Source: an uncultured Candidatus Binatia bacterium
GTDB lineage: Bacteria; Desulfobacterota; Binatia; UBA9968; JAJDTQ01
NCBI GenBank assembly: GCA_965242525.1
Contig: OZ251459.1
Span: 1,376,001 to 1,440,000 of the forward strand
DNA: 64,000 bases
Direction of reading: 5' to 3'
Shown here piece after piece: positions 1 to 64,000 of this stretch. The notes below the pieces were generated by a model that was given only the letters and a program-made list of their open reading frames with translations, was not told the DNA's origin and did not search any database. Numbering within the stretch: the first letter of the stretch is position 1; every line of letters begins with the position of its first letter. The position numbers and the translations under genes are program-made.

Positions 1-243
1 GTCCATGGTCAGCAGCGTCACCGACGGGTTGTCCGGGTCGAGAAGCCGCGCCAGCGCCCCGCGGCTCGTCCGCATGCGGCGCGCCATCTCGGACTTGCTG
101 ATACCTTCATCGCTCATACTCTGTTCGATCTGCCAAGCGAGCACTCTTTTGACGGCGATGGCGTGCACGTCCGCAAGGGTCCCGTCCTCTTCCAGCAACT
201 CATCCAACGCAGAGCCAAGGTAGGGGTTCGACTTCTTCGTCAT
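1..243 (-). CDS. XRE/HTH antitoxin (HigA-like), 3' end runs off the window
   Basis: Manual translation MTKKSNPYLGSALDELLEEDGTLADVHAIAVKRVLAWQIEQSMSDEGISKSEMARRMRTSRGALARLLDPDNPSVTLLTMD; the ATG overlaps the toxin stop codon (ATGA). Confidence 0.85.
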   Translation of the reverse strand, partial: MTKKSNPYLGSALDELLEEDGTLADVHAIAVKRVLAWQIEQSMSDEGISKSEMARRMRTSRGALARLLDPDNPSVTLLTMD

Positions 244-608
244 GTATCGGACTCCAGTTTGCGCTTCCGGTCGAGGGCCAGATCGATGTCGGCTTTCGGA
301 GTTCTGTCCGTCTTCTTGATGAATCCATGCAGCAGGACCATTTTGCCGTCATCGACACAGAAAAGGACACGAGAGACCCGATTGTCGAGACGGGTCCTGA
401 CTTCATGAAGACCGCGCCCAAGGGGTCTGCAGGTCGGCATTCCGATGGGCCAACCGAACTCGACCGTCTTGATGTCCGTCCCGATACGGAACCGGTCCTC
501 CTTGCCCAGGGACTTCAGCCACTCTCGAACCGGCTCCGTGCCGGTTTCGGAGCGGAAGAAAACCGCCTCGATGCGTTTCAGGCCACGGTCCACAGCGGAC
601 GGTATCAA
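240..608 (-). CDS. RelE/ParE (HigB/Gp49-like) toxin
   Basis: EPVREWLKSL...GWPIGMP.CRPLGRGLHEVR...LLHGFIKKT.RTP..DIDLA pattern; lies upstream of the HTH antitoxin; exact start uncertain. Confidence 0.88.
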   Translation of the reverse strand: MIPSAVDRGLKRIEAVFFRSETGTEPVREWLKSLGKEDRFRIGTDIKTVEFGWPIGMPTCRPLGRGLHEVRTRLDNRVSRVLFCVDDGKMVLLHGFIKKTDRTPKADIDLALDRKRKLESDT

Positions 609-725
609 AATTGGTCCAGTCCATCAACAGGAAGCACTTCGAGGAACTTCCTGCCTCCGTACGCCAAGCGCGTGGGAACCCGATATGGACGTTCCGAAGA
701 CGGACCCCGGTACGACCTCGACACG

Positions 726-1541
726 TCACCGCGGGCCACGGCGGTGAACTGGCATGGCAGGGACGGGGTAGAGTGCGTCCAGGGCCGCGGTGCGCAGGTC
801 ATAGGGGGGCCGGAACGCGGCCGTGGCCTCCATGAACGACCGGACCACCGGGGGAAGAGCGTCCTCGCAAGGCGACCCGTCTTCGACGGCGCGCCGGACT
901 CCGCTCGATGACTGGTCCCGCAGGCGGGAGGGAAGCGCGAGGGGATGGACCCGGTCCCGGTAAGGGGCGTTGTCGGGCCGTTCCAGAAGCGTTCGCAGTT
1001 CCTCGCCGCCCCAGGACTCCCGATTGGCGGCGATGAGCCGGGCGCAGGCGAACAGCGCGCCCAAGGCCTGGTCCCGGTGGTCGTAGTACCGGGGGTCGAA
1101 GATCTGGAGCACCTTGTCCATGCCCACGATGAACCAGAGGTCCGCGCCGAAGCAGGCGCCGAACGCGGGCGCCTGCTCGTAGTAGAGGCCCCGGTTCACC
1201 ACCGCGACGCCGGCCCAGGCGCGCTCCTCCGCCATCAGTGACAGGAGCAGCAGCCGGTCCTCCCGGCACAGCCCCTGCACCCGCTCCTTGTCGACGATGA
1301 CGCTGCTCAGGGAGAATACGACGCGGTCCAGGCGGAAACGGCGTCGGGCCGCGGCGGCCAACTCCATGTGGGCGACGGTGGGCGGATTGAACGAGCCCGG
1401 CAGGATGCCCACCCGGCCGCGGCCCGCACGGTCCGGGCCAGCCACCGGGACGGCCTTGGGAGAGGGGCTGTCCTCGACGCTTTCCAGCGCCTCCCGGAAA
1501 CGGAGGAGGCGCCGGACGTCCGAGAAGTCGTGCTGCGGCAA
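726..1541 (-). CDS. Nicotinate/nicotinamide-nucleotide adenylyltransferase-like protein (NadD family)
   Basis: GILPGSFNPPTVAH nucleotidyltransferase motif, FIVGMD and SSSGVR motifs. Confidence 0.75.
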   Translation of the reverse strand: MPQHDFSDVRRLLRFREALESVEDSPSPKAVPVAGPDRAGRGRVGILPGSFNPPTVAHMELAAAARRRFRLDRVVFSLSSVIVDKERVQGLCREDRLLLLSLMAEERAWAGVAVVNRGLYYEQAPAFGACFGADLWFIVGMDKVLQIFDPRYYDHRDQALGALFACARLIAANRESWGGEELRTLLERPDNAPYRDRVHPLALPSRLRDQSSSGVRRAVEDGSPCEDALPPVVRSFMEATAAFRPPYDLRTAALDALYPVPAMPVHRRGPR

Positions 1542-1547
1542 GCTCCC

Positions 1548-1697
1548 CTATTTCCAGATCCTGGGGCTTTCCTGCTCGGGGAAATAGAGGTCGCAGAAGG
1601 GGCAGTGGAACTCCATGCCCGACCCCAGCATGTGCGGGTTCACCACGAACTTCTCTTTCCTCTCGCAGGGACACGTCACTTCAACGGCCTGACCCAT
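1548..1697 (-). CDS. 49-aa Cys-rich (putative Zn-binding) microprotein downstream of ubiD
   Basis: Manual translation MGQAVEVTCPCERKEKFVVNPHMLGSGMEFHCPFCDLYFPEQESPRIWK; AAGGAG RBS upstream; fills the gap between ubiD and the nadD-like gene. Confidence 0.7.
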   Translation of the reverse strand: MGQAVEVTCPCERKEKFVVNPHMLGSGMEFHCPFCDLYFPEQESPRIWK

Positions 1698-1749
1698 GAG
1701 ACGCTCTCCTTTCGTTCCGTTCCGTCTGCAACCGTCGCCGCACCGGCCG

Positions 1750-3195
1750 CTAGGACCAGTAAGTGGTGCGGTCGATGGGGATGTGGGAGAGGATCTCCCC
1801 CGGTATGAAGTCCTCGACCTTGATCCGTTCCATGGCTTCTTCCGGCACCTTCGACACCGGGGAGAACGGACGGTCCAGCGGTCGGGTGGCGTCCACGATC
1901 ATGCCGGAGGTCTTGATCTCGTCCACCAGCGACGGGTCCAGGAAGTTGCCGCGGAACAGCGGCTGGAGGATCGAAACCTGGCGGTGCGGCTGCACCCGCG
2001 TGGCCAGCGCCCACAGGATGTCCGTGGGGTTATAGACGTTGATGTCGTCGTCGAAGACGAAGACGTTCTTGGTGTGGTCGAAGGTCAGGGCCGCGGCCGC
2101 AGCCCGGCCCGGGTCCCCTTCGGACAGCTTCTTCATGGAGATGAACACGTTGTAGTGGGCGTGCCGGCCCATCTTGCAGACCGCGGTGACTCCCGGCACC
2201 GCCTCCCGGCACCGCCTGAGGTAGGCGCCTTCCCGGGGCAGGTCCATCCAGGGCTTGTCGCCTTCCGGCGTGATGATGGACTGGAACATGGCGCCCTTGC
2301 GCCAGTTCATGGCGGTGACCTTGTACTCCACGCAGGTGGTGTAGCGCTGCGGACCCAGGTAGCCGGGGGCCTCCCCGAAGGGACCTTCCACCACCCGTTT
2401 GTTGGGTTGGAGCAGACCCTCGATGACCACTTCCGCGTCCGCGGGAATGAGGAAGTTGTCGCCCCAGGTGGACGACGGCGTGAGCCGCAGGGGCTCCTGC
2501 ATGTAGCCGCCGATGATCTCGAACTCGCTGACCTCGAACGGGCCGCTGTAGCACGCGCCCATGTGGTAGGCCGGGTGGTGCCCCAGGACCGTGGCCACCG
2601 GACACTCCAGGTCGTTGTCCTCGTAGTCCTTGAAGATCTTCCACAGGTGGCGCGGGGAGGCGTACAGGGCGGTGCTCTGCGGCGACTTCACCTCCATCCG
2701 GTGGTACGAGCAGTTGTAGATGCCCGAGGTCCGTTCCCTGGTGACCGTGGACATGACGATGTACGGGCCCCCGTCCATGTAGTGGTGCCGCATGATGGGG
2801 ATCTGGTAGATGTCCACGTCCTTGCCGGTCTGGACGTTCTCCATCACCGGCGCCTGGTCCCGCTCGACCACCACCGGCGCGATGCGGTGCTCCTCCCGCT
2901 CGAGACAGACGTCGGTCATGGCCTCGCGGCTCATGTTCCTGTCCACCCCCAGCGCCACCTGGGTCTTGCCCTGGGAGATCTCGCAGTTCATGGTCAACTT
3001 GATGTCGGACGGTTTTCCGTGGAGGTTCAAGGGGTTGTCGAACACCAGGATGGGGAACTTCCGCAACTCGTCGAGATGCTTGATGAGCGCGCTCACGTCG
3101 TAGTGGGCCGGGTCCAGCGGCTTGGTCACGTGGACCACTTCGTTGGGGATCTCGCGCCGGCAGTCTTCCAGAAACGACCCCAGGCTCTTGGGCAT
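1750..3195 (-). CDS. UbiD family (prFMN-dependent) decarboxylase
   Basis: DGGPYI, YNCSYHR, PADAEVVIEG, EGPFGE, VFDDDINVY, WALATR, LDPS motifs. Confidence 0.92.
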   Translation of the reverse strand: MPKSLGSFLEDCRREIPNEVVHVTKPLDPAHYDVSALIKHLDELRKFPILVFDNPLNLHGKPSDIKLTMNCEISQGKTQVALGVDRNMSREAMTDVCLEREEHRIAPVVVERDQAPVMENVQTGKDVDIYQIPIMRHHYMDGGPYIVMSTVTRERTSGIYNCSYHRMEVKSPQSTALYASPRHLWKIFKDYEDNDLECPVATVLGHHPAYHMGACYSGPFEVSEFEIIGGYMQEPLRLTPSSTWGDNFLIPADAEVVIEGLLQPNKRVVEGPFGEAPGYLGPQRYTTCVEYKVTAMNWRKGAMFQSIITPEGDKPWMDLPREGAYLRRCREAVPGVTAVCKMGRHAHYNVFISMKKLSEGDPGRAAAAALTFDHTKNVFVFDDDINVYNPTDILWALATRVQPHRQVSILQPLFRGNFLDPSLVDEIKTSGMIVDATRPLDRPFSPVSKVPEEAMERIKVEDFIPGEILSHIPIDRTTYWS

Positions 3196-3295
3196 GTGTC
3201 ACCTCTTTCGGGGGATGATCTCGGATTCTCCGAAAAATCCGGTTCTTAGCCAAAGCGCCGGAGTTTGTCAAACCGCCCGCGGCCGGGATTTCTGG

Positions 3296-3325
3296 TTGAC
3301 ACGGGGAGCCAACCCGCAATACAAG
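3296..3325 (+). promoter_or_regulatory. Putative sigma70 promoter for the tctC-tctA-tctB operon
   Basis: TTGACA-N18-TACAAG about 100 bp upstream of the tctC start. Confidence 0.35.
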
Positions 3326-3426
3326 GCCAACTGTCCGGCCGCGCGCCGGGCGCCCCGGATCACGGCCGACGCCGGCCGCGCCCGCGGGCAACCAACGGAG
3401 ATCGAAGAGACAGGAAGGAGCATTCC

Positions 3427-4500
3427 ATGAATGGACGTCCAGCCGCCGTTGCAGCCATCGCCCTGTGCCTCGCTTTCGGCGCCGCCCCCAAGGCCGCGGC
3501 CCAGGTCTCCTTCGAGGGCAAGACCGTCGCCATCCTGATCCCCTACTCGGTGGGCGGAGCCGCGGACATCATGGCGCGCCAGATGCTGCCCTTCATCGGG
3601 AAGCAGATACCGGGGAACCCCACCACCATCATCAAGAACATGCCCGGGGGCGGAGGCATCGTGGGCGAGAACTGGGTGTACAACTCCGCGCCCGCGGACG
3701 GCACCGTCATCGGGCAGTTCTCCACCTCGGTGACCGACAGCATCTTCAAGCCCGACAAGGTCAAGTTCGACCTGGACAAGCTGCAGTGGCTGGGGGGCGT
3801 GCGGGAGACCACCGTCACCTTCGTCAGCAAGGATCTGGGCATCACCCGGGGGAGCGAGCTGGCCGGACTCGACGAGAAACTCTTCTTCGGCACCACGTCG
3901 ATACAGAGCCCGCGCTCCATGCTGCCGCGGCTGCTCCTGAGGATCCTGGGAAAGGACCACAAGCTGGTGACGGGGTACGGCAGCAGCGGCGACATGCGCG
4001 CGGCCATCCGCCGGGGCGAACTGAACATGACCAACGACAGCCAGAGCGGCTACTTCGCCGCGGTCCTGCCCATGGTCCGGGAAGGCGCCGTAGTACCCAT
4101 CGCCCAAGAGGGAACGGTCCAGGACGGGAAGATCGTGAGGGACCCCCGTCTGCCCGACCTCCCCACCTATTACGAGATCGTCCTGGAGGCCAAGGGGGAG
4201 TCCATCCGGAAGCACCCGGATTACCGGGCCATGGAACTCCTGGCGTACCTGTCGGGGGTCCGCCGCGGCTGGGTCTATGCGGCGCGGGTGCCGAAGGACG
4301 TCTTCGCCTCCATGGCCGCGAGCTTCGACCGGTTCCTGAAGGACCCGGAGATGGCCGCCCACTTCGAGAAGGCCATCGGCTTCGAGCTGGTGTCGCTCAA
4401 CGCGCCGCAGGCCCAGGCCATCATCGACAGGGTGGTGGAGATCCGGCAGCGCGACCCGGAAGCCATCGAAGTCCTGAAGGCCATGGCGCAGAAGCCCTGA
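3427..4500 (+). CDS. tctC: Tripartite tricarboxylate transporter substrate-binding protein (TctC/Bug-like)
   Basis: Signal peptide; PYSVGGAADIMAR, NMPGGGG and GYGSSG motifs; GGAAGGAG RBS before the ATG at 3427. Confidence 0.88.
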   Translation: MNGRPAAVAAIALCLAFGAAPKAAAQVSFEGKTVAILIPYSVGGAADIMARQMLPFIGKQIPGNPTTIIKNMPGGGGIVGENWVYNSAPADGTVIGQFSTSVTDSIFKPDKVKFDLDKLQWLGGVRETTVTFVSKDLGITRGSELAGLDEKLFFGTTSIQSPRSMLPRLLLRILGKDHKLVTGYGSSGDMRAAIRRGELNMTNDSQSGYFAAVLPMVREGAVVPIAQEGTVQDGKIVRDPRLPDLPTYYEIVLEAKGESIRKHPDYRAMELLAYLSGVRRGWVYAARVPKDVFASMAASFDRFLKDPEMAAHFEKAIGFELVSLNAPQAQAIIDRVVEIRQRDPEAIEVLKAMAQKP

Positions 4501-4528
4501 GCGCTCCTGCCGCCCCCGCGTCCCCGTC

Positions 4529-6130
4529 GTGACCCTCAAGCGAAGCCTGGGCTGGCTCGCCCTCCTCGCGTTCCTCGCCGCGTGGATCTTCCTGGCCGAG
4601 GGCATGGCCGGGAAGATCGGCGCGGCCTCGCTGGAAGGCCTGTCCCGGGTGTTCTCCTGGCCGGCCTTCGGCTACCTGCTGCTGGGCAACGCCATCGGCT
4701 TTGCCGTGGGCATGCTGCCGGGTCTCGGGGGACCCGTGACCATGGCCCTCATGCTCGGGTTCGCGTTCCAACTGGAGATGGACGCGGTGGAGGCCTTCTC
4801 CTTCCTGCTCGGCATGATGGCCGTGACCGCCACCACCGGCGACATCACCTCCATACTCTTCGGAATCCCCGGCGAGGGCTCCACCGCCTCCACCATCGTG
4901 GAAGGCCATCCCATGGCCAAGAAGGGGGAGGCCGGACGGGCCCTGGGCGCGTCGCTCATGAGCTCGCTCATGGGCGCGCTCATCGGCGCGGGCGCCATCG
5001 CCGCGGCCATCCCCGTGGTCACCCCGCTGGTGCTCGCCCTGGGCACGCCGGAGTTCTTCATGCTCACGGTGGCGGGGGTCACCTTCGTGGGCGCCCTGAG
5101 CGGCGGCAGCGTGGTCAAGGGACTGGCCGCGGGCGGCCTGGGCTTCCTCTTCTCGCTGGTGGGCCTGGACCCGCAGACCGCCACCGAGCGCTACACCTTC
5201 GGCTTCCTCTACCTGTGGGGGGGCGGCGAGACCGGGGGCGCGGGCATCGGGCTGGTGCCGGCCACGGTGGGGCTGTTCGCCATTCCCGAGATCATCGACC
5301 TCGCCGCCAAGGGGGGCAGCATCGCCCAGGTCCACGCGGGCAGGCTCGGGGGCGTGCTCCGGGGGGTCGGGGACGCGCTGCGCCACTGGCGGCTGGTGGT
5401 CCGGTGCAGCGCGGTGGGCGCCTACATCGGCGTCATCCCCGGCATGGGCGGACCCGTGTCCCAATGGGTGGCCTACGCCCTGGCCATGCAGTCGTCGGGC
5501 AAGCAGGACCGGGTGGGGACCGGGGTCATCGAGGGGGTGGTGGGGCCCGGCGCGGCCAACAACTCGACCCTGGGCGGCGCGCTCATACCCACCATCGCCT
5601 TCGGCATCCCGGGCAACGTCACCACCGCCATCCTGCTGGGGGCGTTCCTCGTCCTGGGCCTGCGCCCCGGCACCTCCATGCTGACCCGGGACCTGGACGT
5701 GACCTTCTCGCTGATCTGGGTCCTGGTGGTGTCCAACGTCATCACGGTCTCGGTCTGCTTCCTCTTCCTGAACCAGTTGGCGCGCCTCACCCGCATCAAG
5801 GGCACGCTGCTGATACCGCCGCTGCTGCTGTTCATCTACCTGGGCTCCTACACCCACACCAACAGCTTCGGCGACATCCTCGTCACCTTGGCCTTCGGCG
5901 CCCTGGGCTGGCTCATGGTGGTGTTCGACTGGTCCCGGCCCGCCCTCCTGCTGGGACTGGTGCTGGGCCGGCTGGCCGACAACTACCTCTGGATCAGCTA
6001 CTCGCGCTACGACTTCGGCTTCCTCGCGCGGCCCGGAGTCCTGGTCATCCTGTGCCTCATCCTGGCCAGCGTCTTCTACCCCGCGGCGCGCAGCCGCTTC
6101 CGCCGCCGGACCCCCGAGCCTGCGCCATGA
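4529..6130 (+). CDS. tctA: Tripartite tricarboxylate transporter permease TctA
   Basis: GMLPGLG, GIPGEGS, GHPMAKKGEAGRAL, GLFAIPE, AANNS and GIPG motifs. Confidence 0.93.
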   Translation: MTLKRSLGWLALLAFLAAWIFLAEGMAGKIGAASLEGLSRVFSWPAFGYLLLGNAIGFAVGMLPGLGGPVTMALMLGFAFQLEMDAVEAFSFLLGMMAVTATTGDITSILFGIPGEGSTASTIVEGHPMAKKGEAGRALGASLMSSLMGALIGAGAIAAAIPVVTPLVLALGTPEFFMLTVAGVTFVGALSGGSVVKGLAAGGLGFLFSLVGLDPQTATERYTFGFLYLWGGGETGGAGIGLVPATVGLFAIPEIIDLAAKGGSIAQVHAGRLGGVLRGVGDALRHWRLVVRCSAVGAYIGVIPGMGGPVSQWVAYALAMQSSGKQDRVGTGVIEGVVGPGAANNSTLGGALIPTIAFGIPGNVTTAILLGAFLVLGLRPGTSMLTRDLDVTFSLIWVLVVSNVITVSVCFLFLNQLARLTRIKGTLLIPPLLLFIYLGSYTHTNSFGDILVTLAFGALGWLMVVFDWSRPALLLGLVLGRLADNYLWISYSRYDFGFLARPGVLVILCLILASVFYPAARSRFRRRTPEPAP

Positions 6131-6696
6131 GTTCCCGCGGCCCCTCCATGGTCTTCACCGGCGCGTTGCTCGCGCTCACCGCCTGGGCCCTGTGGGAAGC
6201 CCGCGGGTGGCCCGTCCAGGCAAGCCTCATGGCCTGGCTCATCGGCCTGCCCACGGCCGCGCTGCTGGCGCTCCAACTCGCCCGCGAGATCCTGGGAAGG
6301 GCGGACCGGGCCGACCCCGCTTCGGGCGGCGAGGAAGGCTTCCTCCCCGCGGGGGCCGCGGGTCCCGGCGCCGCGGCGGCCGCGGACCCGGCCGAGGAAC
6401 GCCGCCGGACCGCGGCCATCATCGGCTGGGTCCTGGGCTTCGCCGCGGCCATCTGGCTGGCGGGTTTCCAGTTCGGGGTCGCGTTGGCGACGCTGCTCTA
6501 CCTCAGGAGCGCCGGCGAGGGCTGGCTCACCGCGGGGGGCGTCACCGCGGGCGTGCTGGCCGCGGTGGTGCTGGTGTTCGACTGCGGCATGCACGTCTTC
6601 TTTGCCGAGGGAAAGCTCCTGATCTGGACCGGGCTGGGCGCGGGCCCGGTCTTCACGAGCTTCTGCCGCGAGGTCTCGACCATCTTCGGAGGGTGA
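6127..6696 (+). CDS. tctB: Tripartite tricarboxylate transporter TctB family protein
   Basis: Four to five hydrophobic segments; ATGA overlap with the tctA stop; this is the real part of ORF 4582..6696. Confidence 0.8.
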   Translation: MSSRGPSMVFTGALLALTAWALWEARGWPVQASLMAWLIGLPTAALLALQLAREILGRADRADPASGGEEGFLPAGAAGPGAAAAADPAEERRRTAAIIGWVLGFAAAIWLAGFQFGVALATLLYLRSAGEGWLTAGGVTAGVLAAVVLVFDCGMHVFFAEGKLLIWTGLGAGPVFTSFCREVSTIFGG

Positions 6697-6702
6697 CCGC
6701 GG

Positions 6703-7791
6703 CTACAGTGCGTAGAGTTCCCTGGCGTTGTCGCTCAGGATCTTCCGCTTCTGCTCCGCGCTGATGTCGTCGTTGCGGTTGAAGACCGTGAACGCGTCCA
6801 CCTCGCTGGAGGCGTCCGTGTGGCCGTAGTCCGTGCCGATGACGATGTTGTCCTCTCCCGCGTACTTCAGCACGTAGGGGAAGTCGTCGTCGGTCTGGGC
6901 CGACACGTAGATGCGGAACTCCTTCATGGGGTTTTCGGGGTAGTCCCTGCCCGCGGACCTGCGCAGCGTCTCGTTGACCACCCAGGGCACCCACTGGGCG
7001 GACGATTCGATGAACCCCCAGCGCAGCTTCGGAAAGACCCTGGGGACCTCGCTCATCATCAGCGTGAAGCAGGTGGACACCGTGGGGATGCGGAAGACCG
7101 GAAGACCGCCGCCCGAGTCGTAGCGGGGCCGGAACTGGGTGGCGAGCCTGGGACTGCCGTTGGCGATGTGGATGCCCATCATCATGTCCAGGCGCATGGC
7201 CTCGTCGAACACCGGATAGAAGTAGGGGTCCACCAGGTGCCGGTCGCCTTCGAAGGGCCGCAGGCACACGCCCACCGCGCCGTTCTCCCTGGCGAAGCGG
7301 ATCTGCTCCAAGGCTTCGCCCAGGGTCATGGCGGGCACCACGCACACCCAGCGGAGCCGCCCGCCGCCCTGCTTCCACACGTCCGCCATCCAGCGGTTCC
7401 AACTGGCGCACAGGGCCACCTCGGCGTCTGCGTGGTCGGTGACCTGCTCGATCCACAGGGTGTTGTACATGACCTGGACGTCGATGCCGAGCTTGTCGAG
7501 GTGGTCCACGCGCAACTGGACGTCCTGGAGCTCCCGGGCCTCCTGGGGCGTCTGCATCTGCCTTCCGGCCTTGGCCGAGACTTCGTCGAGCTGCTGCTCG
7601 CTCAGGGTCTGGAAGCGGAACCCCAGCACCTTTCCGTCCATGACCCAGTACTGGGTCGTGGGGTCTTCGGGAGAACCGAAGAGCTGCGGCCGGAACTTCT
7701 TCTCCGACGCCTCCAGGTAGTCCCACGTCCTCTCGGTCTCCACTACGTGGGCGTCCGCGTCCACCACCAGGGTCTTGCCGTTGCCGGACAT
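6703..7791 (-). CDS. Amidohydrolase family protein (amidohydro_2, decarboxylase/hydratase-like)
   Basis: VDADAH metal motif, DPYFYP, GTDYGHTD; AAAGGAG RBS. Confidence 0.88.
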   Translation of the reverse strand: MSGNGKTLVVDADAHVVETERTWDYLEASEKKFRPQLFGSPEDPTTQYWVMDGKVLGFRFQTLSEQQLDEVSAKAGRQMQTPQEARELQDVQLRVDHLDKLGIDVQVMYNTLWIEQVTDHADAEVALCASWNRWMADVWKQGGGRLRWVCVVPAMTLGEALEQIRFARENGAVGVCLRPFEGDRHLVDPYFYPVFDEAMRLDMMMGIHIANGSPRLATQFRPRYDSGGGLPVFRIPTVSTCFTLMMSEVPRVFPKLRWGFIESSAQWVPWVVNETLRRSAGRDYPENPMKEFRIYVSAQTDDDFPYVLKYAGEDNIVIGTDYGHTDASSEVDAFTVFNRNDDISAEQKRKILSDNARELYAL

Positions 7792-8001
7792 GGTCGTTCT
7801 CCTTTCGCGGGTCGGTTTGTCTCCTCCGCGGATTTCCCCTAGACTCGGAAGCGGTATCGCGCAACGCTCCGCACGGGAACGGGCGGCCCCGCCTCGGCCT
7901 TCATCGGAGCCGCGGGCGCGGACGGACGGCCGCAGCACGTCGCCGGCCCGTCCCGGTCATCCATCGTTCCAGTAGTAGCGAACCGCGGGATCGAGTGTCA
8001 A

Positions 8002-8111
8002 GGAAAGTCTGATCAATTCCGGCTCGAACTCCCTTTCCCTGCGAGAAAGCGCGTCCTTCGACTCCGCTTCGCTACGCTCAGGACGAACGGGGGTAATCGT
8101 TCAGGGTTTCC
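8002..8111 (+). mobile_element. MITE-A copy (TIR-bounded, REP-like core)
   Basis: Ends GGAAAGTCTGATCAAT ... ATCGTTCAGGGTTTCC; core GCGCGTCCTTCGACTCCGCTTCGCTACGCTCAGGACGAACGG. Confidence 0.75.
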
Positions 8112-8328
8112 TCGAGACGTTCCGGCGCATCCGCTATCCGGGCGGGTCCGCCCGAGCACCGGAAGCGGGCGGCGGCCTACCGCGGTCCTGCCGGCTCGAC
8201 ACAGCGTTCCTCCGGCAGGAAGGATGCCCGCCTTCGGCGCACGGCGCAAGGCGGAGCCGGCGCGACACGAGCGCAAGGGCGCGGCCCGCCCTTGCGCAGC
8301 GGCGTTGCACGCGAGCACGTATCGAACC

Positions 8329-9075
8329 ATGCGATATGCCGTTGTCATCCTGGCCCTCGCGCTGGTTTCGGCGCTGGTCATCGGAAGCTCCGGCGCCTGG
8401 AACAGGGACTGGCGCACGGCCAGCCGCGCGAGCTCGGGCATCGCCCCGGACCCGCAACGGACCGGGGAGGCGGTGGTGCAGGTGTACGCCGCCCGCGCCT
8501 TCAACTGGCGCGGACTCTTCGGCGTGCATACCTGGATCGCGGCCAAGGACGCGGGCGCGGACGCCTACGTGGTCTATCAGGTGGTGGGCTGGCGCGCGTT
8601 GCGCAACCTGCCGGTGGTAGTGGTGCGAAGGGACGTCCCCGACCGGCTCTGGTTCGACAGCCGCCCCAAGGTCATGGCGGACCTGCGGGGCGCCGCGGCC
8701 GAACGCGCCATCCCGGAAATCCGCAAGGCCGCGGCGAGCTATCCCTACGCGGAGACCTACCGGCTGTGGCCCGGTCCCAACAGCAACACCTTCACGGGCT
8801 ACGTGGCCCGCAGGGTGCCGGAGCTCGGAGCCGCGCTGCCCTCCAACGCCCTGGGCAAGGATTACCTCGACGGGGGGCGGTTCCTGGCCCCCGCCCCCAG
8901 CCGGACCGGCTGGCAGCTATCCATCTACGGCGTGCTGGGCCTGACCCTGGCGGTCCAGGAAGGGCTGGAGCTCAACGTCCTCGGACTGGTCTTCGGCATC
9001 GACTTGGCCCGGCCCGCCCTCAAGCTCCCGCTGGTGGGCCGCCTGGGACTCAGCCGGGACTTGGCGGAAGGATGA
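8329..9075 (+). CDS. DUF3750-like protein
   Basis: DWRTASR.SSGIAPDP, VVQVYAAR...WRG.FGVHTWI, YRLWPGPNSNTF and GLELNVLGLVFGID patterns; N-terminal hydrophobic segment. Confidence 0.8.
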   Translation: MRYAVVILALALVSALVIGSSGAWNRDWRTASRASSGIAPDPQRTGEAVVQVYAARAFNWRGLFGVHTWIAAKDAGADAYVVYQVVGWRALRNLPVVVVRRDVPDRLWFDSRPKVMADLRGAAAERAIPEIRKAAASYPYAETYRLWPGPNSNTFTGYVARRVPELGAALPSNALGKDYLDGGRFLAPAPSRTGWQLSIYGVLGLTLAVQEGLELNVLGLVFGIDLARPALKLPLVGRLGLSRDLAEG

Positions 9076-9118
9076 ACCACGGTCGCCCGCACGCCGCGGC
9101 CGGGACCGTCACGCGCCC

Positions 9119-9976
9119 ATGACGTCCCAGTTCCTGGCCCTGGTGACGTCGGTGTTCTACGCCGGCTGCTTTCTGGCCACCCGCCGCGGCATGATCTACT
9201 CCACGCCCACCACCGCGGCCTACGTGGCCTTGAGCGTCAACACCGTGATCCTGTGGACGGTGGTCTTCCTCACCCGCGGCGTGCCCGCGGTCCCCCTCCT
9301 GGCCACCGCCTGCTTCGTGGCCGGCGGCCTGATCCAGCTCGGCACCCGCCTGTTCGCCTACAACGGGGTGGCGCGCCTCGGGGCCAGCGTCACCAGCACC
9401 GTCCAGGCCACCAACCCCCTTTTCGGCACGGCCCTCGCGGTCGTCTTCCTGCACGAGACGCTGACCCCGTTCCTGCTCTTCGGCACGGGTTCGGTGGTGT
9501 TCGGCATCGTCCTGCTCTCTTGGAGGTCCCAGCCGCAACAGGCCTACCGGACCTGGGAGCTGGTCTTCCCCCTGGGCGCCGCGGTCACCGCCGGGCTGAA
9601 CCACCCCATCCGCCGCTACGGCCTCACCCTCGCCAACGAACCCCTGTTCCTCAGCGCCGTCATGGGCGCCGCAGCGCTCGCCCCCATGCTGCTCAACCTC
9701 CTGAACCCGCGAGCCCGAAGGGATCTGGCGCTGGACCGCCGCGCCCTTCCCTGGTTCCTCGCCACCGGGGTCTTCGAGGCGGTGGGGATCTGGTCACTGG
9801 TGGCCGCGCTGGGCATCGGCCAAGTGGTGGTGGTGGGACCCATCGTGTGCATCGCCCCCCTGTGGGTGCTCCTGGGCACACTGCTCTTCTCCCGGGACAT
9901 CGAGCAGGTGAACCTCCGCACCGGCGTCGCCACCCTGTTCGTGATCACCGGCGTGGCGTGCATCTACGTGGCGTGA
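9119..9976 (+). CDS. DMT/EamA family transporter
   Basis: About 10 TM segments in two repeats; 285 aa. Confidence 0.85.
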   Translation: MTSQFLALVTSVFYAGCFLATRRGMIYSTPTTAAYVALSVNTVILWTVVFLTRGVPAVPLLATACFVAGGLIQLGTRLFAYNGVARLGASVTSTVQATNPLFGTALAVVFLHETLTPFLLFGTGSVVFGIVLLSWRSQPQQAYRTWELVFPLGAAVTAGLNHPIRRYGLTLANEPLFLSAVMGAAALAPMLLNLLNPRARRDLALDRRALPWFLATGVFEAVGIWSLVAALGIGQVVVVGPIVCIAPLWVLLGTLLFSRDIEQVNLRTGVATLFVITGVACIYVA

Positions 9977-10209
9977 AGTCGCGCCGCGCCGCCTTTTCCG
10001 GCAGACCCGAGACAGACCGACGCATCGGTCCTTCGCCGAAAACCTGTCTCACGCTGGATGGTACGATCAGGGGCGCTTCAGGAATTCGTATGGGTTGTGA
10101 CACTCCCCACCCACGCGATGAGGTCGCTTCCCTCCCATTCCGACCATGCGTCCTCGGTTTGGCGTCGCAGACACCCCACCCCCGTCATTTCCCGCAGACG
10201 TCCCACCTC

Positions 10210-10487
10210 GTCATTCCCGCGAAAGCGGGAATCCATCCATTCCCATGAAAACTCCCCGTGTTTCCATCCTTCCGACCAAACCCCAGGGCACTCTGCATCA
10301 CTGTCTACCAGTTGGTTGGATACGAGGCCCCTGAATCCATGGGAAGCCCTATCCAGAGAGAAAAGGCAGTCAGAAAATGGCATCGGACAAGGAAGATCGA
10401 GTGGATCGAGAAGGGTTGTCCGAGTTGGAGATGTTTGTACAACGAGAGCGGTGAAACTGGGTGGATTCCCGCTTTCGCGGGAATGAC
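10210..10487. repeat. Inverted pair of REP palindromes GTCATTCCCGCGAAAGCGGGAATCCA
   Basis: One copy at about 10210-10235 and its reverse complement at about 10462-10487, flanking the GIY-YIG relic. Confidence 0.85.
10245..10460 (+). pseudogene. Degenerate GIY-YIG nuclease (REP-associated type)
   Basis: MKTPRVSILPTKPQGTL in one frame, then VYQLVGYEAPESMGSPIQREKAVRKWHRTRKIEWIEKGCPSWRCLY in another; this matches the small GIY-YIG layout (VYILAS..NGTLY...LVWYE...AI.REK.IKKW.R.WKI.LIE..NP.W.DLY) with the centre deleted. Confidence 0.75.
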
Positions 10488-10602
10488 GGGGGGTGGGCGG
10501 CTGCGGGAATGACTGGGCAAGCGTCTGCGGAGCAACGACGGCGTAGTCCCTTTCGCTCCCCTGTCCCTCCTAACTTACCCACACGAATTCCTGAAGAGCC
10601 CC

Positions 10603-11268
10603 TTAAAGCAGGATGGGCGACACGAGCACCTTTTCCCGGAGCCACGTGGACAGGTCTGCGAGGCTGCGGGAGCTGATCTCGTGTCCCATGTCGTACTCGC
10701 GGTAGTCCACCGGCACGTGCAGGTTTTTCAGCAGGGTCACGGAGTGCCTGGCCCGCTCCGGCTCGATCAACTCGTCGCGCGCGCCGTGGTGGACCAGGGT
10801 CTGGAGGGAGTCCACTCCGTCGGCCACGCCGAAGCGTTGCAGCATGTTCTCCCGGAGCCAGGAGCTCAGGATGCACATGCCGGCGAAACGGCCAGGCTCC
10901 GACAAGCCCAGGCTGTAGGCCATGCCGCCGCCCTGGCTGAAGCCCAGCAGCGCCAGGCGGCGGGGGTCGATGGGATAGCGGCGCAGGCACTCGTCGAGCA
11001 ACCGCCGGAGGCTGTCCCGCGACGAAAGGACGGCCGCGGCATCGACTTCCCCGCCCGTGGACATGGGGAACCAGGCGTAACCGGTCATGCCCGGACCCAC
11101 GGGCATCTCCAGGGGACCCTGGGGACAGATGACCCGGAAGGCCCCGTCGGCCAGGTGGGGGGCGAGCCCCAGGAGGTCGAGGGCGTTGGCGCCCCGGCCG
11201 TGGAGCGCGAGGACCGTGGGATGGGGTTCCTCGCCCGGAGGCTCGTACACGCAGTGAAGCAGTTCCAT
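10603..11268 (-). CDS. Phospholipase/carboxylesterase (alpha/beta hydrolase)
   Basis: LHGRG, GFSQGG nucleophile motif, HGARD, MGHEI. Confidence 0.9.
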   Translation of the reverse strand: MELLHCVYEPPGEEPHPTVLALHGRGANALDLLGLAPHLADGAFRVICPQGPLEMPVGPGMTGYAWFPMSTGGEVDAAAVLSSRDSLRRLLDECLRRYPIDPRRLALLGFSQGGGMAYSLGLSEPGRFAGMCILSSWLRENMLQRFGVADGVDSLQTLVHHGARDELIEPERARHSVTLLKNLHVPVDYREYDMGHEISSRSLADLSTWLREKVLVSPILL

Positions 11269-11270
11269 GC

Positions 11271-12218
11271 TCAGTCCAGCACCGCCCGGAGGTCCCGGAC
11301 GTAGTCCTCGAACCCGGCGTCCATGGTGTACTCGGGCTCCCAACCCAGGTGCTCCCTGGCCCTGGATATGTCCAGCGGCACGCTGACCGCGGTCTCCGGG
11401 GGTTTCCCGGGAAGGACTTCCACTTCCAGGTGGGGGAACTGCCGCTCGGCCGCGGCCACCAGTCCGTCGAAGGTCGTGACCTGGCCGACCCCGATGTTGA
11501 ATATGCCCTTGTCGGGCATGGGCACGGTGGCCGCCAAGTCCACGGCGCGGCCCACGTCCTTGGCATAGACGTACTCGAAGTCCATGGTCTGGGCCTGGGG
11601 AATCCTCGCCATCTCGCCCCGGATCCCGGCTTCCAGCAGCGTCTGCACCTTCTCGCCGCCGCCGGAGCCGCCCCAGAAGTGCCCGAGCCCGTAGGCGTTG
11701 GCCAACCGCAGCACCAGGAGCTCGAAGCCGTAGAGCCGCTGGTACGCCTCCGCCATCAACTCCTTGGTGGCCTTGGAGTTGCCGTAACCCGACCCCGGTC
11801 CCCGGGGCGTGTCTTCGTGGATGGGCTGGTCGGTGAAGCGCCGCCGGTCGTAGGCGCCGAAGGTGCTGATCAGGACGAACCGCTTTACCCCGGTGAGGCG
11901 CGCGGCCTCCAGGACGTTGATGGTGCCCATGACGTTGATCTGGAGACCGTTGTGGAGCGACTCCACCACCCGCGGCCCGATCAGCCCCGCGGTGTGCACC
12001 ACGGTTTCCGGCCGGTAGCGCTGCATGGCCTCGGTCAGCGCCGGCAGGTCCCGGATGTCCTTCTGCACCACCTCCACGTCCACCGTCCCCAGCTTCCGGT
12101 GCAGGTACTCGGTGCGCGGCATGAAGTCGTAGAAGACCAGCTTCTCGTTGCGTTTCAGGGCAACCTGGGCAAACGATGTGCCCACGAGCCCTACTCCGGT
12201 GACAAGTGTCGTCGCCAT
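11271..12218 (-). CDS. NAD-dependent epimerase/dehydratase
   Basis: VTGVGLVG Rossmann motif, YGNSK catalytic motif, HLGWEPEY. Confidence 0.9.
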   Translation of the reverse strand: MATTLVTGVGLVGTSFAQVALKRNEKLVFYDFMPRTEYLHRKLGTVDVEVVQKDIRDLPALTEAMQRYRPETVVHTAGLIGPRVVESLHNGLQINVMGTINVLEAARLTGVKRFVLISTFGAYDRRRFTDQPIHEDTPRGPGSGYGNSKATKELMAEAYQRLYGFELLVLRLANAYGLGHFWGGSGGGEKVQTLLEAGIRGEMARIPQAQTMDFEYVYAKDVGRAVDLAATVPMPDKGIFNIGVGQVTTFDGLVAAAERQFPHLEVEVLPGKPPETAVSVPLDISRAREHLGWEPEYTMDAGFEDYVRDLRAVLD

Positions 12219-12238
12219 GATCGACTGACTCCTCTGCA

Positions 12239-12342
12239 GGAACCTCTGATCGATTCCGGCTCGAACTCCCTCTTCCTGTGGAAAGCGCGTCCTTCGACTT
12301 CGCTTCGCTCAGGACGAACGGGGACGATTGTCCAGGGTTTCG
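12239..12342 (+). mobile_element. MITE-A copy
   Basis: GGAACCTCTGATCGAT...REP-like core...GATTGTCCAGGGTTTC. Confidence 0.75.
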
Positions 12343-12466
12343 TATGGATTACCCGTGCGCAGCGCGCCCGTTCCCGCATTTATACCGTGGACCGGCGCCT
12401 CATCCCCAAGCCCCACCTGCGCACAGGACCCATCGCCCGGAGACAGCCGCGGCGTAGGCGTCGACG

Positions 12467-12634
12467 TCAGGCGCCATGAACCGTTACCGCTTCCAGGGTT
12501 GCCAGCAGCATTTCGAATTGTCCCATCACGAACAGGAACAGGAGGAGTAGCAGGATAAGCGTCAGGTTGGCCAGTATCTCCGCTGGCAACTCGGCGGCGT
12601 CCCATTGCTCCCGAATCGTCTCCAACAACGTCAT
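12467..12634 (-). CDS. Small single-pass membrane protein (55 aa)
   Basis: GGAGG RBS then MTLLETIREQW...LTLILLLLLFLFVMG hydrophobic helix. Confidence 0.45.
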   Translation of the reverse strand: MTLLETIREQWDAAELPAEILANLTLILLLLLFLFVMGQFEMLLATLEAVTVHGA

Positions 12635-12770
12635 GGCTTGCCTCCCTGGATCAACCGCTGGCGCCGGCGCCACTCGGTCCGGCCCTTGACCTTCTCGTTC
12701 TCGGCGCCCGTCTTCTTGAAGTGACAGGCGCGGCAGAGGGTTTGCAGGTTCGCCCCAGGCCCCACCCCGC
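12631..12770 (-). pseudogene. HNH endonuclease C-terminal remnant
   Basis: Manual translation ANLQTLCRACHFKKTGAENEKVKGRTEWRRRQRLIQGGKP*; NLQ.LC..CH..KT is the HNH C-terminal signature. Confidence 0.5.
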
Positions 12771-12949
12771 ACAAACTCCATCCATAACGAACTTGGGTTC
12801 CATGGGCAACCGGACTGCCTGCCCCTTCCCCCGTTCGGCCACGGACCTTCGGTCCTCCCCTTGCACGCGGACGCCTGCGCTCCCGGGCCGGGAAACGGGA
12901 CGGAAGCGGGGACCGACGTCCGTTGGCGAGACCCGGAAGCCCCGGCGCC

Positions 12950-14029
12950 CTACCCCTTCAACCGCGGCATCACGCTGTCCGCGATCATGTTGATGGCCTC
13001 CTCGTAGTCCGGACCGAGTTTGGCGAAGGCGATCTCGTCATAACCCATGGCGCCGGCCTGTTCCGCCAACTCCACGATCTGGTCGGCCACCTCCGCGGGA
13101 CGCCCGGCCACGTAATAGGCCAGGACCATCTCCTCGGTCACCATCTCGGCGGCCTCCTCGATGGTGGCGCCCCGGGCGAAAGCCTCCTTCAAGTCGAACA
13201 CCTTCTGCCGGTCCACCCCCAGCCGGGCGTACTCCTCCGGAGTGAACCCCAACGCCTCCCACTGGAGGATCGAATGGGACACTTGGCGCTTGGGGAACTC
13301 GATGGCCGCGGCCCGGTCCCGTGACACGGACACGTTGAGCTCGACCATCTTTCGCAGGGTCTTGTTGGGGTCCACGCTCCGGGCGCCCGCCTCGGCCGCC
13401 TCGTGCATCTCCTGCAACCGGCCCGCCCGAAGCATGGGGATGAACGTCCCGGAACTGATGAGTCCGTCCATCACCGCGCCGCCCATGCGCAGGGACTGGG
13501 GACCGTTGCCCCCGGAATAGATCACCACCGGAGACCTCGGCCGGAACGCCAACTCGAAACCGCCATCGGGGTTCAGGTGGAAGTAGCCGCACAGGACCGG
13601 GAAGTCCCGGTAGGCCACGCGCTCCCCCGCAAGCGCCCGGGACGCGAACACGGCCATCTCCCGCACCAGTCCGATGGGCTTGCGCACCTCCACGTGCTGC
13701 GGCGTCTGGGCCAGGTCGCCGCGCGCCAGTCCGAAACCCACTTCCCTTCCCTGGGACAGCTCGGACAAGGTGGCGAGGGAGTCCACCACCTCGATGGGAT
13801 GGTGCAGGTACGGCACCAGGATGGCTGTGCCGATACCGATGGGCACGCGCGCCGCGATGGCGGAGAGCACCACCACCTGGCTCCGGTACCGGGCGTTGTC
13901 GTTGACCCAGATCCTCTCGAACCCCCGCCTGTGGGCCAACTCGGCCAACTCCACGAGCCGGTTCGCCGTATAATGGTTCGCCAAGTGGGCCACGAACTGG
14001 AGCCCGAGCATACCCTTGAATGCAGTCAT
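12950..14029 (-). CDS. LLM-class flavin/F420-dependent oxidoreductase
   Basis: AELAHRRGFERIWVND, IGIGTAILVPY, SQGREVGFGLARG, GGNGPQSL. Confidence 0.85.
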   Translation of the reverse strand: MTAFKGMLGLQFVAHLANHYTANRLVELAELAHRRGFERIWVNDNARYRSQVVVLSAIAARVPIGIGTAILVPYLHHPIEVVDSLATLSELSQGREVGFGLARGDLAQTPQHVEVRKPIGLVREMAVFASRALAGERVAYRDFPVLCGYFHLNPDGGFELAFRPRSPVVIYSGGNGPQSLRMGGAVMDGLISSGTFIPMLRAGRLQEMHEAAEAGARSVDPNKTLRKMVELNVSVSRDRAAAIEFPKRQVSHSILQWEALGFTPEEYARLGVDRQKVFDLKEAFARGATIEEAAEMVTEEMVLAYYVAGRPAEVADQIVELAEQAGAMGYDEIAFAKLGPDYEEAINMIADSVMPRLKG

Positions 14030-14177
14030 AACCGTCCCTTCCTTGCAGAGGCGTTACATGGCCCGATTGCATGGATCCCATTGTGGTGCCTGTCCACCGC
14101 CGACGTCAACCGTCACCCGGGATCCCGCAACGGCCCCCGGGGGACGAAGCTTGGACCCACCGCCCGTTTCGTAGTAG

Positions 14178-14319
14178 GGAAACCTCAAGGCAACCCTGTT
14201 CAAGGCCAAGCAGTCAGAGCGCGTCCTTCGACTTCGCTTCGCTACGCTCAGGACGAACGGGGATAGGAGGGATAGGGTGAGGAAGTCTCCCATCCATGAC
14301 TCGATTGTTCAAGGTTTCC
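14178..14319 (+). mobile_element. MITE-A copy
   Basis: GGAAACCTCAAGGCAA...core...CGATTGTTCAAGGTTTCC. Confidence 0.7.
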
Positions 14320-14339
14320 CCTGACCCGTTCCGTAGCAG

Positions 14340-14564
14340 GGAAACCCTGAACTATTACCCTGTAACAGTGACCAAGTCACTGACGTGGAACATCTTATCA
14401 TGCACGGGAAACATGTCTCGCGCTGTATCCCTGCTGACAGAGTGACTGTTACAGGGTACTATTTATCCCGTTCGTCCTGAGCGTAGCGAAGCGAAGTCGA
14501 AGGACGCGCTTTCCCATAGTCCCATCGGGAGAGGAATCTCAAGCCGGAATGGACCAGAAGCACC
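14340..14564 (-). mobile_element. MITE-A copy (inverted) interrupted by MITE-B
   Basis: GGAAACCCTGAACTAT end; reverse core CCGTTCGTCCTGAGCGTAGCGAAGCGAAGTCGAAGGACGCGC at about 14468-14509. Confidence 0.7.
14356..14458. mobile_element. MITE-B (103 bp)
   Basis: Perfect 14-bp TIR TACCCTGTAACAGT / ACTGTTACAGGGTA, flanked by CTAT direct repeats; second copy at 22930-23032. Confidence 0.8.
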
Positions 14565-14634
14565 GTGGATTAGCACCGCGCTCCACCGACCGCCGGAAGG
14601 GGGGCGCCGTGCGGACCCCCGCGGACGAGGAACC

Positions 14635-15447
14635 GTGACCCCTACCCTGACCCTCGCAGTGCTCGGCATATTGCAGGGACTCACCGAGTTCCTGCCCGTG
14701 AGCAGCTCGGGCCACTTGGTGCTGCTCCAGTCCGTGCTTCCGGGTTTCCGGGAGCCGGGCGTGCTGTTCCACGTCACCGTGCACCTAGCGACCCTGGGCG
14801 CCGTGCTCCTCTACTTCCGTCGGGACGTGGCGGCGCTGGCCGTCGCCGCGGTCATGCCCGGCCGGGCGGACCCATCGACCATCCGCCTGCTCCGGCTCGT
14901 GGTCATCGGCACCGTGCCCACCGCCCTCATGGGCCTCGTCTTCGCGGAAGCGCTCGAAAGCCTGTTCTCCAGCGTCTCCACCGCGGCGGGCATGCTGCTG
15001 GTGACCGGAGTCCTGCTCTTCGCCACCGACCGCGCCCCGGAGCGGACCCGCGGGGTCGAGGGCATGGGCGTGGGCCACGCCCTCGTCATCGGCATGGTCC
15101 AGGGCATGGCCATCGTCCCGGGCATCTCCCGCTCGGGGGCCACGGTGGCCGCGGGGGTCTTCTCGGGGCTCGGGCGCGACTTGGCGCTGCGCTATTCGTT
15201 CCTGCTCTCGGTCCCCGCCATACTCGGGGCGTTCGCTCTCCAGCTCCTGACCCACGGCCTCGACGGAGCACGGGAAGTCAACCTCCCGGGCTACGGGTTG
15301 GCCTTCCTGGCCGCGTTCGCGGCCGGCTACGCCAGCATCAACGTGCTGTGGAAGGTGTTGCTGGCGCGCAGGCTCACCTGGTTCGCCTGCTATTGCTGGT
15401 GCGTGGGCCTGGCCGTGTTGCTCGCCCGGTTCCTGCCCCTCGAATAG
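14635..15447 (+). CDS. uppP: Undecaprenyl-diphosphate phosphatase
   Basis: GILQGLTEFLPVSSSGHL and PGISRSGAT signature motifs. Confidence 0.96.
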   Translation: MTPTLTLAVLGILQGLTEFLPVSSSGHLVLLQSVLPGFREPGVLFHVTVHLATLGAVLLYFRRDVAALAVAAVMPGRADPSTIRLLRLVVIGTVPTALMGLVFAEALESLFSSVSTAAGMLLVTGVLLFATDRAPERTRGVEGMGVGHALVIGMVQGMAIVPGISRSGATVAAGVFSGLGRDLALRYSFLLSVPAILGAFALQLLTHGLDGAREVNLPGYGLAFLAAFAAGYASINVLWKVLLARRLTWFACYCWCVGLAVLLARFLPLE

Positions 15448-15478
15448 CGTTCCGCCCTTCGGTCACTCCTCGTCGAAA

Positions 15479-15661
15479 GGAGACCCTGAACAACCGGGCA
15501 GGGGGCATGAGCGCGTCCTTCGACTCCGCTTCGCTACGCTCAGGATGAACGGAGGTCTCCGCTTCGCTACGCTCAGGACGAACGGAGATGAGGACGAACC
15601 GGAGGCAGGAGGGTCAGCGTGAGGGGATCCATCCGCCATGTCTCGATTGTCCAGACGTTCC
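15479..15661 (+). mobile_element. MITE-A copy with internally duplicated core
   Basis: GGAGACCCTGAACAAC...GATTGTCCAGACGTTCC; GAAA 4-bp direct repeats on both sides; core partly tandem-duplicated. Confidence 0.8.
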
Positions 15662-15803
15662 GAAAGAGTGTCATCGAGACAAGCGCGTCAGCCACGGTCG
15701 CGTCGCCGGAGGGTGTCTGACGCTTCGCACCCCCGTTCCATGCGTCTCCGTTGGAGAGGCGTGACGCCGGGCGCGCCCGGGTAGAACACTGCGCCGCGCC
15801 TCC

Positions 15804-16682
15804 TCATGGGTCCAGGCGGCCGGCCTGCTCCAGGAAGGGCGCGAGCCGGCGGACCGCGGCCACGCCGCTGCCGGTGGCCGCCTCCATCACCCGCAACACG
15901 ATGCGCCGCATGCCCGCGGCGCGGTAGCGGCTCATATCATCCAGCGCGGGAAAGCCGTCATCGGGGGTCAGGACCACCGAGAACTCGATGGCGTCGGGGT
16001 CGCGGCCGCGCTCCCTGGCGGCGCGCCGCACGCTGGCCACCGCGTCCGCGGCCTGTTCCACCGGCAGGTCTCCCGGACACCAGCCGTCCGCGTACCGGGC
16101 CACCCGCGCGGGGGCGTAGCGGGGGTCGTGGACCCCCAGGTAGATGGGAGGATGGGGTTTCTGCAGGGGCTTGGGAAACACGCGCACGGGCGGGAAGCGG
16201 ACGAACTCCCCGTCGTGGGAGGCTTCGTCCCGGGTCCACAGGGCCTTCAGGGCCTCGACCCCCTCGCGCAGCGCCTGCCACCGACGCTGGAACCGGACCC
16301 CCATGATCTCCGCTTCTTCCGGGAACCAGCCCGCGCCCACCCCCATGATGAAACGCCCGCGGCTCTGGAGGTCGAGGGTCGCGGCCGCCTTGGCCGTGGC
16401 GATGACGTCGCGCTGGGGCAGGATGCAGATTCCGGTGGCCACCCGCAGCCGCTCCGTGGCCTGGGCCGCCATGGCCGCGGCGATGAAGGGGTCCGGCAGG
16501 TGCGCGAAGGACTCGGGGACGCTGCCGTCCGCGGTGCGCTTGTAGCGAGTCCGGTAATGCACCGGTATCAGCATGTGCTCCGGAAACCAGAGGGACTCGA
16601 AACCCAGGGTCTCGGCTTCCCTGGCGATGTCGCCCACGGCGCCCGACTGCTCCGTCGAAAACAGCGATAGACCCAGCTCCAT
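15804..16682 (-). CDS. LLM-class F420-dependent oxidoreductase (Rv2161c-like)
   Basis: AETLGFESLWFPEH, LPDPF, TERLRVATGICILPQR, GVGAGW, PKPLQKPHPPI. Confidence 0.9.
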   Translation of the reverse strand: MELGLSLFSTEQSGAVGDIAREAETLGFESLWFPEHMLIPVHYRTRYKRTADGSVPESFAHLPDPFIAAAMAAQATERLRVATGICILPQRDVIATAKAAATLDLQSRGRFIMGVGAGWFPEEAEIMGVRFQRRWQALREGVEALKALWTRDEASHDGEFVRFPPVRVFPKPLQKPHPPIYLGVHDPRYAPARVARYADGWCPGDLPVEQAADAVASVRRAARERGRDPDAIEFSVVLTPDDGFPALDDMSRYRAAGMRRIVLRVMEAATGSGVAAVRRLAPFLEQAGRLDP

Positions 16683-16984
16683 GACACCCTCCCCACGCAA
16701 ATCCACCACCCAATAAGGGAAAATCTCGTTGGCACCCGAGGTGGAGCGAGCCAGGATGGAGTTGCAAGGGGAAAGAACCATCCCCAACGAGGTGCAAGTA
16801 TTATGAGGCAAGGGTTGTCGGGAATCCAGTACCGGGAAGAGCGAAGGCGGACGGGGACGAGGGGATTGGCGGGATTGGGGATGTATATGGAGATAGCAGA
16901 GGGGATGGGGTTGCGGGGGATGGTGGATTTGGGGATTGATGCAGGCGGGACGCCGTGGTATCTTCGTCGCTTTCTCGACCAGGT

Positions 16985-17013
16985 GCGTCCTTCGACTTCG
17001 CTCGGGACGGACG
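16985..17013 (+). repeat. Degenerate solo REP-like core
   Basis: GCGTCCTTCGACTTCGCTCGGGACGGACG. Confidence 0.55.
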
Positions 17014-17076
17014 GAGATGGTCGTTCAGCCCTGACTCTGCCCGGAACCCACCGGGTGTCCCGGAAGACCCCGCGCG

Positions 17077-18273
17077 ATGGATTACATTGATTCCCCCCCT
17101 CCCGGTAGCCGGTTCCGCCGTGCACTCTGCCTCATTAGATGGAATGCGCTCATCATCGTCGCGGGGGTCGCGCTGGTGGGGTTGGCCGGAGAAGTCTGGT
17201 TCCGCCTGACCGTGCCGCCCATGAAATCGAGCCGCCCCCTGGAGTTCGTCCCGAACGTGGGCTATCTCAGACCGCCGAACACGGAGATACTCCATACCAA
17301 CAACCTCGACTACTGGAACGCCTCCCGCACCAACAGCCTGGGCTTCCTCGACCGGGAACCCCCGAGCCCCGAACGCGCCGCAGCAACCTGCCATATATCC
17401 ATCATCGGCGACTCCTTCGTGGAGGCGACGGAGGTCCCCATCGACCGCAAGCTCCAGGTTCGCCTCGAAGAACTCGCCGCCAGCCGGTTGCCCCGCCTGG
17501 ACGTCACGACCTCGGCCTTCGGGTTGAGAAATACCGGCCAGATCCAGCAACTGCCGTTCTACGACGAATATGCCCGACGCCTCCACCCCAAACTGCTCGT
17601 GCTGGTCTTCGTCGACAATGATTTCATGGACAACACACCGGCTCTGAAGGCACTGAGAGGACGTCCCTTGGAGCCCATCGTGAGAAAACGCTCAGACGGG
17701 GAGTTCCAAGTGGCATACCCCCCCCCCCCCCCCCCCCAAGACCGGCTTCCAGTGGGTTCCTTGCCCCGGACCTCGTGGACCGCCCGCGCCGGAAAGGATG
17801 CCATTGCCCATTCAAGGTTTGCCGTCTGGTTGTACCGCAAGATCAACACCTCCATCCACGTTGTCGAGAAGCCGAGGCAGCAGCCCGGCCGCCGTGCCGC
17901 GCTGCGCCAAGCCGCCATGTCCAAAGGATGGTTCGAGGACGCCCTGCCATATACCCGCTTCGCGCTGGAGCAGTTCAAGCAGCGCGCCGACCGCGACGGC
18001 GTCAAACTGGTCATCCTGGCGATACACAGACTGAAGCTCCCCGGACTGAAACTCCCCGGAAAACACCGGATGTTCGAGCGATTGAGCCAAATGGCCGCTA
18101 CCCTCCATATTCCCGTCATCGACCAGGCCGACTACATCCTGCGCCAAGGCGCCAAACTCACGGACGCTCACTGGCCCCACGACGGCCACTGGAACCCCAC
18201 CGGCCACCAATGGGCCGCAGAGGCCCTGCTCGAATACATCGAGCAACGCCCGGAAGTCTGCGACGGGAGTTGA
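17077..18273 (+). CDS. Membrane-anchored SGNH/GDSL hydrolase-like (AlgJ/AlgX-type) protein
   Basis: N-terminal TM helix, TNSLGFLD, IIGDSF (block I), DNDF, DGHWNPTGH (DxH); contains a C20 tract. Confidence 0.75.
   Translation: MDYIDSPPPGSRFRRALCLIRWNALIIVAGVALVGLAGEVWFRLTVPPMKSSRPLEFVPNVGYLRPPNTEILHTNNLDYWNASRTNSLGFLDREPPSPERAAATCHISIIGDSFVEATEVPIDRKLQVRLEELAASRLPRLDVTTSAFGLRNTGQIQQLPFYDEYARRLHPKLLVLVFVDNDFMDNTPALKALRGRPLEPIVRKRSDGEFQVAYPPPPPPQDRLPVGSLPRTSWTARAGKDAIAHSRFAVWLYRKINTSIHVVEKPRQQPGRRAALRQAAMSKGWFEDALPYTRFALEQFKQRADRDGVKLVILAIHRLKLPGLKLPGKHRMFERLSQMAATLHIPVIDQADYILRQGAKLTDAHWPHDGHWNPTGHQWAAEALLEYIEQRPEVCDGS
17718..17737 (+). repeat. Poly-C homopolymer (20 nt) inside a CDS
   Basis: TA-C20-AAG, currently in frame (YPPPPPPQ). 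Confidence 0.9.
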
Positions 18274-18390
18274 GGAAGCGGTGTACCGGTTGATGGCGTC
18301 CGCGCCCACGCCGGCCGTTGTCTTCCCGCGGCGTTCCCGCTATACGCTAATGGCCTGCAAGGAACGCAACATCGCACTCGACCTCGTTAC

Positions 18391-18523
18391 GGAACCCTGA
18401 ACGATCGAGACATCCAGGATGGATTCCCTCGCCTTGACACTCCTGTTCCCGTTCGTACCGAGCGTAGCGAAGCGGAGTCGAAGGACGCCTCGCGCCTCCC
18501 TGTCCCGATTGTCCAGGGGTTCC
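18391..18523 (-). mobile_element. MITE-A copy (inverted)
   Basis: GGAACCCTGAACGATCGAGACA...TGTCCCGATTGTCCAGGGGTTCC with reverse core. Confidence 0.8.
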
Positions 18524-18542
18524 TTCCGCCGCGGAGAATAAC

Positions 18543-19724
18543 ATGCCCGAGCCATCGGCAGGAACCCGGACGTTCACCCGAACTCTCGAAAGGGACGAGA
18601 CCCTGGTCCGCATAGGGTGGGAGGACTGGCTCGCCATGCCCCCGCCCGACGAGGACGGCGAGTTCACCGTCGCCGAGGTGGTGGAGCGCTACCGCCGCAA
18701 CGGCTACGAGTGGGACATGCACGGCTCCCTGTACACTCCAGCCAGGGAGCGGGGCGATCGCCCGGCCTTCGTGGTGTTCCACGGCGGCGGGGCCAACGAG
18801 AAAGTGATGGACGCGACCCCCGACGGACGCCCGGGCCTGGCCCGAAGACTGGCGGCCCAGGGGTACACGGTGCTGGCGCTGAGCTATCCGGGCCTGTGGC
18901 CGCCGGGAGGGGAATGGACCCGACCCATCGCGGAGCGGACGCCCATCTACATCCTGGACGCCGACACCGACGAGGAGGAACTCCACGACCGCCTGCTCAA
19001 GTGCACGTTCAACGTGATCCTCCAGGGCGCCGGACTCCTCACCGACCGGCACCTGCGCGGCCGGCGGCTCATCGCCTTCGGCCATTCCACCGGCGGACCC
19101 ATGGCCGCCCATCTGACGCGGTTCGCCCGGGAAGCGAAAGTGGTCGGCATCGTCGGCTGGGGCAGCGGCGGGCCGGACGGCTGGCGCCGGGAATGGCGGG
19201 AGGCCACGGGCATGGAGTCTCCCAAGCCCTACGACTTGGCGCAGATCTCCCGGCGCACGGTGGCCGCGTACCGGAAGTCCCATTACGAAGACCTGCCGGA
19301 GTTGACGCCCTGGGGGCGGATGGAGGACTTCTTCCGGCTCACCGAGAAGACCCGCCCCCAGATCAAGATCGGCCTGAGGGACAACCAGCACAACGTGTTC
19401 CCCGAGCGGCTGGAAGAATACGTCCGGGCCACCGGGCTGCCGCGGGACGAGTATTTCGACCACCTGCAGGACCCCCCGTCCCAATGGCTCGCCGACCTCA
19501 AGGTCCTGCTCATGGTGGGAGAGAACGACCACGGCCACTGGATCGGCGGCAAGGGCCTCGGCGACAAGCGGGAGATGTTCATGGCCGGGAAGTACGCCGG
19601 GGCCGGCGCCAGAGTGCGCGTGGGGCTGGTTCCCAAGTACACCCACATGGGCCATTGGGCGCTGTACAACGAGAAGATCGCCTACGCTTGGCTGTGGGCG
19701 CTCGAGACCGGCTACTTCGACTAA
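18543..19724 (+). CDS. Alpha/beta-hydrolase-fold protein of unknown specificity
   Basis: FHGGG, GHSTGG nucleophile elbow, GEND, HMGH. Confidence 0.7.
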   Translation: MPEPSAGTRTFTRTLERDETLVRIGWEDWLAMPPPDEDGEFTVAEVVERYRRNGYEWDMHGSLYTPARERGDRPAFVVFHGGGANEKVMDATPDGRPGLARRLAAQGYTVLALSYPGLWPPGGEWTRPIAERTPIYILDADTDEEELHDRLLKCTFNVILQGAGLLTDRHLRGRRLIAFGHSTGGPMAAHLTRFAREAKVVGIVGWGSGGPDGWRREWREATGMESPKPYDLAQISRRTVAAYRKSHYEDLPELTPWGRMEDFFRLTEKTRPQIKIGLRDNQHNVFPERLEEYVRATGLPRDEYFDHLQDPPSQWLADLKVLLMVGENDHGHWIGGKGLGDKREMFMAGKYAGAGARVRVGLVPKYTHMGHWALYNEKIAYAWLWALETGYFD

Positions 19725-19725
19725 G

Positions 19726-19835
19726 GGAACGTCGGATCAAATCCGGCTCGAGTTTCCTTTCACTATGGAAAAGCGCGTCCTTCGACTTCGCTTCGCTACG
19801 CTCAGGACGAACGGGGATCGTTGCTCAGGGTTTCC
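19726..19835 (+). mobile_element. MITE-A copy
   Basis: GGAACGTCGGATCAA...core...TCAGGGTTTCC; flanks TAAG/CAAG. Confidence 0.75.
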
Positions 19836-19901
19836 CAAGAGCCTGTCCGAGCCGCGGAGCGTTTGACGCGATACGCGCCAACGTTTTCCCGGAGGTTCCC
19901 C

Positions 19902-20711
19902 ATGCCCTTGCTCAGCGTCAGCGACACCCAACTGTATTACGAGGTCCACGGCCAGGGAGAGCCGTTCCTCTTCCTCAGCGAGACCCATTGCGACGGAGAG
20001 GTGTGGAAGATCCACCAGACCCAGGAGTTCTCGCGAGACCACCGGGTCATCACCATGGACTACCGGGGCACGGGCCGGTCCGGGAAGCCCTCCGTCCCCT
20101 ACACCACGCAGACCTTCGCCGACGACGCCATGGCGCTGCTGGACCACCTGGAGGCCCGGAAGGCCGTCGTCTGCGGCCACTCCATGGGGGGCCGGGTCGC
20201 CCAGGTCATGGCCCTCGACCATCCCGACAGGGTCAAGGCCCTGGTACTGGCCTCCACCGGCGCCGCCTATCCCGAAACCAAGGGCATTCCCCTCCAGATC
20301 GCCACCGAAATGGTGGAATGGGGTTACGAGAAATACGTCCGGGACCATTCCATCCTGGTAGGCTTCACCGAAGAGTTCGCCCGTCGCCACCCGGACAAGG
20401 TGGAACGCTACCTGCGCGTCCGCATGGCCAACATGGGCCCGGTGGAGTTCTACTTCCGTCACGTGCTGGCCCGGCAGGGACACGACACCGGCGGCCGGCT
20501 CCACGAGATCAAGGCCCCTACCCTGATCCTGGTGGGCGAGGACGACCGCAACGTCACCAGCGACGTGTCCCATCGGACTTCCGCGGAGATCCTGGAGAAA
20601 GGCATACCGGGCGCCCGGCTCGTGGTGCTGCCGGGAGAACGGCACAGCTACTTCTTCGCCAACCCGGACGCCGCCCACGCCGCCATGCGGGAGTTCCTGG
20701 CGCAGGTCTGA
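19902..20711 (+). CDS. Alpha/beta hydrolase (enol-lactone hydrolase-like)
   Basis: LYYEVHGQGEP, DYRGTGRS, GHSMGG, PTLILVGEDD; GGAGG RBS. Confidence 0.88.
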   Translation: MPLLSVSDTQLYYEVHGQGEPFLFLSETHCDGEVWKIHQTQEFSRDHRVITMDYRGTGRSGKPSVPYTTQTFADDAMALLDHLEARKAVVCGHSMGGRVAQVMALDHPDRVKALVLASTGAAYPETKGIPLQIATEMVEWGYEKYVRDHSILVGFTEEFARRHPDKVERYLRVRMANMGPVEFYFRHVLARQGHDTGGRLHEIKAPTLILVGEDDRNVTSDVSHRTSAEILEKGIPGARLVVLPGERHSYFFANPDAAHAAMREFLAQV

Positions 20712-20733
20712 CGAAGCCTCGCACCGGACGGAA

Positions 20734-20864
20734 GGAACCTCCGGACAATCGAGACGCCGGGATGGATTCCCTCATCCTGACCCCTGCCTCCGTTCGTCCT
20801 GAGCGTAGCGAAGCGGAGTCGAAGGACGCGCTCACGCCTCCTGTCCCGGTTTTCCAGGGGTTCC
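20734..20864 (-). mobile_element. MITE-A copy (inverted)
   Basis: GGAACCTCCGGACAATCGAGAC...TTTTCCAGGGGTTCC; GGAA 4-bp direct repeats on both sides. Confidence 0.82.
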
Positions 20865-20873
20865 GGAAAGGCT

Positions 20874-21812
20874 TCAAGCCCCGAGGATCTCGTTGACCTC
20901 TGCCAACTCCGCGGGCGTGAGCGCCCAATCCGCAGCCTTGGCGTTGTCCCGGACCTGATCCAGGCGGGTGGCGCCGGAAATGACCGAGCAGACCTGCGGC
21001 TGGGCGAGCAGCCAGCACTGGGCCAACTCGTTCAATCCCCGTCCCCGGGCTTCGGCCCACGATTGCAGGCGTTCCACCACGTCGTAGCGGTGGTCGGTCA
21101 TGTATTGCTGCACGTAGCCGTGGCTCTCGCCCCGGGAGCCGGGCGGCGGCTTCCGGCCCCGGAGGTACTTGCCGGTCAGGAAACCTCCGGCCAGCGGGAA
21201 ATAGGGCACGAAGCCCACGCCGTGGGCCCGGCAGTAGGGCAACACCTCGCGCTCGACCCCTCTCTCCAGCATGTGGTAGTGGGACTGGAGCACGGCGAAC
21301 GCGGTCCAGCCGCGGACCTCGGCCAGCAGGTTGGCGTGGGCCAGTTGCCACGACGCGAAGTCCGACGCGCCGACGTAGCGAACCTTCCCCTGGCGGACGA
21401 GGTCGTCCAGCGCCCGCAGGGTCTCCCCGATGGGCGTGCGGTCGTCCCAACGGTGGACGTAATACACGTCGATACGGTCGCTCCGGAGGCGCCGGAGGCT
21501 TCCTTCCACCGCGTTCATCAGGTGGTAGCGCGACGCGCCCCGGTCGTTGGGTCCTTCACCCGTGGGAAAGAAGAACTTGGTGGCCACCACGAAGCGGTCC
21601 CGGCGGCCTTGCAGCGCGCTCCCCAGGGTTTCCTCGGAACGCCCCTCCTGGTAGCTGTTGGAGGTGTCGATGAAGTTGATGCCGAGGTCCACCGCGGCAT
21701 CGAGGACGTCCGCCACCCGCCCTGCCGGCAAGACCGGCGAGCCGAACCGGTTCGTCCCGAGACCGATGGCCGAGACGCGGACGCCCGACGACCCGAGATG
21801 GCGATACTCCAT
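20874..21812 (-). CDS. Aldo/keto reductase
   Basis: MEYRHLGSSGVRVSAIGLG, FIDTSNSY, VVATK, SLRRLRSDRIDVYYVH, PLAGGFLTGKY. Confidence 0.93.
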   Translation of the reverse strand: MEYRHLGSSGVRVSAIGLGTNRFGSPVLPAGRVADVLDAAVDLGINFIDTSNSYQEGRSEETLGSALQGRRDRFVVATKFFFPTGEGPNDRGASRYHLMNAVEGSLRRLRSDRIDVYYVHRWDDRTPIGETLRALDDLVRQGKVRYVGASDFASWQLAHANLLAEVRGWTAFAVLQSHYHMLERGVEREVLPYCRAHGVGFVPYFPLAGGFLTGKYLRGRKPPPGSRGESHGYVQQYMTDHRYDVVERLQSWAEARGRGLNELAQCWLLAQPQVCSVISGATRLDQVRDNAKAADWALTPAELAEVNEILGA

Positions 21813-22028
21813 GCTCGATACCTTTCCAGTCGATGAAGAAGTTGGTTCGTCCCGGCCCTGGCCTCTTCCCACTCGAATTCGTAGCTTACAGACGCATCCT
21901 ACGCCAACTCGCCCCGGAAGCCAACGGTCGGCGCTGCCGGCGGCTACGTCCCGCCGCTCAGGTTTGACCGTCTCCGGGCCGCGGTGATAGATTCGCCGCA
22001 CCAACGCAGGGGAGCCTCGGAGGTGGTC

Positions 22029-22793
22029 ATGCAGTGGGACATGGAGCGGGACAGCGCGTTCGTGACCGGCGGCGGCAGCGGCATCGGCCAAGCCGTCGCG
22101 CTCAGGCTGGGCGAGCAGAAGGTGCGGGTGGCGGTGAGCGACGTGGACTCGGCCAAGGCCGAGGAAACCGCGTCCCGGATCACCGCGGCCGGCGGCGCCG
22201 CGCTGCCGCTTGCCCTGGACGTCACCCGCCCGGACCAGGTGGAAGCCGCGGTGGCCAGGGCCCACGCCGAGTTCGGCGGCCTCGCCTACCTGGTGAACGT
22301 CGCCGGCATCTCCCAGCAGAAACCGGTGCACGAGATCAGCGACGCGGACTGGGCGCGCATGATCGACGTCCACCTGAACGGAACCTTCTACTGCATACGC
22401 GCGGTCCTGCCGCGGATGATGGAAGCCGGGTTCGGCGCCATCGCGAGCCTTTCCTCCATGCACGGTCTCAGAGGCCAGGAATTCGCGTCCCACTACTCCG
22501 CGGCCAAGGCCGGCATCGCCGCCCTCACCAAGTCCGCGGCCCGCGAGGTCGCGGGACACGGCATCCGCATCAACGCCCTTGCCCCGGGCCCCATCGACAC
22601 CCCCATGTGGCGCCGCGGACTCACCGGAGACGCCCTGGAACAGCGGCGGTCGGAACGTTCCAGGGTCGTGCCCATGGGACGGCTCGGCCAACCGGACGAG
22701 GTGGCCGACTTGGCCCTGTTCCTGCTGAGCCCCGCGAGCAGCTACATGACCGGGCAGGTGGTGGGGGTCAACGGCGGCGAGCTGATGCCGTAA
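22029..22793 (+). CDS. Short-chain dehydrogenase/reductase (FabG-like)
   Basis: TGGGSGIG, NVAG, YSAAK, PGPIDT. Confidence 0.92.
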   Translation: MQWDMERDSAFVTGGGSGIGQAVALRLGEQKVRVAVSDVDSAKAEETASRITAAGGAALPLALDVTRPDQVEAAVARAHAEFGGLAYLVNVAGISQQKPVHEISDADWARMIDVHLNGTFYCIRAVLPRMMEAGFGAIASLSSMHGLRGQEFASHYSAAKAGIAALTKSAAREVAGHGIRINALAPGPIDTPMWRRGLTGDALEQRRSERSRVVPMGRLGQPDEVADLALFLLSPASSYMTGQVVGVNGGELMP

Positions 22794-22825
22794 ACGGCCC
22801 CCGGCGGCTGCCGAGCGCTACGCCG

Positions 22826-23060
22826 GGGACCCTTGGACAATCGAGACAGGGGGCATGAGCACGTCCTTCGACTTCGCTACGCTCAGGACGAACGGGGATA
22901 GAGGGTCAGGGTGAGGGGATCCATCCCGGCGCCCCGTAACATTCGCTCTGTCAGCATGGATAGGTCGCGAGACATGTTTGCCCTGCATGATGGGATGTTC
23001 CACGCCAGTGACTTGGTCGCTGTTGCAGGATACTGGATACCTCGATCGTTCAGAGGTTCC
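22826..23060 (+). mobile_element. MITE-A copy interrupted by MITE-B
   Basis: GGGACCCTTGGACAATCGAGACA...CTCGATCGTTCAGAGGTTCC with core at about 22860-22895. Confidence 0.78.
22930..23032. mobile_element. MITE-B (diverged copy, inverted relative to 14356-14458)
   Basis: Aligns end to end (103 bp) with the reverse complement of 14356-14458; flanks CCGG/CTGG. Confidence 0.78.
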
Positions 23061-23061
23061 G

Positions 23062-24111
23062 TCAGTCGTTGCCGAACAGCGGGAGTTGCGGGGTATCGGT
23101 CCGGAACGACGCGGTGGACAGGCTCCAGGTCCTGTGCGGCAGGCCGGCTTTGCGGCAGGCGGCCCGGAACAGCCCCTTCAGTTGCTCCGCGAAGATCCCC
23201 TGCCCTTTCATCCGGGCGCCGAAGCCGGTTTCGTTGAGGCGGCCGCCGCGGACATCGCGGATGCGGTGCAACACCTTCTCCTTGCGTTCGGGGAAGTGCT
23301 CTTCCAGCCAGCCTTCGAACAGGTCCTTGACCCCGAAAGGCAGCCGCAGCATCGTATAGCCGGCGCACCCGGCGCCGGCTTCCGCGGCAGCCTCCAGGAT
23401 GGCCGGCACCTCGTGGTCGTTGAGGGCCGGGATCACCGGCGCCACCAGCACGCCCACCGGGATACCGGCGCGGCTCAGGGCGCGGATGGCGTCCAGGCGC
23501 AGCCCGGGTTGCGAAGCACGGGGCTCCATCCTGCCGCAAAGGTCCCGGTCCAGGGTCGTGACCGAGACGAACACCAAGGCCGCGTCGTGGGCCGCCAACT
23601 CCCCGAGCAGGTCCAGGTCCCGGGTCACCAGGTGGTTCTTGGTCACGATGGCCACCGGGTTGCGGAACGCGGCAAGCACCTCGAGGCAACCCCGCGTGAG
23701 CTCCAGCCGACGCTCCACCGGCTGGTAAGGGTCGGTCACGCCGCACAGGGCGATCACCTGCGGCTTCCACCGGGGCGACGCCAGTTCCGCCCGCAGCAAC
23801 TCCGGCGCCTTCTCCTTGACCAGGATCTTGGATTCGAAATCCAGGCCCGCGGAGAACCCCAGGTATTCATGCGTGGGACGGGCGTAGCAGTAGATGCAAC
23901 CGTGCTCGCAACCCCGGTACGGGTTGACGCTGGCCTCGAAGCCCACGTCGGGACTGTCGTTGTAGGAGATGATCGACCGGGAGAGGTCCCTCAGGAGCGT
24001 GGTGCGAGGCCCGTCCGACGGTTCGTCCGGGACCAGGGAGATGGCCTCGAAACGGTTCCGGGGGTTGTCAAGGCTCCCTCGTCCGCCGGCGACTCTCGGT
24101 CTGCTGGTCAT
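23062..24111 (-). CDS. PA0069/Rv2578c-family radical SAM protein
   Basis: NDSPDVGF..SVNPYRGCEHGCIYCYARPTHEYLG.SAGLDFE (CxxxCxxC). Confidence 0.93.
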   Translation of the reverse strand: MTSRPRVAGGRGSLDNPRNRFEAISLVPDEPSDGPRTTLLRDLSRSIISYNDSPDVGFEASVNPYRGCEHGCIYCYARPTHEYLGFSAGLDFESKILVKEKAPELLRAELASPRWKPQVIALCGVTDPYQPVERRLELTRGCLEVLAAFRNPVAIVTKNHLVTRDLDLLGELAAHDAALVFVSVTTLDRDLCGRMEPRASQPGLRLDAIRALSRAGIPVGVLVAPVIPALNDHEVPAILEAAAEAGAGCAGYTMLRLPFGVKDLFEGWLEEHFPERKEKVLHRIRDVRGGRLNETGFGARMKGQGIFAEQLKGLFRAACRKAGLPHRTWSLSTASFRTDTPQLPLFGND

Positions 24112-24158
24112 CCGTTCCCGACGCCCCCTTCACGCCGCTGTCCTGTTGGACCATACCA

Positions 24159-24262
24159 GGAAACCCTGAACAAACGAGTCATGGATGGGGGGCTTCTTCC
24201 ACCCTGCTCATCCTTTCCCCGTTCGTCCTGAGCGTAGCGAAGCGAAGTCGAAGGACGCGCTT
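24159..24262 (-). mobile_element. MITE-A copy (inverted, one end lost)
   Basis: GGAAACCCTGAACAAACGAGTCATGGATGG plus reverse core; reverse match to 14220-14319. Confidence 0.7.
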
Positions 24263-24271
24263 CGGACCGCC

Positions 24272-24874
24272 TCAGCCCTTGCCGGGCTCGATGCGCCACT
24301 GCCTGAACTTGGCGTCGGTAGCGCCGCACGGCGCAAGCTCCAGGCTGCGGGACATGAACGGCCCGGCCGTCCTGCTGGCGGACCCCACCGCAAGACAGAG
24401 GGCCCCGTCGCCCGCAGGCCGGAACTCCAGGGTCTCGCGGTCGTAGTCGAACCGCTGCTCGGGGGAGTCGTCGGAGCAGTCCACCAACCCCAGGGAGACC
24501 CCCGCGGCCGCGGGCGCCGTCAGGGTCGCGCACTTGCCGGAGTAGGTGGCGGAAGCGATCCGCCGCGCCGCCTCGTCGTAAGAGAACTGCACGTCCCCGC
24601 CGCGGGGCTTGCACGAATGCGCGTGCAGCCTCTCGCCGAAACCCCGTCCCACCGTGTCGATGCAGAACCCCAGGTCGTCCTGCTCGTCCAGGTTGTCCGC
24701 CAGGTAGATCACCGGCGCCGGCGTCTGCAAGGCCGGGGGCGCCGCGGACACCCACAGCGGCGCGCACACCAGCAGGAACGCCGCCAACCCCGCAACCAGC
24801 CGTCCGTGAGCGGCCAAGGGTCCATGCGGCCGAGTCGCCTCGACAAGGGTTTCCGGTTCACCGTTCGTCTTCAT
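24272..24874 (-). CDS. Exported ricin-B (beta-trefoil) lectin-like protein
   Basis: Hydrophobic leader; GFCIDT, HSCK, C...Q.F and C.....QW repeats. Confidence 0.65.
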   Translation of the reverse strand: MKTNGEPETLVEATRPHGPLAAHGRLVAGLAAFLLVCAPLWVSAAPPALQTPAPVIYLADNLDEQDDLGFCIDTVGRGFGERLHAHSCKPRGGDVQFSYDEAARRIASATYSGKCATLTAPAAAGVSLGLVDCSDDSPEQRFDYDRETLEFRPAGDGALCLAVGSASRTAGPFMSRSLELAPCGATDAKFRQWRIEPGKG

Positions 24875-24896
24875 GGGGTCACCTCGCTTCCCTGAA

Positions 24897-25178
24897 TTAC
24901 TCGATCTCCCGGTTGCGCACGAGGGTCGTCCGGTAAGCAGACTCCAAACCTGCCCACACGTGGGCGCCAATGTCGAGGACGCGCTCCAGTTCCAGCGCCG
25001 TCTCCTGAGTAATGGCCTTCTTGCCCCGGATGATCTCGTTCACAGCCTGCACCGGGCGCCCGAGGGCGATGGCCAACTGAGCCTGACTCATTCCCAACGC
25101 TTCGATTTCCTCCTGGAGAACCTCCCCCGGAGGAATGGGCAGGTCGGACCAAGCCCTCGTTACGGCAGTCCTACTCAT
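24897..25178 (-). CDS. higA: HigA family addiction-module antitoxin (orphan)
   Basis: PPGEVLQEEIEALGMSQAQLA..LGRP...VNEIIRGKKAIT.ETAL.LE...W.GLE..Y. Confidence 0.88.
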   Translation of the reverse strand: MSRTAVTRAWSDLPIPPGEVLQEEIEALGMSQAQLAIALGRPVQAVNEIIRGKKAITQETALELERVLDIGAHVWAGLESAYRTTLVRNREIE

Positions 25179-25319
25179 GGAACCTCTGAACAATCGGGAC
25201 AGGGGACATAAGCGCGTCCTTCGACTTCGCTACGCTACGCTCAGGACGAACGGGGATAGGGGCGTCAGGGTGAGGGAATCGGGAATCCATCCCGGATGTC
25301 TCGATTGTTCAGAGGTTCC
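25179..25319 (+). mobile_element. MITE-A copy, best preserved (141 bp)
   Basis: 23-bp TIR GGAACCTCTGAACAATCGGGACA / TGTCTCGATTGTTCAGAGGTTCC (1 mismatch); TCAT target duplication at 25175-25178 and 25320-25323. Confidence 0.9.
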
Positions 25320-25465
25320 TCATAGTGGTTGTCCACCTCCTTCACCGTGCCCTCCGTGTTTGAGAAGGGGACGGCAGGAAGAACGACGAGGCGCTCGCGC
25401 CGCGGGCCGGTCGCCCGGGAGCCTGTCCGGGCAGGGGACCGACCCGCGCCGCGGCGGCTATGCCC

Positions 25466-25699
25466 TCACGAGTCCAGGAGGGAGTCGATGCGCTCCGGCT
25501 GGAAGCCCACCACCGCCTCGCCGTCGATGATGACCACCGGAGTGCTCTGGAAGCCCCGGGCCAGCAGGTCCTTCATGGCCTCCTGGTCCTCGCGGATGTT
25601 CTTCTCCACGAAATCAACGCCCTTTTGAGAAAGATACTCCTTCTCTCGATGGCAAGGCGGTCAACCGGGCTGGGTGAACAGTATGACGGATTCTGCCAT
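25466..25699 (-). CDS. Glutaredoxin-like (NrdH/YruB-type) selenoprotein with UPPC active site
   Basis: Manual translation MAESVILFTQPG-(TGA)-PPCHREKEYLSQKGVDFVEKNIREDQEAMKDLLARGFQSTPVVIIDGEAVVGFQPERIDSLLDS; AAGGAGG RBS; the TGA sits at the first Cys of CxxC. Confidence 0.85.
25618..25660 (-). promoter_or_regulatory. Putative bacterial SECIS hairpin
   Basis: Directly 3' of the TGA: CGCCTT...GAGAAGGA-GTA-TCTTTCTC...AAGGGCG; apical loop starts with G about 24 nt after the UGA. Confidence 0.6.
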
Positions 25700-25852
25700 G
25701 GGTTCCTCCTTCTGGCTGGTCGATGCTGCTTCACGACAACCTAACACCCGCCGGACCATTTCTCAATGTTTGCTTTCTCCCGCGTCCCGTCCTAGCCTGC
25801 TCACCGAGGTCCGCGCCGAGGTCGGGTCCGGACCTGTCGGGAGGTCTTCGAC

Positions 25853-26845
25853 ATGTCGATGCAGTTCTATCTCCACAGTATCAACGGCGGCGTGAAGGAC
25901 GTGGCCCGGATCCGGGAGCGCGCGGTCAGGGCCGAGGAACTGGGGTTCGAGGGCGTCTTCGTGGGCGCCAACCAGCTCAGCACGCCGGAACCCTTCTCGG
26001 TGCTGACCATGTGCGCCCTGTCAACGCAACGCCTGAAGCTGGGCGTCGCGGTCGCCAACATGGTCTTCCAGGAACCCACGGTGCTGGCGGGGGCCGCGGC
26101 GACCCTCGACGGGATTTCCCAGGGGCGGGCCATACTGGGCCTGGGCACCGGGGACAGTCCGGTCCACGCCATGGGGCGCAAGCCCACGCGCCTGGCCGCC
26201 TTCGAGGACGGGGTTCGGACCATCCGGGAGCTGCTCCGGGGCGGGGAGATGGCCACCCCCACCGGCCGCGTGGGCATCGCCTTCCGGCACGGTCCGGCGC
26301 CGGTCTTCCTGGCGGTGGAGGGTCCGCGCGGGCTGCGGCTGGCGGGCCGGGCCGCGGACGGCGTGTTCCTCGCCAGCGGCGTGGAGCCGAAGGCCCTGGG
26401 CTGGGCGCTGGCGCGCGTTGCCGAAGGCGCCCGTGAAGCGGACCGTCCGCGGGAAGACGTCACCATACTGGCGGCCGCCATGGTCTGCATCCAGAGCGAC
26501 GGCGCCGAAGCGCGCCGCACGGTAAGGCCGCGGCTGGCCAACAGGGCCCATCACAACTTCCAGGCGACACTGGAGACCGTTCCCCAAGAGCACATGGACG
26601 ACGTCAAACGGTTCATGGAGGCCTTCGACCCGTCCAGGCCCATGGAGGAACGCTCGGACCCGGCCCTGGTGACCGACTACCTGGTGCACCGGTTCGCCAT
26701 TGCGGGCAGCCCAAAGGAATGCGTCGCGCGGCTGGAGGAGTTGCAGGAAGCGGGGGTCAGCCGCGTCATGCTGACGCCCTCCCGGAGCGTCTATGAAGAG
26801 ACGGTGGAAGCCCTGGGCAAGGAAGTGATGCCGGCGTTCCGGTAG
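25853..26845 (+). CDS. LLM-class flavin/F420-dependent oxidoreductase (Mer-like)
   Basis: AEELGFEGVFV, TQRLKLGVAVAN, SQGRAILGLGTGDS, GPRGLRLAGRAADG. Confidence 0.88.
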   Translation: MSMQFYLHSINGGVKDVARIRERAVRAEELGFEGVFVGANQLSTPEPFSVLTMCALSTQRLKLGVAVANMVFQEPTVLAGAAATLDGISQGRAILGLGTGDSPVHAMGRKPTRLAAFEDGVRTIRELLRGGEMATPTGRVGIAFRHGPAPVFLAVEGPRGLRLAGRAADGVFLASGVEPKALGWALARVAEGAREADRPREDVTILAAAMVCIQSDGAEARRTVRPRLANRAHHNFQATLETVPQEHMDDVKRFMEAFDPSRPMEERSDPALVTDYLVHRFAIAGSPKECVARLEELQEAGVSRVMLTPSRSVYEETVEALGKEVMPAFR

Positions 26846-26908
26846 CCGGGGTCCCGCGGCAGGCGCGGGGCGTACCCACTCACACGGCGCACAGCCGGGC
26901 GGAAAGCC

Positions 26909-26937
26909 TTGACATCCCCGCGGCGCTTCTGTAGCCA
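26909..26937 (+). promoter_or_regulatory. Putative sigma70 promoter
   Basis: TTGACA-N17-TAGCCA upstream of the solo tctC-like gene. Confidence 0.35.
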
Positions 26938-27005
26938 AGGGGGGCTTGGCGTCGAAGACGCCGGAAACGAAAGCGCCGGAACACGAGGGAAAGGGAGGAG
27001 CATCC

Positions 27006-28040
27006 ATGAGACGCATATCCTGTCTGGCCGCGGCCGCGGTCCTTGGGGTCGCGGTCTTCGCGGCTTCCGCGGCCCACGCAGAGGACTTCTACAAGGGCAA
27101 GACGTTCCGTTTCATCGTGGGCTTCTCGCCCGGGGGCGGCTACGACACCTACACGCGGCTGATCGCCCGCTACTTCGGCAAGTACGTTCCCGGCAACCCC
27201 ACGACCCTGGTGCAGAACATGACCGGGGCCGGAAGCCTCATCTCGGCCAACTACATCGCCCGGCGGGCCAAGCCCGACGGCCTCACCGGCGCGGTGTTCA
27301 ACAACTCGCTGATCGTGCAGAAGAGCCTGGGCGACAAGAAGGTCACGGTACCCTTCGAGAAGCTGGAGTGGGCGGGGGCGCCCAGCCAGGGCGAGATCGT
27401 CTGCATGATGATGGCCTTCACCGGCAAGACTACACTCAAGGACGTGCTCGCCTCCAAGGAACCCATCAAGATGGGCGCCACCCGGGCGGGGTCCACCGGC
27501 TTCGACATCCCGACCATCATGAACAAGACCATGGGGGCCAACTTCAAGCTCATCACCGGGTACCGGGGAACCGCCACCATACGGCTGGCGCTGGAAGGGC
27601 GCGAGGTGGACGGTTTCTGCTCCCAGTGGGAGTCCATGAGGGTCACGGCCCGGAGCATGCTGGACGCCGAGGGCGGGCAGAAGCTGGTGCCCTTCATCAT
27701 CGACAGCCATAGCTACCAGGACCCGGAGACCAAAGACCTGCCCCTGTTCGAGGACGAGATCAAGACGAAGGAAGGCCTCCAGATCTACAAATCCTGGGCC
27801 TCCCAGATGGCGTTCCAGCGGATGCTCGCCCTCCCGCCCGGAACCCCCAAGGACCGTCTGGCCATCCTGAGGCAGGCTTACGAGAAGACCCTGAAGGACC
27901 CGGACCTGCTGGCGGAGGCCGAGAAAGCCAAGCTCGTGGTCACCTACGTTTCCGGCCCGGAGGTGGAGAAGCTCGTGAGCGAGATCATCAACATGCCCCC
28001 GCACGTGAAGGAGAGCCTGTCCTTCCTGGTGCGGAAGTAA
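27006..28040 (+). CDS. tctC: Tripartite tricarboxylate transporter substrate-binding protein (solo TctC/Bug-like)
   Basis: Signal peptide; DFYKGKT, GFSPGGGYD, NMTGAGS, GYRGT, EGREVDG; GGAGG RBS. Confidence 0.88.
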   Translation: MRRISCLAAAAVLGVAVFAASAAHAEDFYKGKTFRFIVGFSPGGGYDTYTRLIARYFGKYVPGNPTTLVQNMTGAGSLISANYIARRAKPDGLTGAVFNNSLIVQKSLGDKKVTVPFEKLEWAGAPSQGEIVCMMMAFTGKTTLKDVLASKEPIKMGATRAGSTGFDIPTIMNKTMGANFKLITGYRGTATIRLALEGREVDGFCSQWESMRVTARSMLDAEGGQKLVPFIIDSHSYQDPETKDLPLFEDEIKTKEGLQIYKSWASQMAFQRMLALPPGTPKDRLAILRQAYEKTLKDPDLLAEAEKAKLVVTYVSGPEVEKLVSEIINMPPHVKESLSFLVRK

Positions 28041-28051
28041 CCGGAAAAGGG

Positions 28052-29536
28052 TCATCCGCGGGGATGGGGCGGCGGTTTCTCCGGCGCTCCATCCCTCGCC
28101 TGGTCCTCCCCCTTTCCGGCAAGCCAACCCCGGACCAGTTCCGCCTTCAGCACCTTTCCGGTGGCGCCCTTGGGCAGTTCCGGGACCAGGCGCACCCAGC
28201 GCGGGTACTTGAAGCGGGCGAGCCGGGCCGCACAGTAGCCCGTGAGGTCGTCCGCCCCGGGCCGGGTCCCCGGCCTCGCCACCACGAAAGCCGCCACCTC
28301 CTCTCCCAGGTCGGGATGGGGCACCCCCACCACCGCGGCCTCCGCCACCTCCGGGTGCGCCGTCAGCACAGCCTCCACCTCCTGGGGAAAGACCGAGTAG
28401 CCGCCCCGGAGGATGCGCTCCCTCAAGCGCCCGGTGATCTCCACGAACCCGTCGCCTGAGATCCGGGCCAGGTCGCCGGTGCGGAACCACCCGTCCGTGA
28501 GCACCGGCGCAGGGTCGTTCCAGTAGCCTTCGAGCGCCGCGGGCGTCCGGATCCACAACTCCCCCGTCTCCCCTTCACCGGATCCGGCGCCCCCCTCCCC
28601 AGCCACACCTTCCCCCACCACCCGCGCCTCCACCCCCGGGACCGCTCGACCCACGGACTCCGGGCGGTCGTCGTCTTCCTCTGCCAAGTAGGATATGGGA
28701 CGGAAGAGCTCGGTCATGCCGTAACCCCGGAGGATGCGGACGCCGCTGCGCCGGCGCCACTCCTCGGCCAGGTCCCAAGGGCACGGCGCGGCCCCGGACA
28801 CCGCGAGGCGCAGCGACGACAGGTCCGCGGCGTCGAACTCCGGCGCGCCCAACAGGCGGCGGAACATGGTGGCCACCCCCAGGAACAGGGTGACCCGGTG
28901 CTCCTCCACCGCGGCGAGGACGGCCTCCGGGGAGAACCTGTCGAGGACCACCACACGGGCGCCCATGAGCAGCGGCGCCAGCAGCGAGCCGTGCATGCCG
29001 AAGGAATGGGGCAGCGGCAGCGCCGACAGCACCACGTCGTCCGCGCCCACCGCCATCATGCTCGCCCACGAACGGTCCGCGAAGGTCAGTGCGGCATGGG
29101 TGAAGACCGCGCCCCTGGGCCGTCCGGTGCTGCCGGAACTGTAGCCGATGAGGGCCGGCGCCCGGCACTCCGCCGCGGTGTCCCACGCCCCCGCGCGAGG
29201 GTCCGGGCGTCGGACCACCCGGGCCGGGGCCACGTCCGCGAGTATGGCCCTCTCTTCCTCCGGCTTGAGCAGCGGGCTCAGCGGCGCCGCGGTGGCGCCC
29301 AGCTTCCACACGCCCAGGAGCGCCGCGGCGAAGGTCCAGTGGTTGGGGAGCACCAGCGCCACCCGGTCCCCCGGGACCACCCCGCCCTCCGCCAGCTCCC
29401 GCGCGAAGCCCGCGGCCCGGGCATGGAGTTCGCCGCAGGTCAGCGCCGCGCCGTCGCACAGCAGCGCGGGTCTTTCCGGATGACGCCGGGCGGTGCGCTC
29501 CAGCAGGCAGACGAAGTTGCGTCCGGCAGGCGCCAA
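28052..29536 (-). CDS. AMP-dependent acyl-CoA synthetase/ligase
   Basis: YSSGSTGRPRG, GYGMTE, GWFRTGDL, ELPKGATGKV; TTG start inferred from the RBS. Confidence 0.9.
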   Translation of the reverse strand: MAPAGRNFVCLLERTARRHPERPALLCDGAALTCGELHARAAGFARELAEGGVVPGDRVALVLPNHWTFAAALLGVWKLGATAAPLSPLLKPEEERAILADVAPARVVRRPDPRAGAWDTAAECRAPALIGYSSGSTGRPRGAVFTHAALTFADRSWASMMAVGADDVVLSALPLPHSFGMHGSLLAPLLMGARVVVLDRFSPEAVLAAVEEHRVTLFLGVATMFRRLLGAPEFDAADLSSLRLAVSGAAPCPWDLAEEWRRRSGVRILRGYGMTELFRPISYLAEEDDDRPESVGRAVPGVEARVVGEGVAGEGGAGSGEGETGELWIRTPAALEGYWNDPAPVLTDGWFRTGDLARISGDGFVEITGRLRERILRGGYSVFPQEVEAVLTAHPEVAEAAVVGVPHPDLGEEVAAFVVARPGTRPGADDLTGYCAARLARFKYPRWVRLVPELPKGATGKVLKAELVRGWLAGKGEDQARDGAPEKPPPHPRG

Positions 29537-29556
29537 TGCCGTCCCTTCCGCGGACC

Positions 29557-30906
29557 TCAGAGTCCCAGGGCGTCCAGGTCGATGCGCTCCATGACCTCTT
29601 GCTGGATGCGGTTGCGGGGAGTGTACTGCGCCAGAGAGGGCTTGGCGGTGGCGTCCACTCCCCACTTGGCGGTGTAGCCGTCCGAGTCCGTGGAAGGGTC
29701 CAGGTCCGAGCCCCGGGTGTTCGAGACCACGGTGATGTCCCGGTCGGCCTGGCACCGGGTGCCCAGGGCCCAGGCCACCTCCCGGTCGTCGAAGACGTCC
29801 ACGTCGTGGTCCACCACCACCACCCGCTTGATGTACATGTCCGCTCCCAGCACCGCGAGTATGGCGTTCTTGGCCTGGCCCGGGGTCCGCTGGCGGATGG
29901 ACACGTAGCAGCTATAGGGAGCGGGCACCCGCACCGCGGCCACCGAAGGGACCATGGTGCGCACCGCCCGGTAGAGGTTCGCCTCCATGGGGATGGTAGA
30001 GAGCAACAGGTGATCGACCTGGGCCACCGCGATGTCGTGGAACAGGGCGTCCTCCCTCATGGTCATGGCGGTGTAGCGGACCACCTCGCGCCGGCGCTCC
30101 CCGAGGCTGTACCCGGTGAACTCGCTGAACGGCCCCTCCGGGGTCCTTTCCCCGGGCAGGATCTCGCCCTCCAGCACCAGCTCGGCGTGGGCCGGGGCCA
30201 GCAGGTCCGAGGTCTCGCACCGGACCAGCTCCAGCGGTTCCCCCAGGAGCCCGCCCATGATGGCGCGTTCGTCCTCGTCGATGGAGCCGATGGCCAACGC
30301 CCCCAGGCCGATGGCCGGGTGGACGCCGATGGCGAAGGCCACGGGCAGGGATTGACCCAGGGCCTCGGCCTTCTGGAAGAACTCCCACAGGTGCTTGGAG
30401 GCTGTGATGTGGATGGAGGTCCGGTCCCGGCCCAGGATCATCAGGCGGTTGTAGGCGCAGTTCCAGGCGCCGTCCTCCGGGTCCCGGGCGAACGAGACGG
30501 CCCCGGTGACGTAGGGGCCGGCATCCGCGGCGTGGTGGACGATCTGCGGCAACTCCAGGAGGTCCACCTCGCCGCCCGTGCGCACCACCTCCTTGACCGG
30601 CCCGGAGTCCACCGCCACCGGCGCCACAGGATGCTCCATGGCGTCTAGGAACGCGCGCTGGAGTTGCCGGGGCTCGGCGTTCATGGCCAGGGCCATGCGG
30701 CGGCGGCTGGCGTGGAGGTTGGTCAGCACCGGGAACGCGCTGCCCTTCACGTTCTCCAGCAACAGCGCCGGCCTTCGACGCCGTTCCCGGGCGAGCTTGG
30801 CCACCAGCGCGGTGACCTCGTAGCGCGGGTTCACCGGCTCCGAGATCCGGACGAGTTCGTCCTTCGATTCCACCAGTTCCAGATAGCTTCTCAAGTCCTG
30901 CGGCAT
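29557..30906 (-). CDS. UbiD family decarboxylase
   Basis: DAGPYVT, NCAYNR, PAHAELVLEG, EGPFSEFTGY, VVVVDHDVDV, WALGTR, DLDPS. Confidence 0.93.
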   Translation of the reverse strand: MPQDLRSYLELVESKDELVRISEPVNPRYEVTALVAKLARERRRRPALLLENVKGSAFPVLTNLHASRRRMALAMNAEPRQLQRAFLDAMEHPVAPVAVDSGPVKEVVRTGGEVDLLELPQIVHHAADAGPYVTGAVSFARDPEDGAWNCAYNRLMILGRDRTSIHITASKHLWEFFQKAEALGQSLPVAFAIGVHPAIGLGALAIGSIDEDERAIMGGLLGEPLELVRCETSDLLAPAHAELVLEGEILPGERTPEGPFSEFTGYSLGERRREVVRYTAMTMREDALFHDIAVAQVDHLLLSTIPMEANLYRAVRTMVPSVAAVRVPAPYSCYVSIRQRTPGQAKNAILAVLGADMYIKRVVVVDHDVDVFDDREVAWALGTRCQADRDITVVSNTRGSDLDPSTDSDGYTAKWGVDATAKPSLAQYTPRNRIQQEVMERIDLDALGL

Positions 30907-30920
30907 GGTCCACCCGTCTT

Positions 30921-31000
30921 CGCGAAAGCGCGTCCTTCGACTTCGCTTCGCTACGCTCAGGACGAACGGGGATCAATCGTTCGGACGTCCAGAGTTTCCC
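30921..31000 (+). mobile_element. MITE-A copy (one end lost)
   Basis: GAAAGCGCGTCCTTCGACTTCGCTTCGCTACGCTCAGGACGAACGGGG...CAGAGTTTCCC. Confidence 0.7.
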
Positions 31001-31030
31001 CGAGACCTTCCGATCCGCGCGCGGGGCCGG

Positions 31031-31846
31031 CTACCCGTGCTCCAGCACCCACCGCGCCACCTCGTCGTGCCGGGCGAACCAGACCCTGGAAAAGCCCTTC
31101 ATGTACCTGAGTATCTCGGTCAGCATGGCCGCCATCATGGGCCGTCCGCCGAAATGGGCGTGCACCGTCAGGTTGATCATCTCCGGGGCGTCCGAGCGGT
31201 AGAGGAAGTCGAAGGTGTCCTTATAGACGTTGAGGAAGTCCCGGGGACTGCCCCGCAGCACCCGGTTGTCGGCGAAGTCGCTGTGGGGGATGGCCACCAC
31301 CGGGCCGTGTTGGGTGGCCACCCGGTAGGGCATGTCCGTGTCGTTGTAGTCCCCGTGCCAGACGCACCCGGCCTCCGCCAGGAACCCCGCGGTGTGCTCG
31401 GTGGGGGTGGCCCTGGGACTCAGCCAACCCACCGGCCTCGCGCCCGCGGCGCCTTCGATGAGGTCGAAGCAGCGGCCGATCACCTCCCTTTCCTCGTCCG
31501 CGGAAAGGGAGGTGAGGAAGGTGTCCTGGGTGTAGGAATGGCCGGCCAGCTCGTGGCCGTCCCGGTGCAGGGCCTTCACCGCGTCCGGGAAGAGCTCCAC
31601 CGAACGGCCGCTGACGCACACCGTGGCCGGGACCTCGAACTCCCGGAAGATCTTCATGAAGCGCCAGACGCCCGTGCGTCCGCCGTACTCGGACCACGAC
31701 ACCCCCAGCCGGTCCACCACCCCCGGCTCGAGGGGCGACGACATGGGCGAGTAGGCGGGCGCCTTCCCCGGCGACCAGGTCTCGAACATGGGGGTCACGA
31801 GCACCGCGACCCTGGCCCCCTCGGGCCATTCATCCACCGTCGTCAA
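31031..31846 (-). CDS. Polysaccharide deacetylase family protein (PuuE-like)
   Basis: WPEGARVAV, EYGGRTGVWR, GHELAGHSY, RPVGWLSP, DTFDFLY, HAHFGGRP, VWFAR. Confidence 0.87.
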   Translation of the reverse strand: MTTVDEWPEGARVAVLVTPMFETWSPGKAPAYSPMSSPLEPGVVDRLGVSWSEYGGRTGVWRFMKIFREFEVPATVCVSGRSVELFPDAVKALHRDGHELAGHSYTQDTFLTSLSADEEREVIGRCFDLIEGAAGARPVGWLSPRATPTEHTAGFLAEAGCVWHGDYNDTDMPYRVATQHGPVVAIPHSDFADNRVLRGSPRDFLNVYKDTFDFLYRSDAPEMINLTVHAHFGGRPMMAAMLTEILRYMKGFSRVWFARHDEVARWVLEHG

Positions 31847-31922
31847 CGGTTCCCCCTTTCCGGCTATCGAAGACGCCGTGGAGGCAGGGTCTCCACGGCC
31901 GCAGTCCCGTCGCCGCAGGCTG

Positions 31923-33020
31923 TCACGGCTCGGGGCTCCACACCCGGCCGGGCACGAAGAGCTGGCCCTGGAACAGCTTCCGGGCGGTGCGGACCACTCC
32001 CGCCTTCCGCAGCGCGAATTCGTCCCCTGCCCCGTCGAGCTCGAACGCCACGGTGATGGAGCCGCTGGGGTGCTCGACCTCCACCCGCTGCGAGAGAGCG
32101 TCCGTGACCTCCGCGACGCCCTCGGCCACGGTCCCGGACGCCAGCGCGGCGCTGCCGACGCAGATGGCGCCGGAAACCGCATGGGCGGCGTGGCAGTCCG
32201 CGGGCGTGAAGTAGCGGGAGGTCACCGCCCCGCCCCGCCGGGGCCGGGAGAGGATGCCGAACTTGGGGATGACCTGCCCTCGCACGTCGCCCAGGCCCAT
32301 GCGCTCGCCGGCCACGAGCCGGACGGCTTCCAGCTTGTCCAGCAGCGCCCGGTTGGCGTCCAGTTCCCCCTTGCCCTCGTCGCCGCGCACGCCCATGCCC
32401 TCCGCCGCGGCCAGGACCATGGGCATGGCCGCGTCCACGCAACTCACCTCGACCCCCAGGATGCGCTCCCGGCGGCTGCCGGTGGGGAACAGCGCCCCGG
32501 TCTTGGAGCCCACCACTTCCATGAAGTTGAGCAGGATCGGCGCGGCGCTGCCGGGGACCCCGTCGATGACCGCGTCGCCGTCGTACTCCACGCGCCCGCC
32601 GGGGGTCTCCACCACCGCCTCGATGAGCGAGTCGGTGTTGACGTTGCGGATGTGCACCACGGTCCTGGGGTCGTCCGCGGCCACCAACCCCCGGTCGATG
32701 GCGAAGGGACCCACGCCGGCGAGCATGTTGCCGCAGGTGGGGCCGTAGTCCACGAACGCCCGGTCCACCGAGACCTGGCCGAAGAGATAGTCCACCTGCG
32801 CCCAGTCATGGGCGGAGGGCGACACGATGGCGACCTTGCTGGTGAGGGTGGTGGCGCCGCCGATGCCGTCGATCTGCCGGTGGTCGGGGGACCCCATGGC
32901 CGCCAACAGCACCCGGTCGCGTCCGAGTTCGTCCGCAGGCAACTCCCGGGCGAGGAAATACGGCCCCCGGGAAGTGCCGCCGCGCATCATGGTGCAGGGG
33001 ATCGCGGTCTGTCCGGCCAT
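31923..33020 (-). CDS. PrpF-family isomerase, 4-oxalomesaconate tautomerase-like
   Basis: MRGGTSRGPYF, MGSPD.RQIDGIGGA..LTSKVAIV, CGNMLAGVGPFA, VRTARKLF.G. Confidence 0.9.
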   Translation of the reverse strand: MAGQTAIPCTMMRGGTSRGPYFLARELPADELGRDRVLLAAMGSPDHRQIDGIGGATTLTSKVAIVSPSAHDWAQVDYLFGQVSVDRAFVDYGPTCGNMLAGVGPFAIDRGLVAADDPRTVVHIRNVNTDSLIEAVVETPGGRVEYDGDAVIDGVPGSAAPILLNFMEVVGSKTGALFPTGSRRERILGVEVSCVDAAMPMVLAAAEGMGVRGDEGKGELDANRALLDKLEAVRLVAGERMGLGDVRGQVIPKFGILSRPRRGGAVTSRYFTPADCHAAHAVSGAICVGSAALASGTVAEGVAEVTDALSQRVEVEHPSGSITVAFELDGAGDEFALRKAGVVRTARKLFQGQLFVPGRVWSPEP

Positions 33021-33052
33021 GTCCGTCTCCTGTGGTCCTCGTCCCCTCTACG

Positions 33053-33106
33053 GGAACGTCCTGACCATCGAGATATACACCATCGCCTCGGGATTGTCAG
33101 GGTTCC
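33053..33106. mobile_element. Core-less minimal MITE-A derivative
   Basis: GGAACGTCCTGACCATCGAGA ... TCGGGATTGTCAGGGTTCC inverted ends without the REP core. Confidence 0.45.
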
Positions 33107-33191
33107 CGGTTCCGGCGGCGCAGGGTGGACACCTTCAAGGAAAAGCTGGTAGTGGGAAGGAGGGGGGATTCCAGGCAACCGGAGGGAACGC

Positions 33192-34253
33192 ATGCCGCTA
33201 CTCATCGACAACCGGATCGCGGAGCAGGCGCTCCGCATGGACGACGCCATCGAGGCCATGGAGAGCGCGCTGAGGCAGCTTTCCGAGGGCGACGCGGTCT
33301 ATCAACCCCGGACCGACCTCTGGTCCCCCACCGCCACCGTGGGCGACTACTTCCGCTGGGGCTCGCTGCTGGGCGCCATCAAGGACCCGCCCGTGCTCGC
33401 GTTCCGCTTCAAGCTGGACATCATGACCTGGCAGGAATACGACGGCGCGGTCACCGAGCACTGGTTCAACGTGGAGCCCGGCAAGTACTGCGGCATCATC
33501 CTGCTGGTGGATACGCGCACCGGCGAGCTGCTGTGCATCATGAACGACGGTTACCTCCAGAGCTACCGGGTGGGCGCCACCGCGGGGGTCGGGGTCAAGC
33601 ACCTGTCCCGGCCGGACTCCCGCGTCCTCGGCGTGCTCGGCTCCGGCGCCATGGCGCGCACCTACGCCATGGCCGCGTGCGCGGTTCGCCCCATCGAGCG
33701 CATCAAGGTCTTCAGCCCCACGCAGGCGAACCGGGAGGCCTACGCCAAACGCATGGCGGAGGCCCTGGGCCTGGAGGTGACCCCGGTGAACTCGGCCCGG
33801 GAGGCCATGAGCGGCGTGGACGTGGGGGCCACCTGCACGGACTCGCGCGTTCCGCTGTTCCGGTCCGACTGGCTCCAGACCGGCATGCACGTGGTGGACG
33901 TGCGCCCCGAAGAGCTGGAAGGGGACACCTACGACAAGGCCGACGTGGTCATCGGAACCTCCAACAACGCCGTCCTGAACTATGCCCTGGGGACCCCGGA
34001 AGAACGCGACCGGCGGCCCATCGACGACAACTACCGACGCCGCTACACGGACCGGAACCATACCACCCTGGCCCAGGTGCTCGCCGGGGAAAAGCCCGGC
34101 CGGGAGGACGACTCCCAGACCACGCTGCACCACAACTTCTCCGCCGGCATCCAGTTCGCCGCGGTGGGCCACCTGGTCTATCGCTACGCCAGGGAGCACG
34201 GCCTCGGGCGCCACCTGCCGCTGGAGTGGTTCCAGCAGGACATCCGAAACTAG
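33192..34253 (+). CDS. Ornithine cyclodeaminase/mu-crystallin family protein
   Basis: DTRTGELLCIM, YRVGATAGVGVKHL, GVLGSGAMA, GIQFAAVG. Confidence 0.88.
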   Translation: MPLLIDNRIAEQALRMDDAIEAMESALRQLSEGDAVYQPRTDLWSPTATVGDYFRWGSLLGAIKDPPVLAFRFKLDIMTWQEYDGAVTEHWFNVEPGKYCGIILLVDTRTGELLCIMNDGYLQSYRVGATAGVGVKHLSRPDSRVLGVLGSGAMARTYAMAACAVRPIERIKVFSPTQANREAYAKRMAEALGLEVTPVNSAREAMSGVDVGATCTDSRVPLFRSDWLQTGMHVVDVRPEELEGDTYDKADVVIGTSNNAVLNYALGTPEERDRRPIDDNYRRRYTDRNHTTLAQVLAGEKPGREDDSQTTLHHNFSAGIQFAAVGHLVYRYAREHGLGRHLPLEWFQQDIRN

Positions 34254-34430
34254 CGGCCCGGGTTCCGAACCGGATCCGTCAGGCGCTCCAGGCTTTCGTG
34301 TGTGCAGGGTCCCACGGCGTAGAGCCCCCTCCTCCAGCGGGACGGACGGGTTGGGAGGCGGCGGCACGGCTGAGGGGACGGGCCCCCTGCACGGCACGGC
34401 CCGACCCGATTCGCCCCTCCCTCCCGCGCC

Positions 34431-35306
34431 ATGATCGAGCTGCTGCCCCAGGCCGTGGGCCTGTTCACCGCGTTGACCTACGCCGCCAGCATCATCTCTG
34501 CGCGCCGGGGCCTCCAGTACTCCAACGCCACCACGGTGACCTACCTTTCCCTCCTGTGCCAGACCGTGACCCTGTGGACCCTGGTGTTCCTCGTCACCGG
34601 CGTCCCGGTCGTGGACAGGACCTTTCTGCTGGCGGCCGTGCTCGTGGGTTTCCTCATGCCCATGGTCCGCCTGTTGACCTACACCGGCATCGCCAAGGTG
34701 GGAGCCGCCCGGGGCGCCGCGCTCCGGTCCACCCACCCGCTGTTCAGCGCCATGCTCGCCCTGACCTTCCTCGGGGAGACGGCCACCGCGCCGGGGCTCA
34801 CCGGGGTCTTCCTGGTGGTGGCGGGGATCGTCCTGATCTCCTGGCGGGAAGAAGGAAAGCGCGCCCCCGTCCCCTGGTGGCACAACCTGTACTCGGTCCT
34901 GGCCGCGGTCCTGGCCGCCCTGGTGCACAACCTCGTGCGTTTCTCGCTCCATTCGGCCGCCTACCCGGTGCTGTTCGCGGCCATCGTGGGCCTGGTTTCG
35001 CTGGCGACCTTCACCGGCTACCTGCTGGCGCGCCCGGGGTCCGACCGACCCCAGTGGAACCGCCGGGCCATGGCCCCTTTCCTGGCCACCGCGGCGCTGG
35101 AGAACCTGGGGTTCCTCCTGTTCAACGTGGCCCTCAGCATCGGGCCGGTGGTGCTGGTCACTCCCATGGTGGCCACCCAGCCCATGTGGGTGCTGCTCTT
35201 CACCGTGGTGTTCCTCCGCTCCATCGAGCTGGTGACGCCGCGGACGGTGGCGGGCAGCGTGGTGGTGGTGGCCGGCACCGTGGCCATCACTCTGGGCGGG
35301 TCCTGA
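34431..35306 (+). CDS. DMT/EamA family transporter
   Basis: About 10 TM segments; paralogous to 9119..9976. Confidence 0.85.
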   Translation: MIELLPQAVGLFTALTYAASIISARRGLQYSNATTVTYLSLLCQTVTLWTLVFLVTGVPVVDRTFLLAAVLVGFLMPMVRLLTYTGIAKVGAARGAALRSTHPLFSAMLALTFLGETATAPGLTGVFLVVAGIVLISWREEGKRAPVPWWHNLYSVLAAVLAALVHNLVRFSLHSAAYPVLFAAIVGLVSLATFTGYLLARPGSDRPQWNRRAMAPFLATAALENLGFLLFNVALSIGPVVLVTPMVATQPMWVLLFTVVFLRSIELVTPRTVAGSVVVVAGTVAITLGGS

Positions 35307-35358
35307 CTCCGGCTCGCAACGCTCCGCCCTCCAACCCGGAAAGAAAGGCGTTCCCACC

Positions 35359-36594
35359 GTGTCCCTGCCCAACTGGCTCAACCCGCGCAACCCCGCGGTC
35401 CGCGATTTCCTCCTGCTGTACGGCAGCGCCCTCTTCTCCGGCGTCGGCTGGGGCATGGTGCTGCCCACCATCCCGGTGTTGACCGAGGCATTCGGGATCT
35501 CAGGAGGCATGGCCGCCCAGACGGTGACGGCGTGGGCCGCCGGCCGCCTGGCGGGCACCCCGGCCAGCGGTGTCATGCTCGACCGCACGGGGCCCCGGGC
35601 GATGATGGTGGGGGGCGCCGCGGTGACCGCGGCCGCGGCCCTGGCGGCCTCCGTGAGCCCGGCCTTCGCGGGCCTGCTGGCGGCGCTCTTCGTGGTCGGC
35701 GCCGCGGAATCCATCTGGGCCATGGGACGGGAGGTGGCCGGCATCGACTTGGCGCGCCAGAACCAGCGGGGGCGGGTCATGAGCGGGTTCCACGGGGTGC
35801 ACAACGCCGGGCTGACGCTGGGGCCGGTGCTCGGCGGCTTCCTGACCGTGGGCCTGGGCTTTCGCGCGGTGTTCGTGGCCCATGCCCTGTCCGGGGCGCT
35901 CGCGGCCCTGTGCGGACTCGGGGTGCGCGCGTCCGGCCGGCCCCGGCGTCCGGCGCCGCGGCCGGCTTCCGGGGGCATGGGTCCCCGTCACTGGGTGGGA
36001 AGGATGGTGGCGCTGTTCCGGGAGGTGGCGCCGCCGCTGCGAAGGACCTACGCGGTGCTGGTGTGCGCCACGTGCGTCAGCCTGATGTTCCGGCTGACCC
36101 TCCAGAGCATGCTGCCCCTCTACGCCGGGGTGCACCTGGGCTTCACGCCCGTGGAGGTGGGCCTGCTCTTCTCCATCTCCGGGACGCTGGTCTTCGCCAT
36201 GATCCTGCCCGCGGGGTTCGTGCTCGACAAGGTGGGCAGGAAATGGGCCACGGTGCCCAGCAACCTCATTCCCGCGGTGGTCTTCCTGATCATCCCGTTC
36301 GCCGACACCTTCGCCGGGCTTGCGGTGCTGGTGTCCCTCACCGGGGTCTCCAACGGCCTCTCCCTGGGCTGCCTGGCCACCTCCACTTACGACGTGGCGC
36401 CGCAACACGCCCGCGGCCGCCTGCAGGCCATGCGCCGGACCATCGCCGACCTGGTGGGTCTCGGCGCGCCCCTGGCCGGAGGATTCCTCGCCAACGCCTT
36501 CCACCCGGGAGTCCCCTTCCTGGCCCTCGCGCCGCTGCTGTGGCTCTCCACCCTGCTGCTGGCCTTCGGCACCAAGGAGACGCTGGAACGCTAG
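35359..36594 (+). CDS. MFS transporter
   Basis: 12 TM pattern; G.MLDRTGPR and G.VLDKVGRK motif A copies. Confidence 0.88.
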   Translation: MSLPNWLNPRNPAVRDFLLLYGSALFSGVGWGMVLPTIPVLTEAFGISGGMAAQTVTAWAAGRLAGTPASGVMLDRTGPRAMMVGGAAVTAAAALAASVSPAFAGLLAALFVVGAAESIWAMGREVAGIDLARQNQRGRVMSGFHGVHNAGLTLGPVLGGFLTVGLGFRAVFVAHALSGALAALCGLGVRASGRPRRPAPRPASGGMGPRHWVGRMVALFREVAPPLRRTYAVLVCATCVSLMFRLTLQSMLPLYAGVHLGFTPVEVGLLFSISGTLVFAMILPAGFVLDKVGRKWATVPSNLIPAVVFLIIPFADTFAGLAVLVSLTGVSNGLSLGCLATSTYDVAPQHARGRLQAMRRTIADLVGLGAPLAGGFLANAFHPGVPFLALAPLLWLSTLLLAFGTKETLER

Positions 36595-36637
36595 ATTGGT
36601 TCGAGTCCGTGGAGGCGATAGTCAGGGGCGTCGGGTC

Positions 36638-36676
36638 TCAACCGTATTGATGGCGAAGCAATTGGCTCCGTTTCAC
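36638..36676 (-). pseudogene. Truncated HicA toxin N-terminus
   Basis: GTG overlapping the hicB stop encodes MKRSQLLRHQYG*, like HicA starts (MKR..L.RHL..HGC); nothing HicA-like follows. Confidence 0.45.
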
Positions 36677-36888
36677 GAGAGAACAACTCGTTCTCGAATC
36701 GCCTCTGGGGAAGCACTACGCAATCCTTCCTCTCGACGATCCTCCAGGATGAGCGCGATGGCCTCCGCCAAACTCTCGCGGGCTTCCTCCCGGGTTCTGC
36801 CCTGACCATTCGAACCGGGAACCTCCGGGCAAAAGGCAATATACCAATCCCCGTCCCGCTCGATAATCGCCGTGAACTCGTTTCTCAT
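36673..36888 (-). CDS. hicB: HicB family antitoxin
   Basis: FTAIIERDGDWYIAFCPEVPGSNGQGRTREEARESLAEAIALIL. Confidence 0.88.
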   Translation of the reverse strand: MRNEFTAIIERDGDWYIAFCPEVPGSNGQGRTREEARESLAEAIALILEDRREEGLRSASPEAIRERVVLS

Positions 36889-36972
36889 CGCTTCCGTCCT
36901 TTTGATGGCGACCGGCCGTCGCCGTCGCACGGCATCGAGGGGAACCTCGACGAATCGAGCTTCCCAAGCCCT

Positions 36973-37746
36973 CTACTCCGCGGGGTCCTTGGACCCCGGG
37001 GCCTGGGCCTCTTGCGGGTCGGACGATTCCAGGCGGTCGCGGAACCGTTCCGTGGCGGCCCAGGCCGCCTCGTAGCGGCGCCGGTCCATGCGGCCCCGCA
37101 TCAGCTCCACCCGCAGGAACAGGAAATAGGTCTGGATGACGTCCTGGCGGCAGTACTCGTGGATCTCCGCCAGCCGCCCTTCTTCCCACACTCCCTGGAC
37201 CATGGAACCGTCCATGGTCCCCTTGCCGCGCAGGCCGATGAGTTTGCACAGGAGGTCGAAGCCGCCGCGGACCCGGTTGACCCCGTAGTTGCCGACGAAC
37301 TCGTACAGGTCGTAATGGCCGTCCTCCGAGTACCGGTGACGGTGCCCGAACCGCTCGTTGAAATAGCGCGGCGCCTGGCAGCCGTACTTCAGCGCTTGCA
37401 GTTCCAGGACCGGGAGGTCGAAGTTGCGGCCGTTGAACGAGACCAGGGCGCCGGGGAACCGCTCCACCCGGTCCCAGAAGTCGCGCACGATGGCCTCTTC
37501 GCCGTAGTCGTCCTCGCACAGGGTCTCCACCTTGGCGAGGATGCCCTCGCCGTTCACCGAGCCCACCGCAATGGAGACCGGCACGTGGAAGGAGAGGGGA
37601 AGGAAGTCGCTGCCGGTCTGGGTCAGCCGCTCGGCCCGCAGCCGTTCGTACGCGTCCTGGTCCGAGACGTCTTCCCGGGAAAAGAGGACCGACTTGATCA
37701 GTTCCTTGTCGATACGGGTCTCGATGTCGAAGATGGCGTAGTTCAT
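36973..37746 (-). CDS. PolB-related DnaQ-fold 3'-5' exonuclease
   Basis: FDIET (ExoI), SFNGRNFDLPVL (ExoII), YCRQDV (ExoIII). Confidence 0.88.
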   Translation of the reverse strand: MNYAIFDIETRIDKELIKSVLFSREDVSDQDAYERLRAERLTQTGSDFLPLSFHVPVSIAVGSVNGEGILAKVETLCEDDYGEEAIVRDFWDRVERFPGALVSFNGRNFDLPVLELQALKYGCQAPRYFNERFGHRHRYSEDGHYDLYEFVGNYGVNRVRGGFDLLCKLIGLRGKGTMDGSMVQGVWEEGRLAEIHEYCRQDVIQTYFLFLRVELMRGRMDRRRYEAAWAATERFRDRLESSDPQEAQAPGSKDPAE

Positions 37747-37785
37747 CGCGTCCCTCGAAACGTCGAAGGCCTCCACCCCGACGGC

Positions 37786-38832
37786 TCAGTCCGGGACCAC
37801 CCGGAGCACCCGGTCCGCGGGGAGCTCCAGCGGCAGCCGCCGCCAGGACCCTCCTTCGTCATCGGAGACCAGGATGTCGCCCCTGCCCTTCTGGCCCGGA
37901 TCGCTGGAGCGGCCGCGGGACACCGCCCCCAGCCCGGCATAGACCCGTCCCGGACGGTCTGGATGCAGGGTCAACGCCCACACCATCTGCCGCATCCGGT
38001 CGGGCAGCCCGCGGCCGACCCCCACCCGCTCCCAACTCGCGGCCAGGTCGCGGCTGCGGAAGACCGCCCCCTGGGCCCGCTCGGGCCGGTCCCAGAAGCC
38101 CGGGGACTTGTCCGCGGTGGCGACCAGCATCACCGGCGGCGCCCCGGGCAGGAAGACGAAGTCGTGGAAATAGTCGCGGGTCATGCCGTTCTCGGCGCGC
38201 TGCCATCCGGCGCCGGGTTCGTCGCTGCGGAAGAAACCCCGGGCCGTGGCCGTGAACATGGGGCCGGCGCATTCCGGCACCGCGTCGATGTGGTGGATGT
38301 CCAGGTAGTCGATGCCCCGGCTCACGTCCTCGAAGTTCGCCCCCCGGTCGAAGGTGCGCACGATGCCGCCGTGCTCCAGGCACAGGTAGATCTCCCGCGG
38401 GTCATCGGGCGAGACGAATATGTGCCGGACGTGCTCCCGGTGGGGCGGGCGCGGATAGGTCCACTGGGCGCGCACCTCCGACGGCAGTTCCAGCAGGGCC
38501 GACAACTCCTCCCAGCTCTCGCCCCGGTCCTCGCTCCGGTAGAGCCGGATGGGCTCCGTGCCCGCATAGACCACCTCCGGGTCGGAAGGGTCCACCGTCA
38601 CCGCGCGCACGTTCTGCCGCAGCACCACGCGCCAACGGCGTCCGCCGTCGTCGCTGCGGCAGAGCCCCTGGCCGGCCACGCCGGCATAGACGGTCTCCGG
38701 CCTTTGCCGCGGCCCGTCCAGGGCGTCCACCGTGCCCGGAGGCAGGGAGACGTCGAGTTCCTCCCAAGCGTCTCCGCGGCCGCGCCACGCCTGCAAGCCT
38801 TCCTGGGTTCCCGCCAGTATCCGTTCAGCCAT
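37786..38832 (-). CDS. BNR/Asp-box beta-propeller protein
   Basis: Repeated S.D.G..W Asp-boxes (SDDGGRRW, SEDRGESW, TFDRGANF, SDDEGGSW). Confidence 0.82.
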   Translation of the reverse strand: MAERILAGTQEGLQAWRGRGDAWEELDVSLPPGTVDALDGPRQRPETVYAGVAGQGLCRSDDGGRRWRVVLRQNVRAVTVDPSDPEVVYAGTEPIRLYRSEDRGESWEELSALLELPSEVRAQWTYPRPPHREHVRHIFVSPDDPREIYLCLEHGGIVRTFDRGANFEDVSRGIDYLDIHHIDAVPECAGPMFTATARGFFRSDEPGAGWQRAENGMTRDYFHDFVFLPGAPPVMLVATADKSPGFWDRPERAQGAVFRSRDLAASWERVGVGRGLPDRMRQMVWALTLHPDRPGRVYAGLGAVSRGRSSDPGQKGRGDILVSDDEGGSWRRLPLELPADRVLRVVPD

Positions 38833-39292
38833 TGCCGCCCGCCAGTTCCTCCACCGCGGCCATGACCTCTTCATAGGTCCCGCAGCGGCAGATGTTGCCC
38901 GAGAGGTAGTCGCGCACCCGGGCTTCGTCCGGCCCGGGATGCTCGTTCAGGAGTCCCTTGACGGCCATGATCATGCCGGGGGTGCAGAACCCGCACTGGA
39001 ACGCCTGGTGGTCCAGGAACGCCTGCTGCACCGGGTCGAGCCGGCCGTCCCGGCCCAGCCCCTCGATGGTCAGCACCTCCCGGCCCTCCGCGTTGCTGGC
39101 CAGCATCAGGCACGAGCTCACCGGCTTGCCGTCCACCAGCACCGTGCACGAGCCGCACACGCCCACGCTGCAACCCTCACGGGTCCCCTTGAGCCGCAGG
39201 TCGTCTCGCAGCACCTCCAGCAGGGTCTGGTGGGACTTGACCGAAAGCTCCCGCTGGCGTCCGTTGACGGTGGCGGTGATGAGGTGTCTCAC
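38825..39292 (-). CDS. [2Fe-2S] subunit of a xanthine dehydrogenase-family enzyme (CoxS-like)
   Basis: GCSVGVCGSC, QCGFCTPG, NICRCG. Confidence 0.94.
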   Translation of the reverse strand: MRHLITATVNGRQRELSVKSHQTLLEVLRDDLRLKGTREGCSVGVCGSCTVLVDGKPVSSCLMLASNAEGREVLTIEGLGRDGRLDPVQQAFLDHQAFQCGFCTPGMIMAVKGLLNEHPGPDEARVRDYLSGNICRCGTYEEVMAAVEELAGGNG

Positions 39293-41625
39293 GGGACCTC
39301 CTCCCCGGACGAGCCCCCTTCCCCGCGGGCCAGGGCCTCCACGATCCGTTCCGGGCGGAGCGGCAGCTCGTTCAGGCGGACGCCGCCCAGGGCGTTGGCC
39401 ACCGCGTTGCCGATGGCCGGCGCCACCGCGGGGATCACCGCCTCGCCCACCCCCTTGGCGCCGAACGGGCCGTCCGGGTGGGGCGTCTCCACCAGCAGCG
39501 ACCGGAACCCGTCAGGGTGGTCTTCCATGGAAGGGAGCATGTATTCCAGCAGGCTGCCGTTCACCGGCTGGCCCTGCTCGAACACCATCTCCTCGAAGAA
39601 CGCCGCGCCCAGGGCCTCCAGCATGGAGCCCTGGTTCTGAAGCCCGCACTGCACCGGGTTGATGGCCTTGCCCACGTCCACCGACGTGGCCACGTTGACC
39701 ACCCGCACCTTGCCCGTGTCCACGTCCACCTCCACCTCCGCGCCGCACGCAGCGAAGAACCAGAAGGCCGCGGCCTTGCCCTTGCCCGTGCGGGGGTCGA
39801 GGCCGCCCCGGACCTGGAAGTTGCAGCTCCCGAAGACGCTGCCCACCGAGTCGCCGTACTTGACCTTCAGCAGTTGCGGCACGGTCAGGCCCCGGTCCGG
39901 CACGCCCTTGACCCGCACGCCCCCGGCGTCGAGCTCCAGGTCCGCCTTGTCCACTTCCAACCCTTGGGCGCCCGCCTCCAGTAGTTGTTCCCGCACTTCT
40001 TCCGCGGCCCGGAGCGCGGCGTTGCCCATGTGGAAGGTGGTGCGGCTGGAGCTGGTGGACTTGTCGTAGGGCGTCACGTCGGTGTCCGGCGCGGACACGG
40101 TGACCCGCTCCACCGGCAGGCCCAACCGCTCCGCCACGATTTGCGCCAGGCAGGTGCGCACTCCCTGCCCCATCTCCGTGCTGCTGGTCATGAGCATGAC
40201 CGAGCCGTCGCCGTTGAGGCGCACGCTGGCCGCGGACGCGGTGGGCGTGGTGGTGCTCTTCATGATGACCGCAAGGCCCTTGCCCCGGCGCAGCGGCCCG
40301 GACGCGGGCGCCGCCTCCAACTCCTCCGGCCCGCGCCAGCCGACGGCCGAAGCCGCCTGGCGGAGACAGTCCGAGACGCCCACCGACACCAGGGACTCCC
40401 CGGTCACGAACAGGTCGCCTTCCTGCACCAGGTTCCTGAGCCGAAGCTCCAGGGGATCCATGCGCAGATGCCGGGCGATCCGGTCCATCTCGGACTCGTA
40501 CGCCCAGGCCACGTGCGGCACCCCCACCCCCCGGTAGGGACCCGCGGGCGGAAGGTTGGTATAGACCGCGTAGGTGGTCAACCTGCGGTTGGGAACCCGG
40601 TACGGCCCGCTGGCCACGTAGGACCCGGTCTTGGCGTTGGCTGGTCCGGAGAGCGCGTACGCCCCCAGGTCGTAGAACGCCTCCACTTCCCGGGCCACCA
40701 GGCGGCCGTCCCGCTTGAACCCGGTCCTGATCCTGACGAACCCGCCGTACCGGCGCCCGGTGAGGAACACTTCCTCACGGGTGAGCAGCCACCGGACCGG
40801 CCGTCCGGCCTTGCGCGCCAGCAGCGCGGCCACCGGCTCCAGGCGGGCATGGGTCTTGCCGCCGTAACCGCCGCCCACGAACGGGACCACCACCCGCACG
40901 CCGCTTTCGGGCAGGTCGAAGATGCGCGCCAACTGCTCCTGGAGCCCCACCGCGTTCTGGCACGGCGTATGCACCACCAGCCGGTTGGGAGACTCCCACA
41001 CCGCGGTGGCCACGTGGGGCTCGATGTGGCCGTGCTGCACCGGCGGCATGCGGTAGGCGCCTTCGAAGACCTCGTCGGACTCGCCGAAACCCGCGTCCAC
41101 GTCCCCGTCCGCGGCCCGGAACACGCTGCACACGTTGCCGCCGGCGTTGAGGTTGAGCTGTTCCCGGAAGACCGCGGCCTTGGTCTCGAAGCGCTCCTCG
41201 TGGATCACCGGCGCGCCGGGCCTGGCCGCCTCCACCACGTCGAAGACCGCGGGCAGGGGCTCGTACTCCGCCTCGATCAACTCCACCGCCTCCTCCGCGA
41301 TCTCCAACTCCTCAGCGGCCACCGCGGCCACCAAGTCGCCCACGCAGCGCACCCGGTCCATGGCCAGCACCGGCTGGTCCTCCACCACCGCGCCGTAGTA
41401 CGGGTTCAGGCCTTCCAGGTCGTCCCGGGTCACCACCGCGACCACCCCCGGCAAGGCCGCGGCCCGGCTCGCGTCCACCTTCAGCAACCGGGCGTGGGGA
41501 TGGGGACTGCGCAGGACCTTGGCGTGGAGCAGGCCCGGCAACTCCAGGTCCGCGGTGTACTGGGCAACGCCCGAGACCTTGGCGACGCCGTCCACCCGCG
41601 GCGTGTTGCCGCCCACCGCGCTCAT
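39289..41625 (-). CDS. Molybdopterin-binding large subunit, xanthine dehydrogenase family (CoxL-like)
   Basis: LRSPHPHA, VGGGYGGK, PYRGVG, EMGQG, GPFGAKGVGE; start placed by the GGAGG RBS and ATGA overlap. Confidence 0.93.
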   Translation of the reverse strand: MSAVGGNTPRVDGVAKVSGVAQYTADLELPGLLHAKVLRSPHPHARLLKVDASRAAALPGVVAVVTRDDLEGLNPYYGAVVEDQPVLAMDRVRCVGDLVAAVAAEELEIAEEAVELIEAEYEPLPAVFDVVEAARPGAPVIHEERFETKAAVFREQLNLNAGGNVCSVFRAADGDVDAGFGESDEVFEGAYRMPPVQHGHIEPHVATAVWESPNRLVVHTPCQNAVGLQEQLARIFDLPESGVRVVVPFVGGGYGGKTHARLEPVAALLARKAGRPVRWLLTREEVFLTGRRYGGFVRIRTGFKRDGRLVAREVEAFYDLGAYALSGPANAKTGSYVASGPYRVPNRRLTTYAVYTNLPPAGPYRGVGVPHVAWAYESEMDRIARHLRMDPLELRLRNLVQEGDLFVTGESLVSVGVSDCLRQAASAVGWRGPEELEAAPASGPLRRGKGLAVIMKSTTTPTASAASVRLNGDGSVMLMTSSTEMGQGVRTCLAQIVAERLGLPVERVTVSAPDTDVTPYDKSTSSSRTTFHMGNAALRAAEEVREQLLEAGAQGLEVDKADLELDAGGVRVKGVPDRGLTVPQLLKVKYGDSVGSVFGSCNFQVRGGLDPRTGKGKAAAFWFFAACGAEVEVDVDTGKVRVVNVATSVDVGKAINPVQCGLQNQGSMLEALGAAFFEEMVFEQGQPVNGSLLEYMLPSMEDHPDGFRSLLVETPHPDGPFGAKGVGEAVIPAVAPAIGNAVANALGGVRLNELPLRPERIVEALARGEGGSSGEEVP

Positions 41626-42464
41626 GGGCATGCCTCCTTCCACACCGAAGCGAGCACCCGCCGTCCGAGGACCCTCACCAGGCGCCTCTTGTAGGCCGCG
41701 GACCCCCGCAGGTCCGGGATGGGGTCGATCTCCTCCGCGGCCCGGTCGGCCATCTCCGCCAGCGCCGCCTCGGACGGGTCCGCCCGGCGCACCAGCAGCG
41801 GCCGGGCCGCCGCGGCTCCCACCGAAAGCCGCGCCTCCACCGGACGGTGGCCCGCCAGCCGCACCAGCGCGGTCACCCCCACGCAAGGCCGCTCCTCCGA
41901 CGAGCCGGTGGTGAACTTGAGGTAGTCTCCCACCAGCCGGCCTTCCACCGGCGGCGCGGTGACCGCGGTGACCATCTCGCCGTCCCCCAACGCAGTCTCG
42001 TAGCTGTCCACCAGGAAGTCCACGAGCTTCATGGTCCGCACGCCCCGGGCGCCCGTCAACTCCACCACGGCGTCCAGGGCCGCCAGCACCCCCGGCGGGT
42101 CCGACTGGTGGTCGCCGTGGGCCAGGTTGCCGCCCATGGTGGCTAGGTGGCGGATACGGACGTTGGCCACCTGGTGGCAGGCCTTGGCCAGCACCGGCAT
42201 ATGCTCGCGCACCACCGGCGAGGTCTCCACGTCGTGGATGGTGGCCATGGCCTCGATCCTGACCCCCGCGGCCGGGTCCCAGGTGATGGAGTCCGCGCCC
42301 TCCAGCTTCTTCAGGTTCACCAGGGTCCGGGGCCTCAGGAGACCCTGCTTGACGAGGATGAGCAGCGCGGTGCCGCCGCTCACGGGCCGCACGTCCGCGC
42401 CCGCGCCCAGCATCCGGCACGCTTCGGCAACCGTTCGAGGCTCCAGTAGGTCGAAACTGCGCAT
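41622..42464 (-). CDS. FAD-binding medium subunit (CoxM-like)
   Basis: SGGTAL, IRHLATMGGNL, DLRGSAAYKRRL. Confidence 0.93.
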   Translation of the reverse strand: MRSFDLLEPRTVAEACRMLGAGADVRPVSGGTALLILVKQGLLRPRTLVNLKKLEGADSITWDPAAGVRIEAMATIHDVETSPVVREHMPVLAKACHQVANVRIRHLATMGGNLAHGDHQSDPPGVLAALDAVVELTGARGVRTMKLVDFLVDSYETALGDGEMVTAVTAPPVEGRLVGDYLKFTTGSSEERPCVGVTALVRLAGHRPVEARLSVGAAAARPLLVRRADPSEAALAEMADRAAEEIDPIPDLRGSAAYKRRLVRVLGRRVLASVWKEACP

Positions 42465-42731
42465 GAGGCGTGGAAGAAAAGCAACCGTCCGAACTCGTCA
42501 GGGACGTCCGCCGAGGATGGAGGCGCCCACCGGCGCTACCCTCCGGCCCGCGGTCACCTGTCGTCCCAGCGTGCATAACACCGGGTCAGGGGCATTGCAA
42601 CGCATCCACAGTCACAGGAAGGGTCACTGGGAGGCTTTCCCGGGAACGCGGGCGTCCCGCCCGCCTCCGAACACATCCGCGGCCACGGGAAAGCCCGAGA
42701 CCCGAAGCGCCGACGGGCAGGACCCCGCGGG

Positions 42732-42986
42732 TCACTTGGAGCGTCGGTCCGCGGGCTCCGGGGGTTGGCCTCCCTGCCGTCGGAGCAACGCGCGGGCCGC
42801 CTCGACGTCGGCCGAGGCCCGGCGAGTGGCGAAGAACTCCGCGGTCTTCAAGGCGGAGACCTTTTCGGCCACCGCAGTGGCCACGAACTGGTTGATGCTC
42901 GTACCCTCTTCCCGGCTGATCTCGGCCACAGCAGCCTTCAATGAAGCGGGCAGACGCAAGGGGTAGGTTCCATTCTGCTTCTTCAT
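42732..42986 (-). CDS. RHH/HicB-like antitoxin
   Basis: YPLRLPASLKAAVAEISREEGTSINQFVATAVAEKVSAL; ATGA overlap with the PIN gene. Confidence 0.85.
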   Translation of the reverse strand: MKKQNGTYPLRLPASLKAAVAEISREEGTSINQFVATAVAEKVSALKTAEFFATRRASADVEAARALLRRQGGQPPEPADRRSK

Positions 42987-43411
42987 GTCGATATCCTTTC
43001 CAATGCCCGTCGGGGCGTCAGCACCGCGAGATCGAAACGCCCGGACGCAGCGCCGAAGTCCCGTCGGTTGAAAGTCACCAACGCATCGGCACTGCCGTTG
43101 ACTGCGGTCTCGAACACCATCTCGTCCCCGGGGTCTCGAAGCTGTGGACGCCACAGAAAGCGGGGCTCCACCGGCTCGGCAACTGCGCAGAGCGCAGACA
43201 CGACCGTTTCCGCCTCCGCCTCGCTGAGGCCGGAGGCGCGTCGTTGCTGCGGAGCACAGCATACCGCTTCGTATTCCAAAGCCAACGCCACGGACAGCAA
43301 CAGCGTGAAAGTCCCGCTCAAGGCTCCGTCGAGCAGAGTGGCGGAGACTCCCGTCGGGCTACGCAAACCGGCCACGACAACGTTGGTGTCCAGGACGAAG
43401 CGCAGAAACAT
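42983..43411 (-). CDS. PIN-domain toxin
   Basis: VLDTNVVVAGLRS, LEYEAV, WRPQLRDPGDEMV.ETAVNG.AD.LVTFN.RDF. Confidence 0.9.
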   Translation of the reverse strand: MFLRFVLDTNVVVAGLRSPTGVSATLLDGALSGTFTLLLSVALALEYEAVCCAPQQRRASGLSEAEAETVVSALCAVAEPVEPRFLWRPQLRDPGDEMVFETAVNGSADALVTFNRRDFGAASGRFDLAVLTPRRALERIST

Positions 43412-43423
43412 GAAGAAATCATA

Positions 43424-46400
43424 TCATATAAGACGACCCTTAGCTACCGCAACCGTCCCTTCGACCACACCCCTTGCTTCCCGCTGTTCCTCTCGGTCCA
43501 GGATGTCCTTCAGCCTCTTGTCACCGGGCGGGGCGGGGGCGAGGAGGTTCGGGGGGTTGAACAGCGGGTTGCCCGGGGACCACAGTTCCACGCTCTCTGC
43601 GTTCTCCTCGTAATAGGCGGGGTCGGTGGTCACCCGGAGTCGTTGGGCCATGCCGGGGGCCAGCAGGCCGTATTCACGGCGGCCCAGGGGCTGCACGTCC
43701 GTGCCCGGGGGCATCAGGTCGGGGGAGGCGATGATCCGGTCCAGGTCGTCCAGGGTCACCGGCGACTGCGGCTGCGGGGGCACGGCCAGGGCGTCTTCCG
43801 TGACCGCGTCCATGTCGAACCCCCCTTCCCCGGCTTCACGGACCTGGCGGTGGATGGCCTCCACCAGGTCGGCCCGGCCCCGCTCGTCCCGGTCCGCGCC
43901 CGACAGCACCGCCTGCGAGATGGTCCGGGGCAGGCGGGCCAGGATCGGCTGCAGGCGGCCTACCACCGATTCGAACAGGCCAATGCGGTTTCGGAGCGCC
44001 CGGTGCACGTCGGTCTCCACCGTGCCTTCGTATTGCAGGTTGACGATGCGGATGGTCGGGTGCGCCTGCCCGAGACGATCGATGCGGCCGATGCGCTGCT
44101 CCACGCGCATGGGGTTCCAGGGCATGTCGTAGTTGACCAGGGCGCCGCAGAACTGGAAGTTCAGCCCCTCGGCCGCGGCGTCGGTGCACAGCAGCAGATC
44201 GACCTCGCCCTCGCGGAAACGCCGTTTGGCGTCGTCGCGGCCGATGCGCCGCCACCCGCCGTCCGCCCCGGGCAGCTCTCCGCCCCGCCCCGAAAAGCAC
44301 AGCAACCGCCAGTCCCCGCGCTCCCGCAGCGCCTCGCGCAGGAACTCCAGGGTGTCCACGTACTGGGTGAACACCATGGCCTGCCGGTAGTCCTGCTGAC
44401 GCAGGCCGGCCAGGACCTCGGTCAGGTGCGCCAGCTTGCCGTCCCGGGGCAGCGCCCGGACGCGTTCGAGCAGGCGTTCGATCTCCGTCCCTTCCTCCGC
44501 GGCCAGGGCCCGGCGCTCCAGGTCCGCCATCTCGTCCGCGTCGAGGATCTCGTCCACCGCCTCGTCGTCCGGCGCGTCCTCTTCGGTCCCGGCCGGCCGC
44601 CCTTCGCCGCCGTTCCGGATGGCGTCGAGGCGCCGTTCCAGCGTGACCCGGAGCGCCCGGAAGCTGCTCGCCAGCCGACGCCGGTAGATGGTCATCACGA
44701 ACCCCACCGCGGACCGCTCGGCCGCGGCGGCCCGGTCGTAGGTGCCGGAGATGTAGTCTTCCACCGCCCGGTAGAGATCCCTTTCCGCGGGGGTCATGGG
44801 GATGAACCGGTCCTCCACCTGCCGCCGGGCGATGGGGGTGGAGAGCAGGCCGGCCTCGAAGTAGCGGCGCAGCAGCTCCCGTGTGTGCCGGGACACCAGG
44901 CGCCGGATCGGGGTGTACGCGCGCATGACGCCCAGGGCCGCTTGGCGCTCCGCAGTCTCCAGTTGCCGGCGCGGGATGGTGGCCGCGCCCCGAAGCGCCC
45001 GGAGCACCTTGTCGGCCTTGAGCCGCGACAGTCCGGTGAGGCGCCGGACGTCCTCCCGGGCCGCCTTGCCGTAGTCGCGCTCCGCGGCCCGGAACAGCCG
45101 CGCCATGCGCTCGAACGCTTCCGGCGACGGGCTCGGGGCGTTGAGGTCGTCGAAGAACTCCAGGAAGGCCTCCGCGCTCCACTCCCGGGGCAGGCCCAGG
45201 AGGTGCAGCAGGTCCCAGACCTCCACCGGATGGACCTGCATGGGCGTGGCGGTGAGCAACAGCAGGCCCGGGGCGCGTTCCCCGAGCCGTTGCATCAGCC
45301 GGAGCAGCGCGTTGGGGCCGCCTTCGTTGGCGGCGCCGGGAGCGCGCCGGCGCGCGTGGTGGGCTTCGTCCAGCACCACCAGATCCCAGGGGCACCCGTC
45401 TTCCAGTAGCGCCTCGGCCCGTTCCCGCCGGCGCAGCAGATGGCTCGAAGCGATCACCGCGGGCTCTTCATGCCAACGCCGGGGCGCCGCCTCGCGCTCG
45501 TGGCCGCCCCGCAACGCCGGCGACGGATACCACGACAGCTTGTGGCCGTCGTAGATGGGCCAGTTCAGGTTGAACTTCTCCCGCAGCTCCGTCTGCCACT
45601 GCCCCAGCACCGCCTTGGGCGCCAGGACCAGTATGCGTTTCGCCTGCCCGGCCAGCCACGCCTGACGGAGCAGCAGCCCCGCCTGGATGGTCTTGCCGAG
45701 CCCCACCTCGTCCGCGATCAACAGCCTCGGAGGCCAGTGGTCGTAGAGGCGATGGAAGGCCCGCATCTGGTGCGGCCAGGGCGTCACCGCTGCGGTGGCC
45801 TCGCCCACTTGCGCGCCGCCGTCCGGCAGGGTGGGCGCGCGCCGGATGAAGCCCCATACCCTGCTTCGCAGGTCCGCGGGAGAGGCCGCGGGCGTCTCCG
45901 CGGACCGCTGAGACGAGGACCCCGGATCGGCCCACGGCGTCTCCCCGGTCTCCGGCGTCCCGGGCGTCTCATCCAGCACTCCCTTCAACCGCGCCGGCAA
46001 AGCGTCGTCCGCGGGCAGGAAACGCAGCAGGTCCCGCCGGGCCGCGTCCGGCACGTCGAGCACCATGAGCCGGGGGCTCCGCCCGGCCCAGATGCGCGCG
46101 AAGTTCTCGTCCTCCGCGGCCACCCGCTCCGGCTGCGGCCCCCAACTGGTGAACACGTTGATGCTCTCCCAGTTGGTGCGCCAGCCGGCCGGGGTCTCGT
46201 TCAGGCTGCCGTTCCAGGCGATGCGCTCGCCGGTGCGGTCTTCGACGACGCCGGCCTTCTCGTGGAATATGCCGTCGTCGCTCACCGGCGTTCCCTTGGC
46301 GTCGCAGGGCACCGCCACCTTCACGTCCAGGCAGCCACGGGCCACCATCCAGGCGAGCAACTCCAGGGCGCCGGAAGCCTCCGGGTCCGGCGGGGCCAGG

Positions 46401-46687
46401 GGAAGGCCGGCCAAGTGCGCCTCCACTTGCCGGCGCAACTCCTCTCCGCGCTCGATGGCCTCGACCTCGGGCCGGGCCAGGGTGCAGCCCACCAGCAGGC
46501 GCATGCGGCCGCGGTTGCGCACCAGCCCTTCGATGCCGCGCGCGGCCAGGGCAAGGGCGCCGGCGTGGAAATAGCCGGTCAGGCGGTCGTAGCGCTCGGC
46601 GTCTTCCAGCGCGGGGACGTAGAAGAGCCGCACCAGGTCGCCGTCGTCAGGCGTGTACTTGAGCTTCCATTCCCGGTCCCGAAGCAT
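43424..46687 (-). CDS. PLD-like nuclease fused to SNF2 helicase (restriction-like defence system)
   Basis: FHEKAGVVED...GSLNET PLD motif; LIADEVGLGKT, DEAHH, TATP, EGLNFQ, PWNPMRVEQRIGRIDR. Confidence 0.9.
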   Translation of the reverse strand: MLRDREWKLKYTPDDGDLVRLFYVPALEDAERYDRLTGYFHAGALALAARGIEGLVRNRGRMRLLVGCTLARPEVEAIERGEELRRQVEAHLAGLPLAPPDPEASGALELLAWMVARGCLDVKVAVPCDAKGTPVSDDGIFHEKAGVVEDRTGERIAWNGSLNETPAGWRTNWESINVFTSWGPQPERVAAEDENFARIWAGRSPRLMVLDVPDAARRDLLRFLPADDALPARLKGVLDETPGTPETGETPWADPGSSSQRSAETPAASPADLRSRVWGFIRRAPTLPDGGAQVGEATAAVTPWPHQMRAFHRLYDHWPPRLLIADEVGLGKTIQAGLLLRQAWLAGQAKRILVLAPKAVLGQWQTELREKFNLNWPIYDGHKLSWYPSPALRGGHEREAAPRRWHEEPAVIASSHLLRRRERAEALLEDGCPWDLVVLDEAHHARRRAPGAANEGGPNALLRLMQRLGERAPGLLLLTATPMQVHPVEVWDLLHLLGLPREWSAEAFLEFFDDLNAPSPSPEAFERMARLFRAAERDYGKAAREDVRRLTGLSRLKADKVLRALRGAATIPRRQLETAERQAALGVMRAYTPIRRLVSRHTRELLRRYFEAGLLSTPIARRQVEDRFIPMTPAERDLYRAVEDYISGTYDRAAAAERSAVGFVMTIYRRRLASSFRALRVTLERRLDAIRNGGEGRPAGTEEDAPDDEAVDEILDADEMADLERRALAAEEGTEIERLLERVRALPRDGKLAHLTEVLAGLRQQDYRQAMVFTQYVDTLEFLREALRERGDWRLLCFSGRGGELPGADGGWRRIGRDDAKRRFREGEVDLLLCTDAAAEGLNFQFCGALVNYDMPWNPMRVEQRIGRIDRLGQAHPTIRIVNLQYEGTVETDVHRALRNRIGLFESVVGRLQPILARLPRTISQAVLSGADRDERGRADLVEAIHRQVREAGEGGFDMDAVTEDALAVPPQPQSPVTLDDLDRIIASPDLMPPGTDVQPLGRREYGLLAPGMAQRLRVTTDPAYYEENAESVELWSPGNPLFNPPNLLAPAPPGDKRLKDILDREEQREARGVVEGTVAVAKGRLI

Positions 46688-46690
46688 GGT

Positions 46691-49600
46691 TCAGCCGTCC
46701 TGGTCCTGCCACAGCCGCAACTGCTCGGGCTCGTCGATGCGGTCGCCGTAAGCGAGTCGGGATAGGTGGTAGAGGGTCTCGAAGTCGCTGCCCGAGGCCG
46801 CGGCCTCGCCCGGGAGGTCGATCCCGGTGAAGGCCCGTGAAACGGGAAGCACCTCCAACACCGCCTCCAGGGAAGCGAAGAAACGCGGGTCCCGGTCCAC
46901 TTGGGCCGCGGCCAGCATCCCGCGCGCCGCGTCCAGGGACCGGAGCCGGGCCAGGTTGGCGGCGTGGTGGATGGCGTCGATCATGCCGCGGGAGCCGTCC
47001 GCGGGACCCAGGGCGCCCTTGGCGGCCCGCCGGGCGCTGTCCCAGAGGCGGACCATGCTGCCCTTCTTCTCGGCGAGCCGGCCCACGACCTCCCCGTCCA
47101 GATCGACGCCCACCGCGCGGGCGAGCTTGAGCGCTTCGTCGTAGGAGAACGCGGGCGCACGGAAGGCGTGCCAGGACAGGACGAAGAAAGAGGTCGCGGG
47201 GTCGAGGTCGGCGTTGGCCTTGAGACGGGTCAGTCGTTCCAGGAGCCAGCGCTTGACCTCGCGCCGGGCTGCGTCCAGCGCGTCCTCCGGCGTTGCCGCG
47301 TAGGGGTCCCATTCCTCCTCGAACAACACCTGCTGGCGCCGACCCCGGCGCTCCGCGGGAAGCTCCCGCGGCGTGCCCCGCTTGAGGGGCCAGTGGCGCG
47401 AGAACTCCTCCAGCGCCGGCCCGAAGGAGGCCAGGTAGAGATCGACCCCGGTAATGCCCGCGTCCTGGAACTCGCCCACCCGCCGGCGCACCGCCTGCGC
47501 CACACGGGGCTCCACGTCCTCCCAGTACAGGTTCGGCTCGTCCCGCACCAGGAAGCTCTGGGTTCGTTCCACCGCCCGCGGACGGCAAACCAGGAAGATG
47601 GTGCTGTTGGCCGCGGCCTTGTCCTTGATGTGGAGGCTCCCCTCGGCCTCGGTGTTGACGGGCCACGAGGCGGTGATAGTGAAGCCCGACTCGATCAGCC
47701 CCTTGGTGAGCGCGTCCCAGGCCCCGGTGGCCTTGTGGGTGAACATGAGGGTCATGATCCCGTCCGGCTTCAGCACCCGGCGGCACTCCGCGAAAATAGC
47801 CGCCATCCGCTCCCGGTATTCCTGCCCGGCAAGCGCCCGCGCCCCCTTCTCTCCCCGGAACTTGGCCGGGTTGGCCACCGCCTCGTTCTCCTTGTCCGTG
47901 AGCTGCCGGCGGAACAGTTCGGGAAAGACGTGCCCCGCGGTGCGCTTGAGCCACACGTAGAAGAAGTCCGACAACTCCGCGTACATCACGTTGTCGTAGT
48001 AGGGCGGGTCCATGACCACCACGTCGATGGAGGCATCCATGAGATGGTCCAGGCTGTCGCCCGGCTTGCAGGTGATGGTGATCGGGGGTGGGTCGGAGGA
48101 GGGGGATCTGCTGTCGTCGTGGTCGATGAGGGCGGAGGGGCTGGTGTGGTGGCCGTGGCTGATGGGGGCGGAGGGGCTGGTACGGTGGCCGTGGCTGATG
48201 GGGGCGGGATGGCTGGTGCGGGCGGCGTGACTGGTGGAATCATTTTCTCTGGTGGGGTCAGGGCCGTCAATAGGGTTGGCGCGGCTGCTGCGAACGTCGC
48301 GGCCGGTAGAGTCGGGACGGCTGGCGCGGGCGGCGTAGCTAGTGGGGTTGCTGTGTTCGATGTGGTCGGCGTGATCGATGGGATCCGTGTGTTCGGTGCG
48401 CTTGGCGCTGGCTGCGCGGCCGGTGCTGTCGATGCCGTCGGTCTGGCCATTGTGCCCGGTCCGGCCGGTGTGGTTGATCCCGGCGAACAGATCGCCATCG
48501 CGGGCCGGGGCGTCGGGGCGGACGAGGGCGACGAGTTCGGCGATGCACTTGGCGGTCTGCCCGATGGCCCAGTCATAGCCGAGACCGGTGACCAAAGGGG
48601 CCATCTCGGCGTAGGACCACTTGAAGGAGAAGTCATGCCGGTCGAAGGTGTTGACCATGACCTCCCGATTCACGTGCCACCGGGTCATACGGGAGTTGTA
48701 ATCGCGTAGCTTGTCGAAGGACAGCGCGAGATACCCGTAAGCCGCCTTCTGGATCTCGCCCAACCGGCCCGCGGCCCGGTCGGCGTCGAGCATCTCCCGG
48801 AAGACCTCTACGCTCGTGCCGTGGCAGAGAAGCTGGCGAGGCGAGAACAGGTCGCGCCATTTCTTTACACCGTAGATTTTTGATCGGTCGCTATACATGT
48901 CGTCATAGTTTTCACTCGGCACGAAATCGAAGGCTTCCCACTCCGGCAGCCTCTCTTCGAGTCGCACTCGGACCTCGGCGCCGTTGTCGTCCTCGGGCCG
49001 CGGCGCCCGGTAGCCGCGGACCCACTTCTCGCGGATCCGCCCCGTCTTGGTCCTGACTTCGACCAGCTTCTTATAGACGACAGCGTAAAGCTGCTCTCCC
49101 ATCCTCCCGGCTTGCGCCTGTTCCTTGATCACGTCCCCGTCGATGATCCGCCCGCAATCCGGGTAGGGACAGTCGCCCGTCCCGTCCGAGACCGTGCCCG
49201 GCGATTGCTCCGCCACGGAATCCACCATGTCGAACGCGCACGTGCGGCTCTCCGATCCGGGACCGCCGCGGAGATGCGGCACGAGCCTGACCCCCGCGCC
49301 GCCCGGCGCCAGCCGCCAATTGGGAGAGAGCGGAACGAGCCCGTCGCAGTACGGGCAGGTGATGGTGCGCGCCCAGAGATAACCGTCCGGGCGGGTATGG
49401 TCCCCGGGCTCCTCCGGGAACACGCCGGCAAGACGTTCCCGGACCGTGCTCGTCAACCGGTTACCGAGTTCTTCCACGACGCTCTTCAGGGAAACGCCGA
49501 ATCCTGCAGGCCATTCGACCGTTGCGCGTTCGATCAAGGCAGCGACGGGATTCAGGTCGTTCGCCACGGTCTGCAACCCTGCCCGAACGGACTCGAACGG

Positions 49601-50008
49601 CACGCTCCCGCCGCCCGCCGTCGGATCGAGAACGACGGCATTGCTCACCGTGTTCTCGCGTAACCAATCCCTGTGATCATCGTCGGGTATGTAGCCGAAA
49701 GCCCGCGGGTAACCATACGCATCCGCACCCAGGCGTTCCCCCGTGCGGTTGGCCGCGGATATCCTCCTCTTCGCGGCCACAGGGTCGCCGTGAATCCCGA
49801 TCACGTGCAGGAACCGCTCCCGGTCCGCGTCCGCCGGCAGCAGGGACCCCAGCACCGCGGCCCGCGACGCCACCAGCGGACGCCGCGCCCACCAGACGTG
49901 CAGCCGGTTCGGCGCCGGGAACGGCGTCATCGGCGTCCGCTCGCGAATGCTCTCGATGCCAAGCGCCGCAATCGGCAACCACCGCTCGATCAGGCGGACG
50001 TCAGACAC
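46691..50008 (-). CDS. DUF1156-family adenine DNA methyltransferase
   Basis: LHVWWARRPLVASRA, DPTAGGGS (SAM binding), DPPYY (catalytic), YLWARTITCPYC; GTG start inferred; carries a low-complexity insert. Confidence 0.9.
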   Translation of the reverse strand: MSDVRLIERWLPIAALGIESIRERTPMTPFPAPNRLHVWWARRPLVASRAAVLGSLLPADADRERFLHVIGIHGDPVAAKRRISAANRTGERLGADAYGYPRAFGYIPDDDHRDWLRENTVSNAVVLDPTAGGGSVPFESVRAGLQTVANDLNPVAALIERATVEWPAGFGVSLKSVVEELGNRLTSTVRERLAGVFPEEPGDHTRPDGYLWARTITCPYCDGLVPLSPNWRLAPGGAGVRLVPHLRGGPGSESRTCAFDMVDSVAEQSPGTVSDGTGDCPYPDCGRIIDGDVIKEQAQAGRMGEQLYAVVYKKLVEVRTKTGRIREKWVRGYRAPRPEDDNGAEVRVRLEERLPEWEAFDFVPSENYDDMYSDRSKIYGVKKWRDLFSPRQLLCHGTSVEVFREMLDADRAAGRLGEIQKAAYGYLALSFDKLRDYNSRMTRWHVNREVMVNTFDRHDFSFKWSYAEMAPLVTGLGYDWAIGQTAKCIAELVALVRPDAPARDGDLFAGINHTGRTGHNGQTDGIDSTGRAASAKRTEHTDPIDHADHIEHSNPTSYAARASRPDSTGRDVRSSRANPIDGPDPTRENDSTSHAARTSHPAPISHGHRTSPSAPISHGHHTSPSALIDHDDSRSPSSDPPPITITCKPGDSLDHLMDASIDVVVMDPPYYDNVMYAELSDFFYVWLKRTAGHVFPELFRRQLTDKENEAVANPAKFRGEKGARALAGQEYRERMAAIFAECRRVLKPDGIMTLMFTHKATGAWDALTKGLIESGFTITASWPVNTEAEGSLHIKDKAAANSTIFLVCRPRAVERTQSFLVRDEPNLYWEDVEPRVAQAVRRRVGEFQDAGITGVDLYLASFGPALEEFSRHWPLKRGTPRELPAERRGRRQQVLFEEEWDPYAATPEDALDAARREVKRWLLERLTRLKANADLDPATSFFVLSWHAFRAPAFSYDEALKLARAVGVDLDGEVVGRLAEKKGSMVRLWDSARRAAKGALGPADGSRGMIDAIHHAANLARLRSLDAARGMLAAAQVDRDPRFFASLEAVLEVLPVSRAFTGIDLPGEAAASGSDFETLYHLSRLAYGDRIDEPEQLRLWQDQDG

Positions 50009-50012
50009 CGGC

Positions 50013-50750
50013 TCAAATCCATTCGCGGGGTTGTTGCGCCAGGACACCCTCGCCCAATACCCCGAAGTACGAGCGGGTGGCGGTGAAGAACCTGCGTAGA
50101 ACGCCGTCATGGTCCGGCAACAGGTTCCGGCGCGCCCACTGTTCCATCGCCGCGCCATGCGCGAAATCCCGCCAGCCTTCATCGAGCCGGCGTCTGTGTC
50201 TTTGCCGCGCCCTCTGCAATCGTTCGACGTTCAAGCCCAGGATCTCGATGGTTCGGCTTACCCGGCCCACCGCCACGCCGACTTGCCCGCAAGCCCTGTC
50301 GTCCGCCTCCATCCGGCCGTTGACGCGCACACGTATGAGCGACGGAAGCGCGGGAAGCGATCTGGGGTCGATGAAATCCGGATCCGTGTTGCCGCCCTTT
50401 GCCTGGCCGCAACTCCTGCCCGGGAATCGTTCGTCGTCGGCGCGGATCGACGCATCGTCCGACGATCCGCCCCGGCAGCAGGCGATCATGTTGGCGGCAT
50501 CGAAAGTGTGTTCGCGTCCGTATCGGGGATGGTTCCGGGGCACGACGTGTTCGACCTGCCGGTCAGCGCCCCGGATGTCGTTTTCGCAGTAGCCGCATAG
50601 CCCGTGTTGAAGGTTCACCAGGGTTTCGGCGAGCTGCCTGTAACGCTCCCCGCCGTGACGGTATCCCTGCCAGCTCGCATGGCCTTTGGCGCGGTCCAGG
50701 TATTCATCGAGACCGGGGACGGAGCCGGCGAATTCGCGGATGCGCTTCAC
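50013..50750 (-). CDS. ptuB: HNH endonuclease, Septu PtuB / TIGR02646-like (copy 2)
   Basis: QHGLCGYCE, VEHVVPR, NMIACC.GG, SCGQAK, TIEILGLN; GTGA overlap with the ATPase. Confidence 0.8.
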   Translation of the reverse strand: MKRIREFAGSVPGLDEYLDRAKGHASWQGYRHGGERYRQLAETLVNLQHGLCGYCENDIRGADRQVEHVVPRNHPRYGREHTFDAANMIACCRGGSSDDASIRADDERFPGRSCGQAKGGNTDPDFIDPRSLPALPSLIRVRVNGRMEADDRACGQVGVAVGRVSRTIEILGLNVERLQRARQRHRRRLDEGWRDFAHGAAMEQWARRNLLPDHDGVLRRFFTATRSYFGVLGEGVLAQQPREWI

Positions 50751-52015
50751 CGGGACCCTGCCATTTCCTTCAGCAGCTTGCGGCGCTCGATCTCGATATC
50801 CGCCTCGTGAATCTCGGGCGCGTCCGGCGACAGCTCCACCAGGCGGGATCTGAGGGATGCGGCTTCCTCGCATTCGCCCCGTCCATCCTCCACCAGACGC
50901 ATATAGTCATCCAGCGTGGCCTTGAACTCGTTGTCCGGCCGTTCGTCCACCCGCATCACGGTAAAGAGCACGTCGCCGGCTTCCGCCCCGAACGTCGGTG
51001 CGGGCGGTCTTCCGGCAACGATGCGGCCGTCCTCGCGGCGCAATTCGACGATATGCCTAGGCTGAACCGTCGTCAGCACCTGTGGGCTGTGGGTGGAGAC
51101 GATGAATTGCGTGTTCGGGAAAGTCCGCCTCAGATCGACCAGGATCCGCTGCTGCCACGCAGGGTGCAGGTGCAGATCCACCTCGTCGATCAACACCACC
51201 GCTTCGGATTCGAGCGGGTCCTTGAGATGCGGGTTCCCTTGCGCCATGCGCCGAGCAAGGTCGGCCGCCAGCGCCAGGACGATCCGGTAACCGCCGCTCA
51301 ACTGGTCGAGCGCCAACTCTTCGAGCTTGCCTGTTTCCGATTCCAGGGACACAACAAACCGCAAAGGTCTGAGTTTGATCCGAGGCTCGGAGACGCCGGG
51401 TACCATGCCCTCGATCGCCTTGCGGACGGCGTTCAGGTCTTTCAACCGATGCTTGAAGTTCTGCCGTTCGTTCTTTTCCCGCAATTCTTCATTCTCCCGG
51501 TCATAGAACCACTTGAAGAACTCCCTGAAGTTAGTGCGCGGGGCGAGCGCTCCTTCCAATGCCGCGTAGCGCGGGAAATCTGTTTTGAAATTCCGGCGTC
51601 GATGCGGCGTATCGAAGACCGCACGGTCCGTGTCATAGAAGGCGATGATGGGAAGGTCGAGGGGTTCCGCTTCCTCCCGGTCCGCGGCGATGATCCCGTC
51701 CATCCTCTCCTTCAACATCCGGCGGCTGGATTTCCCCCGCGGCCCGAGCTTGCGCCGATCCCATTGGATCTCGTCGCAGGTCCGCAGCATCACCCGCAAA
51801 GGCCGCTGTCCGCGCAGGTCGGTGTTGCGGAACCCGACGCCGGAGACCTCCGGCAACAATATCGGAACGCTGCCGAGTCCCGCGGCGATGGCGCTCAGGA
51901 CACTCGTCTTGCCGTGCCCGTTGGCGCCGTAGAACACGGTCAGGTCACGGTCGAGCGGCAGGTCGAGCTTCTCGATGGCGCGGTAGTTCTCGATCTCCAC
52001 CCGTTCAAGCTTCAT
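50747..52015 (-). CDS. ptuA: ABC/AAA_21 ATPase, Septu PtuA-like (copy 2)
   Basis: GANGHGKTS, QLSGGYR, RMAQGNP, VLIDEVDLHLHPAWQ, FPNTQFIVSTHSPQV. Confidence 0.85.
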   Translation of the reverse strand: MKLERVEIENYRAIEKLDLPLDRDLTVFYGANGHGKTSVLSAIAAGLGSVPILLPEVSGVGFRNTDLRGQRPLRVMLRTCDEIQWDRRKLGPRGKSSRRMLKERMDGIIAADREEAEPLDLPIIAFYDTDRAVFDTPHRRRNFKTDFPRYAALEGALAPRTNFREFFKWFYDRENEELREKNERQNFKHRLKDLNAVRKAIEGMVPGVSEPRIKLRPLRFVVSLESETGKLEELALDQLSGGYRIVLALAADLARRMAQGNPHLKDPLESEAVVLIDEVDLHLHPAWQQRILVDLRRTFPNTQFIVSTHSPQVLTTVQPRHIVELRREDGRIVAGRPPAPTFGAEAGDVLFTVMRVDERPDNEFKATLDDYMRLVEDGRGECEEAASLRSRLVELSPDAPEIHEADIEIERRKLLKEMAGSR

Positions 52016-52190
52016 GGTCGGTCCCCCTTCTCCTCCGTGGCATGGTCCGCGGGCTTCGCAGGGCCGTCAGCGCCCGGCGCGGGTGTTTGCGGCGCATCGC
52101 CATGCCGAGCCGGCAGGCCGCCGCCTCGCGGCCCATGGCCTCAGCGCCTTCGGCCACTGCATGGATCTTGCCGTTGCTCCGATTGGCAAC
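52016..52190 (-). pseudogene. Decayed duplicate of the 3' end of gene 60848..61342
   Basis: AVAEGAEAMGREAAACRLGMAMRRKHPRRALTALR versus SVAEGIEAMGREEAAYWLGMAMHRKNPRRVLTALR. Confidence 0.8.
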
Positions 52191-52252
52191 CACCACTCCA
52201 TAAGTTGAGTATCATGGCTGCCTCCCCGCGGCTCTGGTCATCGCTGCACCGT

Positions 52253-53224
52253 TCACCGTTTGGTGAGCTTCGGGCCGGCGTACACGACGTAAACCGGCTT
52301 GCCGTGCTGGATGGGCATGGAAAAGTGCACGCGCAACGCGGGGTGGCGCACCTTTCCATGCCAAGTGCAAGATAGAGACTTCCCGGGTTCGTCTGGATGT
52401 GGAAACGTCAGCGCACGACGGAAGTGTCCTTTCTCGGACTCCGAGGAGTCGGAGAACAAGCCTTGATCGTCGATTCCGGTGAAGTAATCCTGATAGATCC
52501 GGTGGCCCTCGGAAGTCCGGGCACCGTTGGCGTCGAACGCGCACGCGAACCGGTCCAGGATGTCGAGCAGCACGAGGAGACGATCCGCTGCGCTCTTGAC
52601 GAACGGGGTCCCTTCGAGAGGATCGAAGCAATCGCCGGCAAACGTCAAATTTTTGAAGCGGCTCGTCGAGATCTTTCGCATGTCACTCCAGGATCGGATC
52701 GGAGGCGAGGCGTCCCGCAACCTCCTTTCCAGTTCCGTCGCGTCCCGCCAGTTTTCGAGAGCCACCGTCGGGTCGTCCGAGTCCATGTCGTCACGTCGCC
52801 ACGTCACTTCAACGGGCGAGAAGTCCCAACCCGACGGCGTAAAGCTGACCAAGGAGCATGCCATGTCGTGCAGCGTTCGATACGCCGCTTCGCCGACCGC
52901 GTGCTCCGTCACCACCTCACCGCGGCATTCCAGGTAGTCGTCGGCCTCGTGTCGGCGAAGGGCGTCGTCGTCCCAAAAGGGGCCGCTGTGCGTCAACCAA
53001 CGCATCACGGAGCGCCTCTCGTTCACGGAAAGCTGCTGAAGCGCCTGCTGCATGGGCATGCCCGGCATGGGTTCGGCCATCAGCAACTTGCGATTGCAGT
53101 ACACTTCCAGATCGAAACGCCGGGCCGCAGTACGCATGGAACTCATCCGTGCAAAGGCGTCACGAAACGCCCCCGTATCGCGGAACTGTCCGTGGATCGA
53201 CAGGTCGTTGGCGAGGAGATCCAA
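52253..53224 (-). CDS. Hypothetical effector, third gene of the Menshen-like triad
   Basis: Directly follows the DUF262 and DUF3696 genes; C-terminal S.SE...WHGK...RVHF....VYVVYAGPKL resembles a RelE-like nuclease fold (inference). Confidence 0.65.
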   Translation of the reverse strand: MDLLANDLSIHGQFRDTGAFRDAFARMSSMRTAARRFDLEVYCNRKLLMAEPMPGMPMQQALQQLSVNERRSVMRWLTHSGPFWDDDALRRHEADDYLECRGEVVTEHAVGEAAYRTLHDMACSLVSFTPSGWDFSPVEVTWRRDDMDSDDPTVALENWRDATELERRLRDASPPIRSWSDMRKISTSRFKNLTFAGDCFDPLEGTPFVKSAADRLLVLLDILDRFACAFDANGARTSEGHRIYQDYFTGIDDQGLFSDSSESEKGHFRRALTFPHPDEPGKSLSCTWHGKVRHPALRVHFSMPIQHGKPVYVVYAGPKLTKR

Positions 53225-53225
53225 T

Positions 53226-54380
53226 TCAACACCAGCCGGCGAAGTAGTCCATGTCCTTGTCGAACTGGTCGAAGAAGCCTTCCGGCCACGTATCTACGTT
53301 GCCGTCCCGATCCATGACGAGGGTTTGGACCTGCGCGGCGCCATCTGATTCCTCGTCATGCTGCAAGCGGAAGAAGTGGAGAGCGACGTCTTCGGGAAGA
53401 AGAACGGCATCCTTTACCGCCCGCCGAATGCCGTTCAACACGTGGTCGCTGTGCGTCTCGAGGACGACCTGTACCCCGGCAGCCGCGACTTTGGCCAGGA
53501 ACGCGCCCATCGCGGCTTGCCCGGCCGGGTGGAGATGCACTTCCGGGTTTTCGATCAACAGCAGGTCGCCTTTGCTTGCCGACAAGGCCGCTACCACTAT
53601 CGGCAGTACCTGCGTCAATCCGAAGCCGCTATGGATCGGACGGTGGAAGTCCATGCCTTTGGACGTCCTTAGCCCCAAGGTCAGTGCGTTCGCTTGCGGG
53701 ACCTTCCCGACGGTCAACTCGCAGCCCGGGAAGAACCGGTTCATGCAGGCTTCGACCTGACGCAACCGCGTCGGCGGGGCATCCTCGATAATCAATCCGT
53801 CGAGAACCATCTCGTCACCGCCCGAATAGAGGACGCTGGCCGCATGTTCTCCTTCCGGGCCGACCACGGGTGCGTACCGGATATCCTCCAATGGATAGGT
53901 CTCGCGCGGTCCTACCCGTTCGGCAGTGAGGTAGGTGAGTCCGCATAGACGATCCACCAACGAACCGGCCCAGGTCTCTTCGCCTTGCGACAATGGCAAC
54001 AAGTGGTACAGTGACCCGGATTCGTCTTGCGCAACGTCATCGATGCGAATCTGTGCTACTTCCATGGACATCTCGGTGCGTCCGCCCACGAATTCCCATT
54101 GAAACTCGTGTTCGTCATCCAGCAGCGCAATCCCAATGGAGCGGCGCCCATGGGTCTGGTCGATGACGTCGGACACGGCGCCAAGGCGAACGGCGGCGCC
54201 ATTGAGCATCAGACGCCCCGCCCATTCATCCTCCCGCATGGACTGATGCAGGAGAGCCAGCGCCTGCATCACCGACGATTTCCCGGACGCATTGGCGCCG
54301 GAAAGCAGGGTCAGCGGGCAGAGCGGCAACTTCAACAACGTGAAACACTTGAAGTGCCGAAGATCAATTCGCCTGAGCAC
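53226..54380 (-). CDS. DUF3696-containing AAA/ABC ATPase (Menshen NsnB-like)
   Basis: GANASGKSS, YLTAERVGPR, GFGLTQVLPIV, IENPEVHLHP, ETHSDH, WPEGFFDQ. Confidence 0.88.
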   Translation of the reverse strand: MLRRIDLRHFKCFTLLKLPLCPLTLLSGANASGKSSVMQALALLHQSMREDEWAGRLMLNGAAVRLGAVSDVIDQTHGRRSIGIALLDDEHEFQWEFVGGRTEMSMEVAQIRIDDVAQDESGSLYHLLPLSQGEETWAGSLVDRLCGLTYLTAERVGPRETYPLEDIRYAPVVGPEGEHAASVLYSGGDEMVLDGLIIEDAPPTRLRQVEACMNRFFPGCELTVGKVPQANALTLGLRTSKGMDFHRPIHSGFGLTQVLPIVVAALSASKGDLLLIENPEVHLHPAGQAAMGAFLAKVAAAGVQVVLETHSDHVLNGIRRAVKDAVLLPEDVALHFFRLQHDEESDGAAQVQTLVMDRDGNVDTWPEGFFDQFDKDMDYFAGWC

Positions 54381-55455
54381 CCAGTATCTCCTCGAATTTC
54401 TGCCGGGTCATCTGGAACCGGCAGCGTACCTTCTTGGGGTCGTTCGGTCCGTAGGTAATCGAGATGTTGAAATCTTCGTCACCGAGAAGCCGGTACACGG
54501 ATTCGCGAAGAGGATGGGCGCACGCCCTGATCCGTTCCTCGCCGTAGCGGGACAAGCCGGTGCACATGACGTCCCAGAACGACGCATTGAGGACGCCGCG
54601 CCGGTCTTGCCCGGGGGCATGTTTCCTGAATGCATGCTGATCGAACAGCATGAAATTGTTGGCGAGGCCTCTCCGAAATTCTCCTGACAACGACGCCAAC
54701 TCGCCATCCGCCATTCCATTCATCTTGCGCAGACATTCCGCGAGAAAAACGTCCATGTCGCCGCGATATTCTGTGAGATCGAGGATTTGGAAGGCACAGA
54801 AGCGGTTGACGAACTCCCGGTCCCTCATCTTCTTCGCGTCCAGGCTGCCGCCAGTGGCGTTCAGGAAAACCTCCGACTTCGATTCGTCCTTGAGAAAACG
54901 AGTAGCCTTTCCCATGAACAGGCTGTTGCGCATCTGTTGCCGAGTCAGAGGCTCACCACTGTTCACCCTCTCGAAGATGTCGAGCCGGGCGCGCTCCGGC
55001 GCCTTCGAGTCGATGATGTAGAAGATGAGGTTGCAATCTTCGACGCGATTTTGAAGCTTGGACAAGAGATCCGTAAACCCTTTGCCGTGAAGTTCCTTTC
55101 GATCGGGAAGATCAAGGCGCAATTCGTTTTTCACGAACCGCTGAAAGGTGGACAGGCGCTGCAAGCCGTCCACCACGACCATCCTGCCTTTGTCGTCCTC
55201 CGCCAGGTAGAATACCGGCAGGGGGATGCGCATGATCACGGATTCGATAAGCTTGCTCTGCTTGTCCTCCGGCCAGATGAAATCGCGCTGGAAGTCAGGA
55301 TCCATGACGTAATTGTTCTGGTCGATTCGTCGAATGACGTCGTGGATGGTTCGGTTCTCGTGTCGAATCAGCAGGTCGTCGATAGGGTACTCGCCCCACG
55401 ACCCACTGTCGTAATCCAGACCTTCGGGTTCTTCGACTTGAAACTCATTGCCCAT
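54364..55455 (-). CDS. DUF262 (ParB-like/GmrS) protein (Menshen NsnA-like)
   Basis: PDFQRDFIW, SKLIES, IPLPVFY, VVDGLQRL, IFERVNSG. Confidence 0.9.
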   Translation of the reverse strand: MGNEFQVEEPEGLDYDSGSWGEYPIDDLLIRHENRTIHDVIRRIDQNNYVMDPDFQRDFIWPEDKQSKLIESVIMRIPLPVFYLAEDDKGRMVVVDGLQRLSTFQRFVKNELRLDLPDRKELHGKGFTDLLSKLQNRVEDCNLIFYIIDSKAPERARLDIFERVNSGEPLTRQQMRNSLFMGKATRFLKDESKSEVFLNATGGSLDAKKMRDREFVNRFCAFQILDLTEYRGDMDVFLAECLRKMNGMADGELASLSGEFRRGLANNFMLFDQHAFRKHAPGQDRRGVLNASFWDVMCTGLSRYGEERIRACAHPLRESVYRLLGDEDFNISITYGPNDPKKVRCRFQMTRQKFEEILGAQAN

Positions 55456-55459
55456 GGTT

Positions 55460-56995
55460 TCAGTTACCTCCGGACGCAGCCTTCCTGTTGCCACGCACGC
55501 CCTCGATGCCAAAGGCTCGATCTTCTCTCAGCTTCGCCAGATTCTGCCGGACGTCCCGGGCGACTTCTTCGACCTCCCGCGCAACCCTGGTCTCAACTCC
55601 GAGCTCCCGTTCCAGCGCCGTCGTAAGGGGCAACAGAAAGCCCGCCGCGGGTGAAGCCTGGATCAGTTCCCGCATCCGCGCCGGCCCCAGGTCAATGCTG
55701 AACTCCATCAAGGCGACCAGGCATTCCCTTGAGGGCGAACTGATCTTGGGCAGGACTTCAAGCATTGCCTCGACGTCCTGCTCACAAGCAAGCGAAGTCC
55801 CGCTTGCGCCGACGTTCCTCATCTCAGGCGGCGAGTAGTACGACGCCATGAAGCGGATCAGGGTTTCGATCAGGCGATCCGGCCTACGTTTGTACCGCAA
55901 CAGGTAGTAGATATTGTACAGGCGCTCGGTCAGGTAGTACTGCTTGCGCCGGGCGGTACCGCCCGCCACCTGAACGACGCCCCGCTCGATGAGGCGGGCG
56001 AGGTGAGCGCTGCACTTGCTCGTCTCCACCCGGGACCTGTCCGCGATTTCCTTTGTGGTTGCCGGCCTCCATAGCTCTGCGAGCGCGAGATAGACCCGCC
56101 GTTCCTGGGCTGGGAGCGAGTCGATGTGGCTCTTGAAGTACTCCGTGTGGTCGTCCACCAAGTCGAGCAGGGCGTCCATGAGCTTGCGAAAAGACAACTC
56201 CCCACCGAAGCGGGCCACGATGGCGAGCAGGCGCGGGCTGCCGCCGGTGAGGATTTCCAGCGAACGAATCGTGTCGTGCGGACGGGGCTGGCCGGACACT
56301 TTTTCCCACAGGACGGCGCATTCGTCCGTATCGAGAGGGCGCAGGGTGAGGATCCGAAAGAGGTCGTACAGGGCGCGGTCCGGACGGTCTATCTCGTCGA
56401 AGCGGCTGGTGGCGCTGGCCAGCAGGATGATCCGGGGCTCGGTCTGGAGGGTCTTGCGCAGCCGCCATCCCGCTTCGGAGTCCGCCATATCCCCGAACAT
56501 CATGTTCAGGTTCTCCACGATCAGCACAAGCCGCTTGCCCTCTCGATCCGAGAAGTCCAGCAAGGAACCGAGGCAGCGCTCGGCAAGGATCTGGTCGTCA
56601 TGAATGGTGCGGAAATCTTCGAAGGTGCGGTGCAGGTCGGGACCATCCTCTTGGCGAGGCGCCTCGTCTGCCAGATGGGACAGGCATTCCAACCAGAACT
56701 CCCCCGCGGTGGCTACCTCGTAGCTTTCCTCTGCAAAGACGATGGGGAAGAAGCCAGACGACAGCGCAGCGTCCCGGCGCACCTCCGCGGCCACCCGCAG
56801 GAGCAGGCTGGTCTTGCCGCTCCCGCGCGGGCCGATCACGATCTGATGCGGGTTCGAGCTTCCGGTGCACTCGCGCAGCGTCTCGACCATGGAGTCGAAC
56901 TCGGCCGTCCGCACGCAGAAGGAAGCTACCAACTCGTCATCGCTGAAGAACCCCGGGTTGTACTTCCGTACCTTCGGGGGGGCGGTCACAGTCAT
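55460..56995 (-). CDS. STAND-like AAA+ ATPase with winged-helix domain
   Basis: KYNPGF, GPRGSGKTS, LIVENL, LTGGSPRL, wHTH segment (TTKEIADRSRVETSKCSAHLARLIERGVV); ATGA overlap with the upstream ATPase. Confidence 0.8.
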   Translation of the reverse strand: MTVTAPPKVRKYNPGFFSDDELVASFCVRTAEFDSMVETLRECTGSSNPHQIVIGPRGSGKTSLLLRVAAEVRRDAALSSGFFPIVFAEESYEVATAGEFWLECLSHLADEAPRQEDGPDLHRTFEDFRTIHDDQILAERCLGSLLDFSDREGKRLVLIVENLNMMFGDMADSEAGWRLRKTLQTEPRIILLASATSRFDEIDRPDRALYDLFRILTLRPLDTDECAVLWEKVSGQPRPHDTIRSLEILTGGSPRLLAIVARFGGELSFRKLMDALLDLVDDHTEYFKSHIDSLPAQERRVYLALAELWRPATTKEIADRSRVETSKCSAHLARLIERGVVQVAGGTARRKQYYLTERLYNIYYLLRYKRRPDRLIETLIRFMASYYSPPEMRNVGASGTSLACEQDVEAMLEVLPKISSPSRECLVALMEFSIDLGPARMRELIQASPAAGFLLPLTTALERELGVETRVAREVEEVARDVRQNLAKLREDRAFGIEGVRGNRKAASGGN

Positions 56996-58353
56996 CGTTT
57001 GGCGCTCCGGGCAGATCCAGCCCCGGGCGAGGCGGAAGAAGCGCCGGATCGGCCGTACCGGACGCGCCACCAGTCTTCGAGTAGCCCCGACACGAAGCGG
57101 TAGCCGTCACCTTGCTTGGCCAGATACCCGTCGTGCTCCAGCACGTGGAGCACGTCTTCGATCAAGGGCGGGTCGGCCATGGTCTCGCCTGCAAGAGACT
57201 CGCTCTGCCTGACTTCACGGTCCAGGCCGCGGCGAACCTCACGTCGAACCCTGGCCTCGTCCGCAAGAGATTCGCCATACCGTCGGATGGCGTCGCTTGG
57301 CAGCCGACCGCGGTTGTTTGCAGCCTCGGTCAACATCTCCAGGGCGACCCGATACCCATCAACCCCGAGGACCATCCTCAATCGATCCTCGTAGTGCGGC
57401 AGGTCCGTCTGTCCCCGGATACCGAGCATCTCCCGGTCATAGACGCGCCCTACGTCTTCAAGGGAGGCGGCGCGCCGACCGGCCCGGCGCAGGTCCTCGT
57501 GAAGGACATCGAAGAACCTCTGCACGTGGTGGGGAACCTGACACCGAAGTCGCCGGCACATCTCCTGGCGGACGTCGAGGGGGAGGTCGATACGGTAGGT
57601 CTCCCCCAGAGCGCCGAGGCAGGCCATGGCGGTCTCCCTGTCCCAGGGCTTCAGGTCGAAAGGGGTGAAGATGTTCGCGTGGGCGCTGAGTCCGGCCTGT
57701 TGCAGGATGGGTTCGAGGCTCACGCTGCCGGAGAGGATCATGCAGACCCGGCCCTGATGCGCCTGGCCGTTCTTGCGAAGCCAACTCAGGAACTCATCCG
57801 CGGCCCGCCGACGCTCCGGCGTGATGCGGTAGTCGTCCCCCTTGAGCAACCGGTTGACGAGGATCGGCAGTTCGTCGATGGCGAGCGTCACCGGCCTTTC
57901 GTTCCCCGCCAGAGCCGCGAAGACCTCGTCGCCCTTCTGCCGCCAGTTGCCGGCATCGACCCCGGCGCGCAGCTTCATCCGCAAGTCTGCGCCAGCCAGT
58001 ACAGGAACTTGGCCGCCGACTTCGACCTCTGCCGGAAGGACATTGGCGAACAGGTCCCTGATCCGCTTCCAGGCGCCTTGCATCGTCCTCGACTGGAACC
58101 CGATCTCGGTGATGGCGTCTGCGGGGGTGGAGGCCCCCTCCAGATCAACGAAGACTGACTCGAAACTCCCCTCTTCCTTCAGCCGGCGCAACAGTTCCCG
58201 AACGAGGCTCGTCTTGCCCATGCGCCGTTGCGCAGTCAGCAGGGTATGGGCTCCGTCCCGAACCCGCTCCACAAGAGCCTCGATCTCGGCCTCTCGGTCG
58301 AAGAAGCGATCCCCTTCGACCCAGTTGCCGCCCGCCTTCCTGAGCGCCGCCAT
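56992..58353 (-). CDS. STAND-like/archaeal-type AAA+ ATPase
   Basis: GNWVEGDRFFDRE.E, AQRRMGKTS, LAIDELP, ILSGS, C-terminal L..LEHDGYL....YRF.SGLL.DWW. Confidence 0.8.
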   Translation of the reverse strand: MAALRKAGGNWVEGDRFFDREAEIEALVERVRDGAHTLLTAQRRMGKTSLVRELLRRLKEEGSFESVFVDLEGASTPADAITEIGFQSRTMQGAWKRIRDLFANVLPAEVEVGGQVPVLAGADLRMKLRAGVDAGNWRQKGDEVFAALAGNERPVTLAIDELPILVNRLLKGDDYRITPERRRAADEFLSWLRKNGQAHQGRVCMILSGSVSLEPILQQAGLSAHANIFTPFDLKPWDRETAMACLGALGETYRIDLPLDVRQEMCRRLRCQVPHHVQRFFDVLHEDLRRAGRRAASLEDVGRVYDREMLGIRGQTDLPHYEDRLRMVLGVDGYRVALEMLTEAANNRGRLPSDAIRRYGESLADEARVRREVRRGLDREVRQSESLAGETMADPPLIEDVLHVLEHDGYLAKQGDGYRFVSGLLEDWWRVRYGRSGASSASPGAGSARSAKR

Positions 58354-58371
58354 GGTATTCCCATCAACCTC

Positions 58372-58409
58372 GTTGGCAATCGCACTGTTGGCAACGATAT
58401 TGTTGGCAA
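58372..58409. promoter_or_regulatory. Three GTTGGCAA direct repeats at 15-bp period (putative operator)
   Basis: Exact copies at 58372-58379, 58387-58394 and 58402-58409, starting 19 bp upstream of the ATPase start. Confidence 0.6.
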
Positions 58410-58471
58410 ACAATCCGGGCGATGTCAACCACCCCGGAAGACCAACTCGGTCAACGACTGTCCGACGCCAC

Positions 58472-59230
58472 TCAGATCCATGCCTGGGGACGTTCCTCGA
58501 GGACGCGCTCGCTTGCGGAGCCGAAGTAGCTTCGGTTCGTGGTAAAGAACCTGGGCAAACGTCCGTTCTTCGGCAGAAGCTCCCCACGAGCCGCCTCTTC
58601 CATCACGGTAAGGTCCTCGGCGAAATCCTCCCACCCATCGCTGAGCGCTCTCCAGTGTCTTTCCCGGGCGTCTCGCAAACGTCTGACGTTCAACCCCAGG
58701 AATTCGATGGTGCGTTGCACACGATAGGCGGACACGCCGACAGCTTCACACGCCGGTACATCGGCTTCCATCCTCCCATTGACAATGACTCGGGTAAGTG
58801 AAGGGAGCGCGGGCAGGGTTCGGGGGTCGATGAGGTCATCGTTCACCTGACCGCCCTTCTTCTGGCCGCAACTCTGATGGCGTCGCACCGGTTCACGATA
58901 CCGAGTTTCATCGGCCAACCGGTTGCTGCCATATGCGCCTTCCGTCCCGCCCTTGCAGCAGGCGATCATGTTGGTGACGTCCAGCGCCCTCAGTGCCCCC
59001 ACCGGGTCGCTTCGGGGAACCCAATGCTCGACCTGACGATCCAACTCGGTGAGGTCGATCTCACAGTACCCGCAAAGACCGTGCTGAAGGTCGGTCAGTC
59101 CGTCCAGCAGCTCTTTATGGGAACCCCCTGCATCGTGGGAACGGAATTCCCCCCATTCCGGGTCGCGCACATGATCGAGGTAATCCCTGAGCCCCGGAGC
59201 AGGCTCATGCAAGGCTCGGATGCGTTTCAT
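58472..59230 (-). CDS. ptuB: HNH endonuclease, Septu PtuB / TIGR02646-like (copy 1)
   Basis: QHGLCGYCE, VEHWVPRS, NMIACCKGG, SCGQKK, TIEFLGLN. Confidence 0.8.
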   Translation of the reverse strand: MKRIRALHEPAPGLRDYLDHVRDPEWGEFRSHDAGGSHKELLDGLTDLQHGLCGYCEIDLTELDRQVEHWVPRSDPVGALRALDVTNMIACCKGGTEGAYGSNRLADETRYREPVRRHQSCGQKKGGQVNDDLIDPRTLPALPSLTRVIVNGRMEADVPACEAVGVSAYRVQRTIEFLGLNVRRLRDARERHWRALSDGWEDFAEDLTVMEEAARGELLPKNGRLPRFFTTNRSYFGSASERVLEERPQAWI

Positions 59231-60504
59231 CTCGATTTTCCCATGCGGGCCAGCAATGAACGCCGTCTTATTTCGACGTCCGCCCGGTCGAGGGCATGGT
59301 CGCGGGGCGAAAGGTTCTCCAACTCCCTCCTGAGCGTCAGGGCTTCTTCCGATTCGCCTTCGTCGTCGCTGACGAGCCGCATGTACCGTTCCAGGGTTTT
59401 CGTGAATTCGTTGCCGGACGGACGCTGGTCCGTCCCCATCACCGAGGAGAGGACCACGCCCGCTTCTGCGCCATAGGTTGCCGAGGCAGGGGAACCGGCG
59501 ACGACACGGCCATCCTCTTCACGGACCAGCTCCACGATACGTTCCGGCTTGACCGTGGTCAGTACCTGCGGGCTGTGGGTGGAGACGATGAACTGTGCGT
59601 TCGGGAACGTCCGGGTGAGGTCGTCCAGTATCCGCTGCTGCCAGGAAGGATGCAGGTGCAGATCGACTTCGTCGATGAGAACCACCGCCTCGGATTCGAG
59701 AGGGTTGTCGAGATGTGGATTCCCTTGCGCCATCCGCCAAGCCAGGTCGGCCGCGAGGGCAAGCACCGCGCGATAGCCTCCGCTCAACTGGTCGAGAGCC
59801 AGTTTCTCGCTCTTCCGTCCCGTTCTCACGGACACCACGAACCGAGGCGGGTCCATCTCTATATGGGGTTCAGATACGTCGTCGAGCATGGAGGAGATCG
59901 CACGACGGAGGTTGGACAACTCGTCGAGCTGGTAACCGAAGTCACGCCGCTCCCTCTGTTCTCTCAACTCCTCGTTTTCCTTGAAATAGAACCACTCGAA
60001 CAACCCCTGGAAGTTCGTGCGTGACGAAAGCGCCCCCTTGAAGGCGTCGTATCGGTTCAGGTCCTTCCTGAAATCGGACCACCGCTCCGTCTGATCGAAG
60101 ATGACACGGTCGGTGTCGTAGAAGGCAACGATGGGAAACTCGACCCGCCGCCCAGCCTCGTGATCGCTGACGATTTCATCCGTTCTGTCTTTCAAGGCGC
60201 TGGTGTATTCTCGTTGCGCCGGTTGTCCTTTGGCTACGGTTCCGGACCAGGAAATACCTTCGACCGTGGTGAGGGCGACGTGTAAATCCGACGCGCCCAC
60301 ACGCAAATCGGTATCGAGAAGACCTCTCTCGGAGACGTTGGCAAACAGGTGGGGAATGGCGCCGAGCCCGGCTGCGACCGCGCCCAGAACGCTCGTCTTC
60401 CCGTGTGCGTTGGCGCCATGCAGAACCGTGAGCCGCGGGTCGAGCGTCAAGGCGAGCTTATCGACCGCACGGAAGTTCTCGATCTCCACCGATGCCAGCT
60501 TCAT
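59227..60504 (-). CDS. ptuA: ABC/AAA_21 ATPase, Septu PtuA-like (copy 1)
   Basis: GANAHGKTS, QLSGGYR, RMAQGNP, IDEVDLHLHPSWQ, STHSPQV. Confidence 0.85.
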   Translation of the reverse strand: MKLASVEIENFRAVDKLALTLDPRLTVLHGANAHGKTSVLGAVAAGLGAIPHLFANVSERGLLDTDLRVGASDLHVALTTVEGISWSGTVAKGQPAQREYTSALKDRTDEIVSDHEAGRRVEFPIVAFYDTDRVIFDQTERWSDFRKDLNRYDAFKGALSSRTNFQGLFEWFYFKENEELREQRERRDFGYQLDELSNLRRAISSMLDDVSEPHIEMDPPRFVVSVRTGRKSEKLALDQLSGGYRAVLALAADLAWRMAQGNPHLDNPLESEAVVLIDEVDLHLHPSWQQRILDDLTRTFPNAQFIVSTHSPQVLTTVKPERIVELVREEDGRVVAGSPASATYGAEAGVVLSSVMGTDQRPSGNEFTKTLERYMRLVSDDEGESEEALTLRRELENLSPRDHALDRADVEIRRRSLLARMGKSR

Positions 60505-60531
60505 GGTCCCGACCCTTTCCCCTGGCCGAGT

Positions 60532-60726
60532 TCACTTTCCGAGACGACCGAGTTTGTTCAGGAGATGGTAGGACATGTCCTGGACCGTCACGTGGCAGGG
60601 ATTGAACGACCTGTCGCCGCAGCCCTCGGACTTGGCGGATACCGATGCCACGTTCTGGAAGGCGATGACGCAAAGCGCCAGCGCGATGACCGTCAACACG
60701 ACCTTGCTGTAGAGATCCAGTTTCAT
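60532..60726 (-). CDS. Small exported or membrane-anchored protein (64 aa)
   Basis: GGAGGAGG RBS; MKLDLYSKVVLTVIALALCVIAFQ hydrophobic leader; Cys pair CGDRSFNPC. Confidence 0.6.
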   Translation of the reverse strand: MKLDLYSKVVLTVIALALCVIAFQNVASVSAKSEGCGDRSFNPCHVTVQDMSYHLLNKLGRLGK

Positions 60727-60847
60727 GGTTGCCTCCTCCATATGGGGTTTCTCCTGTTCATAAGGAGAAATTCACGGGAATGACGGGAGTGGGTCGGAAC
60801 GACAGAAGAAGAGGACCATCGGTGGAACCACCGGGATCGACGCACCT

Positions 60848-61342
60848 TCATGCGAAGCCCCCCCTCCTCCGCGGCTCCGTCAGCAGGAAGCGCAGCGCGG
60901 TGAGCACCCGGCGGGGGTTCTTGCGGTGCATGGCCATGCCGAGCCAGTAGGCGGCCTCTTCGCGTCCCATGGCTTCGATGCCTTCGGCCACCGACCGCAT
61001 GTTGTCGCGGCTTCGCATGGGAGCAAGCGTGCGGAACAGCAACCCCAGCGTCAACGCCAGATCCTCGTCCAGGGCGTAGCCCCGTTTCCGGGCGTCCGCA
61101 TCCAGGCCGAGCCTGACGCCGGACTGCGCCAGCCGTTTCAGCAACCGGTGCTCCACCAGTTCGAGGTTGCGGCCCCGAAGCCCGGCCACGCGCGCCGCGG
61201 AGGTCACCTGCGGCGTGGCGGCCGCGGGCATCCGCCAGACCTCGTATTCCGCGTCCGCGGGACCGTGGCGGCGCACCCGCAACTCGTACCGGGGGGCCGA
61301 TTCCGGCGTGTCGATCTGGGCGATCCTCTCCAACCGCGCCAT
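60848..61342 (-). CDS. Small conserved protein of the DUF499/DUF1156 system (occupies the DUF3780 position)
   Basis: Abuts the DUF499 stop; EDLALTLGLLFRTLAPM and MGREEAAYWLGMA motifs. Confidence 0.7.
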   Translation of the reverse strand: MARLERIAQIDTPESAPRYELRVRRHGPADAEYEVWRMPAAATPQVTSAARVAGLRGRNLELVEHRLLKRLAQSGVRLGLDADARKRGYALDEDLALTLGLLFRTLAPMRSRDNMRSVAEGIEAMGREEAAYWLGMAMHRKNPRRVLTALRFLLTEPRRRGGFA

Positions 61343-64000
61343 CTATGCCTTCGCTTCCGCGGTGGCCGACACGTAGGCGGCGCCGCTGGCGAACCGCGCC
61401 AACCGCTGGGTCATCTTCTCCGGGGCGTCGCCCTGCATGGGCAGTCCCTCGGCGAAGGTCAACTCGAAACCCACTTCCATGGTCTGGGAGGCGGCGTCGC
61501 GAAGCTGGGCTTCGAGGAACTCCCGCACCGGCTGGGCGTCCGACACCGGCCCCCGGAACTCCAACTGGAACGAGCCGCGGTCACGGGTTTCGTACCCGCC
61601 GACGAGGGTCACCAGCTTGTCCGCGCCGGAAACGGCGCCCACCGCTCCCATCAGCCGAAAGGCGTCCCCGGCCTCGAACAGACGGATGGCGAGGACCGCG
61701 ACCTTCTCGATCTTCCGGGCGCGGGCCTGTTCCCAGAGCTTGGCCAAGGCTTCCTCGAGCAGGCCTTCGGCCGACAGGACGCCGGGAGGCGGTTCTTCCA
61801 CCCTGCCAGCGCCGTCCCCCGGAAGAGTCACATACGTTGTTTCCCTTTCCCGGTCCGTGTCCTTTCCGGCAGGGTCGGCGGCAGGCCGGCGGGGCGTCTC
61901 CGGTTCCGGCCGCGGCCAGATCCCCTTCTCCACCGCATAAGCCATGGTGAAGACCATGGACTGCTCATCCACGGCGATGGTGGGCAACGGGTCGCCGGGA
62001 CCGCACAGCAGGTCGCCGCGCTGATAGACGTATTCCCCCCGCTCGATGCCGCGCAGGATGCCGCGGATGAAGATATCGTCGCCCACCAGGATGGGCAGCG
62101 CCGGGTCCCGGCGGAACTCGTCGCGCAACGCGAGGGTCGTGATCTGCCCCTTGCGGAGCGGCGTGCGGTCGCGCACGTACGCGGGAGAGTCCGGCTCGTC
62201 CTCGGCAAGGCGGAGTTTCGACAGGTCCCGGAGGGCGCGCACGACTTGCCGTTGTCCCGAGCCGGGGCGGTCCGAGGTCGATTGCACGTCGATGGCCGAG
62301 TGCGCCAGATCGACGTTGCTCGCGCCGATGCGGTTCCGCGACGGGTAGAAGACGTGGCGGTAGCACTGCTGGACGGCCAGGGCCAACTCCTGCTCGGAAC
62401 GGGCTTCCAGTTCGCGGATCTTGTCCTGCTGGTACTCCGCGAGGTCCACCAGCCGCTCGGGCTTCTTCAGGTCCTGCAACGCCAGCCGCCGCTGGGACTT
62501 GCGCCGCATCTCCTCCTTGCGGGCGTCGTCCGCGGCCAGGAACACCAGGTTGTTGCGCAGCGTCCGCAGCGCAGAGCCTTCCGAACCCTTGCGGGAGTGG
62601 ATGCGTTCGATCAACTCGGGAACGCTCTCCACCGCGCTGCCGATGGCCACGCCGTCGTAGGCGAGCACCACCAGCCTGGGGCGGCCGTCGCCCACCTCGT
62701 CGGGGGCGTCGAAGGGGCCGCCCGGGAACGTTACGGCCTCGAAGGCGCCGCCCGCGCCGCCGCCGAAGATGCCGCGGATGCAGTCGTCCAGGTGGGCGCG
62801 GGTCTCGCCGGCGTCCACGTGCTGTTCCTGGCGCCGGATGATCTGGCTCAGGTTGGCTTCGGCGAGGAAGCGCATGGGCGCGCCGGGCCGGTCGTCGAGG
62901 TAGGCGGATTCCGCGACGAACTTCCGGCGCGCCTCCTCCACGAAGCTCAGGTCCAGGCCCGGGGCCAGCATGGAGTAGCGCAACTGGTGGGGAGACAGGC
63001 CCTTGAGGGGGTCGTTGAACGCGAGGGTGTGCATGAAGATCGTGCGCGCCACGTATGCGGCGTAGGGCGGCAGGCCCCGGTGGTGCTCGACGTCCATCTC
63101 CTCGGCCAGCGCCCTCTTGTCCGCGCCCGCCACGTCGTTGGCCATGGCCGGCAGGTATGCGGTCTGGCCGAGACGGGTGACGATCTCTTGCCGGATGGGC
63201 TCGTGGCCCGGGTCCATGTGGTGGAGATGGATCGCCGCGGCGTCCGCGGGCCGCTGCCGCCACAGGTGGGCGATGGTGCGGGCCAGCAGCCGCAGCATCC
63301 CGCGCACGCGCTGGAAGTTGCCCAGGGTTGCGGTCTTGGCCGTCAGGGTTCCCAGCACCTCGGGATGCAGCGGGTAGCTCCAGCGGAACGCCTCGGTGGT
63401 CTCGGGGCGCCCGGCGTCGCCGGACAGCGCCTCGCCGCCGGCGCTCCAAATCTCGCGGTACGCTGCGACGACCGAAGCGGCCCGGGAATCGTCGATGGCT
63501 TCGAACAGGCGCCGGCGCAGCACCTGCGCGGTCTCGTCCTCTTCCGTGGGGTTGAGCAGCGTGGCCTTGCGCGCGGAGACGCTCTCGGCTTCGGCCAGGC
63601 GGTCGGCGATGAACTGGTTCTCCGCACCGTAGGCATCCCCGGCGCGTCCGTCCTTGCCGATGGCCAGGGTATAGACGAGAGTCGCGTTGGGCGCTCCCTC
63701 CACCGCCTTGAACAGCGAGGTCAGGAACGCGGTCAACTGGTCGTGGGCGCCGTCGAACCGGCGCACCTTGCGCAGATACACCGAGAGCTCGTCGAGCAGG
63801 ACCAGGGTGGGTTCGCCCCCGAAGAGCTCCCGCAGGGTTTCGGCGCCCGGCGCCGCCCGATGCTCGTCGCTGGCGCGGACCCGTTCGTACCCTTCCCGCC
63901 CGGCGAGGGCGTAAGCGATCTCTCCCCAGGGCGTGCACGCCAGCACGCCATCGCCCATGGCCCGCCCGTTGGCGGGGTCCGCGTTCTCGCCGTCGAAGGC
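61343..64000 (-). CDS. DUF499-family AAA+ ATPase, 5' end outside the window
   Basis: TPWGEIAYAL, APG, PTLVLLDEL, VLRRRLFE, YPLHPE, FQRVRGMLRLLA, RNNLVFLAAD; frame open to the window edge. Confidence 0.9.
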   Translation of the reverse strand, partial: AFDGENADPANGRAMGDGVLACTPWGEIAYALAGREGYERVRASDEHRAAPGAETLRELFGGEPTLVLLDELSVYLRKVRRFDGAHDQLTAFLTSLFKAVEGAPNATLVYTLAIGKDGRAGDAYGAENQFIADRLAEAESVSARKATLLNPTEEDETAQVLRRRLFEAIDDSRAASVVAAYREIWSAGGEALSGDAGRPETTEAFRWSYPLHPEVLGTLTAKTATLGNFQRVRGMLRLLARTIAHLWRQRPADAAAIHLHHMDPGHEPIRQEIVTRLGQTAYLPAMANDVAGADKRALAEEMDVEHHRGLPPYAAYVARTIFMHTLAFNDPLKGLSPHQLRYSMLAPGLDLSFVEEARRKFVAESAYLDDRPGAPMRFLAEANLSQIIRRQEQHVDAGETRAHLDDCIRGIFGGGAGGAFEAVTFPGGPFDAPDEVGDGRPRLVVLAYDGVAIGSAVESVPELIERIHSRKGSEGSALRTLRNNLVFLAADDARKEEMRRKSQRRLALQDLKKPERLVDLAEYQQDKIRELEARSEQELALAVQQCYRHVFYPSRNRIGASNVDLAHSAIDVQSTSDRPGSGQRQVVRALRDLSKLRLAEDEPDSPAYVRDRTPLRKGQITTLALRDEFRRDPALPILVGDDIFIRGILRGIERGEYVYQRGDLLCGPGDPLPTIAVDEQSMVFTMAYAVEKGIWPRPEPETPRRPAADPAGKDTDRERETTYVTLPGDGAGRVEEPPPGVLSAEGLLEEALAKLWEQARARKIEKVAVLAIRLFEAGDAFRLMGAVGAVSGADKLVTLVGGYETRDRGSFQLEFRGPVSDAQPVREFLEAQLRDAASQTMEVGFELTFAEGLPMQGDAPEKMTQRLARFASGAAYVSATAEAKA

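Follow-up and report, generated by a model that had tools for sequence, protein, structure and literature searches.

How a restriction-like operon comes to carry several further defence systems between two of its own genes, and whether these systems act together with it or as independent passengers, are the questions raised by the locus at positions 42732-64000 of the window, the 64,000-nucleotide stretch of DNA from an uncultured Candidatus Binatia bacterium that was analysed. The reading judged likely is that an Hma core of a DUF7680 branch holds four independent cargo modules, which were stacked by recombination between Hma loci and are now eroding. The nesting itself has already been published; the present locus adds an AAA+ ATPase pair, a DUF7680 scar and ongoing decay, and the DUF7680 remnant hints at how such defence stacks arise.

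The minus strand carries every gene of the locus (ORF listing; Pfam and PADLOC scans, 17 minus-strand ORFs), and the gaps among the 17 genes range from -17 to +237 nt. The cargo between the DUF7680 gene and the HmaB gene measures 10,835-10,839 nt and contains 10 genes and one pseudogene in four modules, in the order, from the DUF7680 side, small ORF, Septu-1, AAA+ pair, Menshen, scar and Septu-2. With a GC content of 0.618 it is poorer in G and C than the Hma core (0.700) and window positions 1-42000 (0.680). MITE-like repeats (families D1, D3 and D6) are confined to about 8.0-31.0 kb, with 0 copies in 42.7-64 kb. A preliminary description of this DNA had given the same gene order and strand, a cargo of about 10.8 kb between gene 2 and the methylase gene, a cargo GC content lower than that of the flanks and a cargo free of MITEs, all of which these measurements bear out. 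Some of the starts taken from the longest possible reading frame lay too far upstream and were reset by comparison with relatives (HmaB to a GTG at 50008, ATP1 to near 58347, ATP2 to 56992 and the RHH gene to 42986).

The core comprises HmaC, a DUF499 AAA+ ATPase (61343..64000; Pfam DUF499 3.7e-34), which is matched by the PADLOC HmaC model at 3.7e-63, against 3.6e-26 for the PADLOC DUF499 model, and of which 885 codons lie within the window and the 5' 126 codons past its end, where they were read in locus L121. Gene 2 (60848..61342) directly abuts the HmaC stop codon and encodes a DUF7680 protein of 164 aa (Pfam PF24728, E 9.8e-45) that has no match in PADLOC or NCBIfam and is 73-94% identical among the Hma loci of relatives. 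HmaB (46691..50008) is a DUF1156 N6-adenine methylase of 1105 aa (Pfam DUF1156 5.3e-15; PADLOC HmaB 1.1e-68) whose GTG start lies 4 nt past the PtuB-2 stop codon, and HmaA (43424..46687) is an SNF2 helicase of 1087 aa whose N-terminal part is a PLD/HKD nuclease (Pfam SNF2-rel_dom, Helicase_C and PLDc_2, the last at 2.6e-5), matched in PADLOC by BrxHI (7.8e-82), PLD_Helicase (3.3e-64), PbeA (6e-64) and HmaA (8.4e-57). The NCBIfam anti-phage models for DUF499, DUF1156 and PLD proteins give matches far under their equivalog cut-offs (HmaC reaches 145 bits with DUF499_antiphage, cut-off 1200 bits, and HmaA 353 bits with phospholipD_antiphage, cut-off 1100 bits), which makes the core no more than a divergent relative of the systems tested so far. 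The four-gene core of DUF499, DUF3780, DUF1156 and PLD-helicase proposed in the preliminary description has to be amended at gene 2, which Pfam assigns to DUF7680, a family for which profile comparison detects no resemblance to DUF3780 (hhalign probability 0.5%); a genuine DUF3780-type system is present elsewhere in the same genome. Judged by its domains, the locus is a predicted DUF499-centred restriction-modification-like anti-phage system, of a branch with DUF7680 as its small second gene.

Each of the three core proteins has a match among PADLOC's Hma models, and the locus has in common with the Hma systems of Payne, Hughes, Fineran and Jackson (bioRxiv 10.1101/2024.01.29.577857) the core of helicase, methylase and DUF499 ATPase, nested defence genes in the same orientation and Septu as the typical passenger. 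According to the portions of that preprint consulted, embedded genes, commonly Septu, occur in 931 of 1485 Hma systems, 96.7% of them share the hma orientation, and embedding was used to discover new defences ('guilt-by-embedding'), with 434 embedded families and 17 shortlisted candidates. The count in its Figure 1B allows three embedded genes or fewer between neighbouring hma genes, whereas the present slot has 10 genes and a pseudogene; acquisition is limited, in those portions, to the idea of a 'genomic sink', whereas core-gene remnants at the cassette borders here point to recombination between Hma loci. What PADLOC names Hma is the 'BREX-related' system of a 2026 article in Nucleic Acids Research (PMC12839542). 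With the Type-2 systems in the consulted part of that article the locus shares the DUF499 ATPase, the DUF1156 N6-methylase, a Swi2/Snf2 helicase that has an HKD/PLD nuclease at its N-terminus and, within the core, a single small gene standing on its own; DUF3780 is reported there in 98% of Type-2 DUF499-centred BREX-related taxa, whereas the small gene here is DUF7680 and the NCBIfam equivalog cut-offs are missed.

Within the cargo, PADLOC gives full-length matches to PtuA and PtuB, twice each, and to NsnA, NsnB and NsnC, as expected from the two Septu systems and the Menshen system named earlier. Septu-1 (58472..60504) consists of PtuA-1 (59227-60504; 7.3e-115) and PtuB-1 (58472-59230; 2.3e-55), which overlap by 4 nt, and Septu-2 (50013..52015) of PtuA-2 (50747-52015; 1.7e-121) and PtuB-2 (50013 to about 50750; 2.7e-53); compared pairwise, the two systems are 59% identical in PtuA and 52% in PtuB. 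Menshen (52253..55512) is made up of NsnA (1.1e-109), with a DUF262/GmrSD_N domain in Pfam, NsnB (1.6e-102), an ABC ATPase with DUF3696, and NsnC (9.8e-109). The small ORF (60532..60741) encodes a product of 64-69 aa that is hydrophobic at the N-terminus, and its second ATG (60726) is preceded by GGAGG; it has no family match in Pfam, PADLOC or NCBIfam, is kept in genome G023 only (85%), and its product may be exported, to judge from the sequence alone. That the core and each module act in defence is presumed from family membership.

In the case of the AAA+ pair, no name exists in PADLOC or NCBIfam: no PADLOC v2.0.0 model matches it except for a weak P-loop match to mad8, and Pfam and NCBIfam scans reveal no recognisable effector domain in ATP1 or ATP2. 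ATP1 (56992..58347) is an ORC/Cdc6-like AAA+ ATPase of about 451 aa with a C-terminal winged helix (Pfam, structure model). Its Pfam matches (AAA_22, AAA_16 and ATPase_2) are all under cut-off, its homologues measure 410-453 aa with invariant Walker A GKT and Walker B DE, and its model (pLDDT 67) has its best fold matches in 2qen, 2fna and Orc1/Cdc6, with Avs3 also among the matches. ATP2 (55460..56992), whose start shares 1 nt with the ATP1 stop codon, combines a STAND-like AAA_16 domain, a winged helix of the TrmB type and, at its C-terminus, a conserved helical domain (Pfam, fold matches); its fold matches are Orc1/Cdc6, Apaf-1/Dark and CED-4, and those of the pair include the NRC1 NB-ARC. 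The relatives of ATP2 are 700-1570 aa long and, like STAND/Avs-type proteins, join an AAA_16 NTPase and a winged helix to a long TPR array of variable length; from the ATP2 of the window, when aligned with them, this array is cleanly absent in frame. From STAND/Avs-type and ORC/Cdc6-like AAA+ defence proteins the pair differs in having no recognisable effector domain, in its constant two-gene make-up with a second, ORC/Cdc6-like ATPase, in a predicted triple-repeat operator and, in the window, in the missing array. This operator emerges from comparison across loci: a putative promoter TTGACA, followed by three TTGCCAAC repeats at 58402, 58387 and 58372 with exact 15-nt spacing (58352..58428, minus strand), a layout also found upstream of ATP1 in loci of many phyla, so that the promoter and operator predicted for the pair are its own and conserved. 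Among 80 AAA+-pair loci, which were collected with ATP1 as bait and are not an unbiased Hma sample, the two genes are adjacent in 79, and in 65 no Hma core gene was seen within the DNA examined per locus. The pair is a conserved, widespread two-gene ORC/Cdc6-like STAND module, and because of its own conserved promoter and operator and its many loci without an Hma core gene, the modules are taken as autonomous and not as one layered machine. Four separate defence modules, each an independent system carried along in the operon-like array of the core, would then occupy the slot that DUF7680 and the methylase gene enclose.

The same slot is variable across the genus. The PF24728 profile finds matches in 10 of the 27 other genomes of the genus and in none of the 33 genomes from the other genera of the order. 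In the genus, each of the nine Hma loci that have HmaB and a complete DUF7680 gene contains cargo, only between these genes, of about 3.4-11.5 kb and in eight different compositions, which include Septu, Menshen, the AAA+ pair, IetAS, HigBA-like and ParE-type toxin-antitoxin pairs and an unnamed three-gene cassette. The genes flanking the slot are orthologous among these loci (68-94% amino-acid identity). The proposal of a variable hotspot between gene 2 and the methylase gene thus holds, since with eight compositions the cargo is not invariant among relatives; the expectation that new systems would be found in such cargo is correct, though already published (10.1101/2024.01.29.577857).

How the stack was built may be read from the scar (52023..52190, minus strand), 168 nt that remain from the 3' end of a diverged second DUF7680 gene (about residues 107-162) and run into the PtuA-2 start codon. 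It is 63% identical to DUF7680 in tblastn (E 4.6e-13) and 74% identical in nucleotides to 60858-61020 over 163 nt (repeat family D5). DUF7680 remnants are also present in the window-region loci of G002, G005 and G012 and in L031, L051, L052, L054 and L087, where they stand before Septu, the AAA+ pair or the three-gene cassette; their 5' ends vary from about residue 86 to 131, and one contains a stop codon. An HmaB 5' remnant lies upstream of the AAA+ pair in the cargo of L041; a candidate for such a remnant after PtuB-1 in the window was rejected, scoring no better than shuffled sequence. Since the scar derives from a second DUF7680 gene, recombination between different cargo-bearing Hma loci probably built the stack, with the conserved hma genes as homologous anchors and the other end joined illegitimately, which would have left the truncated DUF7680 3' end ahead of Septu-2. 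To this one scar are added steps in nucleotide identity between G000 and G023, which is 91% from HmaC to the small ORF, 86-88% in ATP2 and the Nsn genes, 79-80% in PtuA-2 and the 5' half of HmaB, and 91% in the 3' half of HmaB and in HmaA, HmaB itself being a mosaic of 79% and 91% halves.

The same scar would remain if two complete Septu-bearing Hma systems had stood side by side, separated by the AAA+ pair and Menshen, and deletions had taken HmaB-HmaA from the first locus and HmaC and the 5' part of DUF7680 from the second, the nesting being then a by-product of decay and not of insertion into a slot. Such a history fits G002, in which a DUF7680 remnant, Septu and the AAA+ pair form a decayed unit directly upstream of an intact Hma locus, G012, in which a remnant and Septu lie beside the same neighbouring gene without any Hma, and the frequent deletions in G023. 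It is nevertheless unlikely, given that no HmaB or HmaA remnant is detectable after PtuB-1, that the slot is occupied in 9/9 congener loci, most of them without a remnant, and that in loci of other phyla the AAA+ pair stands directly between DUF7680 or Septu and HmaB.

On the other hand, the cargo could be co-transcribed with the core and functionally wired to it, Septu and Menshen, for example, firing once a phage disables the restriction core, like PrrC in EcoprrI. The closely spaced one-strand array and the terminator-like sites of the locus, which show no excess (9 found, 13.1 expected), are compatible with functional co-transcription. The idea is raised by Payne et al. (10.1101/2024.01.29.577857), in whose text, as far as consulted, Septu is the most common Hma passenger and PrrC in EcoprrI and BrxU in BREX are cited as cases of shown coupling; both resemble the locus in having a second defence gene within a restriction-like operon. 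Wiring of this kind is quite unlikely here, however: the core is constant while the cargo differs in nearly every congener, Hma-embedded systems are only 0.7% of Septu systems in that preprint, the AAA+ pair, which has a putative promoter and operator of its own, is mostly found where no Hma is present, and the modules decay independently of one another. That a dedicated recombinase places free cassettes at a specific DUF7680-HmaB junction sequence, as in an integron, would agree with the constant slot and orientation and with the remnants of four loci that start within residues 100-110, but is very improbable, as the Pfam scan finds no integrase, transposase or recombinase family among the 17 window ORFs, the locus has no long direct repeats apart from the PtuA paralogues and the diverged 3' ends of DUF7680, and the remnant starts as a whole are spread more widely.

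As for the age of the stack, comparison with G023 shows that it is older than the split from the nearest sampled species; the scar/PtuA-2 junction is partly retained there. The stack is also eroding, the TPR array being gone from ATP2 in the window, while G023 has lost Septu-1, PtuB-2, most of ATP1, most of the scar and most of a PIN-RHH pair. This predicted toxin-antitoxin-like pair lies 3' of HmaA, outside the Hma core, and consists of a PIN_3 toxin (42983-43411; Pfam PIN_3 8.4e-21, NCBIfam TIGR00305) and an RHH-type partner of 84 aa (42732-42986; Pfam HicB 8e-4 and reading of the sequence). No PIN or RHH match of at least 45 bits occurs in the fetched congener loci; the pair is truncated in G023, and in the window its two genes are joined through an ATGA overlap.

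The region from 42732 to 64000 is an uninterrupted array of genes on the minus strand, and the ORF listing, together with Pfam and PADLOC searches of 17 ORFs of the array, confirmed the gene order of the preliminary description. In the direction of transcription, the array opens with HmaC, a DUF499 ATPase (61343-64000; Pfam PF04465, 3.7e-34; PADLOC HmaC, 3.7e-63) that continues for 126 codons beyond the window's end, followed by a DUF7680 protein gene (60848-61342; Pfam PF24728, 9.8e-45), a small ORF of 64-69 aa with a hydrophobic N-terminus (60532-60741), a first Septu system, Septu-1 (PtuA-1, 7.3e-115, and PtuB-1, 2.3e-55, with PADLOC), and two AAA_16-type ATPases (Pfam and PADLOC scans), ATP1 (56992-58347) and ATP2 (55460-56992). 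These are followed by the Menshen genes NsnA, NsnB and NsnC (PADLOC 1.1e-109, 1.6e-102 and 9.8e-109), a scar of 168 nt (52023-52190), a second Septu system, Septu-2 (PtuA-2, 1.7e-121, and PtuB-2, 2.7e-53), the DUF1156 methylase HmaB (46691-50008; Pfam PF06634, 5.3e-15; PADLOC HmaB, 1.1e-68), the PLD-SNF2 helicase HmaA (SNF2-rel_dom, 2e-18; Helicase_C, 4.8e-19), and a PIN_3 gene (8.4e-21) that overlaps an 84-aa RHH-type gene at ATGA. The next gene beyond the array (39289-42576) encodes a molybdopterin oxidoreductase, which according to Pfam is not related to defence. Upstream of HmaC, past the right end of the window (L121:590-4370, DNA of the same genome), lie genes for an ATPase_2 and DUF234 protein, an MFS transporter and a NYN-domain protein.

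Both predicted Septu systems consist of a PtuA ABC ATPase followed by a PtuB HNH protein, with full-length profile coverage in all four proteins, and Menshen is represented by NsnA (DUF262), NsnB (an ABC ATPase with DUF3696) and NsnC, whose genes abut or overlap. The PIN_3 gene adjoins a small putative DNA-binding partner, the layout of a probable type II toxin-antitoxin module, and the RHH-type partner matches HicB (8e-4) and YlcI_YnfO_N (3.1e-5) weakly, both below cut-off. The cargo genes lie between core genes and in the same orientation, as in the embedded systems defined by Payne et al., and measure 10.84 kb from the DUF7680 stop codon to the HmaB start. Two points of the preliminary description were borne out: the cargo is less GC-rich (0.618) than the four core genes (0.700) or the left 42 kb (0.680), and it is free of MITEs, since the MITE-like families are confined to about 8-31 kb and the repeat search of the window found none of D1, D3 and D6 to the right of 31 kb. 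The repeats of these families, with 6, 9 and 4 listed copies, respectively, partly overlapping, share the core AGCGCGTCCTTCGACTTCGCT..CTCAGGACGAACGGGG and occur in both orientations (window 8000-31010).

The core includes a DUF499 AAA+ ATPase, a predicted DUF1156-type N6-adenine methylase, in which the Pfam N6_N4_Mtase match is weak, and, in HmaA, a putative Swi2/Snf2 helicase-nuclease fusion. HmaA matches PLDc_2 at 2.6e-5, below Pfam's cut-off, and PADLOC PbeA matches its first 445 residues at 6e-64. According to the available portion of a 2026 paper (PMC12839542), "DUF499-centred BREX-related" (BR) is the newer name for Hma, and Type-2 BR systems have an HKD-helicase and, in 98% of taxa, a standalone DUF3780 gene. 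Compared with Type-2 BR as described there, the window core is alike in its PLD/HKD-SNF2 helicase and unlike in its small gene, which belongs to DUF7680 in Pfam instead of DUF3780. Comparison of DUF7680 (10 proteins) with DUF3780 (7 proteins) by hhalign gave a probability of 0.5%, with the DUF7680 alignment being shallow (Neff 1.4) and a very remote homology possible. The gene calls made earlier from the sequence thus stand in outline, except that several starts, taken from the longest ORF, were too long and that gene 2 is not DUF3780, so that the core cannot be kept as the four-gene DUF499/DUF3780/DUF1156/PLD-helicase system it was taken for.

The NCBIfam anti-phage equivalog cut-offs were missed by the DUF499 protein (145 against 1200 bits), the DUF1156 protein (215 against 1000) and the phospholipase-D protein (353 against 1100), and the name DUF7680 was absent from the literature searched. 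A genuine DUF3780-type DUF499 system is present elsewhere in the same genome, about 1.16 Mb from the window (L122, G000:C1:2588000-2607999). Because of the DUF7680 small gene, the lack of profile likeness, the missed equivalogs and this separate DUF3780 system, the window core is placed in a DUF7680 branch of the broad Hma/BR kind, with self-methylation and phage restriction as predicted functions. The DUF3780-type locus has embedded genes of its own, namely a FitA-like RHH and PIN-DUF3775 pair between DUF3780 and the DUF1156 methylase, and a family-less 213-aa ORF with a RelA_SpoT-domain protein between the methylase and the PLD-SNF2 helicase, and upstream of it are a YhcG-type nuclease and two subtilase genes. 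HmaB of the window is a mosaic when compared with congeners (55-71% identical in the N-terminal half and 78-92% in the C-terminal part), and about 80 residues of its long ORF (about 603-682), which may be a target-recognition insert, do not align with the nearest sampled species, G023. In another relative, G021, HmaB is interrupted by an IS-type transposase gene (DUF772 and DDE_Tnp_1; L023:9952-11031).

Within the genus, PF24728 has a match in 10 of the 27 genomes other than that of the window; the 33 genomes examined from other genera of the order gave none. In 13 stretches, compared by mapping the window proteins, calling ORFs and scanning 20 unassigned ORFs, a full DUF7680 gene and HmaB occur together in nine loci, the window included, each with roughly 3.4-11.5 kb of cargo that is confined to the interval between the two. 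Eight compositions are found in the nine loci, as proposed for a variable cargo hotspot at this site, and neither invariant cargo nor non-orthologous flanking genes, both looked for in the congeners, was encountered. The window holds the small ORF, Septu-1, the AAA+ pair, Menshen, the scar and Septu-2; G023 has the small ORF, a broken ATP1, a short ATP2, Menshen, PtuA and an inverted IetA-IetS; G009 an ATP2 C-terminal fragment and Menshen; G007 the AAA+ pair; G021 and G025 a HigBA-like pair on the opposite strand and a long ATP2 without ATP1; G005 NsnA alone, a DUF7680 remnant and an unnamed three-gene cassette; G020 a ParE-type pair, Septu and the AAA+ pair; and G002 Menshen, with a unit of remnant, Septu and AAA+ pair upstream of HmaC. 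A further genome, G012, is without Hma and has a DUF7680 remnant and Septu beside the same oxidoreductase gene as the window. The IetA-IetS genes of G023 (L020:11842-15478; PADLOC 4.3e-148 and 2.7e-290) occupy the place of PtuB-2 in the window and are read from the other strand, one of the rarer insertions in opposite orientation.

The cargo-hotspot reading of the locus is therefore supported, and it is already known. In the available text of Payne, Hughes, Fineran and Jackson (bioRxiv 10.1101/2024.01.29.577857), Septu often lies between hma genes, embedded genes occur in 931 of 1485 Hma systems, 96.7% of these genes being oriented as the host system, known systems account for 22.8% of the embedded genes, and seven of nine tested "Hma-embedded candidates" gave phage protection. 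A restriction-like operon as landing pad, with cargo that predicts new defences, is thus already published and in use, and the locus chiefly confirms the idea in a little-studied uncultured lineage. What is new here is that the core belongs to a DUF7680 branch, that the stack is so deep, that the scar gives a clue to the building of stacks, and that an unnamed, well-delimited two-gene AAA+ module with a conserved operator is present. The cargo of ten genes in four modules exceeds the three-gene window that the same text gives for the published screen, so deep stacks, such as this one and those of L034 and L036, may be under-counted there. Both of the latter are gammaproteobacterial loci with still larger stacks at this site: in L034 the order is Septu-1, AAA+ pair, inverted second AAA+ pair and Septu-2, and L036 has about 14.6 kb between DUF7680 and HmaB.

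The AAA+ pair encodes proteins of about 451 aa (ATP1) and 510 aa (ATP2), and the ATP1 stop and ATP2 start overlap by one base. Neither protein has a name in PADLOC v2.0.0 or NCBIfam, the sole match being a weak P-loop match to mad8, the protein atlas returned generic "ATP-binding" and "TPR" clusters only, and no description of the pair was found in the literature searched, on DUF7680 and on Cdc6, STAND and TPR proteins in phage defence, which yielded a single paper, on NACHT proteins of bacteria. Relatives of ATP1 number at least 1956 at E <= 0.001 among 8000 candidates scored. A scan of one genome per species gave 242, and the 80 loci kept (L033-L112, found with ATP1 as bait) span Proteobacteria, Latescibacterota, Acidobacteriota, Chloroflexota, Gemmatimonadota, Binatia and others, with an ATP2 homologue directly after ATP1 in 79 of them; in the exception, L085, ATP1 itself is split. 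ATP2 relatives in these loci have 481-1571 aa and contain AAA_16, a TrmB-type winged helix, a TPR array and a conserved C-terminal region of about 100 aa, and their length varies mainly with the number of TPR units. No fused effector domain (nuclease, protease, Sir2 and the like) was found with Pfam, PADLOC or NCBIfam in ATP1, ATP2 or a relative of 1241 aa. The structure models are moderate (pLDDT 66.8 for ATP1 and 64.9 for ATP2) and, for the AAA+ and winged-helix part to which the fold matches were applied, would resemble archaeal PF01637 ATPases and Orc1/Cdc6, as well as apoptosome-type STAND proteins in the case of ATP2. Prediction of an ATP1-ATP2 complex gave a median score of 0.47, with one control at 0.57.

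In the ATP2 of the window, of G023 and of L096 the TPR array is cleanly absent in frame, and the window protein therefore lacks the C-terminal repeat sensor that characterizes STAND NTPases of the Avs type. The window ATP2 may be a pseudogene, or a crippled or altered variant; its frame is intact, its Walker motifs are retained, as in the other two, and L096 has a similar short form. L096 (544 aa) and L069 (578 aa) likewise represent forms of ATP2 without or nearly without TPR units.

In most loci the DNA upstream of ATP1 has a TTGACA and, after it, three direct repeats that resemble GTTGSCAAC and are spaced at 15 nt, and exact TTGCCAA or TTGGCAA occurs in 56 of the 80 upstream regions. The window has three exact copies of TTGCCAAC, at 58402, 58387 and 58372, and four in its whole length, against 1.34 expected. 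By eye, the repeats 130 nt upstream of ATP1 are expanded to arrays in two loci, with some six units of 15 nt in L087 and some seven in L089, which suggests that the repeat number of the operator varies.

An Hma core gene accompanies the AAA+ pair in 15 of the 80 loci, and both HmaC and HmaB in 12. For the context outside Hma, 14 loci were picked and 110 of their 123 flanking ORFs were scanned, covering 13 loci, with L082 left out because of its size. Type III R-M genes are the neighbours of the pair in L037 and L044; in L072 the pair is enclosed by a type I R-M locus that also has AbiE, an HEC-09-like gene and PDC-S18, and in L067 PD-T4-4, PDC-S09 and mad3-like genes lie nearby. L058, L060, L063 and L100 gave weaker or ambiguous PADLOC matches only, and L043, L050, L073, L078 and L092 none at E <= 1e-10 among the flanking ORFs scanned. 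The type I locus, from Gemmatimonadota (L072:3286-18297), has a REase, a specificity subunit and AbiEii/AbiEi upstream of the pair and the HEC-09-like gene, a methylase and PDC-S18 downstream. Judged by the embedding logic already in print, the AAA+ pair is a good candidate for a defence system, with what is probably its own regulation. As a concrete candidate it is well delimited, by the 242 relatives of one scan, and it offers a ready-made regulatory element and natural TPR-less variants for comparison.

The scar is what is left of a second, diverged DUF7680 gene, namely its 3' end (63% protein identity to the full copy over residues 107-162, E 4.6e-13; 74% DNA identity over 163 nt), and continues directly into the start codon of PtuA-2; Septu-2 therefore once had its own DUF7680 gene upstream. 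With identities of 59% for PtuA and 52% for PtuB, the two Septu systems do not represent a recent duplication. DUF7680 remnants occur in the loci of G002, G005 and G012 and in L031, L051, L052, L054 and L087, with 5' ends spanning about residue 86 to 131 and a stop codon in one of them, and they precede Septu, the AAA+ pair or the three-gene cassette. Full-length but frameshifted DUF7680 copies are found in L030 and L032, and the cargo of L041 includes, upstream of the AAA+ pair, a 5' remnant of HmaB (residues 53-96 of the long ORF, 80% identity).

Recombination between Hma loci with different cargo may have used the conserved hma genes as its homologous anchors, the other join being illegitimate, which would leave truncated core genes at the borders of modules. 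An identical scar would result if two Hma loci in tandem had been collapsed by deletion, an origin regarded as unlikely. Site-specific integration was rejected, as Pfam shows no recombinase among the 17 ORFs of the locus. The core-gene remnants at module borders point to a possible route, open to testing, for the acquisition and stacking of embedded cargo. It is possible, at somewhat less than even chances, that the AAA+ pair is an undescribed, widespread and self-regulated two-gene anti-phage system, made of two ORC/Cdc6-like proteins, one with a TPR sensor array of rapidly varying length, whose winged helices would bind the triple, 15-nt-spaced operator of the TTGCCAAC type and control expression, and which is carried between phyla inside Hma, inside type I R-M and beside type III R-M loci, and, separately, that stacks arise by homology-anchored illegitimate recombination with conserved host-system genes as landing arms, as the core-gene remnants suggest. 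For the origin of embedding, the available text of Payne et al. offers only the idea of a "genomic sink" (bioRxiv 10.1101/2024.01.29.577857).

DNA identity between the window and G023 is 91% from HmaC to the small ORF, 86-88% in ATP2 and Menshen, 79-80% in PtuA-2 and the 5' half of HmaB, and again 91% in the 3' half of HmaB and in HmaA. The G023 scar keeps its first ~20 nt, followed by a deletion of ~135 nt, and the same genome lacks Septu-1 (60500-58437 of the window) and 984 nt of ATP1 and retains only pieces of the PIN and RHH genes. The common start of the scar and the losses in G023 indicate that the stack was in place before these two species diverged and is now eroding. Logan contigs from four runs, compared with 44001-64000, gave listed pieces of 249-2003 nt, mixed with relatives at 90-95% identity, and joints whose sides measure only 20-50 nt; a contig of 963 nt from run X6 spans the NsnC-scar-PtuA-2 junction with 25 differences. 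A stretch of about 26 nt behind the stop codon of PtuB-1, which by eye resembled the start of HmaB, was discarded as a remnant, its local alignment score (13.0) being no better than that of shuffled sequences (mean 13.3; 1074 of 2000 equal or higher).

Genes that share one strand, are tightly spaced and show no excess of terminator-like sites (9 in the locus against 13.1 expected) would be compatible with read-through transcription, and the putative promoter of the AAA+ pair, with the independent turnover of modules, would be compatible with autonomy. A guard-type backup is raised as a possibility in the available text of Payne et al. (bioRxiv 10.1101/2024.01.29.577857).

The three-gene cassette is conserved and encodes proteins of about 237, 200 and 370 aa; three genomes of the genus have it (L024:11602-13998, L030:1397-3797 and L032:10075-12463), in each case behind a DUF7680 gene that is a remnant or a pseudogene. 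Two of its proteins have no family match in Pfam, PADLOC or NCBIfam, and the last has a metallo-beta-lactamase fold with weak LmuA, RT-associated MBL and 6A-MBL matches; the cassette may be another embedded candidate.
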